Counted from the first letter of the stretch, positions 1 to 64,000 are shown. The stretch is 64,000 nucleotides of DNA from Haliotis cracherodii (GCF_022045235.1 NW_027266330.1:25172001-25236000); one strand, 5' to 3'. Translations and numbers: made by a program. Notes: generated by a model from the letters alone, not told the origin.

Positions 1-2727
1 TTAACATGTACCAAACCCGATATGTTAATCAGTAGATCTTGAAACTGTACTTGACACGAGGTTGTGATGTGTCATGCTGAAATAGTAGAAAATATACCAT
101 TGACATCAATAAACTTAAGAAATTTCACTCTGTCAAATAATCACAACAGTTACATGATCCATATATTTACAAGTAAACTGGTTAATGTCAACAAATACAA
201 ATTCACACATTAACACAAACATTTACTAAATAAACATAAATACACAAAATACGCTGTCTATTGTGACACATACTTATAACATAAATGCTTTAAAAGGTTT
301 ACGACTGACCATGTTTTCCAGATGAATTTAATTTGTTGTTTTGATAATCAGATTGGTTCGAGATTGCAGACTAACGGAAAATCAACCAACTTCTCCCTTA
401 TCATAACACGATACTTTTAATGAAACAGAAATTCAAATTGACAAACGAAGAAAGTAATTTAGCAACGATAAGTGTATTCGGCGTCACGACAGTCGGCACT
501 TGTTTGTAAACATAACGGTCATTCGGTTGCGAGTTCAACTCCAAGCATAGTTGTGGCCACCTATTCACAGTGGGGAGTTTTGACTGGTCCGGGAACGTAC
601 TATCGCTGGGAGGAGCTTGGCTGAATAAATTATCGATAGGATTGGCATAGGAAACGAAATTTGATTTACATTAGTAGAAAAAGTATCAAATCTTTGATAA
701 AAATTATCTTGTATTTTGTTGTTTAGTAATCAAAAACCTTTGACAAGATGTTTAAATACAACAAATATTCTATCTTGAATAGTTCTGAAAATATTTTTGA
801 GCATTTTGGTTCGTTTTAGTTTCGTTTCTGAAATCACACAATATGAATCGCCGACTGTCATAGCAGACTATCTTTTGAATGACCATGTCGCGCAAAAACA
901 AAAGAATTACAGACTTTTTTAATCAAAATAGAAAAAAGCACAATCCATGGTTATTTATTTCAGTTCTTTATTCTGATCTGTTACACTTTTATATGATGAA
1001 GTTCCAGTACATAATACAAAATAAGACACCTTTGAAGAAAGCAATTATCCCCCCTACTTTTTCAAATCCCTCCTATTTTCTACATGATGGGGGGACAAGT
1101 CTCCCCTTGATTTTCAATTCTGGGTTGGACACTGAATGCTCTGTGAAATGCAATACATAACTTAAGAATAACATAGTTCATAATGCATTTATTACGTACA
1201 AGTGATGGAATTCCCATTGACTGACATGTTATTTTAAGTTTAAGAAAAATATTCTTGCAACGGTTAACTAATATGTTAGTCTATGGGAATTTTGTCACGT
1301 GTACATAAAACTTAATATAACCACCAACCATACATGTACAATGACTGATCATGCATGGTCCACGAAAATAGGATACACAGAGGTGTGTAATTTAATTTCC
1401 CCGATAAATGTGAAGGGGTGGAAGCCAGGGACGCTTGGTTGTCGATTTAAAGTTTAAAAAACACAAGGAGTAACCATTAATTCAAACTAGACGCTACTGC
1501 AGAGGTTATGTATTTTACCGCTCTGATCTATAAATATCACATATATTCAACAAATTGTGGACTAATAATTTTAAAACACGACCAGGGGTCTCCAATTTGT
1601 TTTTAATACATTTTGACGTGCAAAAAAATATCGTATTCTCCCACCGAATATCATGTTTCCCACTTGACTTTCTTATAACGCATAGACGCGGGGTTTTGGC
1701 TAACACCCCTGAAATTAATGCTGGGCGTCTTATAGCGAGGGTAATACACAGGCGCGGGATGTTTTCTCTCCTTTTTGTAGGAAAGGGTGCGACAGTTTAC
1801 ATCGCATGTTTGAATGGTGTCACTATTAATAAATTTTATAGATCTACAGTCTCTCAAACTCATCCCGTACAGCTGCACCAGGAAACTGCGTGGGTTATTG
1901 CGTGATACTTTTTTTTTTGCTACGTGTGCGCAGGAAAAGAATTACTCACCCCCCTTTTTATGTTTCTGTGACAATTATACACATCTTCGTGATCTAATAA
2001 AAATTATTTAAATATTAATATAAAATCATCATAACTTGATAAATTTAACTATGATGTATAATCTAGAAACCTATCCTCCTACGCATTTTATTATTGTAAC
2101 AATACATTTTTCTAGAAGTTTTAGAACTTGTGAGCATTTCGATCAACCCATTAGAAACGGGGGATATAGGTTATATATCATCCCACTCCCCCTAGGCCAC
2201 ACACAACTATGCAAGGGTTTCGTATTCACAGACCCCCCCCCCCGGAACTCATTCCCCGTATACCCATTTTCGGAACAGAGAATGTCTGTATACCGTCCCA
2301 CTACCCCTCGACTAACTCGGTTCCCTCTATACAATCGTTTAAAAACGAAAAGGCCTCGTCCGTCGCCATTGGTCTAGGCGTATAAGGTTGCTCAATTTCT
2401 CGGCACAAGAGCCGCAGTTCCCTTAGAATGACGCATTCGTCATTCTCAATACCGTGCCCATGCTATCAGCTCATCTGCGGACTCAAGTGTGTCTACAATA
2501 TCCTTTATGAGAGATGTCGCCGACAAACTTTTCATCTGAAAATAGCAAAACAAGATTTCTTTACTCAATTATTGTATACGTAATTAAACTCGTAACAACG
2601 CAATAAAAACATTTATTTGAAGTCATTATGATAAAATATTTCTAACTCCCTTAGACCGTAAAGTAAATATCTGTGACGATTGTCAAAGGGCAGATAATTC
2701 TCATTTGTTTACGTTTGAACTGGGGGT

Positions 2728-2728
<1 letters not shown>

Positions 2729-2771
<43 letters not shown>
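2729..2771. repeat. (GT)n microsatellite
   Basis: Uninterrupted run of about 21 GT dinucleotides. Confidence 0.97.
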
Positions 2772-2773
<2 letters not shown>

Positions 2774-3333
2774 TCACAGAGTACAGTATGGCAGCGTTGT
2801 CTTTGTTCGAAAAAAAGTTCTTAACATTCAGTTTCTCATTCGAATAACTAATTATTTCAACTAATACACTATTTTATGCAACGTATGTTAACATAACTTC
2901 GTATAATCATTTTGTTTTATAGATGACAATTTTAAATGCTTTATTCATATTATATTTTTATTCGCACGCGGAAAACATTTTGATATTCGGTAGGATTCTT
3001 TGTGATTCTATCAAATGTTTTATAAAAAAAACCATGTCATATAGGGGAAGACATAGTTTGTTTTATACAACATACGACATTAGACGTTTAATATTCGGTA
3101 GGATCCTTTCTCATAATTTCAAAATGAATTTATGTTTCACGAAACAGGCAAAACAGGGTGTTTTATGTCAAAATTTCGCGGACATTCTATACTGTATTCT
3201 AATTCATATCGAAATGGCGCGGTAATTGTCTGCATGTGGTCACCTTTTTATAATCACTTAAGATTCAAAGTACAGGTCATAGACCTAATTCGGGAGTAGT
3301 GCACTTTACCGGGCGCACTTTTTCAGATCCAAT

Positions 3334-3430
3334 TAGCGCTGTGGGGGCTCGAACGCGTTTCGCCGGCTCACCGGTTCTGCTAATTAATGCGTTAATTAGC
3401 CGACGCTCTACCACTGGACCACAGGCGCTA
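3334..3430 (-). ncRNA. tRNA-like Pol III element (SINE head or pseudo-tRNA) with an extra hairpin in the anticodon arm
   Basis: Minus strand reads agcgcctgTGGTCCAGTGGtagagcgtcggct...agccggcgaaacgcGTTCGAGCCcccacagcgct. It has an A box, a B box, an outer stem (agcgcctgtgg/ccacagcgct), a gtcggct/agccggc stem and a palindromic insert ctaattaacgcattaattag. The T-stem pairs poorly. Confidence 0.55.
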
Positions 3431-3672
3431 TCACATGTAATCAGTGCTCGTTCAACGGGTCATTAGAATCCCCATTGACATGCTCGCGTAATCAGTGAAC
3501 AATGAATTGCGCATGCGTATGACGTCACGGTCCGCGCTCCCATTCATGTTTTCTTGAAATCACACCCGCAATTGTTTTTGTCAGCATGACCGACCAATGG
3601 GATTAAAAGGATTAACGCTTGTAAAGGTAAGAATTTATGGCTCACCCTTGCCCAAAGCAGGCTAACCCTAAT

Positions 3673-3882
3673 GACCGAAAACGGGTGTTGGATCGTAAAG
3701 ACGTGTAAGTTTCCCTAAGACCGATAAACGGGTGTTGGATCGTAAAGACGTGTAAGTTTCCCTAAGACCGAAAAGGGGTGTTTGATTGTAAAGATGTGTA
3801 AGTTTCCCTAAGATCGAAAACGGGTGTTTGATTGTAAAGATGTGTAAGTTTCCCTAAGACCGAAAACGGGTGTTGGATCGTG
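3673..3882. repeat. 46-47 bp tandem array, about 4.5 copies
   Basis: Unit gaccgaaaacgggtgttggatcgtaaagacgtgtaagtttccctaa. Confidence 0.92.
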
Positions 3883-4361
3883 AAGCGAGAGTCACCAGAG
3901 CGTGAGGCACGGTAACGGTATAACGAGACAGCAGTGGCACTATAGCGCGGTAATTGAGCGGATGGTAGAGCTCGGGCTGCGCCCGGTAAACTGCATTGTT
4001 GCCCCTAATTCTCCCCGGCACGCTGACACATATTTCCAAAAGAACCCTTGCTAACGGTTATAATTTCACCACATACAACTCCGTAGATGTGATAGCGGTG
4101 TCTTCATCTGCTCATGCTAAAAATAGGCCAAGTTCAAAGGTTACGATCTCTTGAAACGAGAGCGAGACCTAATTACCCATAAGCCCGTTTTCATCATGGC
4201 CTCATGCTAACCACACTAACGTATCTTGCTGATGATTTTTTTGTGAGTATACGAGGTAAATATGAGTAGTACACAATCTAATATCCCCAAACAACCTTCC
4301 AAAGGTTCAGGGGATCATGACAAACCTCCCGAAAGTGGAGAAGTCAGTCAAGTGTCGTTAA

Positions 4362-6332
4362 AGGGGCACTGATCTAACGGACTGGTTGTTGCCTTTGTTA
4401 TTGTTTTTCCCCCGTGAGTACCCGGATGATACGCAACGCAACTGAGCGTGACCAGAGACTGGGGTACCGTCTGCAAGGACAGCTAAATAAACTTGGAGGC
4501 TGGAGGCAATATTTGTTTTACGCATTTTTGAACACTGATTGGTTAACTGTGATCTATAAAGATTTCGACAAAGGGCGCATGTTAATTAATTTCTTCAGCC
4601 TAAACAAACAGACAAAAACAACAAGGGAGCTCATCGGATGTCGTCATTTGGAAATACCCCAGATGGTTATAGTTTAATGCCAAAAAAAATATCCATGCAG
4701 TGAAAGCATTTTCGGATTTCGGCTTGCGTCGATAATACGATTACTACTCCCTTGTTGTCATCCACGTTTTCTCGTATAACCCTGCACTTGTGTATTTATC
4801 GTCATTCACTTGATGCTCAATTAATGAATTTATTACAGGTACAATTAGTGGTAGCACCACTTAGATTACCTGACAAAGGTTCCCATTTGGCATTTATTGT
4901 GTCTGGGGTAATTATTCAATCTAAATCCCGGGTTTGAAGTGAGGTGAAATGTGTGTTATGTAATATGCACGTGTCAGCCCAGCAAGAGATGAATGATCAG
5001 TTGATTAACTTTTTTTTGTAAATCAACAGTCATCAAAGGATTAACAGAAAATACATTGATTGATTAATCACTGTTATCTTGCACAGTCGATATGTCAAGA
5101 GTGAGTGTTTACATGTCTAGGTTTACTAAAACAAAGGGAATACACTCATATCATGGCGCGAAGTGCCGATGTAAAAACAACATACTTTGTTCAAAGGGTT
5201 AACTGATAACACGTTGATTGATTGATCATTATTATCTATGACTCAATGGAATTTTTAGGAACCGTGGACGTTATGAAAATAGTTGTCACGTGGGCTTTCT
5301 CAGCCGACCCTTGAGACGTGACACCTATGTAAAACACCTGAAACAATCCAAGCGATCAGTTGAGAAACGAACACGGGTTATAATATCCCGAAACGATATA
5401 TATCTTTTAAAATATTTGATTGTTACTGAGACACGTGACATCGAATAAGTTTCTTTGTACAGCTGCAGACGAGTGGGATATTGTTCCTTTGTGTGGATAT
5501 TCACGGATACATTCCTCGAAAAAGGAAGCTGCCTAAAACTTATACACATACATTTGGTAGGTTGTAATTATGGTATTTGCATTTTGTTTTCCTTCATTTG
5601 AACCTATTCGTTCTTGTTTCTCTACGTCTTGGTTGGGAAATTCTTCAATGCGCGAAAGACGTTGTTATCACAGGTCATTCCCTTTGTAAGCGTGTATAGA
5701 TTACCGTCAATTTGTAAAATGTGATTCTCTCGGGCAATTTATAAAATGTGTAAATATTTCAGTCATTTTGACTAAAATATCTGTCCAGATTGATCAAGAC
5801 GACCAAAAGGGCCTACAAACATCACAACAGATTATTAGAAATGTACTTTTCAACGTAACATTTTCAGTCTCTTGGTAATGACATTAAACATCAAAATGTT
5901 TGGAATTCGTTGTCATAATAATACAGATGGAAATGTTTTTCAGTCACTTTGTAAAATAGCTGCATATTTAGACGTTTAATAAATTTGTTACACATTTGAC
6001 AGTAAAAAAGTATACACACTATAAAAAAAGCATATGCTAAGGTGAAATATTTACTTTGTGTTGCAAGTCAAAATAGTGTAAACGAAAATCGAAAAATTAC
6101 CAAGCAAGTGACTTATCAAAACTTCGTCACCATTACCGATGCTACTCACAAAGATAACTACATGTCCTTATTATCTCGAAAACTGTACTTCATTTTGTTG
6201 ATCAATGTGACCATACGCCATTACCACCCATAAAAGTGACTAATGCGCTTACGAATGGCGCAGCAGAGGTCGCTAACTAGTCTAGATTTCTGCTATACAT
6301 TCGGGTACTCACTGCGTTAGATCAGTGCCCCT
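4362..6332. mobile_element. Non-autonomous Kolobok-like DNA transposon
   Basis: TIRs AGGGGCACTGATCTAACG / CGTTAGATCAGTGCCCCT with TTAA TSDs (4358-4361, 6333-6336). The ends are RR..YY, not the CCC of piggyBac. Subterminal inverted gtgagtacccg is present and there is no long ORF. Confidence 0.85.
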
Positions 6333-7106
6333 TTAAATCTGGACAGTACGAGCCATGATGACGACCACGTGGGTCCGAAGCTTAGATCTACTAACCGGGG
6401 TACGTCGCAGGGCGTCTGTAGCACAGGCAAGCTAGATCAGTTACCTAAAGGTTATAGGATTCCTAGAAAAAGGAGAATTAACCACAGGATTGAACATGAT
6501 ATCTCAGACTGGTCTAGCTCGAGCGAGTCATGTTCGAGTGACAGTTCGACTGATCGTGATGAGTGCGATGTGGTTGATAGCTACAGTACCATCTGCCTTG
6601 CATGGACGTTTTCAGGGCCGGGTGCGGACGACTATATCGAACCCAGACAAAAAAGAGGTCGAGTTTCAAACGTTTGTATCAATACACTTGATAAACCCCG
6701 CTCTGATAATGGTCCTGCAACTGTAGCCGGTTCAGCTGAACCAGTAGATGAATATGTCCAAATTTCGATCACACAGGCAGAATCAGATTCTTGGTCCTTG
6801 CCAAGCCATCTGTATAATCATCTCAATACTCAGTTCTCTACCTTCAAAAAAGATAATGTGTTGAAGGAGAACATTCCTAATGATCACACCATACCTGATG
6901 AGCATTGTTTGACTGCTCCCCAACTGGATGGGTATTTAGATGATCTTTTTGAAGCGCAGGACAGGTCATTTGAGAAAAAAACAGATTTCTCTTTGCAGTT
7001 TATTCAAAAGAGAATGTTAAATGTCATGGGTCCTTTGTCTCATCTATGGGGTAATCTTGACAAAATCAGACGCAGGGAGGCTTCGCCTGATTTGGACATT
7101 TATGAA

Positions 7107-7325
7107 TGTGATGACTTTGGCAGCTACAACAAACACTCGGCTTTGCAGGGAAAGGTTGTATTCTCTCATTACATGTCAATACACTCAGTCAAGTGTAGTC
7201 GGCAGCCATGTGGTCGGCTAGTGCACAATACACACTTCCGGCGCTGTTACACGTGCGCACTCATTTATATAGAGACATCGTATGGATAAAGCGAGTGGCT
7301 GGTTATATGATACTAAAACGCTACA
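7107..7325 (-). repeat. 3' LTR of Gypsy element
   Basis: Direct repeat of 11716-11934, next to the polypurine tract (plus-strand ttcctccccctttag). Confidence 0.96.
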
Positions 7326-7805
7326 TTCCTCCCCCTTTAGTTAACAACTTGTTGTTTAAGCAATTAGTGAACAATGTTACTAACTCAATGTTACAATGTC
7401 ACTGAGAAAGAAATAGTGATCAACTCAAAGAGTTCCATGGAAATTTTCCCATAAAGTTCACTGAAGTATTCTTGAACACTGAAATTCACAAACTTAATGT
7501 TCATTCCCTTGGTTTCTGAAATAAATGAATTGAGCATGCACCTTAAAGTTCAATCTGAAGAAGAACACTTAACAATGAAATACAGTAGTTGACAGATTCA
7601 GTCTATCTGGAGCTCGACGCTCACAAGTCGATCTTCTCAACTCAACAGATGAGGACAGTTCTGGACTAGTGTCACATGTAGGTAACCTGGTACGCGGAAA
7701 TGGCGTGTCTGCGGGTGATACTGGTACAGAACTAGGCTCTGGGAGCTCTGGTGAGAAAGTGATGACAGACTTCGACACTTCACTTTCTTCCAACAATTCT
7801 GGGGA

Positions 7806-10800
7806 TTATGGTTTCACAGCATCGGGGTCCACATAACGCTTGATGAGGTGATCTACATGTCGCCTCGCAATTTTGTTTTTTTCCAAGCTGACTCTGAAGG
7901 AGATAGGACCTGTACACTGGATTATCTCCCCTGGTAACCATTTAGGCTTACCAAGAAAGTTCCTGACGTAAACAAGATCACCGACAGCGAACTCCTGTGA
8001 CTTTGTATGTCTATTGTGGTAGTTTGCCTGCTTCTCTTGTTTATGTTGAACTTTAACACCGATGTCAGGGTGAAGCAAGTCAAGATGGGAACGTGGACGT
8101 CTTCCCAATAGTAAATGCGCTGGAGATGACCCTGTCGTAGTCTGCGGTGTGTTACGATACCTGAACAGGAATCTTGACACCCTGGTGTTGATGGAACCGC
8201 CGCTGAGCTTCTTAAATCCCTGTTTGAACATCTGGACACTCCTCTCTGCCAGTCCATTGGACGCTGGATGGTAAGGGGATGTACAGATGTGTTGAATACC
8301 ATTTCTCTTGATGAATATAGCAAATTCATCACTTGTGAAACATGTCCCATTATCAGACACTATTGTCTCAGGTAGACCATGAATGGAAAATGTTCTCCGA
8401 AGACACTCAAGAGTGACACCCGTAGTTGCACTGTTGACAGGGAAAACATCCATCCACTTAGAGTGAGAGTCTACGATGATGAGGAACATTTGACCTTGTA
8501 AGGGACCTGCATAATCAATGTGCAGACGTGACCATGGTTTGGACGGCCAGTCCCACGGATGTAACTTTGCTTCGCAGGGTGAAGAACAACTCTCCTGACA
8601 TATGGAACAAGTCCTGACCTTGTTCTCCAGCTCTGAATCAATGCACGGCCACCATACAAGACCTCTGGCAATAGCTTTCATCCTCGCTATTCCAGGGTGA
8701 GCTTCATGCAACACATCTACACACTGTTTCCTACCCTGAGGTGGAACCACTACTCTGTTACCCCACAGAATCACACCATCCTGAACACTTAGCTCAGTTT
8801 TCTTCTGAATATATGGCTTTAGCTCTGTATCTGGCTTCAGGTTTTCTGGAAAACCACATTCCACTAACTTCTTCACTCTAGCTAACAAGGGATCCTTTCT
8901 TGTCCAAAACTGAATTTGTCGCACATTCACTGGGAATTCTGCCATGTTCTCGAGGAGCATTATTGTGTCTCCTGGAACAGGCGGCACAGACACAGAGGTT
9001 TGCAGAGGCAATCTGCTCAAACAATCTGCGTTTGCTAACTTTGAGCCTGGTTTATACACAATACTGTAATCATACGCTGCCAGCATCAAGGCCCATCTCT
9101 GGAGTCTGGCTGACGCCATCACTGGAATGCCTTTCTCTGCATCAAGTAGACCCATGAGGGGTTTGTGATCTGATAACAGCTGAAATTTCCGTCCGAACAA
9201 ATACTGGTGGAATTTCTTTATGCCAAACACTATTGCCAGTGCTTCTTTATCAAGCTGTGAATAGTTCTTCTCTGCAGGTGACAAGGAACGTGACGCAAAC
9301 GCCACAGGCTTCTCAGTACCATCTGGCATGATGTGTGACAGGACGGCACCTACTCCATATGGAGAAGCATCAGCTGCTAAGTTGAGAGGAAGGTCTGGAT
9401 TGTAGTGAGTCAAGACCTTACATGAAGACAAGTGAGATTTCACCTTTAGAAATACTGTATCATGCTTTTTGGTCCATGACCATGGAGCGTCCTTTTGTAG
9501 TAACCCATGTAGTGGCACTAACGTCGTGGAGAGATTTGGCAGGAATCTCTGGTAGTACTGTACCATCCCAAGGAATGACTTTAACTCTGTCACATTCTGA
9601 GGAGCTGGTGCGGACACAATAGCGTTTACCTTCTCCTCTAATGGATGCAGTCCCTGTGCGTCAATCCGGTGTCCCAAGTAAGTGACTGAGTCTTTCTTGA
9701 TGTGACACTTTGAAGCGTTTAGACACAAACCTGCTTTCTGCAATCTGTCAAGGACTTCCTTCAGATTCTTGTTGTGTTCTGCATAATCAACACCTGTGAC
9801 GAGAACATCATCGAGGTAGACGCACACATGTGGCAAATCGCTGAGAAGACATTCAATTGTCCGCTGGAAGATAGCAGGAGCTGCCGACACCCCAAAAGGT
9901 AATCGTTGGTACTCGTATAGACCTTTATGGGTGTTAATTGTGGTGAGTTTCTTGGAATCATCATCCAACACTAACTGCTGGTAGGCATTACTCATGTCCA
10001 ATTTCGTAAACTTGCGACCACCTGAGAGTGATGCAAATAAGTCCTCAATCCTGGGTATTGGGTAACAATCTGGTTTAGCTACCTGGTTGACTGTTAGTTT
10101 GTAATCTCCACATATGCGCACTGAAGACTGATCCGACTTCAACACTGGTACGATGGGTGCTGCCCACTCTGAGTACTGCACTGGTTTTATGACACCCTGC
10201 TGCTCTAATCGTTCAAGTTCATTCTCAACCTTGTCCCTCAAGGCATAGGCCATGTTCCTGTGCTTGTAGAAGCGTGGTTGTGAAGGAATAGATATGTTAA
10301 TCTTCACTTTTGTATCTTTCAACTCACCAAGTTCCTCCTTGAAGACATCAGAATGTGAGTTAAGGATACTTTGCACATCATCACAATCAACTCTGAGGAT
10401 TGTTCCCCAGTCTAGACGAACATGTCGCAGCCAGTCGCGACCAAAGAGATTAGCTCTTCTCCCTTTCACTACAATCACTGGCAGTTCTGCTGACTGTTTG
10501 CCGTAGTTCACTTTTACTGGGCATGAACCAAGCAGAGGTATCTTCTCACCTAGGTAAGTACGTAACAAGGTATGAGGAGGTCCTAGTTTGGGTGGATCTT
10601 TCCCTAACGATCTGTAAGTGTCCTCATTAATCACTGAAAATGTTGCACCTGTATCCAGCTCCATGCTTAATGGCTGACCATTAAGTGCTAAATCAATAAA
10701 CATTGGTGGTTCCTTCTCTCTCCTCCCAACAAAAGGTGTAGAGCTAGTCTCCATCTTGTAAATGTCATATATTTCACTTTCAACATCATCATAGTTATCC

Positions 10801-11000
10801 GGAGTGACCTGATTTGTCGCTGAACGCTTGTGCTGACCCCGACTTCGACCTTGACCTCTAGATCGATACGAGCCACGTCCACAAAGAGAACCTTTACTAT
10901 TCTGTGACTGACGACATACCTTCCCAATGTGGCCAATCTTACCACAATTGTAGCACTTTGAGGTACGAAAATGACAGTCCGGAGATTTGTGAACCACATC
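7806..11000 (-). CDS. pol: Gypsy zinc knuckle + Pol (protease, RT, RNase H, integrase)
   Basis: CYNCGKIGHIGKVC; protease LDTGA; RT YLDD; RNase H DAS..EALA..SDH; integrase HHCC and D-D-E (HIDYAG, SDNG, SNGLAER). The C-terminal LRRS..R..PDRL tail continues in the shifted frame 7569-7796. Confidence 0.96.
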   Translation of the reverse strand, partial: DVVHKSPDCHFRTSKCYNCGKIGHIGKVCRQSQNSKGSLCGRGSYRSRGQGRSRGQHKRSATNQVTPDNYDDVESEIYDIYKMETSSTPFVGRREKEPPMFIDLALNGQPLSMELDTGATFSVINEDTYRSLGKDPPKLGPPHTLLRTYLGEKIPLLGSCPVKVNYGKQSAELPVIVVKGRRANLFGRDWLRHVRLDWGTILRVDCDDVQSILNSHSDVFKEELGELKDTKVKINISIPSQPRFYKHRNMAYALRDKVENELERLEQQGVIKPVQYSEWAAPIVPVLKSDQSSVRICGDYKLTVNQVAKPDCYPIPRIEDLFASLSGGRKFTKLDMSNAYQQLVLDDDSKKLTTINTHKGLYEYQRLPFGVSAAPAIFQRTIECLLSDLPHVCVYLDDVLVTGVDYAEHNKNLKEVLDRLQKAGLCLNASKCHIKKDSVTYLGHRIDAQGLHPLEEKVNAIVSAPAPQNVTELKSFLGMVQYYQRFLPNLSTTLVPLHGLLQKDAPWSWTKKHDTVFLKVKSHLSSCKVLTHYNPDLPLNLAADASPYGVGAVLSHIMPDGTEKPVAFASRSLSPAEKNYSQLDKEALAIVFGIKKFHQYLFGRKFQLLSDHKPLMGLLDAEKGIPVMASARLQRWALMLAAYDYSIVYKPGSKLANADCLSRLPLQTSVSVPPVPGDTIMLLENMAEFPVNVRQIQFWTRKDPLLARVKKLVECGFPENLKPDTELKPYIQKKTELSVQDGVILWGNRVVVPPQGRKQCVDVLHEAHPGIARMKAIARGLVWWPCIDSELENKVRTCSICQESCSSPCEAKLHPWDWPSKPWSRLHIDYAGPLQGQMFLIIVDSHSKWMDVFPVNSATTGVTLECLRRTFSIHGLPETIVSDNGTCFTSDEFAIFIKRNGIQHICTSPYHPASNGLAERSVQMFKQGFKKLSGGSINTRVSRFLFRYRNTPQTTTGSSPAHLLLGRRPRSHLDLLHPDIGVKVQHKQEKQANYHNRHTKSQEFAVGDLVYVRNFLGKPKWLPGEIIQCTGPISFRVSLEKNKIARRHVDHLIKRYVDPDAVKP

Positions 11001-11625
11001 TGTCACATGGCGGGGAGACAGGAGCATGTTGAGATGATGACATCTTGTGCATGTTACCCCCTGTAGCTGCTGAAACACTTGAAGCACCAACTTTAATATC
11101 TTCTACATTCTTTGCTGCCAATTCCATTGACTGTGCTAGTGTATGAGCCTTATTGTAATCCAGAGCTTTCTCTGCTAATAATCTCCTCTGTATTGCTTCA
11201 TTATTAATGCCACAAACTAGTCTGTCTCTAAGTGAATCATCAAGAGTAGTACCAAAGTCACATGTACTTGCCAATTTGCGCAACTCGGAAGCATACGCTG
11301 CAACACTCTCTTGAGACTTTCTATCCCTCTTGTGAAATTTAAGTCTTTCAACTATCACTGACGGTGTTGGGTGTTGATGATCGCGCATGACTTTCACTAT
11401 CTCAGCAAACCTCATTTCCTTAGGTTTCGTAGGAGCGCACAAATTCCGGAGAAGTGTGTAGGCTGTCTTACCCATTTCACTAAGCAGAATAGCCTGTGTC
11501 ATCTCATCCTCCTCATCATCAACACCTCTAGCCGTAAAGTACAAGTCTAACCTCTCACAATAAATGTCCCAGCTGTCAGTCTCTGTATTAAATTCGTCGA
11601 TCTTCCCGGAGGTAGACAACGCCAT
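10939..11625 (-). CDS. gag: Gypsy Gag N-terminal part (frameshifted in the first zinc knuckle)
   Basis: DSWDIYCERLDLYF...ERLKFHKRDR...LRKLASTCDFG...LRDRLVCGI motifs typical of Mag-type Gag. Confidence 0.9.
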   Translation of the reverse strand: MALSTSGKIDEFNTETDSWDIYCERLDLYFTARGVDDEEDEMTQAILLSEMGKTAYTLLRNLCAPTKPKEMRFAEIVKVMRDHQHPTPSVIVERLKFHKRDRKSQESVAAYASELRKLASTCDFGTTLDDSLRDRLVCGINNEAIQRRLLAEKALDYNKAHTLAQSMELAAKNVEDIKVGASSVSAATGGNMHKMSSSQHAPVSPPCDRCGSQISGLSFSYLKVLQLW

Positions 11626-11715
11626 GTTTATGGAGCGAGTGAAACATGACGGACGTTAATCACAAAATGTCCACAAAAACGCTAAGACATCCAGTTTTAC
11701 CTCGTCGCCAATTTA

Positions 11716-11934
11716 TGTGATGACTTTGGCAGCTACAACAAACACTCGGCTTTGCAGGGAAAGGTTGTATTCTCTCATTACATGTCAATACACTCAGTCA
11801 AGTGTAGTCGGCAGCCATGTGGTCGGCTAGCGCACAATACACACTTCCGGCGCTGTTACACGTGCGCACTCATTTATATAGAGACATCGTATGGATAAAG
11901 CGAGTGGCTGGTTATATGATACTAAAACGCTACA
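11716..11934 (-). repeat. 5' LTR of Gypsy element
   Basis: Followed on the minus strand by PBS TGGCGACGAGG, complementary to the 3' end of tRNA-Ser(GCT). Confidence 0.96.
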
Positions 11935-12389
11935 ATGAACTTCTTGACATTGTAGAAAAGTCAGTCTGTCTTGTGGGACAAGCTAACTTGTCGATCAATT
12001 TCCACAGGCGGCTTTCAATTTTATCCAAACTGGTTAAGGATCCAAAGAAAGCCCAAAAGTTGCTTTACAAGTATGAGGGTACCTTTGCCGATGCTAAAGG
12101 GAAGCTCTTCGGAGACCCCTTTTACAACACGCTACTCGCCGAGGTGAAGCGTAAGCAAAAGGCCAGGGATATTCTTGGTGGGCGGCATTCGGCTCCTAAG
12201 AAAAAGATTAATTTCTTTAGAAACCAGCCTTTCTCGCAGCAGCCCTTTCATGGAGAGCCCTCGGGTAAGCCCAGCAAACGGAACACTGCTATTAGGGGCC
12301 TGGAGGGTTTCAGGAATCTGGTCACTTCAGGAGGCATTTCGCAAAAAATGAACTTACTTCCATGAACGTAAAGTTCACTTCTGACAAGG

Positions 12390-13379
12390 GCAACAAAGAC
12401 AAAGCCCACAAAGGTCTCTAAGCCTGGTCAGAACCTCATAAGTTGACCATACAAGCCTATCCTAAGAATCCTTTGCTCTGTGTAGTTCAGTGTGTCAGAG
12501 ACCATCTCCCCGAGGCAAGAGAGTTAACTGACTATAAAAGTCCAGTTTCCACCCTTGCCGAACTAGGCTGGTATTATGGAGTTACATTTTGGCTGGACTA
12601 ACGAGTCTATGCATAGTCCAATCAAAATCAAGCACCGAAATCGAAATCCGGTTTGTAAACTGTCGTGCAGATTTCGGTCGATTGCAAGATTTGCAAAGCA
12701 TGTGCATCGCCAACTCGTCAGCAGATATTTTCCAAATCTTTTCATGTTTTTAATCACGGTGCTCACGAGATTTGATGCATTTCGCGATGTAAGACCCCTT
12801 TTATCACAATATAGATCTTGATCATTGATCAGGTCGTCCTGACTGGGCGCCACCATTTTGTGTGAATCAAATGCAAGTGATACGAGAGGTGGAATCTGAT
12901 TGGTCCATAGGAGAGGCTTTGAAGAAACATAACTGGTAATAGCCACTGGTGGCGCTATGATCGAGCCCAGTAATTCCAGCCTAGTTCGGCAAGGGTGGAA
13001 ACTGGACTTTTAAAGTCAGTTAACTCTCTTGCCTCGGGAAGATGATCAGAGACTACCTTGACTGCACACTCCTGTGGAGAAAGGATGGGGATAGAGATAA
13101 GTTATTACTCAGTTATGTGAAACCCCACAAACCTGTATCCGCAGCTACAGTTGCTAGATGGGTAACTAATGTGATGAAGGATGCAGGGATCAATGTTACA
13201 GTGTATAGAGCACACTCTGTCCGGGGAGGGGGGGGGCTTCTACATCAAAAGCTTACACTAAAGGTGCTTCGATCACTGAAATTTTAGAACTGGGAAACTG
13301 GTCTAGAGCATCTACTTTCAAGCAGTTTTACTTGAGGGAGACTAAAGAATTTGGAATCCAGTCTAAAATTTTAAACTAG
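12390..13379 (+). pseudogene. DIRS tyrosine recombinase C-terminal remnant, split by a MITE
   Basis: KPTKVSKPG..YPKNPLLCVVQCVRD|YLDCT..LLLSYVKPHKPVSAATVARW..AGI..YRAHSVRG..(frameshift)..ILELGNWSRASTFKQFYLR; HxxR box and catalytic Tyr. Confidence 0.9.
12503..13044. mobile_element. MITE / non-autonomous TIR element (~540 bp, ~70-bp TIRs, 8-9 bp TSD)
   Basis: CATCTCCCCGAGGCAAGAGAGTTAACTGACT... is inverted at the right end. Flanks are gtcagagac (12494-12502) and atcagagac (13045-13053). Confidence 0.9.
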
Positions 13380-13828
13380 AGCTTTAAAGCACCGCTATCA
13401 CATCTACAGAGTTTTATGTGGTGAAATTGTTAATTTCATAAACACATGTAATGTGTGAATTGAAATTATAATTTCATTAATAAAACGAAGTCCAGCTTGG
13501 ACCAAGATTATCCATCCAGTTGCAGTCTCAGATGATACTGTTTCTGTAGTTCGCATTCGGGTTACTTGTCACCTTAATTTGGGACATCCCAAATAAATGT
13601 TTGATCGAAGCTCTTTTCTTAGTTGTTCTTTTAGCACTTCGGCATAATGAAGAAGGGCTTATGGGTAATTAGGTCTCGCTCTCGTTTCACGAGATTGTAA
13701 CCTTTGAGCTTGGCCTATTTTCAGCATGAGCAGATGAAGACACCGCTATCACATCTACTTCGTTTTATTAATGAAATTATTTCAATTCACACATTGCATG
13801 TGCTTATGAAATTAACAATTATTATGCA

Positions 13829-14248
13829 ATGTCAAAGTTTATCTACAACTTAGAAGATTCTAGCCAATGGCAGCCGAGTTCTTTGTTCGCAGAACAAATT
13901 TTCTAGGCCATTCATCTCGACGGACACTGGGTGACAGGATTGTCTCGTATAGTTTTTCAGAGTTGGCGAGTGGAGAAAGGAACGGAATGTTGCGATGTGC
14001 ATATCTATTCCTTGCTATGCGATGCGTCTTATGTGGGAGAAAGCCAGCAACCCTTATTGAGAACAGTATGCCTCGCGGGAGATAAGAGATCTTTTGACTT
14101 TTTACACCACCAATATATCGACGTGAGGGTTCAAGATTTACAGACGATCGATCTGGATAAAAGGGACAGCGAAGGCGAATTAGCTACCTTTCTGAACAGG
14201 CCAGTAACAATAACGCTACACTTAAAACCACTCCCCGTTTGGTTTTAA
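13829..14248 (+). pseudogene. Polinton/Maverick (adintovirus-like) penton / minor capsid protein, compact form, disrupted
   Basis: N-terminal IHLDGHWVTGLSRIVF resembles the penton I.L.G.WEVGL.EI motif. C-terminal HIYSLLCDASYVGESQQPLLRTV...YIDVRVQDLQTIDLDKRDSEGELATF..PVTITLHLK resembles YVYCD...VG...PLLR.V...Y.P......IEIDIRD..G....F....VTLHF. One in-frame TAG near the start. Confidence 0.75.
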
Positions 14249-15912
14249 AAAGGTGTCCGGATAAAAGCAGTTAACAACGGCTAAAAAAAGAGAGAAAATA
14301 CGCAGATATCTTCATTCTAAGCTAAACATTTGAGGAGTCAACATGTCCGCACTGATGGGATGTGCCAAGAGGCAAAAGCTGTATATATATTCAAAAGTAA
14401 ATATATCAATATTGTATTCTAATGGGTAAAAAATAAAACTTAAATACTTCTGCCTATTTTACTTTTTTCAACTCAATTAATGTATTCAAACTATTTTATG
14501 TGGAAACGGTCATCGGTAATTAGTTTTATATACTCTTTTTTTTCAGATGCTGGAGGGGTTGTCTTTTAAAGAAGAAAGAAATAAAGGATCAAATCCATAG
14601 GGCGAATATACATGTTGATGCGATATAATTTGAAATTTCCATCACGTGAAATATTAGCTCCATTAGTGATTCTAAAAACGACTGTGCTCTACCATTGAAA
14701 TCGGACACACTAAGACTATCGGTGGAAACGTGTGTGTATTCCGTGGATATTTTACGTTGTGGGAAAAAACATATTCCAACTTAAGAGATAAGTTTTCATT
14801 TTCTATTTTGGCCTGGTTCGATATTTTTATTATATAAAAATTATATACACTGATTCTCAGCTAAATGGTATATTTAACATATCAAATGTTAATAAATATA
14901 TTACTTAACTTATTTTCAGTAAAAACAGTATTCAGGCTCTCAGAATCAATCATTGGGGGACCCAAGTGACATCAGAGTTGTTTATAATATCGGAAATAAC
15001 AATTGTCAAATGTCCTGTAGTCAGATACGTTAGACTGCATGTTGTCTTTGCAATCAAAATATATCACACAGCATTTATTAACTTGCAAAAAAGTGTCATT
15101 GTCATTTGAATAGGACTACATATTATATTATTTTCAAACGAAGACATTGCCTAGGGATCATTTGTCTCAAAAAAGGACAGTGTCGCGGACACCTGTTCAC
15201 ATGGTTCAAGAAACACATTCTCTACAGATATTAGCTAATAATAACAGACACGTATTGGCAATGAAAGGTTGTTCATTTTGCAAAAATAACTTGATAACAA
15301 ACATTGGTACAAATATCGAACAAACTACATGCCAATTCCCTGGCCTTCAAGGATTGGTCTACTGACAACACAGCAATAATCTACAACTGCAAAATCTGAC
15401 GTATCTGATGTCAACCTGAATCAACAACTAAAGTTCACAAGTGCCCCATCTTTGGCTTAAAAACACTCAAGTTTAAACATTAATATGAAAAATGAGGTTT
15501 ATATTTTCTCCATATGACATAAAGCACAAATTATAACAAAGTATCTGATGCTTTTTTAGGCATTGTGGTTGAAATCTGGGAAATTTGTAAAAAATACAAA
15601 GTGAATGTTCATTTGAATGCCTTCTCAATACGGGCGACGTCACATGCAGCTATTTTGTACTGGTGCCTTGTTTTGCTAATAGCGACCGGTTCATCAATAA
15701 AGCAGAGCACATCGTCAAATTCTATCCAAATTTTATCAGGACGAGATGGCCACTTGTACGTACAAGTCTTGCCTTTGTCTTGTGTTTTCTCCATGAAAGT
15801 TATTTTGGTATCGCCGTCATCTATGTCAACTTCGAGAACCTTCCCGATGAACCAGTTACCATCATGTATGGCAGCCAGAAATCTGCCAACTGGGTACATG
15901 CAAGTACATGTG

Positions 15913-16670
15913 ATGCAGCAGGCACAGCAGTTGCAGCAGGTACGTGTGGTGCAGCGGGCACAGCAGTTGCAGCAGGTATGTGTGGTGCAGCAGGCACAGC
16001 AGTTGCAGCAGGTACGTGTGGTGCAGTAGGCACAGCAGTTGCAGCAGGTACGTGTGGTGCAGCGGGCACAGCAGTTGCAGCAGGTACGTGTGGTGCAGCA
16101 GGCACAGCAGTTGCAGCAGGTATGTGTGGTGCAGCAGGCACAGCAGTTGCAGCAGGTACGTGTGGTGCAGCAGGCACAGCAGTTGCAGCAGGTACGTGTG
16201 GTGCAGCGGGCACAGCAGTTGCAGCAGGTACGTGTGGTGCAGCAGGCACAGCAGTTGCAGCAGGTACGTGTGGTGCAGCAGGCACAGCAGTTGCAGCAGG
16301 CACAGCAGTTGCAGCAGGTACAGGGGATGCAGCAGGCACAGCAGTTACAGCAGGTACGTGTGGTGCAGCAGGCACAGCAGTTGCAGCAGGTACGTGTGGT
16401 GCAGCAGGCACAGCAGTTGCAGCAGGTACAGGGGATGCAGCAGGCACAGCAGTTGCAGCAGGTACGTGTGGTGCAGCAGGCACAGCAGTTGCAGCAGGTA
16501 CAGGGGATGCAGCAGGCACAGCAGTTGCAGCAGGTACGTGTGGTGCAGCAGGCACAGCAGTTGCAGCAGGTACGTGTGGTGCAGCAGGCACAGCAGTTAC
16601 AGCAGGTACGTGTGGTGCAGCAGGCACAGCAGTTGCAGCAGGTACGTGTGGTGCAGCAGGTACAGGGGAT
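15913..16670. repeat. 36-bp tandem array (~21 copies) in the transposase linker
   Basis: Unit gcagcaggcacagcagttgcagcaggtacgtgtggt. Confidence 0.95.
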
Positions 16671-17284
16671 ACAGAAGCTCTGTGTTGGCTGCAGTACATG
16701 CGTTTCCTGGGATATGGTTTGGTCAACAGGGTGACGGCGCCAACCAGCGCTCAGACAACCTGTACAGCTGCATGATACAATTCTTGAAAAAAGAACCCCA
16801 TTCTGCTGCATGACTGCGTGCAACTTCATTGTACCGTGTACAACTTTTGTGTTAGAGGTAGATATGTCCTGCACAGCCTTCTCTACTTCAGTAGTAGAGT
16901 AGAATCTATATTGGATTGATTGTTGATTGTGTCTCGCCTACTCATAAAAATTGTGGGCATCTTGAAATGTCGCTTTGCCTTGTTTTACTGAGTCGGATGC
17001 CTGACGTTTACATGCACCTCCTAGTCCATCACAGGGGCCTTTCCCGTGGCCTAACTCAAAATAGTTCCAACGTGCCTCAAGCCCAAACAGCTCTTTATGT
17101 TTCAGAATGACATCAAACATGTACCGATTTCGGTACTGTGCTGACGGGCTATCAGTCCAATAGTGAACATGCGTTGCATGAGGGAAAGTGGTTTTCAGTT
17201 CAGGTAACATCAGTTTGAGGATTGTACGTACCGCAGTCGAGTTGTGCTGATTGGCGTCAGGCACATAGATAAAGTTTTTGTGTA

Positions 17285-20131
17285 CCAGTTTGTCCGACTT
17301 GTAGTATACCACTACAGGGTGAAGCGTGACATTCGTTGTGTTCCAGTTTGTCCGACTTGTGGTATACCACTACAGGGTGAAGCGTGACATTTGTTGGGTT
17401 CCAGTTTGTCCGACTTGTGGTATACCACTACAGGGTGAAGCGTGACATTTGTTGGGTTCCAGTTTGTCCGACTTGTAGTATACCACTACAGGGTGAAGCG
17501 TGACATTTGTTGGGTTCCAGTTTGTCCGACTTGTAGTATACTGCTAAAGGGTGAAGCGTGACATTTGTTGGGTTCCAGTTTATCCGACTTGTGGTATACC
17601 ACTACAGGGTGAAGCGTGACATTTGCTGGGTTCCAGTTTGTCCAACTTGTAGTATACTACTACAGGGTGAAGCGTGACATTTGTTGGGTTCCAGTTTGTC
17701 CGACTTGTAGTATATCACTACAGGGTGAAGCGTGACATTTGTTGGGTTCCAGTTTGTCCGACTTGTAGTATACCACTACAGGGTGAAGCGAGACATTTGC
17801 TGGGTTCCAGTTTGTCCGACTTGTAGTATACCACTACAGGGTGAAGCGAGACATTTACTGGGTTCCAGTTTGTCCGACTTGTAGTATACCACTACAGGGT
17901 GAAGCGTGACATTTGTTGGGTTCCAGTTTGTCCGACTTGTAGTATACGACTACAGGGTGAAGCGAGACATTTGTTGGGTTCCAGTTTGTCCGACTTGTAG
18001 TATACCACTACAGGGTGAAGCGAGACATTTGTTGGGTTCCAGTTTGTCCGACTTGTAGTATACGACTACAGGGTGAAGCGAGACATTTGCTGGGTTCCAG
18101 TTTGTCCGACTTGTAGTATACCACTACAGGGTGAAGCGTGACATTTGCTGGGTTCCAGTTTGTCCGACTTGGAGTATATCACTACAGGGTGAAGCGAGAC
18201 ATTTGCTGGGTTCCAGTTTGTCCGACTTGTAGTATACCACTACAGGGTGAAGCGTGACATTTGCCGGGTTCCAGTTTGTCCGACTTGTAGTATACCACTA
18301 CAGGGTGAAGCGTGACATTTACTGGGTTCCAGTTTGTCCGACTTGTAGTATATCACTACAGGGTGAAGCGTGACATTTGTTGGGTTCCAGTTTGTCCGAC
18401 TTGTAGTATACGACTACAGGGTGAAGCGAGACATTTGCTGGGTTCCAGTTTGTCCGACTTGTAGTATACCACTACAGGGTGAAGCGTGACATTTGTTGGG
18501 TTCCAGTTTGTCCGACTTGTAGTATACTACTACAGGGTGAAGCGTGACATTTGCTGGGTTCCAGTTTGTCCGACTTGTAGTATACCACTACAGGGTGAAG
18601 CGAGACATTTGCTGGGTTCCAGTTTGTCCGACTTGTAGTGTACCACTACAGGGTGAAGCGAGACATTTGCTGGGTTCCAGTTTGTCCGACTTGTAGTATA
18701 TCACTACAGGGTGAAGCGTGACATTTGTTGGGTTCCAGTTTGTCCGACTTGTGGTATACCACTACAGGGTGAAGCGTGACATTTGTTGGGTTCCAGTTTG
18801 TCCGACTTGTGGTATACCACTACAGGGTGAAGCGTGACATTTGTTGGGTTCCAGTTTGTCCGACTTGTGGTATACTACTACAGGGTGAAGCGTGACATTT
18901 GTTGGGTTCCAGTTTGTCCGACTTGTAGTATACCACTACAGGGTGAAGCGTGACATTCGTTGTGTTCCAGTTTGTCCGACTTGTAGTGTACCACTACAGG
19001 GTGAAGCGTGACATTTGTTGGGTTCCAGTTTGTCCGACTTGTAGTATACCACTACAGGGTGAAGCGAGACATTTGCTGGGTTCCAGTTTGTCCGACTTGT
19101 AGTATACCACTACAGGGTGAAGCGTGACATTTGTTGGGTTCCAGTTTGTCCGACTTGTGGTATACTACTACAGGGTGAAGCGAGACATTTGTTGGGTTCC
19201 AGTTTGTCCGACTTGTGGTATACTACTACAGGGTGAAGCGTGACATTTGTTGGGTTCCAGTTTGTCCGACTTGTAGTATACCACTACAGGGTGAAGCGTG
19301 ACATTTGCTGGGTTCCAGTTTGTCCGACTTGTAGTATACCACTACAGGGTGAAGCGTGACATTCGTTGTGTTCCAGTTTGTCCGACTTGTAGTATACCAC
19401 TACAGGGTGAAGCGTGACATTTGCTGGGTTCCAGTTTGTCCGACTTGTAGTATACCACTACAGGGTGAAGCGAGACATTTGCTGGGTTCCAGTTTGTCCG
19501 ACTTGTAGTGTATCACTACAGGGTGAAGCGAGACATTTGTTGGGTTCCAGTTTGTCCGACTTGTAGTATACTACTACAGGGTGAAGCGTGACATTTGCTG
19601 GGTTCCAGTTTGTCCGACTTGTGGTATACTACTACAGGGTGAAGCGAGACATTTGTTGGGTTCCAGTTTGTCCGACTTGTAGTATACCACTACAGGGTGA
19701 AGCGTGACATTTGTTGGGTTCCAGTTTGTCCAACTTGTAGTATACCACTACAGGGTGAAGCGTGACATTTGTTGGGTTCCAGTTTGTCCGACTTGTGGTA
19801 TACTACTACAGGGTGAAGCGAGACATTTGTTGGGTTCCAGTTTGTCCGACTTGTGGTATACTACTACAGGGTGAAGCGTGACATTTGTTGGGTTCCAGTT
19901 TGTCCGACTTGTAGTATACCACTACAGGGTGAAGCGTGACATTTGTTGGGTTCCAGTTTGTCCGACTTGTAGTGTACCACTACAGGGTGAAGCGTGACAT
20001 TTGTTGGGTTCCAGTTTGTCCGACTTGTAGTATACCACTACAGGGTGAAGCGTGACATTTGTTGGGTTCCAGTTTGTCCGACTTGTAGTATACCACTACA
20101 GGGTGAAGCGTGACATTTGTTGGGTTCCAGT
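17285..20131. repeat. 58-bp tandem array, 49 copies, derived from transposase coding sequence
   Basis: Unit ccagtttgtccgacttgtagtataccactacagggtgaagcgtgacatttgttgggtt. The 2847-bp span equals 49x58+5. Confidence 0.97.
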
Positions 20132-23100
20132 ATGCACTTTGGATTTCATCCATACTTGAACAGGTAAAGTTCTCTGCAAAGTCCATTTGTATGATGATAT
20201 GGTCATCTGGGAGTGTATCCTTCAAATCATGGATAGCCGCATATTGCGACTTTACTCTTCCAACATGGTCACGGAACTCAGCACATTCAAGAAGCATATA
20301 ATTCTTGAAGCCAGTAGCATTCTTTGATATCTTCACCTCCTTCATTTTCCTTTTTCCCTAAGCATCCACATGCTTCCACTCATCATATGAATGGTTTCCA
20401 GCATCTGATCCATCGCGTCCACAGATACACTGTCAAACGCCATATCTTGTGATTTCGGAACTTGTAATCCAACACTTCTCAGATATTTGAGTTTCATTGC
20501 CATATTCTGATGTTTGTTTGTGTTTCTTGAAATGTGTGATGTGAGCAAGATGTATCTGGGCCGTAGCCTACAGAATGATGCAAATGACAGTGGTTTTCAA
20601 TCGTGAACTTAGCATACACCTCAGACAGATAATCATTCATTATTCTTGTTTGAATGTTTGACACCATTTAGGCTCTTGGAATCTGCTTTGCCTGGCATAC
20701 ATACGCTGATATCATCTCTCTCCATGAATGACACAACTTGTCTCTTAATCTGCTCTCTTACGAGAGTGAGACGGGCTCTTCCTCCAATCTCTATTACCTT
20801 AGAGGTGTGGTCCGAGATAAACTTCTTCATGACAAACCTGTAGCCTTGTTCGAACCTGACACACATCTGTACTTCTTAAGTACTTTCCCTCCAACAAGAG
20901 ATGTCATCACATTCATTTTGCTTTGCTTTTTGTAGGCTGCGACACTTTCTTTAATTTCTCCAAAAAGTACATTAGCCATTGTTGATTGTCTCTCAACAGT
21001 GGCTGGCAAGTGACTGGGACTCACACCGTTTTCCCGGAGATCATTTCTGGTTTTTGTTGAAGGTGTTGCTTCAGACTGTTGTTGAAGACTGTCTGTCGTC
21101 TGATCCGAGCTATTTTCAGTATTGTTCCCTTCACAGTTAGCCTGTTTGGGTGTCGCATACTTCGCCTTCATCCTCTGATATCGTTTCTTCCATTTCTGTT
21201 GCTTCTTTTTGAAAGTTGTTCAGTCAACTCTTTTACTTTTGTATTTGCTCTTTTCAGTGCACACAAGCGTTTTGGTTTTCTCTGTTTATTTGGAAAAGTC
21301 ATTTTGACCAAGAAAGGATCTGGCCGTGACCTTGACTGCCAAAATGCATTAGTACTACTGATACTGTGTCGACCTGGTCAGTTTCTGCATCAACGACCAC
21401 ATCTGTGACCTCAACTACGCTGGCACCTTGTGCTAGTTTCTGTGTTTTCTTTCGATCATGGTATGCTTTACTATAGAGTTTATTCCTTTCTCGAACTGCC
21501 TTTTTCTTTTTTGTTTGCATTTGATCAATTGGTATTCTGTAACCTTTGACTCGAGCACGTTCTTTGGCTAGATATTGACTGTCATTTCGTTTCTTTCTTT
21601 CCCGATACGCCTTTTGGTTTCCTGCGTCTGTTTTCGCCATTTTCTAAAATCAAGCCCAGAAAAAAACATGCTGAAACACTTAGCCACCTTTTAATAATTT
21701 TCATACTTTATTCTTTGTGAAATATGTTAATTTCATCAGATACGTTATATAAATCATCAGATACGTTAGGTGGTATTTAGGTGTTTAGACAGGAGCTTGA
21801 GTAAAATATAGTACTTAGCCTATCAATGAAATGCATACCGACAGAAAACATCAGTAGAATGGTGTGGTCTTCGCTTCAGAAAAAATATGTAACCATTAAA
21901 TTACATTCGTAAACTACGTTAGGTTGGCATCAGATACGTTAGGTTGGAAAACATGCTCTTTGGGAAATGCTAAGTTACAGTAAGGGATTCATTTTTTCCA
22001 TGTTAGTTAACAGTAACTATTTTATCAAATAAATATCACCTGTGGGGTGGCTTTCAATTCAGATCACCCTTTTACTAAGATGGCAAAGATTACGTACCAG
22101 TTTGTGATGGATTGTTGAGAACCGAAACCAGGTTGCAGGACGTTCTTGGCTGAAAATCGGAAGTAGAGAGGTGGCACAGCGCGCATGTGCATTAATAAGA
22201 TTCAACTTATTGAGAATCCTGAAGTTCAATGACCATCTTCCGATGGTGCTGGTGTTATCTAAGGTATCTGACAAAATTGTATCTGATGACAACTTCGCGA
22301 ATTGGTCAGATATTTCGAAAGTATACTCATGTCAAGTTTTGGGATGAACATTTCTTATAGGTGACATGTTGTTTTATGAAAGTAACAAAAACAACATGAT
22401 TTATTTTAGTTTATAAGGCGTGTGCGGCAATGAATCATGCTAATGTATCTGATTAAAAGTATCGTACCCAGCTGGTATTATTTTGTGATTTTGTGATTCA
22501 TGTTTTTTTTTAAAGTTGTTTCAGAAATTGATGATAAAAAGTGTTAAGACTATGCTTGAACAAATCATATCTGACACATCGTGTTATAATGTTTGTTTAG
22601 TTGGTGTGTGACTTCTTCACACAAAAGTGACCAACATATCTGATGGTAAAATCGGGGACAATAGAATATTGCTAGCCAAAGAAATTTTATCGCAACCATT
22701 GCTTGAAAACTGCTGGTAATGATGATGTATGATCATTATGCATGAAAAGAAAATGTAAAGTGCAGTAAAAATGTACAGAATATTTAATTATTCAGTCGTG
22801 AAGTTACACACTGAGCACGGGTACAAGGCTCAGAACGACTTTATAAGCAACAATATAGACTGGTGAAGATACAGAAACAGATAACTCTTTAACAGTTTGT
22901 ATTCAAATATTCCAAATGCATAAACTGATATTGACATTACAATAACCTTAAAGTATAAACAGAAGTATTTTTAATTCCCATGCGTATTGCAGTCATTACT
23001 CATTTATTCCCTTTGTTTAATTGTGAAACCCATCTGGTTTTATGTCCACAAACATGTTTTGAAACTTTTATAACATTATTTCTTTTGTGCAAGCAATTGC

Positions 23101-23610
23101 CATGTATTATAGATTATTAATCAAATCAATTTATATGTAAGAATGTAGTTGTGCTTACTGCGTCATTTTGCAATAATTATATTGTTATGATGTAATATTT
23201 TGCTATTGTCAAAAATCTTTAGAACTTTAGTTTATTTCAAACAAGTCAAGTGGTGTGATCATTTTGATAGTTTTTATAATTCAATCAAAACGAGAAATAT
23301 AAAAAATATAAATACATAGAAGAAATTTGTTTTCCTTGTCAGATAACGATGATAGCATGAATTTATCTCATCTTGTGATCTGACAAAGTTAAAATTGTCA
23401 AGTCAAGATATCAACTTTAGTAAACCACAAGAAGAGATAAACATTTCATTTGACAAAATAGATTCAAGTCTTATATTTTCTTTGTGATCTTCATGACTTT
23501 ATTCAGAAAACTATAGTGTCAATGAGGCAGACTGACTGTAGGTGTGACAAAACGTGATATTTCACCTGATTTTATGAAAAACTTATTTATTTCACTCTAG
23601 TGAAATTATA

Positions 23611-25113
23611 CTAGCCACATAAAGAAACTGTGCACGGAGAAAATATATTCTGGATTGAAATACAACACAGCAAGAACAAAATGATGCAGACGCTGTAGCA
23701 GCTGAATGATCGGACCATAAGAAAATGTCAACGGGACCTGAACAACATCTGTTACGATGACGTCAGAAGATCAAAATGGAGTAGGGGGTCAAAACACAAA
23801 GTCACAAAGTCAATAACGGGTATGACCACCACAGCAGTGCATCGGTGACGCATGGAGTCCACCAAATGGGCATGGAAGGCCTGGGGAATGGCCTGCCATA
23901 TCCTCCTCAAATCCTGTGCCAAGTCACGGACGTTATCTGGAGGATGTGGAAGACGACGCAGACGGCGCTCCATTTCATCCCACACATGCTCTATTGGGGA
24001 GAGATCTGGAGAATTTGCAGGCCATGGCAGTCACATGACATTGTTATGGTGAAGGAAATCCATTGCGACCCTAGCCGTGTGAGGACGAGCGTTGTCCTGT
24101 TGAAATGTCAATCCTGGGCCATGACGTTGCAGGAAAGGAATGACCACAGGTCTCAGAATCTGATCTCTGTAGCCAACACCGGTGAGATTGCCCTGAACAA
24201 CCACCAAAGGGGTTCGGTGCTGTGCTGTTATCCCACCCCAAATCATCACAGAGCCACCTCCAAAACGATTCCTCTCCACAATACAGTTGCGTGCATAACA
24301 TTCTCCCAAACGCCGGTAGACACGTTGGCGCCCGTCACTGTGGGAAATGTTGAACCTCGATTCATCTGTAAAGACAACATTTCTCCACCATATTCGAGGT
24401 TGGCGAACATGATTTCGACACCATCTTAGACGGTTGACTCGATGACGGTGTGTCAGGATGGGACGTGTGGCAGGGCGTCGTGGTCGAATCCCGTACTGAA
24501 GTAAAAGATTCTTGACAGTGTTGGGATGGATACGGCGCAGTCCAGGAATTGTCTGGGACGTCGTTACTGCCGTTTGGAACCTGTGTCGGAGATGTGTAAC
24601 TCGAATCCATCTGTCCTGTCTTGGCGTCGTTACTTGGGGACGTCCTGAACGTGAGTGTTCGGCAACGTCATTTGTGTTCTGATAACGCCTCACAAATGCC
24701 GATATCGTGTAACGATGGCATTGGAAATGTGTTGCCACCTGTTGTTGCCTCATTCCCACTCGGATCATTCCAGGGCTTCATGGCGCTGTGCAGCTGTCAA
24801 TCTTGGCATAATTTGCTTGTGATATGCTCGTGTCTGCGCCTGAGAAGTTTTGAATTTTTGAATGACCACAGATCATGCTTTCCAAAGTGACAGCGAATTT
24901 TGAGTTGCACATACTGTGTACAGCTGCACAGGATGCACGTGCAGTAACACATTGCACGTCCATAGGCCCCCAGCAATGAAGTCATATTGCATGGCACGTG
25001 CATGAGCGTTTGAATGTCTCCAATAATTGCTGTGTTCAAACCTATATTTCATATATGGACGGTGTGCCCTTATATCTATATTTTCTCCGTGCACAGTTGC
25101 TTTATGTGGCTAG
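23611..25113 (-). mobile_element. Tc1/mariner (DD34E-type) transposon
   Basis: TIRs ctagccacataaagaaactgtgcacggagaaaatat and its inverse at ~25078-25113. TA on the left; the right flank reads TT. Confidence 0.92.
23812..24809 (-). pseudogene. Tc1 transposase with frameshifts
   Basis: MPRLT.. (frameshift) HTH, SGRPQVTT, FTDESRF, GGGSVMIWG, FQQDNARPH, (frameshift) SPDLSPIEHVWDEM. Confidence 0.9.
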
Positions 25114-25823
25114 TTTATGTTTTCAGCATTGTCAGGCTAAACAAAGTAATTCATGACTAAATACATACCGGTAATACAAATATCAAAACGTGTTTCATTA
25201 AAACAAGAGTGAATTTCTGTGTGACATTGATATAAAGAGCTGTAGTACACTGTCATTAAATTGATGCATCTGTTGAGTTTACTGTTTACACAGAATATAC
25301 TGTTTGAGTTTTAGACATATCAGATGAATTGATGACATCAAGATTTTCTAAAGTAGCATGAAATCTTACACACTGTGATTAATTTTTCCTTAAATTTCTC
25401 TATTTCAGAAGAATGTTGTTTTCTAAATAAGCAATATTTTGAGAAATGTGAATATGCATTGTTTATATAAAAATTTATTGAAGTAGAAAAATTATTACAA
25501 TATTATTGAATTATTAATTTCAGGCCAGCGAGTCAACACAATGAAGTTCTAGCATCCGGTGACGGATGTCAGGAGGAGCATTCTGCTGACAGTAACACAA
25601 TGGTTACAATGTGCATCCTGTCAAAGGACGAGGAAGTGAAAAGCCATATTCTCGAGGAGAAGTGGATGACGTCATACCTATTGTTCACTACCGAGGCACT
25701 TATACAACAGGTGCAGTGTTTCTTTTATGTACAACAGTGTGGCACATTGTTTCACAGTAAACATATTTCAGATTTCTCCGTTTCTCATTCTAGGTAATGT
25801 AAACAACAAGGATTCCCGATGAA

Positions 25824-25912
25824 ATGTCCCTATGTGGATACTGTGGTGAAGATCTCCCACCGGGGACTAAAAGTGTACAGGGAGAAAAGACGTACCATGA
25901 GGAATGTATCAA
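25824..25912 (+). CDS. Putative first coding exon of the Schlafen-like gene: LIM-half-like zinc finger
   Basis: MSLCGYCGEDLPPGTKSVQGEKTYHEECI (C-x2-C-x17-H-x2-C). Acceptor tctcattctag before 25794 and donor GTGAGT at 25913. Its phase-2 end matches the acceptor at 57243. Confidence 0.55.
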
Positions 25913-27859
25913 GTGAGTTTGTCGGTTTTATTACAAGTCTCTGTTGTGTTTCGGACCCAGGATGCCTCCGTGGTCTTGTGGTAGAGCGTCTGCTCGGAGA
26001 GCGGAAGGTCCGGGGTTCTATCCCCGGCCGCGTCATACCAAAAGACGTTAAAAGATGGTACTTGTTGTTACCCTGTCTGGCGCTCGGCATTAAGGGAGGG
26101 GCTAAAACAAGGACTGGTCGGATCGGAGTCAGTATACTGTGTCTGAGTGGGGTATTCATGTTAAACTGCGGCATGGTATGTCAGTGTGCTAGCACTATAA
26201 ATCGGCATCAGTCCGGACTAGTACAAGCAGCCACAACACACACACACTGTGCATGCACGTCGCTATATGGGTCATGCTCTAAACATTTCCTGTCCAAATG
26301 AATTTTCTTGAAAACAACTCATAATTCTGTTTTCAGATTTCTTGACAATCAAGATATTTATCAGATGTAAGCAATATTCTGATCAAATTACTGCTATAAC
26401 CTTATGTTAGCCAGCAAAATACCTTAAATGTGCAGAAATGTGCAGAAACTTGTTGTCCACCAATAAAAAATCAAACTTTCTCAAATTATCTTAAGTCTCT
26501 GGGAACCAGGGGTCCGGAAAATTTAAAATCCCAATCGGACATTTGCATTTAGGCCACGCCCCCTTCAAATAGCGTATTTTAGTACGACTTTTCACACACA
26601 TTACAAGTTTACGTATTCATAATATGAAGAATTATGAATTGTTTCAATTTAAATTGTTAATTTCACCGGACAATTAATAACAAATAATATCCTTTTAGAT
26701 ATACATGTAAAACATACGTTTGTTTCTGTTATAATAACGATCTGTTAACGTAGTAAACGGTCTAATTAATATTCAGGAGTTATATTCATGAGTCTGCTCA
26801 AGTGTACGGGTTGTAACATTTGGATCAAGACTATTATCCCATATTTGGTTATCACGTGACCACACGTGAAAAGTTTTTTTTTAAACTAAAGATTTTTTTA
26901 AAACAAGACAGATAATTTAATCACAAATACTAAAATATCGTTGAGAGCAATAGTTATTTGAATACTTTTTTCATCTGTACTTAATTATTGACCTTAAAAA
27001 AAATTGATATCGATCGTCCGAGAAAGCAAAATGGCGGTCAATCAAGATTCAATATACGACTAGCTACTGAAAACAATAAAATCTGCAAATCTTCATTGTA
27101 TGTCAACCAAGTCACGACTTACAAAATGATCGTCTAGACTTTGAGGGTTTGGCAGATCCGCTCGACTGATCTGCATCGGTCGACTGGCTGTCGTCATGCT
27201 TTCGCTTCTTGTCTGAGGTTACGTATCGTAACATTGTGAGGATAATGAGGTACATCTGACTGATTTAATGATTTTACGTCCGCTTCGCATTTATTGCATT
27301 TCGTGGACGGGGTAGGTGGGGAAGTAATGATAAATAGGTTAAATAAAAGAATCACCATACCCCAAAAAATGAAACTAACCGGGGGGTAACCTATGCTATC
27401 CTAGAGAAGGTACTAGAGAGTATTATTACTGGGGGTGTTATTTTCATTAAGAGACGTGGGGCCGTAACTTTATCTTACCGGGTGAAGGTTGGGTTGGTAC
27501 AGCATATTGGGTGATTGTAAGTATGCAGTTAGGCTGCATTAATAAATATAGGGAGTGGTTGATTAAAGAAAGAAACAGGGGTTAAATGAAGGGACTGTAT
27601 AAGCCGGTAATCCCGGGGGTTTGGGAGAAGGGGGTGGGGGGGGTATGACTTGGTTAGGTGGCGAGCGGTGTGGGCTTGTGGTAGGCGCTGGCTGGCTAAA
27701 CAGGTGTCTTTGTTTAGTGTGTGGATAACTGGGTTTTGGGCGCGGACGTCGGAGAGGACGGCTCGCGTTGGAAATTTGGATCCCGATCCGAAAGTTACTG
27801 GAGATTGTTGACTGGAGCAAAGTAATTTTATTTAGTTTTGTTTGGGAGATTCTAAATTC

Positions 27860-28750
27860 TGTCTAGGAGGTCTGCTTTGATGATAAATTGTGTTATTGCA
27901 TTGAGGATGTGGATAGGGTTGGAAGGGTTGAGGAGTAGTGAGAGGTTTTGTTTATAGTTAGGGGGGACAGCTAGGTAGAGTTCAGAGTGAAGGGTGTTAT
28001 AGAAAGGACAGCTGTTAAAAATATGGTACAAGTCTTCAGGTTTTTTACGGTATATACAATTTCCGTCCGGGTGTCTTCCTTATTTGTGGAGATTGTGGTT
28101 GAGGTTTGTGTTGCCGCTAATAATTCTTGATATGAGATTGTCAAGGTGGTTGGAGTTGTTGAAGTTGCGACATTTTAGATTGGGTTGCGTAAAAATTGAT
28201 CGGAGCCATTGCGAATTCGTGTTTTCGATTATGTTATTGTAGTTTTGGAGTTTGATAGACCTTTTTATTTTATTCTTGATTTCTACTTTCGAGGTATGGA
28301 AGTAGATTTCCAGAGATGGCTGTTGGGTGGCTATTTTGGCTGCGATGTGAGCTGTGTTATTTCCTGGTATATTGGTGTGTCCTGGGGCCCAGAGTAGGCT
28401 GATTTGTTTGTTGTTGTTATTGAGTTGGTTTGTGAGAGTAATAATATTGTTGATAAGGTCTGGACGCGTTCTGGAGTGTTTGTTTTGTATTTGTTTGAGT
28501 GACGTTAGTGAGTCGGATATTATTAGGAATTTTTGTTGGTTAATTGTTTTGGTAGCGTGTATTGCTGTAAGGATTGCTAGTAGTTCCCCTGTGTTATTGA
28601 TTGTGAAATTTTTATAGTGAAAGTTAGTAGTGACCTGGGGTGTTTGGTCTATGTGTATTCCTAATCCTGTCTTGTCGTTTGATTGGGATGCGTCTGTGTA
28701 GATGTGAGTGTGTGTAGGCCAGTTATTATGGATGTGTGTAAGTGTTAGAT
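27860..28750 (-). pseudogene. LINE RNase H and C-terminal Cys/His region
   Basis: IYTDAS, GELLAI, IISDSLTSL, WAPGHTNIPGN, followed by HPDGNC...EDLYHIFNSCPFY. Confidence 0.88.
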
Positions 28751-29272
28751 TTTTTAACTTATCCTGCATTACTCCGTATTGCATTTACTGCTGTCTTTGA
28801 CAGAGTGACGAACTGTGTGAGATCCAGCTGCTGAAGAAAGTTGTCCCAACCAGCTCAGGAGGCAGCGCCCTCTCACAGTCGGCACGTGACCCGGAAGTCA
28901 TGACGTCACACAAAAACACATAACTGCTTTGTCACCTCCACGGACGGACGTACTGTGTATCCCTTGTGGAAATTAAAGCTTATTATTTGTTTTTTATATT
29001 TTGCGTGTTTCTACATTCATTATATGCTGCTACATTGTTACCTGTTATGGGCCGTGACCTTAGGGTCTTCCCATTCGTAAATTGTAACGTTTATCGCTCG
29101 TCTGTGGCTCACGTCACAGTAATTTACGGGCGCAATGTTGTTCCCGCCATTTTGTTTTCTTTCCCGCCATTTTGGCCATTCACCACGTGGCCACGTAATG
29201 TCGTGTTCTGCGTTTTGAATTCTCTCTTTGGCTTGGGTAATACATTACATTTATGTATGTTGTTTTGGTGTG

Positions 29273-29683
29273 CTTAAAGCCTTGCCTTTTCGCTACCTCT
29301 CAGCGTAATTGTTTCTTCTCATAAACTTCAATATAATACGAAGTTTTTGAGTTACATTATGTCTCCCGTACTCTGTGGTTTTGCCACATGGTTACGTGTT
29401 TGCACATGGTTATGTGTTTGCTTAAAGCTATGCTTTTTCGCTACCTTTTAGCGTCATTGTTTGATCTCATAAACTTCATTGAAATACAAAGTTTCTGAAT
29501 CACATTATGCTTCCCATACTTTGTGATTGGTCACATGGTTATGTGTTTGCTTAAAGCTATGCTTTTTCGCTACCTTTTAGCGTCATTGTTTGATCTCATA
29601 AACTTCATTGAAATACAAAGTTTCTGAATCACATTATGCTTCCCGCACTTTGTGGCTTTGCCACATAGTTATGTTTTGCTTAA
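29273..29683. repeat. ~129-bp tandem repeat x3 inside DIRS #2
   Basis: cttaaagctatgctttttcgctacc...ggttatgtgtttg starts at 29273, 29421 and 29550. Confidence 0.85.
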
Positions 29684-30089
29684 ATTCCAGATTTTCTGCC
29701 TCGCTGCACTTGTTGCCGCGGGAACAAATCTGGTCGGGGCCGCCCCTTTCTGCCGTGATTGTACGACGCCCTGTACTTTCACAAGGCAGTGCCGATGTTG
29801 CAGTCATTCGTCGCTGTGATCCTTCAGCTCATGCGAGTATCCAGGACACACCTCGCTCAACGTGCTCGTCGACCCCCACCTACGTTGACGGCAGCAGCGC
29901 TCAGCGGAGCTTCGCAGTGCTCCCAGCACCAACGGCGGCTCCCAACGTAGAGTCTGCCTCCCATGGCACGACATACGACCGTTCACGGTCTCCTACTCCA
30001 CCGGCGGCTCCAGCGCTCCCAACGTAGAGTCTGCCTCCCCTGGCACGACATACGACCGTTCACGGTCTCCAACACCACCACATCAACGC

Positions 30090-30890
30090 TGATGTCTCCG
30101 GCGCCCCCGGCGCCTCCGGCGCCTCTGATGTCCCGGCGCTCCCGGCGCTCCCGGCGCCTCCGATGTCTCGGCGCCTCGTGCGCTCCCGGCGCCTCCGGCG
30201 CTCCCGGCGCTCCCGGCGCCTCTGATGTCTCGGCGCCTCGTGCGCTCCCGGCGCCTCCGATGTCTCGGCGCTCCCGGCGCCTCTGATGTCTCGGCGCCTC
30301 GTGCGCTCCCGGCGCCTCCGGCGCTCCCGGCGCCTCCGGCGTTTTGATGTCTCGGCGCCTCCGATGTCTCGGCGCCTCCGGCGCCTCTGATGTCCCGGCG
30401 CTCCCGGCGCCTCCGGCGCCTCAGATGTCTCGGCGCCTCGTGCGCTCCCGGCGCTCCCGGCGCCTCTGATGTCTCGGCGCCTCGTGCGCTCCCGGCGCCT
30501 CCGGCGCCTCCGATGTCTCGGCGCCTCCGGCGCCTCTGATGTCCCGGCGCTCCCGGCGCTCCCGGCGCTCCCGGCGCTCCCGGCGCTCCCGGCGCCTCAG
30601 ATGTCTCGGCGCCTCGTGCGCTCCCGGCGCCTCTGATGTCTCGGCGCCTCGTGCGCTACCGGCGCCTCTGATGTCTCGGCGCCTCGTGAATTCCCGGCGC
30701 CTCTGATGTCTCCGCGCTCCGGCGCCTCCGCATCCTCTGATGTCTTCGGCGCTCCCGGCGCCTCTAAGGTCTTTGATCTCATGATCTTCGACGCCTCTAA
30801 TGTCTCTGGCGCCTCTGACTACTCCGGCGCCTCAAGAGTTACGGAAGAAGCGCCTATGATATATCCGGCGCCTAAGATGACCTCCGGCGC
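30090..30890. repeat. GC-rich minisatellite built from 9-bp units inside DIRS #2
   Basis: Shuffled cccggcgct / ccggcgcct / ctgatgtct / cgtgcgctc units. Confidence 0.92.
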
Positions 30891-33800
30891 CCAGATCAAC
30901 AAGCTTTATCAAGCTCAGATCAACGAGCCGACTATCCGATCTTCTACTGCGGCTTAAGGGGCACCATCGGCAATCGCCTCCCCGGCGCCTCTGCCCTCTT
31001 CTCTTGCTGCCCTCTTCTCTTGCTGCCGTCTCATAACTCGTCACACGGAGAAGCATGGTGAAACAACTGTCGCCGCTCCTGTCGCTACTCTCCCGTCGGT
31101 CTTCGGGATCGTGACTATCGTTCTACTTCCTGGGTGGAATCTTTTCAACCAATAGACAGTTGGTCTGATTCAACTTGCCCACTGAGACGTTATCCATAAT
31201 CCCGTCGTTTAAAGCGCTATGATTCCGGAGAGATGACCTGCGGGTTTCCATCGAAACAGAGCGTCATGTGAACAGCGTCTGTATCAGATTCGACGACGAC
31301 ATCCACTTACAAAGAGTTTACTTCGTCGACATCGCCGACACCAACGCTGTTCTACCCTACCCTAGCGCCAGCGCTCCTGAAAGAGACTCTTCCTCGGCGC
31401 TCACCGGGTTTTCCACGACGCCCATGGGGTTCCGTGTTTTATCGCAAAACTCGGGTACACCACTTGATCGCCTCTCACGCAGTTCATTGAGGATTGTCTG
31501 TGTGTGGAGTTTGCACCTCAGTTCCGACTCCAAGGCGGTTTTCTCGGCTACTGCGCAGTGTGATTTACATGTCACGTGTCAAGTACTCGGACTGTCAACA
31601 ACTCCGACCGGAATTAGGTCAACTTACCATGGCAAGGGGTGCCATGTATTTCTACAGATTGGTTTCCATGTCTAACTGTACGCTTGGTGCTACCACTCAA
31701 CCAGGCGCCTGTCGCAGTCCATCCATGTACGGATGTTGGAAACAATAGACCTCCTCTACCAACACGGCTGTCACGAGGAACCTTGTTTCATCAACCCTTC
31801 GCTGTAAGAACGATAGCGCCTATAGGCGTTCAAGGGATGGAAAAGATCGCCTTCCTTCGTCCGGTTTGATCTTTTCGACTACGACACCTTCCTATCTTCC
31901 GCCTTGACTACCGGACACAGTGTCGATTTGATACTTAAAGTCCCTCGGCCGTCCCACTGACCCCTGTTGCATACCTGCCTCGTATCGTGTTGTCGTCCTC
32001 CATCGTCACCTCGATATAAGAACAGGAGTACTTATACGCCGCTTCAGGGATGAAAACGATCTCATTACTTCGTGCAATGGCCATATTGCCTCGACTTCCT
32101 ACTACCCGGTTACGTCGATGCCCCGGCGGTCGATTGTGAAGCTGGTTTACTTCGTCTACTTGAGGTTGGCTCGCAGGCTATCACACCTTTTTCCGAATCG
32201 TACCGACGGTACGCAATCGCAGACCCCTGTTGCTGACTACCTCCCCTGCCACCTTGTCAGTGGCTAGTGGCCCACACCAGCCCACATTGTGACCACCTGT
32301 GATCCAGAGATCAACACCATTGGCACAGCAACAGCCTCGAGATAAAGGCTTATCCAGGACGTCGCTTGCTGACAGTGCTTTCTCGGTCACGCCCTGTTGA
32401 TCGTGTCCACTGACGACGTCACCGTAGTGTGGTGTTTGCGGACCCAGAGTACTCGCCCCTCTCCCGGCGCTACAAACTCGACCGGCGCCCCCGAGAATCA
32501 CCATCTTCGGCGTTCCAGGCGCCTCAAGCTCTCCGACGCCTCACGCTCTCCGGCGCCTCGGGCCAGAATATGTCAAACGGTCGACACCCCAACCCTAGAT
32601 CTGTTTGCCTCATATCTGAATGTGGCCAGCTGTCGTCTTCCATTCCACCTGTGCCGGATACGACCGCTGTGGCAGTCGAAGCCTTCCATCGTTCCTGAGA
32701 AGGATTACGCGTGTACGCTTTTCCGACTCCGGTTCTCCCTCCCATGGTTCTTCAGAGATCCAGGCCACTCGACCCCTGCCATTGACTTTGGTCTCGCCTT
32801 ATTGGTCAGCCAGAAGTTGGGTTATCGACCTCCGAAACATACCCAGAGACAACCCCTGGAACTTCCGGTGTGGTCCAACCTTCTGCTCCATCCACACGGT
32901 CTGTTGCCACACCCTCATACCCGCATGTTATCGTCTGCACGCCTGACACACCTGCAGAAAGCCAAGGGCTATTCGGCTATAGCGACCAAGGCTATTGCTT
33001 CAGCCCACCGTCCATCTACAGGGGGACTGTATGCTGATAAATGATGCTTGTTCCAGGCATTTTGTTCTGACAAACACCAGGATCCGATGACAGCGTCACC
33101 GCAGATCCTGGATCAGTTCCTTCTGTACTTGCGTAGCACCCGTCGGTTGAAGGGCTTACCACCCCCACACACCTGGTCGCCATCTACTCCGTTCTGGCCA
33201 TCTCGGACGATCGGAGAAAGACGAAAATTCCCGACCTACGGGCCTGGCTGCGCTCGTTCAGTCTTGAAGACCTGAAGGCCAAGTTCGGACCGCCTGCGTT
33301 GGATCTGAATGTGGTCTTCAACGCCCTTCGAACCACTCCCCTCGTCTTCCTTCTACGACCTTAAGTAGAAGACGGGTATTTCTACTGGTTTTGACTACTG
33401 CCGCTCGAGTCCATGTACAGCACGCCCTCGACGTCTCCCGTGCCCGGTTCGAATGCGGTACCCAGGGCGCCGTTCATCATGGACCGTACTGGGACGTCAG
33501 CGTAAAGACTCAACTCCCAGGACAGCCTGATAGATCATTCCTTGTCCCCTCCCCCCTCGTCCAGTGTGGGTGCCGAGGATGAGGATGAGCGTCATTATGC
33601 CCAGTAAGGGCACTGAAGGTTATTCTACGATCTAAAGACTGCCGCAAGTCTAGGAAACACCTTTTTCTGCCGGTCTCCCCTTCGTCGCAGTCGTTGGTCA
33701 GCCGGAATACTTTTCCCTGTGGCTCCGGACGGTCATCCTTAAAGCTTATGAGCCGCCGGATTGGACCCTCCCCCCAAAGGCTATCACCTGAAATAAAATG

Positions 33801-35378
33801 AGATCAGGGCGATCGTATTTACACTGGTTCTTCACGGTATACTGTTCCATCCAGTCGTTCAGGGAAGCCTGTTCGTGGCGATCGGACACCGCCTTCACCA
33901 ACCACTACTTCCGTGATGTAGCCTTGAAAGTTGTCGCCGGCGTTCACAGTTTTGGTCCCTGGTTGTAGCCCAACAGGTCATCTATCTCCGACGCCACTGA
34001 TTCTCCGATACCCTGAGCGGGGCCCGTCGACCTCTCTGGTGTTTATCACCCCAGACGAGACGGATCTCTTGCGTTCCGCATTCGCTCTTAGGTCAGTTTA
34101 GTTTTGGGTTACCCGACTCATTCTATTGCTGTCACCTATCCGGGTTTTACTTTTTGCATCAACTCTCGTTTCCTGACGACAGGAATGGTAGTAGATGTGG
34201 ACACCGGCGCCGACGCCAACGCTTCTCTGATACCTGAGCGGTGCCCGTCGACCTCACCGGTGTTCCTTGCCTCCAGCCTAGAGGGCTCTCCTGCGTTTCG
34301 CATTCGCTCTTGGGATTGGTCGTAAATTTTGCCGCCGACGCCGCTGATTCTTCGATTCCCCGAGCGGGGCCCGTCGAACTCTCTGGTGTTTATCGCCTCA
34401 GATTAGAGGGCTCTACTGCGTTTCGCTTTCGCTCTTCGGTAAGTTATATATTTTGGCAACACGCCTCATTGTATTTCGGTTACCTATTCGGGCGTTTCGT
34501 TTTTGCATCGACTCTTGTTTCCTGAAGACAGGAATGGTCGTAGATGTTCCGGTCATCACTGGTATGCGGTGCGGATTCATCGGACCTAGACGAGGGTTTA
34601 ATATGGTTCACATCTGCAGGTATGCCCACCGGCCATGCCGTCTGATAAAGATGCAATACGGAGTAATGCAGGATAAGTTAAAAAATTTAGTAAAATCTAA
34701 ATATTTTTTACATTTGTATACTTATCCTGCATTACGAAGTCTAAGTGCCCTCCCTTTCGCTACGCTACCTCCCCACGAAGTTTCAGATGTTATGTTTAAA
34801 GCAGTTATGTGTTTTTGTGTGACGTCATGACTTCCGGGTCACGTGCCGACTGTGAGAGGGCGCTGCCTCCTGAGCTGGTTGGGACAACTTTCTTCAGCAG
34901 CTGGATCTCACACAGTTCGTCACTCTGTCAAAGACAGCAGTAAATGCAATACGGAGTAATGCAGGATAAGTATACAAATGTAAAAAATATTTAGATTTTA
35001 CTAATTTTGCCTTATTTTCAGCTGGGATGCCGTTGCTTGGTGTGAACAGTTTGTGGAGGGTTGTATCTACTGGGGGGGAGGGGAGGTCGGCTATGTATTG
35101 TAGGGAGGGGGGTGTATGTATTATGTTGCTTAGATTGTGAGTGAGTATTAGCTTGTGCAGGTGGGTTATATATGGAGCTTGGTCAGGGGAATTTTGGAAT
35201 TTGTGTGCCGTCTGTTTGTTGATGTTGTTGTATTTTTGTTTTATTATTTTAAAAATTGGATTGTGTTGTGCCCCAGCCCAGTAGTTGAGAATAGTTTGTT
35301 GTATTCTGTGTTTGATGGAGAGTGTATTTGTGATTAGTAGTAAGGCGTGATGTGAGGTCCCAGTCCTGGTGCCGGTGG

Positions 35379-36286
35379 CTATTTTGAGGGCCTTGTATTG
35401 GATTGATTTTGTTTGTTATAGTTAGTAGTTGAGATGCTGCTTAGGACCGGAGCGGCATAGTCGATTTTGGATTGAATGAGTGTTTTGTAGATTTTGAGGA
35501 GGGTTTGTTTGTCGGACCCCCAATTATTACCTTTAATAGCTCTCATTAAATTTAAATCTTTTTCACAAGAGTTGACCATTTTCAGTATTTGGGGGCCCCA
35601 TGTAAGGTGTTGGTCAAATGTAACCCCTAAGAACTTGGCTTCTTTTTGATATGTAATTATTTTGTCATTAAGGTGAAGTTTGGGTGTGTAATTTTGCATA
35701 TACTGTTTTTTAAATAGCATGCCGGTGGTTTTATTGGTGTTAATTTGGAATCCCCATTTGGAAGCCCAATTTTGAATGTTGTTTAACACAGATTGCATTC
35801 TAGTTTTTAATAAATTGATGGAGGCCGAGGAGGTCCAAAAGGAAACGTCATCTGCGAATTGTGCAGTAGTGATTTTTTCAGTGTTTTTGGTGTCTGAAAA
35901 GATATCATTAATCATAAAATTAAATAGCGTTGGCGATAAGATGCTTCCTTGTGGGGTGCCGTTTTCAATGGGGTGAGTGTCGGAGAGGGTTTGATGGGAT
36001 TTAACTGTAATGTGTCTGTCTGATAGGAACGAGTGAATGAAGTTTAATATTCTCCCATTGATCTGATTGTTTTCAAGTTTTTTTAGAAGGCCGGTATGCC
36101 AGACCATGTTGAAAGCTTTGCTAAAATCTATAAATATGGCCAATGTGTATTGTTTCATTGATTGGGCTGTTCTGATGTCTTGTTCTAGGTGAAGGATGTG
36201 GTCTAGTGTTTGTCTGTTATTTGTGAAGCCGCACTGGTCTGGGCTTATAAGTCTGTTAGTAGAGTCTGTTATTAATAATGGATTGG
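35379..36286 (-). pseudogene. LINE reverse transcriptase fragment
   Basis: QCGF, FIDFSKAFNMVWH, GTPQGSILSPTLFN, QFADD, KFLGVTFD..LTW, WGSD..TLL.IY..LI.SKIDY. Confidence 0.93.
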
Positions 36287-37344
36287 GGTACATCGATGAT
36301 GCAAGGTATTTATGTACAGTTGTAAACACCTTTCACGCAAATTAACAAGATGTTCTTAGTAATTAATCCTCGATTAATCAGTGTCAACTCAGTTTATTGC
36401 CTATTACAGTGACTGACCGATTGGACTATCATGTAGGTACGATGTATTTACAGCAATCAAAACAAACAAAGCTTGTCAGTGTAGATAATCTTAATTGTGT
36501 TGCAACTGCAGACAGAAACTGCTCAGTCCTAACTGTTCATCATTTTGGTCAAAATTTAAAAATGTCCGGACAATACTTTTTAAAATGTCCGGTAAGCAAT
36601 ATTTTAAACCGGACATTTGAGATTCCCAATCGGACATGTCCGGTGCATATGACGGTTTCCGGACCCCTGCTGGGAACAAATACTTCCCAAAGCCCTGGTG
36701 ATTTATGTAGCATGACATCATGAAAGGCTGATAACAGCAGAAAAGCTATTGGTTTTCCACTTGGATTCATTATTTTCGGAAACAGTAATCTTGTCCAGAG
36801 TAATAGTGTCTTTCCTGTCACCAGATAGTACAAATACAAATAATAATTGCTCCTTTGGTAAGCCAGGAGGCTAAGGTCTTCGCAGGTCTCTTCCTTTCCA
36901 GTACTATCATGGCACCCTATGCTCAAGCAATTTGTATTGGTGCAGTGTCTTCAAAATAACTGGTAAATGTTGTCTTTTGATGTGTACTTTTTGTAGGTGT
37001 CTGTGCTGTCACCATGCATTTTGGGTTCCGAAATTGTTATTAAAAAAATCAAATATAATGAGTATACATTGTATTTGACTGTCAAAATGGAACTCAACCA
37101 ATGTGCTTTTTTCAGAGCAAGAGAGAAGTGATTGTCCTAAGCTGGCATTATGTCATAGTTTGTCTCCCCTGTCACTGTCTCTGCTGTCACCTTAAAAAAA
37201 GTGGCAGGACAGACATATTTAGGCGACAGCACAGACATATATTGTGTTCAATAAATGTTTCCACGTATATATATTAAAAGACAAAGAAAACATGAATGGT
37301 AATGTATTTTGTATGTTTGCTTGTTGCATGAAAATCTGAATATT

Positions 37345-38012
37345 ATTAACATTTGGGTCAATAAACACTGATTACACTGCACATTAGATCTTTGGTAACA
37401 GCACAGACTTTTAATAGTAACAGCACAGACACATTTCAGTGACAGCAAAGACATTTTAGGATTTTTTTTATCATGTTGACACAAATAATGAACAATTATT
37501 CATTTACTCGCATTACTGTTGTACATGATTAAGAAATGTAACATATTTAGCAAACTTAAATGAAAGTAATGTTACATGATCACTTCAAACACCGTGTCTA
37601 TGAGTGACTGTGACAGCACAGACACTTAACAGTAACAGCACAGACATTTAGTGTTTAATAGAGATTTTGAGAAAGTTTTGTTCAATGTTTCAGTGTCTTT
37701 AAAACTCTATCTCTTAGGCTTTTGTTAGTTACAGGAAAAATTGAATTTCCATTAACATTTGGGTCAATAAACACTGATTACACTGCACAGTAGAACTTTG
37801 GTAACAGCACAGACATTTAATAGTAACAGCACAGACACATTTCATTGATAGCAAAGATTTTTTTAGGATTTTTTACCAAGTTGACACAAATAATGAACAA
37901 TTATTCAATTTGCTCTCCCTACTGTTGTACATAATTAAGAAATGTAACATATTTAGCAACTTTAAATGAAAGTAATTTTACATGATCACTTCAAACACCC
38001 TGTCTATGCGTG
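37345..38012. repeat. ~260-bp direct duplication in the left arm of Sola2-like #2
   Basis: attaacatttgggtcaataaacactg...catgatcacttcaaacacc at 37345 and 37751. Confidence 0.85.
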
Positions 38013-41000
38013 AGGGAATGAGAGAAGTGGAGGTGTGTGCTGACAGAATGGAGTGTATGAGTAGGGGAAAAGAGAGAAGTGGAGGTGTGTGCTGACAGAA
38101 TGGAGTGTATGAGCGGGGAAAAGAGAGAAATGGAGATGTGTGCTGACAGAATGGAGTGTATGAGTGGGGAAAAGAGAGAAGTGGAGGTGTGTGCTGACAG
38201 AATGGAGTGTATGAGTGGGGGAAAGAGAGAAGTGGAGGTGTGTGCTGACAGAATGGAGTGTATGAGTAGGGGAAAGAGAGAAGTGGAGGTGTGTGCTGAC
38301 AGAATGGAGTGTATGAGTGGGGAAAGAGAGAAGTGGAGGTGTGTGCTGACAGAATGGAGTGTATGAGCGGGGGAAAGAGAGAAGTGGAGCTGTGTGCTGA
38401 CAGAATGGAGTGTATGAGACGGGGAAAAGAGAGAAGTGGAGGTGTGTGCTGACATAATGGAGTGTATGAGTGGGAAAAGAGAGAAGTGGAGGTGTGTGCT
38501 GACAGAATGGAGTGTATGAGTCGGGGAAAGAGAGAAGTGGAGGTGTGTGCTGACAGAATGGAGTGTATGAGTGGGGGAAAGAGAGAAGTGGAGGTGTGTG
38601 CTGACATAATGGAGTGTATGAGTGGGAAAAGAGAGAAGTGGAGGTGTGTGCTGACAGAATGGAGTGTATGAGTCGGGGAAAGAGAGAAGTGGAGGTGTGT
38701 GCTGACAGAATGGAGTGTATGAGTGGGGGAAAGAGAGAAGTGGAGGTGTGTGCTGACAGAATGGAGTGTATGAGTCGGGGAAAGAGAGAAGTGGAGGTGT
38801 GTGCTGACAGAATGGAGTGTATGAGTGGGGGAAAGAGAGAAGTGGAGGTGTGTACTGACAGAATGGAGTGTATGAGTGGGGGAAAGAGAGAAGTGGAGGT
38901 GTGTGCTGACAGAATGGAGTGTATAAGTCGGGGAAAGAGAGAAGTGGAGGTGTGTGCTGACAGAATGGAGTGTATGAGTGGGGGAAAGAGAGAAGTGGAG
39001 GTGTGTGCTGACAGAATGGAGTGTATGAGTGGGGGAAAGAGAGAAGTGGCGGTGTGTGCTGACAGAATGGAGTGTATGAGTGGGGAAAAGAGAGAAGTGG
39101 AGGTGTGTGCTGACAGAATGGAGTGTATGAGTGGGGAAAAGAGAGAAGTGGAGGTGTGTGCTGACAGAATGGAGTGTATGAGTGGGGAAAAGAGAGAAGT
39201 GGAGGTGTGTGCTGACAGAATGGAGTGTATGAGTCGGGGGAAAGAGAGAAGTGGAGGTGTGTGCTGACAGAATGGAGTGTATGAGTAGGGGAAAGAGAGA
39301 AGTGGAGGTGTGTGCTGACAGAATGGAGTGTATGAGTGGGGAAAGAGAGAAGTGGAGGTGTGTGCTGACAGAATGGAGTGTATGAGTGGGGGAAAGAGAG
39401 AAGTGGAGCTGTGTGCTGACAGAATGGAGTGTATGAGACGGGGAAAAGAGAGAAGTGGAGGTGTGTGCTGACATAATGGAGTGTATGAGTGGGAAAAGAG
39501 AGAAGTGGAGGTGTGTGCTGACAGAATGGAGTGTATGAGTCGGGGAAAGAGAGAAGTGGAGGTGTGTGCTGACAGAATGGAGTGTATGAGTGGGGGAAAG
39601 AGAGAAGTGGAGGTGTGTGCTGACATAATGGAGTGTATGAGTGGGAAAAGAGAGAAGTGGAGGTGTGTGCTGACAGAATGGAGTGTATGAGTCGGGGAAA
39701 GAGAGAAGTGGAGGTGTGTGCTGACAGAATGGAGTGTATGAGTGGGGAAAAGAGAGAAGTGGAGGTGTGTGCTGACAGAATGGAGTGTATGAGTGGGGAA
39801 AAGAGAGAAGTGGAGGTGTGTGCTGACAGAATGGAGTGTATGAGTGGGGAAAAGAGAGAAGTGGAGGTGTGTGCTGACAGAATGGAGTGTATGAGTGGGG
39901 GAAAGAGAGAAGTGGAGGTGTGTGCTGACAGAATGGAGTGTATGAGTCGGGGAAAGAGAGAAGTGGAGGTGTGTGCTGACAGAATGGAGTGTATGAGTGG
40001 GGGAAAGAGAGAAGTGGAGGTGTGTGCTGACAGAATGGAGTGTATGAGTGGGGGAAAGAGAGAAGTGGAGGTGTGTGCTGACAGAATGGAGTGTATGAGT
40101 GGGGAAAAGAGAGAAGTAGAGGTGTGTACTGACAGGATGGAGTGTATGAGTGGGGGAAAGAGAGAAGTGGAGGTGTGTACTGACAGAATGGAGTGTATGA
40201 GTCGGGGAAAGAGAGAAGTGGAGGTGTATACTGACAGAATGGAGTGTATGAGCAGGGAAAGAGAGAAGTGGAGGTGTGTGCTGACAGAATGGAGTGTATG
40301 AGCGGGAAAAGAGAGAAGTGGAGGTGTGTGCTGACATAATGGAGTGTATGAGTTGGGGAAAGAGAGAAGTGGAGGTGTGTGCTGACAGAATGGAGTGTAT
40401 GAGCGGGGAAAAGAGAGAAGTGGAGGTGTGTGCTGACAGAATGGAGTGTATGAGTGGGGGAAAGAGAGAAGTGGAGGTGTGTGCTGACAGAATGGAGTGT
40501 ATAAGTCGGGGAAAGAGAGAAGTGGAGGTGTGTGCTGACAGAATGGAGTGTATGAGTGGGGGAAAGAGAGAAGTGGAGGTGTGTGCTGACAGAATGGAGT
40601 GTATGAGTGGGGAAAAGAGAGAAGTGGCGGTGTGTGCTGACAGAATGGAGTGTATGAGTGGGGGAAAGAGAGAAGTGGAGGTGTGTGCTGACAGAATGGA
40701 GTGTATGAGTGGGGGAAAGAGAGAAGTGGAGGTGTGTGCTGACAGAATGGAGTGTATGAGTGGGGGAAAGAGAGAAGTGGAGGTGTGTGCTGACAGAATG
40801 GAGTGTATGAGTGGGGGAAAGAGAGAAGTGGAGGTGTGTGCTGACAGAATGGAGTGTATGAGTGGGGAAAAGAGAGAAGTGGAGGTGTGTACTGACAGGA
40901 TGGAGTGTATGAGTGGGGGAAAGAGAGAAGTGGAGGTGTGTACTGACAGAATGGAGCGTATGAGTCGGGGAAAGAGAGAAGTGGAGGTGTATACTGACAG

Positions 41001-44000
41001 AATGGAGTGTATGAGCAGGGAAAGAGAGAAGTGGAGGTGTGTGCTGACAGAATGGAGTGTATGAGCGGGAAAAGAGAGAAGTGGAGGTGTGTGCTGACAT
41101 AATGGAGTGTATGAGTTGGGGAAAGAGAGAAGTGGAGGTGTGTGCTGACAGAATGGAGTGTATGAGCGGGGAAAAGAGAGAAGTGGAGGTGTGTGCTGAC
41201 AGAATGGAGTGTATGAGTGGGGAAAAGAGAGAAGTGGAGGTGTGTGCTGACAGAATGGAGTGTATGAGTGGGGAAAGAGAGAAGTGGAGGTATGTGCCGA
41301 CAGAATGGAGTGTATGAGTGGGGGAAAGAGAGAAGTGGAGGTGTGTGCTGACAGAATGGAGTGTATGAGTCGGGGAAAGAGAGAAGTGGAGGTGTGTGCT
41401 GACAGAATGGAGTGTATGAGTGGGGAAAAGATAGAAGTGGAGGTGTGTGCTGACAGATTGGAGTGTATGAGTGGGGGAATGAGAGAAGTGGAGGTGTGTG
41501 CTGACAGAATGGAGTGTATGAGCAGGGAAAGAGAGAATCGGAGGTGTGTGCTGACAGAATGGAATGTATGAGTGGGGAAAAGAGAGAAGTGGAGGTGTGT
41601 GCTGACAGAATGGAGTGTATGAGTGGGAAAAGAGAGAAGTGGAGGTGTGTGCTGACATAATGGAGTGTATGAGTGGGAAAAGAGAGAAGTGGAGGTGTGT
41701 GCTGACAGAATGGAGTGTATGAGTGGGGAAAGAGAGAAGTGGAGGTGTGTGCTGACAGAATGGAGTGTATGAGTGGGGAAAGAGAGAAGTGGAGGTGTGT
41801 GCTGACAGAATGGAGTGTATGAGTGGGGAAAAGAGAGAAGTGGAGGTGTGTACTGACAGAATGGAGTGTATGAGTGGGGGAAAGAGAGAAGTGGCGGTGT
41901 GTGCTGACAGAATGAAGTGTATGAGTCGGGGAAAGAGAGAAGTGGAGGTGTGTGCTGACAGAATGGAGTGTATGAGTGGGGAAAGAGAGAAGTGGAGGTG
42001 TGTGCTGACAGAATGGAATGTATGAGTCGGGGAAAGAGAGAAGTGGAGGTGTGTGCTGACAGAATGGAGTGTATGAGCAGGGAAAGAGAGAAGTGGAGGT
42101 GTGTGCTGACAGAATGGAATGTATGAGTGGGGGAAAGAGAGAAGTGGAGGTGTGTGCTGACAGAATGGAGTGTATGAGCAGGGAAAGAGAGAAGTGGAGG
42201 TGTGTGCTGACAGAATGGAATGTATGAGTGGGGGAAAGAGAGAAGTGGAGGTGTGTGTTGACAGAATGGAGTGTATAAGTCAGGGAAAGAGAGAAGTGGA
42301 GGTGTGTGCTGACAGAATGGAATGTATGAGTGGGGGAAAGAGAGAAGTGGAGGTGTGTGCTGACAGAATGGAGTGTATAAGTCAGGGAAAGAGAGAAGTG
42401 GAGGTGTGTGCTGACAGAATGGAATGTATGAGTGGGGGAAAGAGAGAAGTGGAGGTGTGTGCTGACAGAATGGAGTGTATGAGTGGGGAAAAGAGAGAAG
42501 TGGAGGTGTGTGCTGACAGAATGGAGTGTATGGGTGGGAAAAGAGAGAAGTGGAGGTGTGTACTGACAGAATGGAGTGTATGAGTGGGGGAAAGAGAGAA
42601 GTGGAGGTGTGTGCTGACAGAATGGAGTGTATGAGTGGGAAAAGAGAGAAGTGGAGGTATGTGCTGACAGAATGGAGTGTATGAGTGGGGAAAAGAGAGA
42701 AGTGGAGGTGTGTGCTGACAGAATGGAGTGTATGAGTGGGAAAAGAGAGAAGTGGAGGTGTGTGCTGACAGAATGGAGTGTATGAGTGGGGAAAAGAGAG
42801 AAGTGGAGGTGTGTGCTGACAGAATGGAGTGTATGAGTGGGGAAAAGAGAGAAGTGGAGGTGTGTGCTGACAGAATGGAGTATATGAGTGGGGAAAAGAG
42901 AGAAGTGGAGATGTGTGCTGACAGAATGGAGTGTATGAGTGGGGAAAAGAGAGAAGTGGAGGTGTGTGCTGACAGAATGGAGTGTATGAGTGGGGGAAAG
43001 AGAGAAGTGGAGGTGTGTGCTGACAGAATGGAGTGTATGAGTGGGGGAATGAGAGAAGTGGAGGTGTGTGCTGACAGAATGGAGTGTATGAGTGGGGGAA
43101 AGAGAGAAGTGGAGGTGTGTGCTGACAGAATGGAGTGTATGAGTGGGGGAAAGAGAGAAGTGGAGGTGTGTACTGACAGAATGGAGTGTATGAGTGGGGG
43201 AAAGAGAGAAGTGGAGGTGTGTGCTGACAGAATGGAGTGTATGAGTGGGGGAAAGAGAGAAGTGGAGGTGTGTGCTGACAGAATGGAGTGTACGAGTGGG
43301 GAAAAGAGAGAAGTGGAGGTGTGTGCTGACAGAATGGAGTGTATGAGTGGGAAAAGAGAGAAGTGGAGGTGTGTGCTGACAGAATGGAGTGTATGAGTGG
43401 GGAAAAGAGAGAAGTGGAGGTGTGTGCTGACAGAATGGAGTGTATGAGTGGGGGAAAGAGAGAAGTGGAGGTGTGTGCTGACAGAATGGAGTGTATGAGT
43501 AGGGGAAAGAGAGAAGTGGAGGTGTGTGCTGACAGAATGGAGTGTATGAGTGGGGGAAAGAGAGAAGTGGAGGTGTGTACTGACAGAATGGAGTGTATGA
43601 GTCGGGGAAAGAGAGAAGTGGAGGTGTATACTGACAGAATGGAGTGTATGAGCAGGGAAAGAGAGAAGTGGAGGTGTGTGCTGACAGAATGGAGTGTATG
43701 AGCGGGAAAAGAGAGAAGTGGAGGTGTGTGCTGACATAATGGAGTGTATGAGTTGGGGAAAGAGAGAAGTGGAGGTGTGTGCTGACAGAATGGAGTGTAT
43801 GAGCGGGGAAAAGAGAGAAGTGGAGGTGTGTGCTGACAGAATGGAGTGTATGAGTGGGGGAAAGAGAGAAGTGGAGGTGTGTGCTTACAGAATGGAGTGT
43901 ATAAGTCGGGGAAAGAGAGAAGTGGAGGTGTGTGCTGACAGAATGGAGTGTATGAGTGGGGGAAAGAGAGAAGTGGAGGTGTGTGCTGACAGAATGGAGT

Positions 44001-47000
44001 GTATGAGTGGGGAAAAGAGAGAAGTGGCGGTGTGTGCTGACAGAATGGAGTGTATGAGTGGGGGAAAGAGAGAAGTGGAGGTGTGTGCTGACAGAATGGA
44101 GTGTATGAGTCGGGGAAAGAGAGAAGTGGAGGTGTGTGCTGACAGAATGGAGTGTATGAGTGGGGGAAAGAGAGAAGTGGAGGTGTGTGCTGACAGAATG
44201 GAGTGTATGAGTGGGGGAAAGAGAGAAGTGGAGGTGTGTGCTGACAGAATGGAGTGTATGAGTGGGGAAAAGAGAGAAGTGGAGGTGTGTACTGACAGGA
44301 TGGAGTGTCTGAGTGGGGGAAAGAGAGAAGTGGAGGTGTGTACTGACAGAATGGAGCGTATGAGTCGGGGAAAGAGAGAAGTGGAGGTGTATACTGACAG
44401 AATGGAGTGTATGAGCAGGGAAAGAGAGAAGTGGAGGTGTGTGCTGACAGAATGGAGTGTATGAGCGGGAAAAGAGAGAAGTGGAGGTGTGTGCTGACAT
44501 AATGGAGTGTATGAGTTGGGGAAAGAGAGAAGTAGAGGTGTGTGCTGACAGAATGGAGTGTATGAGTGGGGAAAAGAGAGAAGTGGAGGTGTGTGCTGAC
44601 AGAATGGAGTGTATGAGTGGGGAAAAGAGAGAAGTGGAGGTGTGTGCTGACAGAATGGAGTGTATGAGTGGGGAAAGAGAGAAGTGGAGGTATGTGCTGA
44701 CAGAATGGAGTGTATGAGTGGGGGAAAGAGAGAAGTGGAGGTGTGTGCTGACAGAATGGAGTGTATGAGTCGGGGAAAGTGAGAAGTGGAGGTGTGTGCT
44801 GACAGAATGGAGTGTATGAGTGGGGAAAAGATAGAAGTGGAGGTGTGTGCTGACAGAATGGAGTGTATGAGTGGGGGAATGAGAGAAGTGGAGGTGTTTG
44901 CTGACAGAATGGAGTGTATGAGTGGGGAAAAGAGAGAAGTGGAGGTGTGTGCTGACAGAATGGAGTGTATGAGCAGGGAAAGAGAGAATCGGAGGTGTGT
45001 GCTGACAGAATGGAATGTATGAGTGGGGAAAAGAGAGAAGTGGAGGTGTGTGCTGACAGAATGGAGTGTATGAGTGGGGAAAGAGAGAAGTGGAGGTATG
45101 TGCTGACAGAATGGAGTGTATGAGTGGGGGAAAGAGAGAAGTGGAGGTGTGTGCTGACAGAATGGAGTGTATGAGTCGGGGAAAGTGAGAAGTGGAGGTG
45201 TGTGCTGACAGAATGGAGTGTATGAGTGGGGAAAAGATAGAAGTGGAGGTGTGTGCTGACAGAATGGAGTGTATGAGTGGGGGAATGAGAGAAGTGGAGG
45301 TGTTTGCTGACAGAATGGAGTGTATGAGTGGGGAAAAGAGAGAAGTGGAGGTGTGTGCTGACAGAATGGAGTGTATGAGCAGGGAAAGAGAGAATCGGAG
45401 GTGTGTGCTGACAGAATGGAATGTATGAGTGGGGAAAAGAGAGAAGTGGAGGTGTGTGCTGACAGAATGGAGTGTATGAGTGGGAAAAGAGAGAAGTGGA
45501 GGTGTGTGCTGACATAATGGAGCGTATGAGTGGGAAAAGAGAGAAGTGGAGGTGTGTGCTGACAGAATGGAGTGTATGAGTGGGGAAAGAGAGAAGTGGA
45601 GGTGTGTGCTGACAGAATGGAGTGTATGAGTGGGGAAAGAGAGAAGTGGAGGTGTGTGCTGACAGAATGGAGTGTATGAGTGGGGAAAAGAGAGAAGTGG
45701 AGGTGTGTACTGACAGAATGGAGTGTATGAGTGGGGGAAAGAGAGAAGTGGCGGTGTGTGCTGACATAATGAAGTGTATGAGTCGGGGAAAGAGAGAAGT
45801 GGAGGTGTGTGCTGACAGAATGGAGTGTATGAGTGGGGAAAGAGAGAAGTGGAGGTGTGTGCTGACAGAATGGAATGTATGAGTCGGGGAAAGAGAGAAA
45901 TGGAGGTGTGTGCTGACAGAATGGAGTGTATGAGCAGGGAAAGAGAGAAGTGGAGGTGTGTGCTGACAGAATGGAATGTATGAGTGGGGGAAAGAGAGAA
46001 GTGGAGGTGTGTGCTGACAGAATGGAATGTATGAGTGGGGAAAAGAGAGAAGTGGAGGTGTGTGCTGACAGAATGGAATGTATGAGTGGGGGAAAGAGAG
46101 AAGTGGAGGTGTGTGTTGACAGAATGGAGTGTATAAGTCAGGGAAAGAGAGAAGTGGAGGTGTGTGCTGACAGAATGGAATGTATGAGTGGGGGAAAGAG
46201 AGAAGTGGAGGTGTGTGCTGACAGAATGGAGTGTATAAGTCAGGGAAAGAGAGAAGTGGAGGTGTGTGCTGACAGAATGGAGTGTATGAGTGGGGAAAAG
46301 AGAGAAGTGGAGGTGTGTGCTGACAGAATGGAGTGTATGAGTGGGGGAAAGAGAGAAGTGGAGGTGTGTGCTGACAGAATGGAGTGTATGAGTAGGGGAA
46401 AGAGAGAAGTGGAGGTGTGTGCTGACAGAATGGAGTGTATGAGTGGGGGAAAGAGCGAAGTTGAGGTGTGTGCTGACAGAATGGAGTGTATGAGTGGGGA
46501 AAAGAGAGAAGTGGAGGTGTGTGCTGACAGAATGGAGTGTATGAGTGGGGGAAAGAGAGAAGTGGAGGTGTGTGCTGACAGAATGGAGTGTATGAGTGGG
46601 GAAAAGAGAGAAGTGGAGGTGTGTGCTGACAGAATGGAGTGTATGAGTGGGGGAAAGAGAGAAGTGGAGGTGTGTGCTGACAGAATGGAGCGTATGAGTG
46701 GGGGAAAGAGAGAAGTGGAGGTGTTTGCTGACAGAATGGAGTGTATGAGTGGGGAAAAGAGAGAAGTGGAGGTGTGTGCTGACAGAATGGAGTGTATGAG
46801 TGGGGAAAGAGAGAAGTGGAGGTGTGTGCTGACAGAATGGAGTGTATGAGTGGGGAAAGAGAGAAGTGGAGGTGTGTACTGACAGAATGGAGTATATGAG
46901 TGGGGGAAAGAGAGAAGTGGAGGTGTGTGCTGACAGAATGGAGTGTATGAGTGGGGGAAAGAGAGAAGTGGAGGTGTGTGCTGACAGAATGGAGCGTATG

Positions 47001-48819
47001 AGTGGGGGAAAGAGAGAAGTGGAGGTGTTTGCTGACAGAATGGAGTGTATGAGTGGGGAAAAGAGAGAAGTGGAGGTGTGTGCTGACAGAATGGAGTGTA
47101 TGAGTGGGGGAAAGAGAGAAGTGGAGGTGTGTGCTGACAGAATGGAGTGTATGAGTGGGGAAAGAGAGAAGTGGAGGTGTGTACTGACAGAATGGAGTAT
47201 ATGAGTGGGGGAAAGAGAGAAGTGGAGGTGTGTGCTGACAGAATGGAGTGTATGAGTGGGGAAAGAGAGAAGTGGAGGTGTGTACTGACAGAATGGAGTG
47301 TATAAGTCGGGGAAAGAGAGAAGTGGAGGTGTGTGCTGACAGAATGGAGTGTATGAGTGGGGGAAAGAGAGAAGTGGAGGTGTGTGCTGACAGAATGGAG
47401 TGTATGAGTGGGGAAAGAGAGAAGTGGAGGTGTGTACTGACAGAATGGAGTGTATGAGTGGGGAAAAGAGAGAAGTGGAGGTGTGTGCTGACAGAATGGA
47501 GTGTATGAGTGGGGAAAGAGAGAAGTGGAGGTGTGTGCTGACAGAATGGAGTGTATGAGTGGGGAAAAGAGAGAAGTGGAGGTGTGTGCTGACAGAATGG
47601 AGTGTATGAGTGGGGAAAAGAGAGAAGTGGAGGTGTGTGCTGACAGAATGGAGTATATGAGTCGGGGAAAGAGAGAAGTGGAGGTGTGTGCTGACAGAAT
47701 GGAGTGTATGAGTGGGGATAAGAGAGAAGTGGAGGTGTGTGCTGACAGAATGGAGTGTATGAGTAGGGGAAAGAGAGAAGTGGAGGTGTGTGCTGACAGA
47801 ATGGAGTAAATGAGTGGGGGAAAGAGAGAAGTGGAGGTGTGTGCTGACAGAATGGAGTGTATGAGTGGGGGAAAGAGAGAAGTGGAGGTGTGTGCTGACA
47901 GAATGGAGTGTATGAGTAGGGGAAAGAGAGAAGTGGAGGTGTGTACTGACAGAATGGAGTGTATGAGTTGGGGAAAGAGAGAAGTGGAGGTGTGTGTTGA
48001 CAGAATGGAGTGTATGAGTGGGGAAAGAGAGAAGTGGAGGTGTGTGCTGACAGAATGGAGTGTATGAGTGGGGGAAAGAGAGAAGTGGAGGTGTGTGCTG
48101 ACAGAATGGAGTGTATGAGTGGGGAAAAGAGAGAAGTGGAGGTGTGTGCTGACAGAATGGAGTGTATGAGTGGGGGAAAGAGAGAAGTGGAGGTGTGTGC
48201 TGACAGAATGGAGTGTATGAGTGGGGGAAAGAGAGAAGTGGAGGTGTGTGCTGACAGAATGGAGCGTATGAGTGGGGGAAAGAGAGAAGTGGAGGTGTTT
48301 GCTGACAGAATGGAGTGTATGAGTGGGGAAAAGAGAGAAGTGGAGGTGTGTGCTGACAGAATGGAGTGTATGAGTGGGGAAAGATAGAAGTGGAGGTGTG
48401 TACTGACGGAATGGAGTGTATGAGTGGGGGAAAGAGAGAAGTGGAGGTGTGTACTGACAGAATGGAGTGTATGAGTGGGGAAAGAGAGAAGTGGAGGTGT
48501 GTACTGACAGAATGGAGTGTATGAGTGGGGGAAAGAGAGAAGTGGAGGTGTGTGCTGACAGAATGGAGTGTATGAGTGGGGAAAGAGAGAAGTGGAGGTG
48601 TGTGCTGACAGAATGGAGTGTATGAGCAGGGAAAGAGAGAATCGGAGGTGTGTGCTGACAGAATGGAATGTATGAGTGGGGGAAAGAGAGAAGTGGAGGT
48701 GTGTACTGACAGAATGGAGTGTATGAGTCGGGGAAAGAGAGAAGTGGAGGTGTGTGCTGACAGAATGGAGTGTATGAGTGGGGGAAAGAGAGAAGTGGAG
48801 GTGTGTGCTGACAGAATGG
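38013..48819. repeat. 50-51 bp GA-rich satellite, about 210 copies, with higher-order blocks
   Basis: Unit gagagaagtggaggtgtgtgctgacagaatggagtgtatgagtgggggaaa. Confidence 0.98.
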
Positions 48820-49837
48820 CGAGTCTGAATGATGATGAAATTCACCAAAAGACAAGTAAGGAAATGGTACAAAGTTCAGATGATGATAAGATGGAAAGAC
48901 AAAAGGAAATACACCAGCCAGTTGATACAAATGAATGCCCCGGGAAATTTGTTGTCATTGTGTATAACATATCATATCCTGGTTATGTTGAAGATATAGA
49001 GCTAGGTGAAGTTTTTGTGGAATATATGCATAAAGCGGGAAAGCTCGGGAATGCAAATTGTTTCTTCTGGCCACGCAAACTTAAAGACAAAAGCTGGTAC
49101 CAATTTGAGGAAATTTCCCTTTTTTTGACTACCTTTACTTCTGAAACACAGAACACAGAAATAGTTATTATAGTTTTGGCAATTACAAAATATTTTGTCT
49201 TTCTTGTCACCATGTTGTCTGTCCTGTTACCGTGAATGTCTTTCCTGTCACCAGGTTTCTGCCATCTCAAAAGTTATAATTGGTTTAACTCTGCTGACAA
49301 AAAATTATATAATTCATAAAATGAGTGTAATAACTATTATTACCTTATAGAATAATGGTAGTTCCATTTCAGTGTAAGCAGTAGACAAGTTTATCGTACA
49401 TCTTTCTGCAAATAATTCCATTGTATGCATATATTTACAGTCTAATAATTTAGTAAAGCCAATAAATGAAATTTTAAAGCTGTTGATATTTGAACTATGC
49501 CAAAATGCAACAACCATATCATAAATTTAATTCATTTTAGATTTATGTTTGGCGACAAAAACTGGATTTTATGCACAGTAACAGCACAGACATTTGGTTC
49601 AGAGATGCCAAAAATAGTTTTCTGCAAAAAGGAAAATATGACAAATTAAGCCTGCATACTTTACACTTGTATTCAGTAATTGTTATGTTGTTTATCTGCT
49701 CCACAAAAACATTTTAAAAATGAATTCTGATTTGTTGATTTTTCATAGGCCAAAATGTTACTTTTTTAGAGAATGACCCATATAAGTGCAATAATCTTGG
49801 ACGCGACGTTAAACTCAATTTCACCTCACCTGTTTCG

Positions 49838-50926
49838 GACCCGTGACGATCCGGGATAGAATAGGTCTTCAGCAACCCATGCTTGCCGTGAAGGGTGACT
49901 ATGCTTGTCATAAAAGGCGACTAACGGCATCGGGTGGTCAGGCTCGCCGACTTGGTTGATGCATGTCATCGATCCCAATTGTGTGGATCGATGCTCATGA
50001 TATTAATCACTGGATTGTCTGGTCCAGACTCGATTATTTACAGACCGCCGTTATATAGCTGGAATATTGCTGAGTGCGGCGTTAAACAACAAACCAACCA
50101 AGTAAGAGGCGACTAACAGGATCGGATGGTCAAGCTCGCTGACTTGGTTGATGCATGTCATCGATCCCAATTGTGTGGATCAATGCTCATGATATTAATC
50201 ACTGGATTGTCTGGTCGAGACTTGATTATTTACAGACCGCTGTTATATAGTTGGAATATTGCTGAGTGCGGCGTTAAACAACAAACCAACCAACCAACCA
50301 AGTAAGAGGCGACTAACGGGATCGGGTGGTCAGGCTCGCTGACTTGGTTGATGCATGTCATCGATCCCAATTGTGTGGATCAATGCTCATGATAATAATC
50401 ACTGGATTGTCTGGTCGAGACTTGATTATTTACAGACCGCTGTTATATAGTTGGAATATTGCTGAGTGCGGCGTTAAACAACAAACCAACCAACCAACCA
50501 AGTAAGAGGCGACTAACGGGATCGGGTGGTCAGGCTCGCTGACTTGGTTGATGCATGTCATCGATCCTAATTGCGTGGAGACCCGTGAAGATTCCGGGGT
50601 AGAATAGGTCTTCAGCAACCCATGCTTGCCATAAAAGGGGACTAACGGGATCGGGTGGTCAAGCTCGCTGACTTGGTTGATGCATGTCATCGATCCAAAT
50701 GGCGTGGATCGATGCTCATGATATTAATCACTGGATTGTCTGGTCCAGACTCGATTATTTACAGACCGCCGTCATATAGCTGGAATATTGCTCAGTGCGG
50801 CGTTAAACAACAAACCAACCAACCAATTGCGTGGATCGATGCTCATAAAGTCAATCACTGGATTGTCTGGTCCAGACTCGATTATTTACAGACCGGCGTT
50901 AAACAACAAACCAACCAACCAACCAA
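49838..50926 (+). mobile_element. Head-to-tail cluster of 5'-truncated V-SINE-like repeats
   Basis: gacccgtga.gatccggg.tagaataggtcttcagcaacccatgcttg..gtaagaggcgactaa (V-domain-like) with (ACCA)n tails. ~200-bp units start at 50102, 50302 and 50502. Confidence 0.85.
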
Positions 50927-51062
50927 CATCTTTTTCGGCTTTCTGTTCAGCTGCACTTCCAAGTGACGTTTAATGTGTAACCCTATTTTCTAATGTATGA
51001 AACAATAATTAATAAATAATTAATAATGGTTGTTTATCTGTTTAGATGAAAAATTAAAAAGT

Positions 51063-51200
51063 AAAAGACGTACCATGAGGAATGTATCAAGTGAGTTTGT
51101 CGGTTTTATTACAAGTCTCTGTTCTGTTTTACATCTGTCTTGGGTTTCTGTTCAGTTGCACTTCCATGTGACCTTTTAAGGAAAACAATTACGTTTAATG
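51063..51200 (+). repeat. Partial duplicate of the zinc-finger exon 3' end, its donor and adjacent intron
   Basis: aaaagacgtaccatgaggaatgtatcaagtgagtttgtcggttttattacaagtctctgtt is identical to 25885-25945. The downstream part resembles 50927-50980. Confidence 0.9.
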
Positions 51201-51609
51201 TATGAATCTTGCAAGATTGAATCTTTACAAAAATGGAATTATAAATATCTGTTCATTTGAAACTACAGGACTACCGTATTTGACGTAATAAGCGCCAAGG
51301 GCGCTCGCAAAATTAGAAATAAGGGGCTCTTATTAGAGTATTATTTTAAACAGAGTTGAAAGATAAATTTCGTGGTTTATGCTGACAGCCTGAAATGTTG
51401 ATATACGACAGATATATTTTTCCAGAATATAATTGCCCATAATTGAGGGTGCATATTACACACAAGTGCGTATTATACACGAATAAATAGGTCTTGTGTA
51501 CATTGATCAATCGGAAGGGGTGCTTTGTTTAAATGTCAAAAAAGTCAAATACATTATCACATTTTCTTACTATATTTCTATCCAATTATTTCTCCAAAGT
51601 ATTTAACCA

Positions 51610-51903
51610 AGTTGGTTGGTTGGTTGGTTTGTTGTTTAACGCCGCATTCAGCAACATTCCAGCTAAATGACAGCGGTCTGCAAATAATGGAGTCTGGACC
51701 AGACAATCCATTGATTAATATCATGAGCATCGATCCATGCAATTCGGATGGATGACATGCATCAACCAAGTCAGCGAGCCTGACCTCCCGCCTTTTACGA
51801 CAAGCATGGGTTCCTGAAGACCTAATCTACCCCGGAATCATACGCCATCATATAGCTGGAATATTGCTGAGTGTGGCGTAAAACAACAAACCAAACCAAA
51901 CCA
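51610..51903 (-). mobile_element. V-SINE-like copy with an inverted second 3' tail
   Basis: Reverse complement of the 49838-type unit, followed by a plus-strand tail catatagctggaatattgctgagtgtggcgtaaaacaacaaacc. Confidence 0.82.
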
Positions 51904-52782
51904 GTATTTATGGTACGATTCCGCACATATCATAAGGGAGTGTTTTGAAGAATATTTCATTGGCAAGGAAGAATTGTCACTTGTTGTTCTGATGGTATGT
52001 ATGTTATAGGGGATAACAAAGAAACGATGTTATATTATGATAAATTGACCCGAATGTTAAAAAAATCAACACACTACCTATATGCCATAGTCTATGCCCA
52101 TTTAAAAGAAAACCCATTCCATGTACCATGGTTCATTTCCCATTTAACAACTGCAGGGACCGATAAAATAAAAAGTGAAAAACTATTGTAACCTTAGGTT
52201 CCGGGTACTTTACCCTTCTACCTATGGTCACTTCTACTTATCAACTACTCCTTGGTTCTAGGGATGATGTAGCTCTCTTTCAAAATCACAAGTCAGATGG
52301 TTTGCTCCAGTCCTTTTTATTTATGATAGAGCTAATCATAAATACACACACATGGTCCTCAGATATATTCTTGTTGTTGCCTGATATAGATACAACACAT
52401 ACCTAGATGATGGTTGAAGAGCCTGATGGTTTTTCTGATGAACGTTAACTCTACTTCTTTTCTGACTCGGGATCCCAAAACCACAGTGAACCGTTCTGTT
52501 CAGCTGTATGCTCCCAACTCCCCGCACCACTCTCGGACAACTAACAAAATACTATCGTTGATAATTTTAGCTCCTCCCTCCAAAATCACGTTTGACATCA
52601 TGAGAAATGAGTCATAATGGTCATTCCCCAATTTCCATAGTAATTAGTTTTACCATCAAGCTTTTCGTACTAACCAATTTGATTACCTCTTTAAGTCATT
52701 GGTCAACTTGGACATACTCATCTTATCAAATCAAATACCCTCAACTACCTCTGCCAGACTGGAAGGCACCAAAAAGATACCC

Positions 52783-53866
52783 AATCCTGTTATTTAGACA
52801 TTCCAATGAAGCAGTACTTGATCACCACTAATCTAACAATCCCGTTCTATCCATCTGTCTCTCTTCTGACATCTTTATTGCAGGACCGTATTCTACTAAT
52901 CTCCTCAGACTAATGAAAGCAAAATCCATAATCATTTAAGTTTAATTAGAAATGATTCTCTCCATCTTCTTATAGAATGAGGTTGCTCATTCCTACATGT
53001 GTAAACTTTGACTCTGATGTCCAAAAGAGTTAATTGTCCAAAATTCAGTCATTTATAAATCAAATAGGAAATAACTTTAAATTCATGCAGTACACTTCAT
53101 GAAGTCCTCTTTAACTGAAGATTACAACAGTTTGTTCTTATAATTTCTCAAGTAAATGTTGAAATTTAGCTTCAGCATATATACTCAGTAAACAAACAAC
53201 ATCTCACCTGACTCAACAATCACGATAGTTGTTTTTTCAACATTAACTTATCGTAAGGTCTATGGACTTGCACCTATATAGAATATTGTCAAATGTCTCA
53301 TTGGGCAGTGATCGCACATGCAATCTATCAACTCCTGAGGTGCAATACAATGCACCATATACAACATCCTGGTATCATATAACAGATAGATTTTCTCTCA
53401 TGAAATTCAACATATGTTTTTCTCATATGGTAGGTTCATATATATAGGTAGGTTCATTCATATATATTATAAATAAATGCATATAGGTCAGCACAAAAAC
53501 ATAAAACATGTAGTAAAAGTAACATCTTGAATACAGTATAACATCAACATTTATACAAGAGGACACTAGTATGTCTGAGATCACTTAAATTTCCAAAACT
53601 GTGACATTTCAATGCTCTCCTTATTTTTGATAGAGTCCGCCTAAAGTGTCGGAAAGGTATCAACTAGGGTAAAAGTACATTTTCTAACAACTTATATAAT
53701 CCTGTTATTTAGACATTCCAATGAAGCAGTAGTATTCAGAAATACTTGATCACCACTAATCTAACAATCCCGTTCTATCCATCTGTCTCTCTTCTGACAT
53801 CTTTATTGCAGGACCGTATTCTACTAATCTCCTCAGACTAATGAAAGCAAAATCCATAATCATTTG
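52783..53866. repeat. Dispersed ~155-bp direct repeat (52783-52937 and 53698-53865)
   Basis: aatcctgttatttagacattccaatgaagcagta...aaatccataatcattt occurs twice; the second copy has a short insertion. Confidence 0.88.
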
Positions 53867-54037
53867 CCCTGGGGGTTATGCCCTCACCCTGTACGGTCAC
53901 TTCTCTCATATGCATCCATATTTTTACCCAAAAGCTTAATTTAGTAAACTACATTTTAAGTAAATACTAAAAACCCCTTTTTCCAAAATACCCTTGTTAT
54001 ACTACTTCAATGATTATGACACTTCCCTGCTAAAAGA

Positions 54038-54088
54038 CCACCTCCGTGGTCTAGTGGTAGCGCGTCTGCCCGGAGAGCAGAAGGTCCT
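54038..54088 (+). mobile_element. Truncated tRNA-like head of the same MetaSINE family
   Basis: cctccgtggtctagtggtagcgcgtctgcccggagagcagaaggtcc matches 25965-26011. Confidence 0.7.
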
Positions 54089-56173
54089 GAGAGCGTGAGT
54101 TGTGTACTGGAGGTTACAAACAACCAAATGTTTTCCCATAGACTTAACGTTATGATTTTTTTTTAAATAACTAAGCATTCAACAGCTATTACCTGTACGT
54201 GTGTGCACAGTTTGGCCTTAGAGCAGCACTCGATCTGCACTGAAGGCTCCCTACGAAAACCGCACTGTCCAAACTGGTTCTGATTTGGTGTAGTAGAACC
54301 TGTAGACAAATCAGAATATATTTGCACTTGTCAAATCTGTGATTTATGTATTGTATATACATGTAGCTTCTCAGAAAAAAAATGGAAATTGGATTAAACT
54401 TCACTACTTGTTCCTATCCAGCATGTCTATATGGCACCAGAATACATAGTTCTGATGCACAGAAAGAGTAGTGAGAGTTTAAGGATGTACACTTCATCAA
54501 TGTTTTACAAAAGGTATTTCTGTATTAATAAAGAAGTTTCTACCTTCATGCACTGACCATGGGAGTTAATTCATATTTCATAAAAGAAGGGGGTCAAGGG
54601 TCAATTCAATAAATGATTGAGGCTTCATAGATCATATCACCCTAAAGTATTTTTCGACTTAAAAAATTGAACAAATCTTTAAACCTCAAAACCAGTTACA
54701 ATACATATTTCAAATTGAGTAGTGGTCTGTTGTTTGCCTTACTTTGCTGACATCATCAGAACATAGCAGAGTCTGCTACATTCATGGAATATGGTTTTGA
54801 CACTCATGACATGATGCGATTGATATTGTTTGAGATTGCTTGAACTTACACCATCCATTGTTTAAATAATTAAACACTCAAATGGCTGTCAGCATTTGGT
54901 AAATCATCTATGGAGGGGCTATCACAAATGTTTGTGCTTTCATATACTTCAAAAATCAATAGTATAATCACCTATGATATAGGCTGGTGACATAAGTACA
55001 CATGGAAAGGAATCAGAAAAAAATCTCAAAATTGGACAGAGAGCATGGAATTCAGGCCAACAATAAGCAAGGGACACATTAAGCAGCTTTAAAGTCATCA
55101 TATATGTAAGGCTGGATAATGAACTTTACCAGCAAATAGGAAGTAAAAGGGTGCATTGTTGCCAGCAATCTCAAACACTGACCAGTGAACCATACCGCCT
55201 ATTAAAGCCGAGAAATGGAAATGGACCCGCAAGTAGAAGAAAGCTCTTTGAAACCACAACATAGAAGGAAATTACACTTAACTCTATTGATTTATTTAGT
55301 TAAAACTTTAAAATACTCACAGGACATCAAACATCCTTACTGTTTAATGTTTCAAGGTGGCTAAACTTGCTAATTTCAGTTATTTGCCAGTTTCAATGAA
55401 ACAAAGTTAAAATTCCTTATAATTTTGAAAATGTACAGCTTATCCTGACATAAATGTAATTCTTTTTATTCACAATTAACAGTGTCATGCAATGCCAGCT
55501 TAAAATAGTGTTTCTCTCCAATAATTTATGGGTTTATAGGGGAATGAAAGATACAATGCATTGTACTAAACAGGGGAGATAATTCAGTATTGTCGAACAC
55601 TATCACATTCTTTGCAGATGATTTCAGAACCATAATGTTACATTCCAAAAGAGCCAGTGGATATTATTTTCATCTAAGCAGGTTCTGGGACTGGTGTATA
55701 GCCCTTACTTCATGTTTGCAAACTAAAAACTGCACAGTGGGGCATTAAGGGAGCACTGTTAGAAATGTCTAGTGCATGAGGGTGATCTTATTATGGCACT
55801 TGATAGTGAGCAACAGAGGAACCTCAAGTGGACTGGGGTTCTTAAATGTACTTAATGTACCTACATTTCCAACTTCCACAACTTCCACAAGGTAAAAGAG
55901 CGCAGCGAGGCAAAACAAGGGTTGTCGATCACACACTGCCAACACCGGACTTCGGATCAGCTTCTCCAAATGCCAAATTCGATGTCGAAACTCCTACTTC
56001 TTCTGCATGAGTGCACATATACTTGCTTAACTTTTTGTGAGGAGTATATATGGGTCCAGTGTTTCAGTAATATCACTATCCTGCTTCAGGGGCCTGTGCA
56101 CAAGGGTTTAGTTATCTCATACAGATGGATGAAAAAGCCTGTAACTATTCATAAGTTACATAACATATCCTTC

Positions 56174-57118
56174 TTATTATCCCCCCGGCATATAATGGGG
56201 GGGGGGGGGGGGGGGGATATAGCGATCAGCCAGTCTGTCTGTCCGTCCGTCTGTCCGTCCGTAATCATTTCCTTTTCCGGGGCAGAATTTGAAAACCATT
56301 CAGTGTATTTGATTGAAACTTGGCAAATCTATCAGGCACATACTGAAGTGGTGCCTTTTGATATTTTGGAATTTTTCAAATTTTTATTTTTTTACATTTT
56401 TATGGAATGAAGTTGGACATAGACACAGTTGGGAATGGGGTTCGTTTCCGGGGCAGAATTCGAAAACCATTCAGTGTATTTGATTGAAACTTGGCAAATC
56501 TTTCAGGCACATACTGAAGTGGTGCCTTTTGATATTTTGGGATTTTTCTAATTTTTATTTTTTTAAATTTTTATGGAATGAAGTTGGACATAGACTTTCA
56601 TTGGGGATGGGGTTCGTTTCCGGGGCAGAATTTGAAAACCATTCAGTGTATTTGATCGAAACTTGGCAAATCTATCAGGCACACACTGAAGTGGTGCCTT
56701 TTGATATTTTGGGATTTTTCTGATTTTTATTTTTTTTAATTTTTATTGAATGAAGTTGGACATAGACTCAATTGGGGGATGGGGTTCGTTTCCGGGGCAG
56801 AATTTGAAAACCTTTCAGTGTATTTGATCGAAACTTGGCAAATCTATCAGGCACATACTGAAGTGGTGCCTTTTGATATTTATTTTTTTACAAATTTTTA
56901 TTTGTTACAATTTTTATGGAAAGAAGTTGGACCTAGACTCCCTTGGGGAACGGGTTCATTTCCGATCCAGAATTCGAAAACCATTCAATGGGTAAACAAT
57001 GTATGCTTCTTAAAGATCATTTAAGTGTTGACTCATTCCATACAGAATTGCACATTTACTAGTGGTAACTTTACAGACAGCTGCCGGGGGGATATGTCAT
57101 CTTTCTGATGACTCTTGT
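56174..57118 (+). mobile_element. HINE / DINE-1-like non-autonomous Helentron with an internal ~172-bp tandem array
   Basis: subTIR tatccccccggc / gccggggggata, a (GTCY)n microsatellite, four-plus units starting at 56274, 56445, 56617, 56789 and 56959, and a 3' palindrome gtcatc-tttct-gatgac. Confidence 0.9.
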
Positions 57119-57242
57119 TAGAATATACTATTATGAGGAGATATGGATAAAGAGTCAATCTTTTTTACATCAGTTAGATTCTTCTCACATCTTGCTCTTC
57201 AACCAAGTGTTACGGATATAGAAAATCTCTTTAACATTTCAG

Positions 57243-58625
57243 TCTAAATATTCCAAGAGTACAGGAAGCACTTGAGACCTTCAGAAACATTTCCACACAG
57301 TCCAATGTTTTGTGCATGGCCATACATGTCAATTATATACACGGACTAGCAAAGGAAAACAAGGAACAAAATAAAAGGAAGAAGGAAAAGCGGGCTATCA
57401 AAACCAAGGAATTGTTGAAAAATGTCACCGCACTCCGCAATTCTAATTCTGGTCATCTACTGATTCACTTTGTTGGACGAGAAAAAGAAGACACCTTTAC
57501 AGGGGCCTTTGATGAATTTGCTGATGAAAAACTTCAGACTTTAATTCAAGATGGAAGCCTGTTCACTGATGTCTACACGAAACGGTTCTTGAGTGATTAT
57601 GCAATAGATCTAGACAAACTGCAGAAGAAGCAACAGGGAGTACTTGAAGAGATATCTGGGAAGCTGGAGAAGAAAACCAAGGAACATCAAAGTCAACAGG
57701 AACGGCTGGATAAGTTGAAATTGAAGGCTAAGCATGCTAAGGAGACACTAGATGAGGAGCTTGATGAAATACTGCAGCAGAGACAAATAGTAGTTGAGAC
57801 ATCGAAGGAAATTGAAAGGTTGAAGAACATTAAGTCAAAAGAAGAAAAGAAACTGTCTGTGTGTGTTGATAAGGATACATTAAAGGATACACATCAGTAT
57901 AAAGATTTCCTTGTACTGTATGTTGAAGGGGGTGTTTATCTCACAACATCTGACTCTAAAACCAAAATAGCTCTTGATGAACGAATCATCAGTCCATCTG
58001 ATCAAACTTTGATAACATTCCTGAAAAACAGAACTCAGCTTAAATCAGTGCATCCTTCTGGACATACATTGCAGGATTTAACGAGACTGCACGAGAGTAG
58101 ATCAGTTCAATTCAAAGGTTACTTCAAAGGGAAGGAAACAGATGAGAACATCGTTGGTTACATGTTTGATGACCACAAACTTCTTGAATACGTTAGTGCA
58201 TTTACAAAGAACACAGATGGTGGCACCTACTTCCTTGGCATAGCAGAGAAAGACCGTTCTTTCAATGGAAGTCTTTATAAGTCAAGGTTTATGGACATTC
58301 AGCAAGTTGCTATCTGTAGTCAACAGACTGTAGAAGCTAAAATAAAGGAGGGGGTTTCAAAGGGTGTTTTAATCTGTGACTATGATGGACATAAAATACA
58401 AAATGGCCTGGTGGATGTCTTTTTCATTCCAAGAGACAGTGATATGCAGGGTACTGCTGCGAAGGTGCCTGGAGGTTTTGTAATCGAAATACACGTCCAG
58501 CCTGTCAGTGGCATAGTGTTCTATGACACCCAGGGACCGCTGGCTTACAGAGTGGAAGGGGACGCAGTCACAGCATACTCTGTTGAAGAGTGGTTCCATG
58601 CCGTCACTGTGAACAGCGTAGTGAG
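57243..58625 (+). CDS. Schlafen-like gene, large exon: Schlafen core (AlbA_2 RNase fold) with a coiled-coil insertion
   Basis: VTALRNSNSGHLLI (cf. ALLNSGGGVI), ESRSVQFKGY (cf. ES..VEFK.F), EYVSAFTKNTDGGTYFLGI (cf. YIPAFANTGGGYLFIGV), FVIEIHVQP..GIVF...P.AY.V....V.....EEW. Acceptor ttcag, donor gtaaac. Confidence 0.88.
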
Positions 58626-58783
58626 GTAAACAAAGATATCACAAAGAATTCAGTAAGTTTACTAAGTTTATACATCATTTGTTATTTTCACCATATTTGT
58701 CAGTTCCATTACACTACAAGACTATACTAGTATTTACGGATACTGTTATGGTTGAACAATATATTTCTATTGCTATTGCTTAG

Positions 58784-58862
58784 ATGTACATTCACACCAG
58801 TAACCGTCTCCATATCTTTTGGTACCCTTACCGACATGTTCTTCTTAAAAGACCAAGTTCAG
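58784..58862 (+). CDS. Schlafen-like gene, small exon (phase 2 to 0)
   Basis: Bounded by AG/GT, open, and phase-compatible with both neighbours (CTFTPVTVSISFGTLTDMFFLKDQVQ). Confidence 0.5.
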
Positions 58863-59336
58863 GTACAACAAATAGCGACGCAGTGACACACACAGCTTAC
58901 TTGAAAACATAGGTTTCTGTTCTCCCTTGCACATTATACCAGACAATAAAAGACGATGTGATGATGTCAGGGAGGAAAAGAATGTTTCCATCAGAAACAT
59001 GTTAAATGATAATTATGGAATCGAATGGTTGAAATATATGAGGTTGAGGTTGAGGTATATGCGCTAAATGTTAAATGTGCTACATGTTCAATTAATCTTA
59101 GTGAAATATGGTTACAGTTGAAATTCGAAACTTATGTATAGAGGAACACACACATAAATATTAAAAGTAATTTATGATACTATCTAAAGTATGGTGATAG
59201 TCTAGTGGTACAAAAGACATGATTATGAATACAATAGATTTTTAACATTTGGATAAAAATAATTTCTGTTTGTTGATATGGCCCGATGATGTTATTGGGG
59301 TCTCATGTCTCACGGATTTCAATGTCAATGTTTCAG

Positions 59337-59457
59337 GTAATAATGCAGAACATACCAGGGCGAGAATTGGGCTTAAACAGCAAGGATTTTCGGCGTCCTC
59401 GTTTGACACCAATCAAAGAGAGCATTACAGCGATTAAAAGTCATTTTGTGAAGAAAG
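59337..59457 (+). CDS. Schlafen-like gene exon (phase 0 to 1)
   Basis: VIMQNIPGRELGLNSKDFRRPRLTPIKESITAIKSHFVKK; a paralogous exon lies at 63843-63966. Confidence 0.72.
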
Positions 59458-59603
59458 GTAAACGGTAAAATGTTTACATTCTAATGCTGATTTTGAGATG
59501 TCATGACAAATTGACGAATGACCTTGTATTTTGATTATAAACAATTGTCAGTTGTTGTACTTTCTAATGTCCCAGTAAAATACAAATAACACTAATATTA
59601 CAG

Positions 59604-60375
59604 GTACACTAAATGTAGTTCCATCAAGGATACCCGCGCACCTGTGTGATGTCAGAGATGCCTTCATTTCACTGCTGAAGACGGACGGGGTTCTGTACCA
59701 TGAAGACGTTGTTACTGGTGAATATACGAGTGAAAGAGACACCACATGCCTTTTGTATTTATCAGAATCATTAGCAACATTGTTAGATTTCCCTGTGTCA
59801 AGGACGCAAGGAAATACGAGATGTGACATCTTCATAGCAATGCCCCATCAACCCCTCATGGTGCTGACTGTGATTGACGATGGCAGTGAAACCGAGGAGA
59901 TAAGAAATTATAACACTAGTGTGGCTAGAGAAGTGACTTCAAAACTACACAGGTTTACCAATGAGAGCATCAACGTCATTCATGGAGTCTTGAGTTTGAG
60001 TGACCTGACAGACACAGATACATGCTTCATAAAGTTACAGAGAATTGCAGCATTAGCTGCATCCTTTGTTCCGAAGACTTCTCTATTGATGACGCCATCA
60101 AAATATGAACACGTGATGATGGCCTTCTGGGCAGCTGTTGCTGAGACAAAGTCAATCCTGACAGAGATAGGAGAAGTAGATGACAGTTGTATCAACTTTC
60201 TCCCCACAGATCAGTGTGTATATCTTGTGGAGAACATTGACAGTAGATATGTTCAGGCAAGATGGGAGCCCGGCAGTGGAACCACAACTCTGATGCTGGA
60301 GGTGGCCAGGAGGCTGAGCAGACTGGGGGAAACTCTCCTGATATGCAACTCACTGGAAGAGAGGGACAGACTCAG
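59604..60375 (+). CDS. Schlafen-like gene exon: linker (SWADL-like) region and degenerate P-loop helicase start
   Basis: CDIFIAMPHQPLMVLTVI..YNTSVAREVTSKL; FLPTDQCVYL..WEPGSGTTTLMLEVARRL..TLLIC. Phases match the flanking exons. Confidence 0.85.
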
Positions 60376-60726
60376 GTAGTATGATATTGTGGCCTTAATT
60401 ATATGACTACCAAAAACAAACTTTGTGTTGCTCTTCTGGACAATAGTGAGATGATATTCTTAAATAGCAGGCGACCATTATTCACATCTGTAGTACTAAC
60501 CATTAATTATCAAAGAATATGTCGATTTTTTTCATCTAATTATCATTGAATGAAACTAAGGACAATACAGTATACTACAATTATGATAGACTCAAAGGGA
60601 CCACTTATTTTAGTTCGTTATAACCGTAGTTCGTTATAGGCATATATTCAGCAAATGAACGGGATCAAAACACATTTTGTTATATCCATCAGTTCGTTAT
60701 AAGCGTGTTCATTATAAACGTAGTTT

Positions 60727-61075
60727 ACTTGGTTGGTTGGTTTGTTGTTTAACGCCGCACTCAGCAATATTCCAGCTATATGACGGCGGTCTGTTAATCC
60801 AGTGATTAATATGAGCATTGATCCATGCAATTGAGATACGATGACCAACCAAGTCAGCGAGTCTGACCACCCAATTACGTTAGTCTGCTCTTACGACAAG
60901 CATAGTCGCCTTTTAAGGCAAGCATGATTTGCTGAAGACCTGTTCTACCCCGGATCTTCACGGGTCCGACACAATTGGGACACCTTGACATGCATCAACC
61001 AAGTCAGCGAATCTAACCACCAGATTACGTTAGTCGGCTCTTACGACAAGCATAGTCTCACTTTACGACCAGCAT
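60727..61075 (-). mobile_element. V-SINE-like copies in an intron
   Basis: Reverse complement of the 49838-type unit: (TTGG)n...gctgaagacctgttctaccccggatcttcacgggtc. Confidence 0.82.
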
Positions 61076-61601
61076 AGAATAGAATAGAATAGAAATAGTT
61101 GAGAGAGTTACCCAATTACATTGCTAACATACGCTAATCAAACGGCAACTTCATTTTAAGTTTCAAATCCGTTTCATTTTATCTTATCACATTTTCATTG
61201 TTCATTACATTACAAGGGGATTTCACGTTTAGTTGATTACAAGGGCATTTCACGTTTAGTTGATTGCAATGTTTGTTCATGTTTAGTTAATCTGAATTTA
61301 GTCTTCCACTGCGAACCATTGGTAGCAGAGCGTGGTTGCTCTGAATATGGGCTAGTTAGTAATAGTGACTGGGGTTGATAGTTCTTAGGGTCAACGTACA
61401 TCATTCAAAGATCTTGGACGCGATAGCTTGAGTATTTAAGTTTTGAATTGGACAAAACTTTATTAGCATGATTTCTTCCATAACAGACACATGAGTACAA
61501 TGTCTGAAGCCCATATCCCAATGTGTGATCCCCAACCGTGATATAGCTGGAATATTGCTAAATATCTCATTAAAATACTGCCAAATCTTTCATTTAATCT
61601 G

Positions 61602-62390
61602 GATACAATACATGTACTCAACATAAGATACGACACAATACATGTACTCAACATAAGATACGACACAATACATGTACTCAACATAAGATACGACACAATA
61701 CACTTACTCAGTATTAGATACGACACAGTACATGTACTCAACATTAGATACGACACAATACAGGTACTCGACATTAGATACGACACAATACATGTACTCA
61801 ACATAAAAAATGACACAATACATGTACTCAACATTAGATACGACACAATACAGGTACTCAACATTATATACGACACAATACACTTACTCAGTATTAGATA
61901 CGACACAATACATGTACTCAACATTAGATACGACACAATACAGGTACTCAAGATTAGATACGACACAATACATGTACTCAACAACAAAAATGACACAATA
62001 CAGGCACTCAACATTAGATATGACACAATACAGGTACTCAACATTAGATACGACACAATACATGTACTCAACATTAGATACGACACAATACAGGTACTCA
62101 ACATTAGATATGACACAATACAGGTACTCAATCTTCGATACGACACAATACAGGTACTCAACATTAGATACGACAACATACAGGTACTCAACATTACAGG
62201 CACTTAACATTCGACACGACACAATACATATTATCAAGATTAGATATGACACAATACAGGCACTCGCCATTCGATAAGACACAATACAGGTACTCGCCAT
62301 TCGATAAGACACAATACATGTACTCAAGATTAGATACGACACAATACACGTACTCAATATTAGATATGACACAATACATGTACTCAACAT
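61602..62390. repeat. 30-bp minisatellite, ~26 copies
   Basis: Unit catgtactcaacattagatacgacacaata. Confidence 0.95.
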
Positions 62391-62747
62391 CGTGTGAGTG
62401 GCTGGTGCTGTCGGTGCTGCCGCTGGTGGTGCCGCTGGTGCTGCCTGGTGTCATCACTGATTTTCAGTGATCCATTCATATAGTTTTCATCCGCTAGTTT
62501 GCCCTTTACGATCAATAGAATCTGTTTCGGTGGATAATCTATACTGGTTATTCTCTTGCATTGACAGTTTATATCTTCGTTCATATGGTCAATTTTTGGT
62601 TTTGATATGTCATTCTAAAACCAAAATGGTTTGTATTCTCACAAGAATGAAGGATTTTCAGGTTGACGTCATGCTTTTCGATATGCAACCAGTGACTTTA
62701 ACCTTAAACGAAACCGTTCCCTTGTTGCCTGCCTATATCATATACTT

Positions 62748-63080
62748 GTCTGTTACAATAGGTAAGACTGACCTTCAAATAAGACAAGTCAATGTCAGAT
62801 ATATTCTCAAGTACTCCCATCTCTGACGTGTCTGTTACAATAGGTGAGACTGACCTTCAAATAAGACAAGTCAATGTCAGATATATTCTCAAGTACTCCC
62901 ATCTCTGACGTGTCTGTTACAATAGGTGAGACTGACCTTCAAATAAGACAAGTCAATGTCAGATATATTCTCAAGTACTCCCATCTCTGACGTGTCTGTT
63001 ACAATAGGTGAGACTGACCTTCAAATAAGACAAGTCAATGTCAGATATATTCTCAAGTACTCCCATCTCTGACGTGTCTG
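62748..63080. repeat. 82-bp tandem repeat x4
   Basis: Unit gtgtctgttacaataggtgagactgaccttcaaataagacaagtcaatgtcagatatattctcaagtactcccatctctgac. Confidence 0.95.
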
Positions 63081-63191
63081 ACGTGTGTCCGAGAATATGG
63101 TAGAGAAAAGGAGCAATGGGATGATAACTTTCTCACAGTTACTGGTTCAAATGAAACATTATTATTATTTGGAAATATGTTCCCTTTGCAG

Positions 63192-63322
63192 GTCAGTTCA
63201 CTCGTCCACAATCTCAACATTTGATGTGGAAGATCTGAACATGTCCAAGTTTGAGAATGTGGTGCATGAAACTCGAAGTTATCTGTTCGAACCTTGTGGT
63301 CGACAATGGCTGTTCCTGAAAG
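63192..63322 (+). CDS. Schlafen-like gene exon with a degenerate Walker B-like segment
   Basis: Acceptor tttgcag in phase 2, matching 60375. SVHSSTISTFDVEDLNMSKFENVVHETRSYLFEPCGRQWLFLK. Confidence 0.7.
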
Positions 63323-63842
63323 GTATTGATGTACCGTAAAGTTATGTATATTGTGTGTTGTTTAAGGGTCATGGCTAATACGTTCATTTACATGTATATG
63401 AGAACTTTGCTGACAATGCATCATATTCAAACATACAATACTTAAAGGTTATTATCGGTAATCCCTAAATTTTAATTCAAAGACGGCATTTATCAGGTAC
63501 TTAATACATCAGACTTGACTTATAACTGAATGTTGATTTTCAGGTACTCCAAACAGGTCACGTGATACACATGTACAAACAGTAAGTCCAAACTAAATAC
63601 ATGTCTATCAATTTGTATTTGTATATACTAATTTGGACAAATGTACCGCAGGATCACTCAATATACACCTGAAAACTAAAATGACCTGTTGATCAGAATG
63701 TTTGTATCAGTAGCAAAGATACAGATACAGGTAAAGCATATGTGCTTGTGGCCACTGTTTTATATTTACTTGAAATGTCAGTTATCACTGACTTTCTGTA
63801 TGTTTTAGAACTGCTGATTGTTACATGTGACAGTATTTTCAG

Positions 63843-63966
63843 ATTAATACATCAAACGGGAAGGAGGATGGTTTCAATTATTTCAACAGCAAAGACTTTC
63901 TGCGCCCGCAGTTACAGCAGACAAGAGAACATATCACTGACATTAAGCGTCACTACATGAGCAAAG
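63843..63966 (+). CDS. Exon paralogous to 59337-59457 (start of a repeated module or of a gene duplicate)
   Basis: INTSNGKEDGFNYFNSKDFLRPQLQQTREHITDIKRHYMSK-G; same 0-to-1 phases and the NSKDF.RP.L....E.IT.IK.H...KG pattern. Confidence 0.72.
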
Positions 63967-64000
63967 GTACACTGTTTCTTTTCTTTGGGTAAACATGTTA

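Follow-up and report, generated by a model that had tools for sequence, protein, structure and literature searches.

A Schlafen-type locus of black abalone that probably encodes core and linker as two consecutive proteins

The question raised by this locus, which lies on a Haliotis cracherodii chromosome in the 64,000-nucleotide stretch analysed here (the window), is whether it encodes one long Schlafen-like polypeptide, as originally predicted from six exons joined in a single frame, or a Schlafen divided in some other way. The black abalone locus is a genuine, expressed Schlafen-type gene, and what sets this copy apart is a coiled-coil insert in the core together with a TRIM-like partner. 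Probably, two proteins are encoded by one spliced RNA, a zinc-finger Schlafen core and then a linker/TRIM-like partner. On balance, the two consecutive reading frames (ORF1 and ORF2) appear to form a split Schlafen unit that jointly follows the domain order of vertebrate long Schlafens. The domains, the stop, the splice pattern and purifying selection on both frames were seen, and the core-then-linker pair repeats across the genome. Our literature searches found no description of a molluscan Schlafen architecture, and Rfam and tRNA scans of positions 25000-64000 gave no match.

All six exons of the original prediction are open in their assigned phases and bounded by AG/GT, and five of them were borne out (Table 1). 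The RNA evidence consists of assembled contigs from three runs (X1, X2 and X3) that are guessed, rather than known, to be RNA. In all three, the joints 59457>59604 and 60375>63192 and the acceptor at 59337 were confirmed. The predicted exon 2 donor (58625|GTAAAC) was not, as the transcripts use 58652|GTAAGT. Because the donor lies at 58652, the in-frame TAA at 58627-58629 is retained in the RNA, where 58652 is joined to 59337 with equal contig depth on either side (~25-37 in X1-X3) and no contig cover of 58653-59336 in these runs. The proposed third exon, 58784-58862, had zero cover in X1-X3, where bases 58636-58652 account for all of the depth in its bins. In paralog B most of this segment is lost to a 62-bp deletion, and in paralog C an 11-bp deletion affects it. 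Its prediction as an exon is apparently an artefact of frame fitting. Across 31 kb, the junction of exons 1 and 2 has indirect support. The peptide ...HEECI-N/T-LNIPR... is read across it in four RefSeq models from paralogs and orthologs, each close paralog is preceded, 8-28 kb upstream and on its own strand, by a single copy of an exon-1-like peptide, and two contigs cease matching at 57239 with 190 more upstream bases. A retrocopy origin of the joints was rejected, with only four genome loci at 85% identity or more, all of them with introns. Nor does the gene end at 63966, as had been proposed, as ORF2 goes on to ~102880 in window coordinates.

Table 1 Features of the locus in window coordinates.
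Feature	Position	Strand	Basis or remark
ORF1 exon 1	25824..25912	+	start codon and C-x2-C-x17-H-x2-C (C2HC) zinc knuckle; 29 codons + 2 nt
ORF1 exon 2 as transcribed	57243..58652	+	coding part 57243-58629; RNA donor 58652|GTAAGT
Schlafen core N-lobe, ALRNSNSGHLLIH motif	57361..57591	+	aligned to pig SLFN11 residues 36-102; invariant in family
~90-aa antiparallel coiled-coil hairpin between lobes	57589..57855	+	alignment gap in other family members; AF2
Schlafen core C-lobe (Pfam SLFN_AlbA_2)	58093..58557	+	Pfam; pig SLFN11 alignment
Core site residues	E284 58093-58095; Q289 58108-58110; A334 + E335 58243-58248	+	pig SLFN11 alignment
GTGAGG, candidate alternative phase-0 donor	58621..58626	+	read from sequence; exon would end at 58620
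ORF1 stop TAA	58627..58629	+	within transcribed exon; sequence and RNA-like contigs
Originally predicted exon 3, not an exon	58784..58862	+	no RNA cover; paralog indels; absent from RefSeq models
First coding exon of ORF2	59337..59457	+	ATG 59343; KDFRRP...IKSHF motif
ORF2 exon, Schlafen linker (SWADL/GTPase-like) and helicase start	59604..60375	+	RNA-like contigs, profile, fold
ORF2 exon, helicase-stub end	63192..63322	+	joint 60375>63192; degenerate Walker B-like FENVVHET, WLFLK end
38-nt ORF2 exon (G)TPNRSRDTHVQT	63544..63581	+	predicted; matches P0019 residues 341-353; restores phase between the two modules
First exon of second linker module	63843..63966	+	FNSKDFLRP...IKRHY; remaining ORF2 beyond window to ~102880

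ORF1 (exons 1 and 2, 490 aa) encodes a C2HC finger followed by a two-lobed Schlafen core. That this core is of Schlafen type, as proposed at the outset, is seen in the match of exon 2 to Pfam PF04326 (SLFN_AlbA_2; 31.4 bits against a cut-off of 25.3), in that of the paralog protein P0001 (32.7 bits) and in collinear HMMER matches of the core to pig SLFN11. Folding was modelled on P0001, which is 90% identical to ORF1 (pLDDT 70), and all 25 Foldseek matches at E<=0.001 were cores of SLFN11/13/14/12/5 (probability 1.00, E from 1.9e-8 for the best to 2e-4), in line with a two-lobed SLFN13/SLFN11-like fold. TM values reached only 0.24-0.36 due to the inserted hairpin and the model pLDDT of 70. The coiled coil predicted inside the core was likewise recovered: the AF2 model of P0001 places helices at residues 146-191 and 198-234, mostly with pLDDT 84-97, and the hairpin is limited to one subfamily, all other family members being gapped in the alignment. 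The catalytic triad of SLFN13 is E-x4-E ... D (E205/E210/D248), and E209 of SLFN11 and E211 of SLFN14 are named in PDB titles. By alignment to pig SLFN11, the canonical E-E-D of the abalone core reads E-Q-A (E284, Q289 and A334), and the invariant E335 adjoins A334. As the nuclease triad is not intact, effector activity of ORF1 is uncertain. The exon 1 peptide heads the RefSeq models P0001-P0004 with four zinc ligands conserved across the family. The predicted zinc-finger exon, with its CxxC...HxxC, stands, but its LIM identity does not: Pfam gave no LIM match in exon 1 or full-length P0001, and a single C2HC module is present instead of two contiguous zinc modules. The 'LIM-half' label reflects only a resemblance in spacing. 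The C2HC ligand spacing expands to ~190 aa in paralogs.

ORF2 lies in a different frame, spans ~43 kb and extends well beyond the window. It comprises two tandem copies of a module made of the Schlafen linker and the first third of the helicase with dead Walker A/B motifs, then a coiled coil, a low-complexity region and a TRIM-like PRY/SPRY. The truncated and degenerate P-loop NTPase of the original prediction corresponds to the Schlafen linker and truncated helicase of the first copy, in exons 5 and 6, where the Walker A-like WEPGSGTTT (60263-60289) carries Thr in place of Lys; the corresponding stretch of the second copy is LHSKREATV. With exon 5 as a single-sequence query, Pfam and PDB searches returned no match; matches came from the family profile and the fold search alone. 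The module profile matched SLFN5 (3.5e-7), SLFN11 (4.7e-5) and SLFN14 (0.015), with linker and helicase start in order for SLFN5 and SLFN11, and Pfam SLFN_GTPase-like was sub-threshold in relatives (24.1 versus 27 bits). For the AF2 model of the linker (pLDDT 89.3) the top 13 Foldseek matches were all SLFN5/14/11/12, that to SLFN5 with TMq 0.60 and E 1e-7, which identifies a Schlafen linker domain. The helicase stub stops after the Walker B-like strand and is not a complete SF1 helicase with GxxxxGK[ST] and Walker B. The PRY/SPRY, positioned outside the window at L026:8194-8880, matches TRIM14 at E 7.5e-7 and is a B30.2/PRY-SPRY domain by sequence, with a Pfam SPRY score of 20 bits under the cut-off of 26.3. 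Pfam detected no RING or B-box in P0019, P0020 or P0023, so that ORF2 is TRIM-like rather than a TRIM family member.

These domains probably do not sit on a single polypeptide. The TAA after the core is retained in the spliced RNA, the ATG of ORF2 follows 29 nt of mRNA later in the other frame, and at paralogous loci RefSeq lists each half as an 'uncharacterized' protein of its own, P0001 (490 aa, ORF1 type) and P0019 (1337 aa, ORF2 type), which were used as stand-ins for the joined spliced protein. Paralogs A and B retain the stop, as TAA and TAG respectively, the open frame of paralog C ends at the same ...NSVVR as P0001, and the ORF2 ATG is kept in all four copies, with P0019 beginning MQNIP.... 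Of 42 module-family representatives, not one has a core ahead of the module. The genome contains at least 50 pairs in which a core is followed on the same strand by a module 1.4-7 kb away, spread over at least 11 contigs, and dN/dS is 0.2-0.63 for exons 2, 5 and 5'. Three other routes past the stop were considered and rejected. Joining donor 58625 straight to 59337 is out of frame with an immediate TAA; skipping exon 2 fails because the phase 2 end of exon 1 does not suit the phase 0 required at 59337, and gives K and then TAA; and for a programmed -1 frameshift there is no slippery heptamer, and the 23-nt spacer has changed rapidly, with paralogs differing at 6 of its 23 positions. From 13 codons upstream of the ORF1 stop, the -1 frame stays open into ORF2.

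How the two frames are related in expression is open to several readings. Contigs lose rare isoforms and are blind to transcript ends, so that ORF2 could have a promoter of its own or a fused isoform could occur at a low level. The two halves could be ordinary neighbouring genes, each with its own promoter and mRNA, and the joint 58652>59337 a product of read-through (conjoined) transcripts. RefSeq gives the halves different gene identifiers in H. rufescens, and at the 32.9-Mb paralog its ORF2 start lies upstream of an internal acceptor, ~1.5 kb past the ORF1 stop, which fits an independent first exon. However, the ORF2 ATG lies 6 nt past the acceptor and hence requires an upstream exon, among the joints listed only ORF1 feeds 59337, and the uncovered intron with like depth on both sides also argues against two genes, making this an improbable though not negligible explanation. 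Somewhat less probable again is one long Schlafen, in which the phase-0 donor GTA|GTGAGG at 58620/58621 would join ...NSV to VIMQNIPGRE... in a fused protein of ~1,800 aa, either as the functional form or as a regulated minor isoform beside a short core protein. With this donor-like hexamer the phases fit and no extra exon is needed, paralogs A and B conserve these features, and the domain order would be exactly that of vertebrate long Schlafens. Yet 58652 is the only donor used in the listed joints of the three runs and 58620 was not seen in RNA, RefSeq models of four Haliotis species show no core-module fusion, and more distant paralog cores end in unrelated tails and have no conserved Val codon. 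Decay of a long Schlafen, with the stop as a disabling mutation and the downstream frame untranslated, would account for an in-frame stop between domains and for degenerate catalytic and P-loop residues, but it is very unlikely given that both frames are intact over ~1,800 codons with dN/dS below 1, that stop and ATG are conserved and that the layout is repeated at at least 50 loci and in four species. Least credible of all is the six-exon single frame through 58784-58862, whose phases add up across AG/GT boundaries throughout but whose third exon has no RNA cover, is deleted in paralog B and is missing from every annotated relative.

If the locus is a split Schlafen unit, the two proteins could reassemble non-covalently, the ORF2 linker docking on the core after the model of the intrachain core-linker contact in SLFN5/11/12/14. 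A complex model of core and linker scored 0.68 against 0.00 for the best control. Of 78 solved complexes, 51 attained this mark, as did 2 of 108 mismatched pairs. The runs of the model agreed in at least 94% of contacts with a partner pLDDT of at least 66. This modelling favours a core docked on the linker, short of proof of binding, and the high score may stem from intrachain core-linker contacts of solved Schlafens that the model has memorised. The coiled coils would then oligomerise the complex, the PRY/SPRY would bind a pathogen or stress ligand, and sensing of this ligand might control how the core binds or cleaves RNA in innate defence. The originally proposed RNA-defence function may be inferred for the locus, an immune role being suggested by family expansion and domain types only. 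Efficient translation of a second cistron behind a 490-codon ORF is not expected in animals, and ORF2 could be translated by reinitiation, from an unseen promoter of its own or through a minor fused isoform. A bolder and rather doubtful extension is that abalone Schlafens are obligate two-cistron mRNAs, in which one capped transcript yields core and linker-bearing sensor in fixed proportion, the two then assembling again as a holoenzyme, with varied partners such as SPRY, STAND-ankyrin or GIMAP plugging into the same core. Such an arrangement, if true, would amount to an operon-like immune module in a eukaryote, with a protein known as a single chain in vertebrates naturally divided in two.

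The closest known proteins are the group III Schlafens (SLFN5, SLFN11, SLFN13 and SLFN14), which share the order of AlbA_2 core, linker and SF1 helicase start with the abalone unit, as seen in sequence-profile and fold matches across core, linker and Walker A-to-B region. In contrast to these, the abalone locus has two frames with a stop between them, a core with an added zinc-knuckle exon and coiled-coil hairpin and with E-Q-A for E-E-D, a helicase that is cut after motif II and has lost the Walker A Lys to Thr, and a doubled linker-stub unit in which a coiled coil and PRY/SPRY replace the helicase remainder. SLFN12 (group II, with core and linker and free of a helicase) matches the linker fold over 190 columns with probability 1.00 and is a Schlafen that functions without a helicase, although it is a single chain lacking both SPRY and coiled-coil insert. 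The C-terminal exon of ORF2 resembles TRIM14-type proteins in its PRY/SPRY and a predicted coiled coil precedes it, whereas the N-terminal half is Schlafen-derived and Pfam gave no RING/B-box in the paralog P0019.

To our knowledge, Schlafen studies are almost all mammalian, with core, linker and helicase on one chain and the role of the linker unclear. In abalone this chain would be cut exactly at the core-linker boundary, with both halves under selection at dozens of loci and the linker half coupled to different sensor modules, here a TRIM-like PRY/SPRY. Such a split allows direct examination of the linker as a possible docking and regulatory surface for the core. Should the dicistronic RNA prove to be what is translated, this would be an unusual instance of coupled expression in an animal. 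The locus also points to a large, unannotated family of putative innate-immune genes in a threatened and disease-hit mollusc.

The locus had been predicted to splice six exons (25824-25912, 57243-58625, 58784-58862, 59337-59457, 59604-60375 and 63192-63322; exons 1-6) into a single frame. All six stretches are open in the predicted phase and bounded by AG and GT, as can be read directly from the sequence. Splicing was followed in contigs assembled from three public runs of a single study (X1-X3), aligned to 57236-63235. These runs were only guessed to be RNA, and their contigs behave like RNA in that introns are without cover, GT..AG joints are present and no intron-less genomic copy was found in a search of the whole 1.18-Gb genome of the black abalone Haliotis cracherodii, in which the window is G000:C67:25172001-25236000 (only four loci have at least 85% identity, all with introns). 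The contigs uphold exons 4-6 as well as the exon 2 acceptor, and joints 59457>59604 and 60375>63192 are also present in X4, a run from another organism and another study. The predicted exon 2 donor AG/GTAAAC at 58625 is replaced in transcripts by TCA/GTAAGT at 58652, and 58784-58862 is not an exon: it has zero contig cover, the depth in its bins being contributed by bases 58636-58652 alone (X1-X3 contigs), and it carries deletions of 62 bp and 11 bp in paralogs B and C, respectively, two of the three close copies of the locus (A, B and C) in the same genome. Its inclusion was apparently required only to reconcile the frames. Within the intron that separates exon 5 from exon 6, the stretches 60436-61235, 61436-61635 and 62436-62635 draw thousands of contigs in every run (summed depth up to 1.8e5) and are high-copy, transcribed repeats.

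Features of the locus and of intron 1 (window coordinates; joints are given as donor>acceptor)
Feature	Coordinates	Strand	Location or source	Details
RNase H ORF	28080-28784	-	intron 1	retroelement remains, E 8e-14
GC-rich minisatellites	30089-30764		intron 1	CCGGCGCTC-type, periods 9/35/44/123
Reverse-transcriptase ORF	35379-36329	-	intron 1	retroelement remains, E 8e-37
Satellite	38005-48819		intron 1	51-bp units, 10.8 kb, 213 copies, 95% matches
200-bp unit	49911-50579			TAAGAGGCGACTAACGGGATCGGGTGG..., 3.4 repeats
172-bp tandem repeat	56274-56987		~250 bp upstream of exon 2 acceptor	4.2 copies
Joint	58652>59337		contigs X1-X3	
Joint	59455>59602		contigs X1-X3	shiftable 2 nt to 59457>59604
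Joint	60372>63189		contigs X1-X3	shiftable 3 nt to 60375>63192
ORF2 exon	59337-59457		in window	
ORF2 exon	59604-60375		in window	
ORF2 exon	63192-63322		in window	
ORF2 exon	63544-63581		in window	38 nt; outside RNA-checked 57236-63235
ORF2 exon	63843-63966		in window	outside RNA-checked 57236-63235

With the donor at 58652, the exon 2 frame reaches a TAA at 58627-58629 that stays in the transcript, and the locus holds two reading frames instead of one. The first, ORF1 (exon 1 and 57243-58629), has 490 codons (29 + 1 + 460), and its size and end (...NSVVR) exactly match XP_071085392.1 (P0001), annotated by RefSeq at paralog A. Paralog A also stops with TAA and paralog B with TAG, 6 of the 23 nt from stop to donor differ between the present locus and paralog B, and a stop lies a few codons past the last core helix in all ten paralog core exons examined, including that of paralog C. 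ORF2, in the -1 frame relative to ORF1, starts at ATG 59343, which lies 6 bases past the acceptor 59337 and is kept in all four copies. From this ATG the frame matches XP_071085522.1 (P0019, 1337 aa, annotated at paralog C in RefSeq) over residues 1-1337 in collinear exons, up to window coordinate ~102880. Exon 5 matches 42 cluster representatives in a library of 1.84 billion proteins, and not one of them has a Schlafen core ahead of the module, which starts 5-184 residues from the N-terminus or is a second copy. Judged from these proteins, the split is thus a property of the whole family and not an accident of one copy; the 15 clusters looked up all consist of Haliotis proteins with the name 'uncharacterized'. 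Among paralogs, both frames are under purifying selection (dN/dS 0.32-0.53 in exon 2, 0.20-0.46 in exon 5 and 0.38-0.63 in the second copy of exon 5).

Among the joints listed, the sole joint into 59337 comes from ORF1, the intron before it is without contig cover and depth is equal on both sides (X1-X3), which favours a dicistronic main transcript, contigs of this kind revealing neither transcript ends nor rare forms. A minor isoform may arise through a phase-0 donor, GTA/GTGAGG at 58620/58621, that would fuse both frames without an extra exon. Alternatively, ORF2 may be transcribed from its own promoter, as hinted by the RefSeq start codon of the paralog at 32.9 Mb.

The predicted Schlafen core of ORF1 was recovered by both sequence and structure searches. 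Exon 2 passes Pfam SLFN_AlbA_2 (31.4 bits against a cut-off of 25.3) and aligns to the pig SLFN11 N-domain in three collinear pieces, namely the N-lobe, the active-site strand and the C-terminal sheet. For a fold model of P0001 (90% identical; 24-sequence family alignment; mean pLDDT 70), Foldseek gave 25 matches at E<=0.001, every one a Schlafen core (SLFN11, 13, 14, 12 and 5; best E 1.9e-8), with TM scores that are low (0.24-0.36) because of an insert. This insert is modelled as two long helices between the lobes (P0001 residues 146-191 and 198-234, mostly pLDDT 84-97), a hairpin in agreement with the coiled coil proposed inside the core. In the family alignment it is confined to the subfamily of ORF1, apart from a shorter version in a single more distant paralog. 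Where SLFN11 reads ES-x3-EFK ... GVDD, ORF1 reads ES-x3-QFK ... GIAE; the triad positions are E284, Q289 and A334, and the canonical acidic triad is not kept. Across the family, E284, K291 and E335 show little or no variation. Some kind of site is conserved, but nuclease activity cannot be assumed. The N-terminal motif C-x2-C-x17-H-x2-C has the spacing of the first LIM finger and had been read as half of such a domain, but Pfam gives no LIM match for exon 1 or P0001 and ORF1 has one zinc module only. The motif is termed a C2HC zinc knuckle here. Its halves lie up to ~190 residues of repeats apart in paralogs; in P0006, P0008 and P0014-P0017, members of another subfamily (paralogs on C67 and in other Haliotis species), CxxC and HxxC are split by ~190 aa of short beta-type repeats (V.V....I.Y...G..P.GF).

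Searched by itself, exon 5 has no sequence match in Pfam or PDB. A profile built from 19 family members matches SLFN5 (3.5e-7), SLFN11 (4.7e-5) and SLFN14 (0.015), for SLFN5 and SLFN11 in two collinear parts, a SWAVDL-type linker and then a helicase stretch (LNLLT..Q...L..N......VHGLPGSGKT...DEAQNF...WIFL). The top 13 Foldseek matches of the exon 5 AF2 model (pLDDT 89.3, pTM 0.88) are all Schlafens (SLFN5 TMq 0.60 over 245 columns). A truncated and degenerate NTPase, as in the original prediction, was confirmed: Walker A reads WEPGSGTTT, with Thr replacing Lys, and the domain ends directly after the Walker B-like strand VVHET in exon 6. The unit of exons 4-6 is repeated once (63843-63966, 65277-66050 and 66160-66291) at ~52% identity, and the P-loop is wholly lost in the second copy (LHSKREATV). 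Downstream of it lie a coiled-coil and low-complexity region and then the last exon, which matches the TRIM14 PRY/SPRY domain (E 7.5e-7; Pfam SPRY score sub-threshold). More distant family members join the linker module to an nSTAND3 NTPase and ankyrin repeats. It heads such proteins in H. rubra (P0030, P0036 and P0047) and in the P0055 cluster, and one linker-module cluster contains a protein with the name immune-associated nucleotide-binding (GIMAP)-like.

In two whole-genome searches, a linker module lies 1.4-7 kb downstream of a core exon on the same strand in at least 50 places on at least 11 contigs. When exon 2 and exon 5 were modelled as a complex, the prediction passed its controls, scoring 0.68 against 0.00 for the best of them; 51 of 78 solved complexes attain this mark, as do 2 of 108 mismatched pairs. 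At least 94% of contacts are shared between runs, the partner pLDDT is at least 66, and the predicted interface is formed by the N-lobe together with the base of the hairpin. As core and linker are in contact within one chain in solved Schlafens, this pass may echo those known contacts, and the model supports but does not show core-linker binding. The ORF1 and ORF2 products are inferred to reassemble into a Schlafen-like particle, within which the coiled coils would oligomerise, the PRY/SPRY domain would recognise a ligand and the core would bind or cut RNA.

By its core and linker the locus is a member of the Schlafen family. While characterised long Schlafens are single chains that keep the E-E-D triad and a full helicase, the abalone locus has two reading frames, substitutions at two triad positions of ORF1 and a helicase stub in ORF2. 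Beyond these differences it has an exon for a zinc knuckle, a core interrupted by a coiled-coil hairpin, two copies of the linker-stub and a tail resembling that of TRIM proteins. A literature search found no description of molluscan Schlafen architecture.

Exon 1 (89 nt) lies 31 kb upstream of exon 2, and its joining across this distance is indirectly supported by three observations that are consistent with it. The RefSeq models P0001-P0004, from three Haliotis species, start with M-x-x-C-x-Y-C-G...H-x-x-C-I and continue directly into LNIPR...; each close paralog has one exon-1-like copy on the correct strand, 8-28 kb upstream, and the present gene has a single one; and two contigs, each with 190 further upstream bases, lose their match at 57239, as expected from an exon ending in ...TCAA against an intron ending in ...TCAG. 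Upstream of paralog C, two exon-1-like zinc-knuckle exons (G000:C67:26300670-26300756 and 26313713-26313799) were seen at 15 and 28 kb, which may serve as alternative first exons or represent a remnant. The size of intron 1 is due to the satellite and retroelement fragments inside it, the satellite being strongly G-rich on the + strand (GC skew ~0.8). The 200-bp element is also inserted twice in introns of paralog C (stretch L017) and is therefore probably a mobile SINE-like element. An array similar to the GC-rich minisatellites lies ~4 kb past the window end (L013:3700-4480), with SRRSRR/APGAP in open frames.
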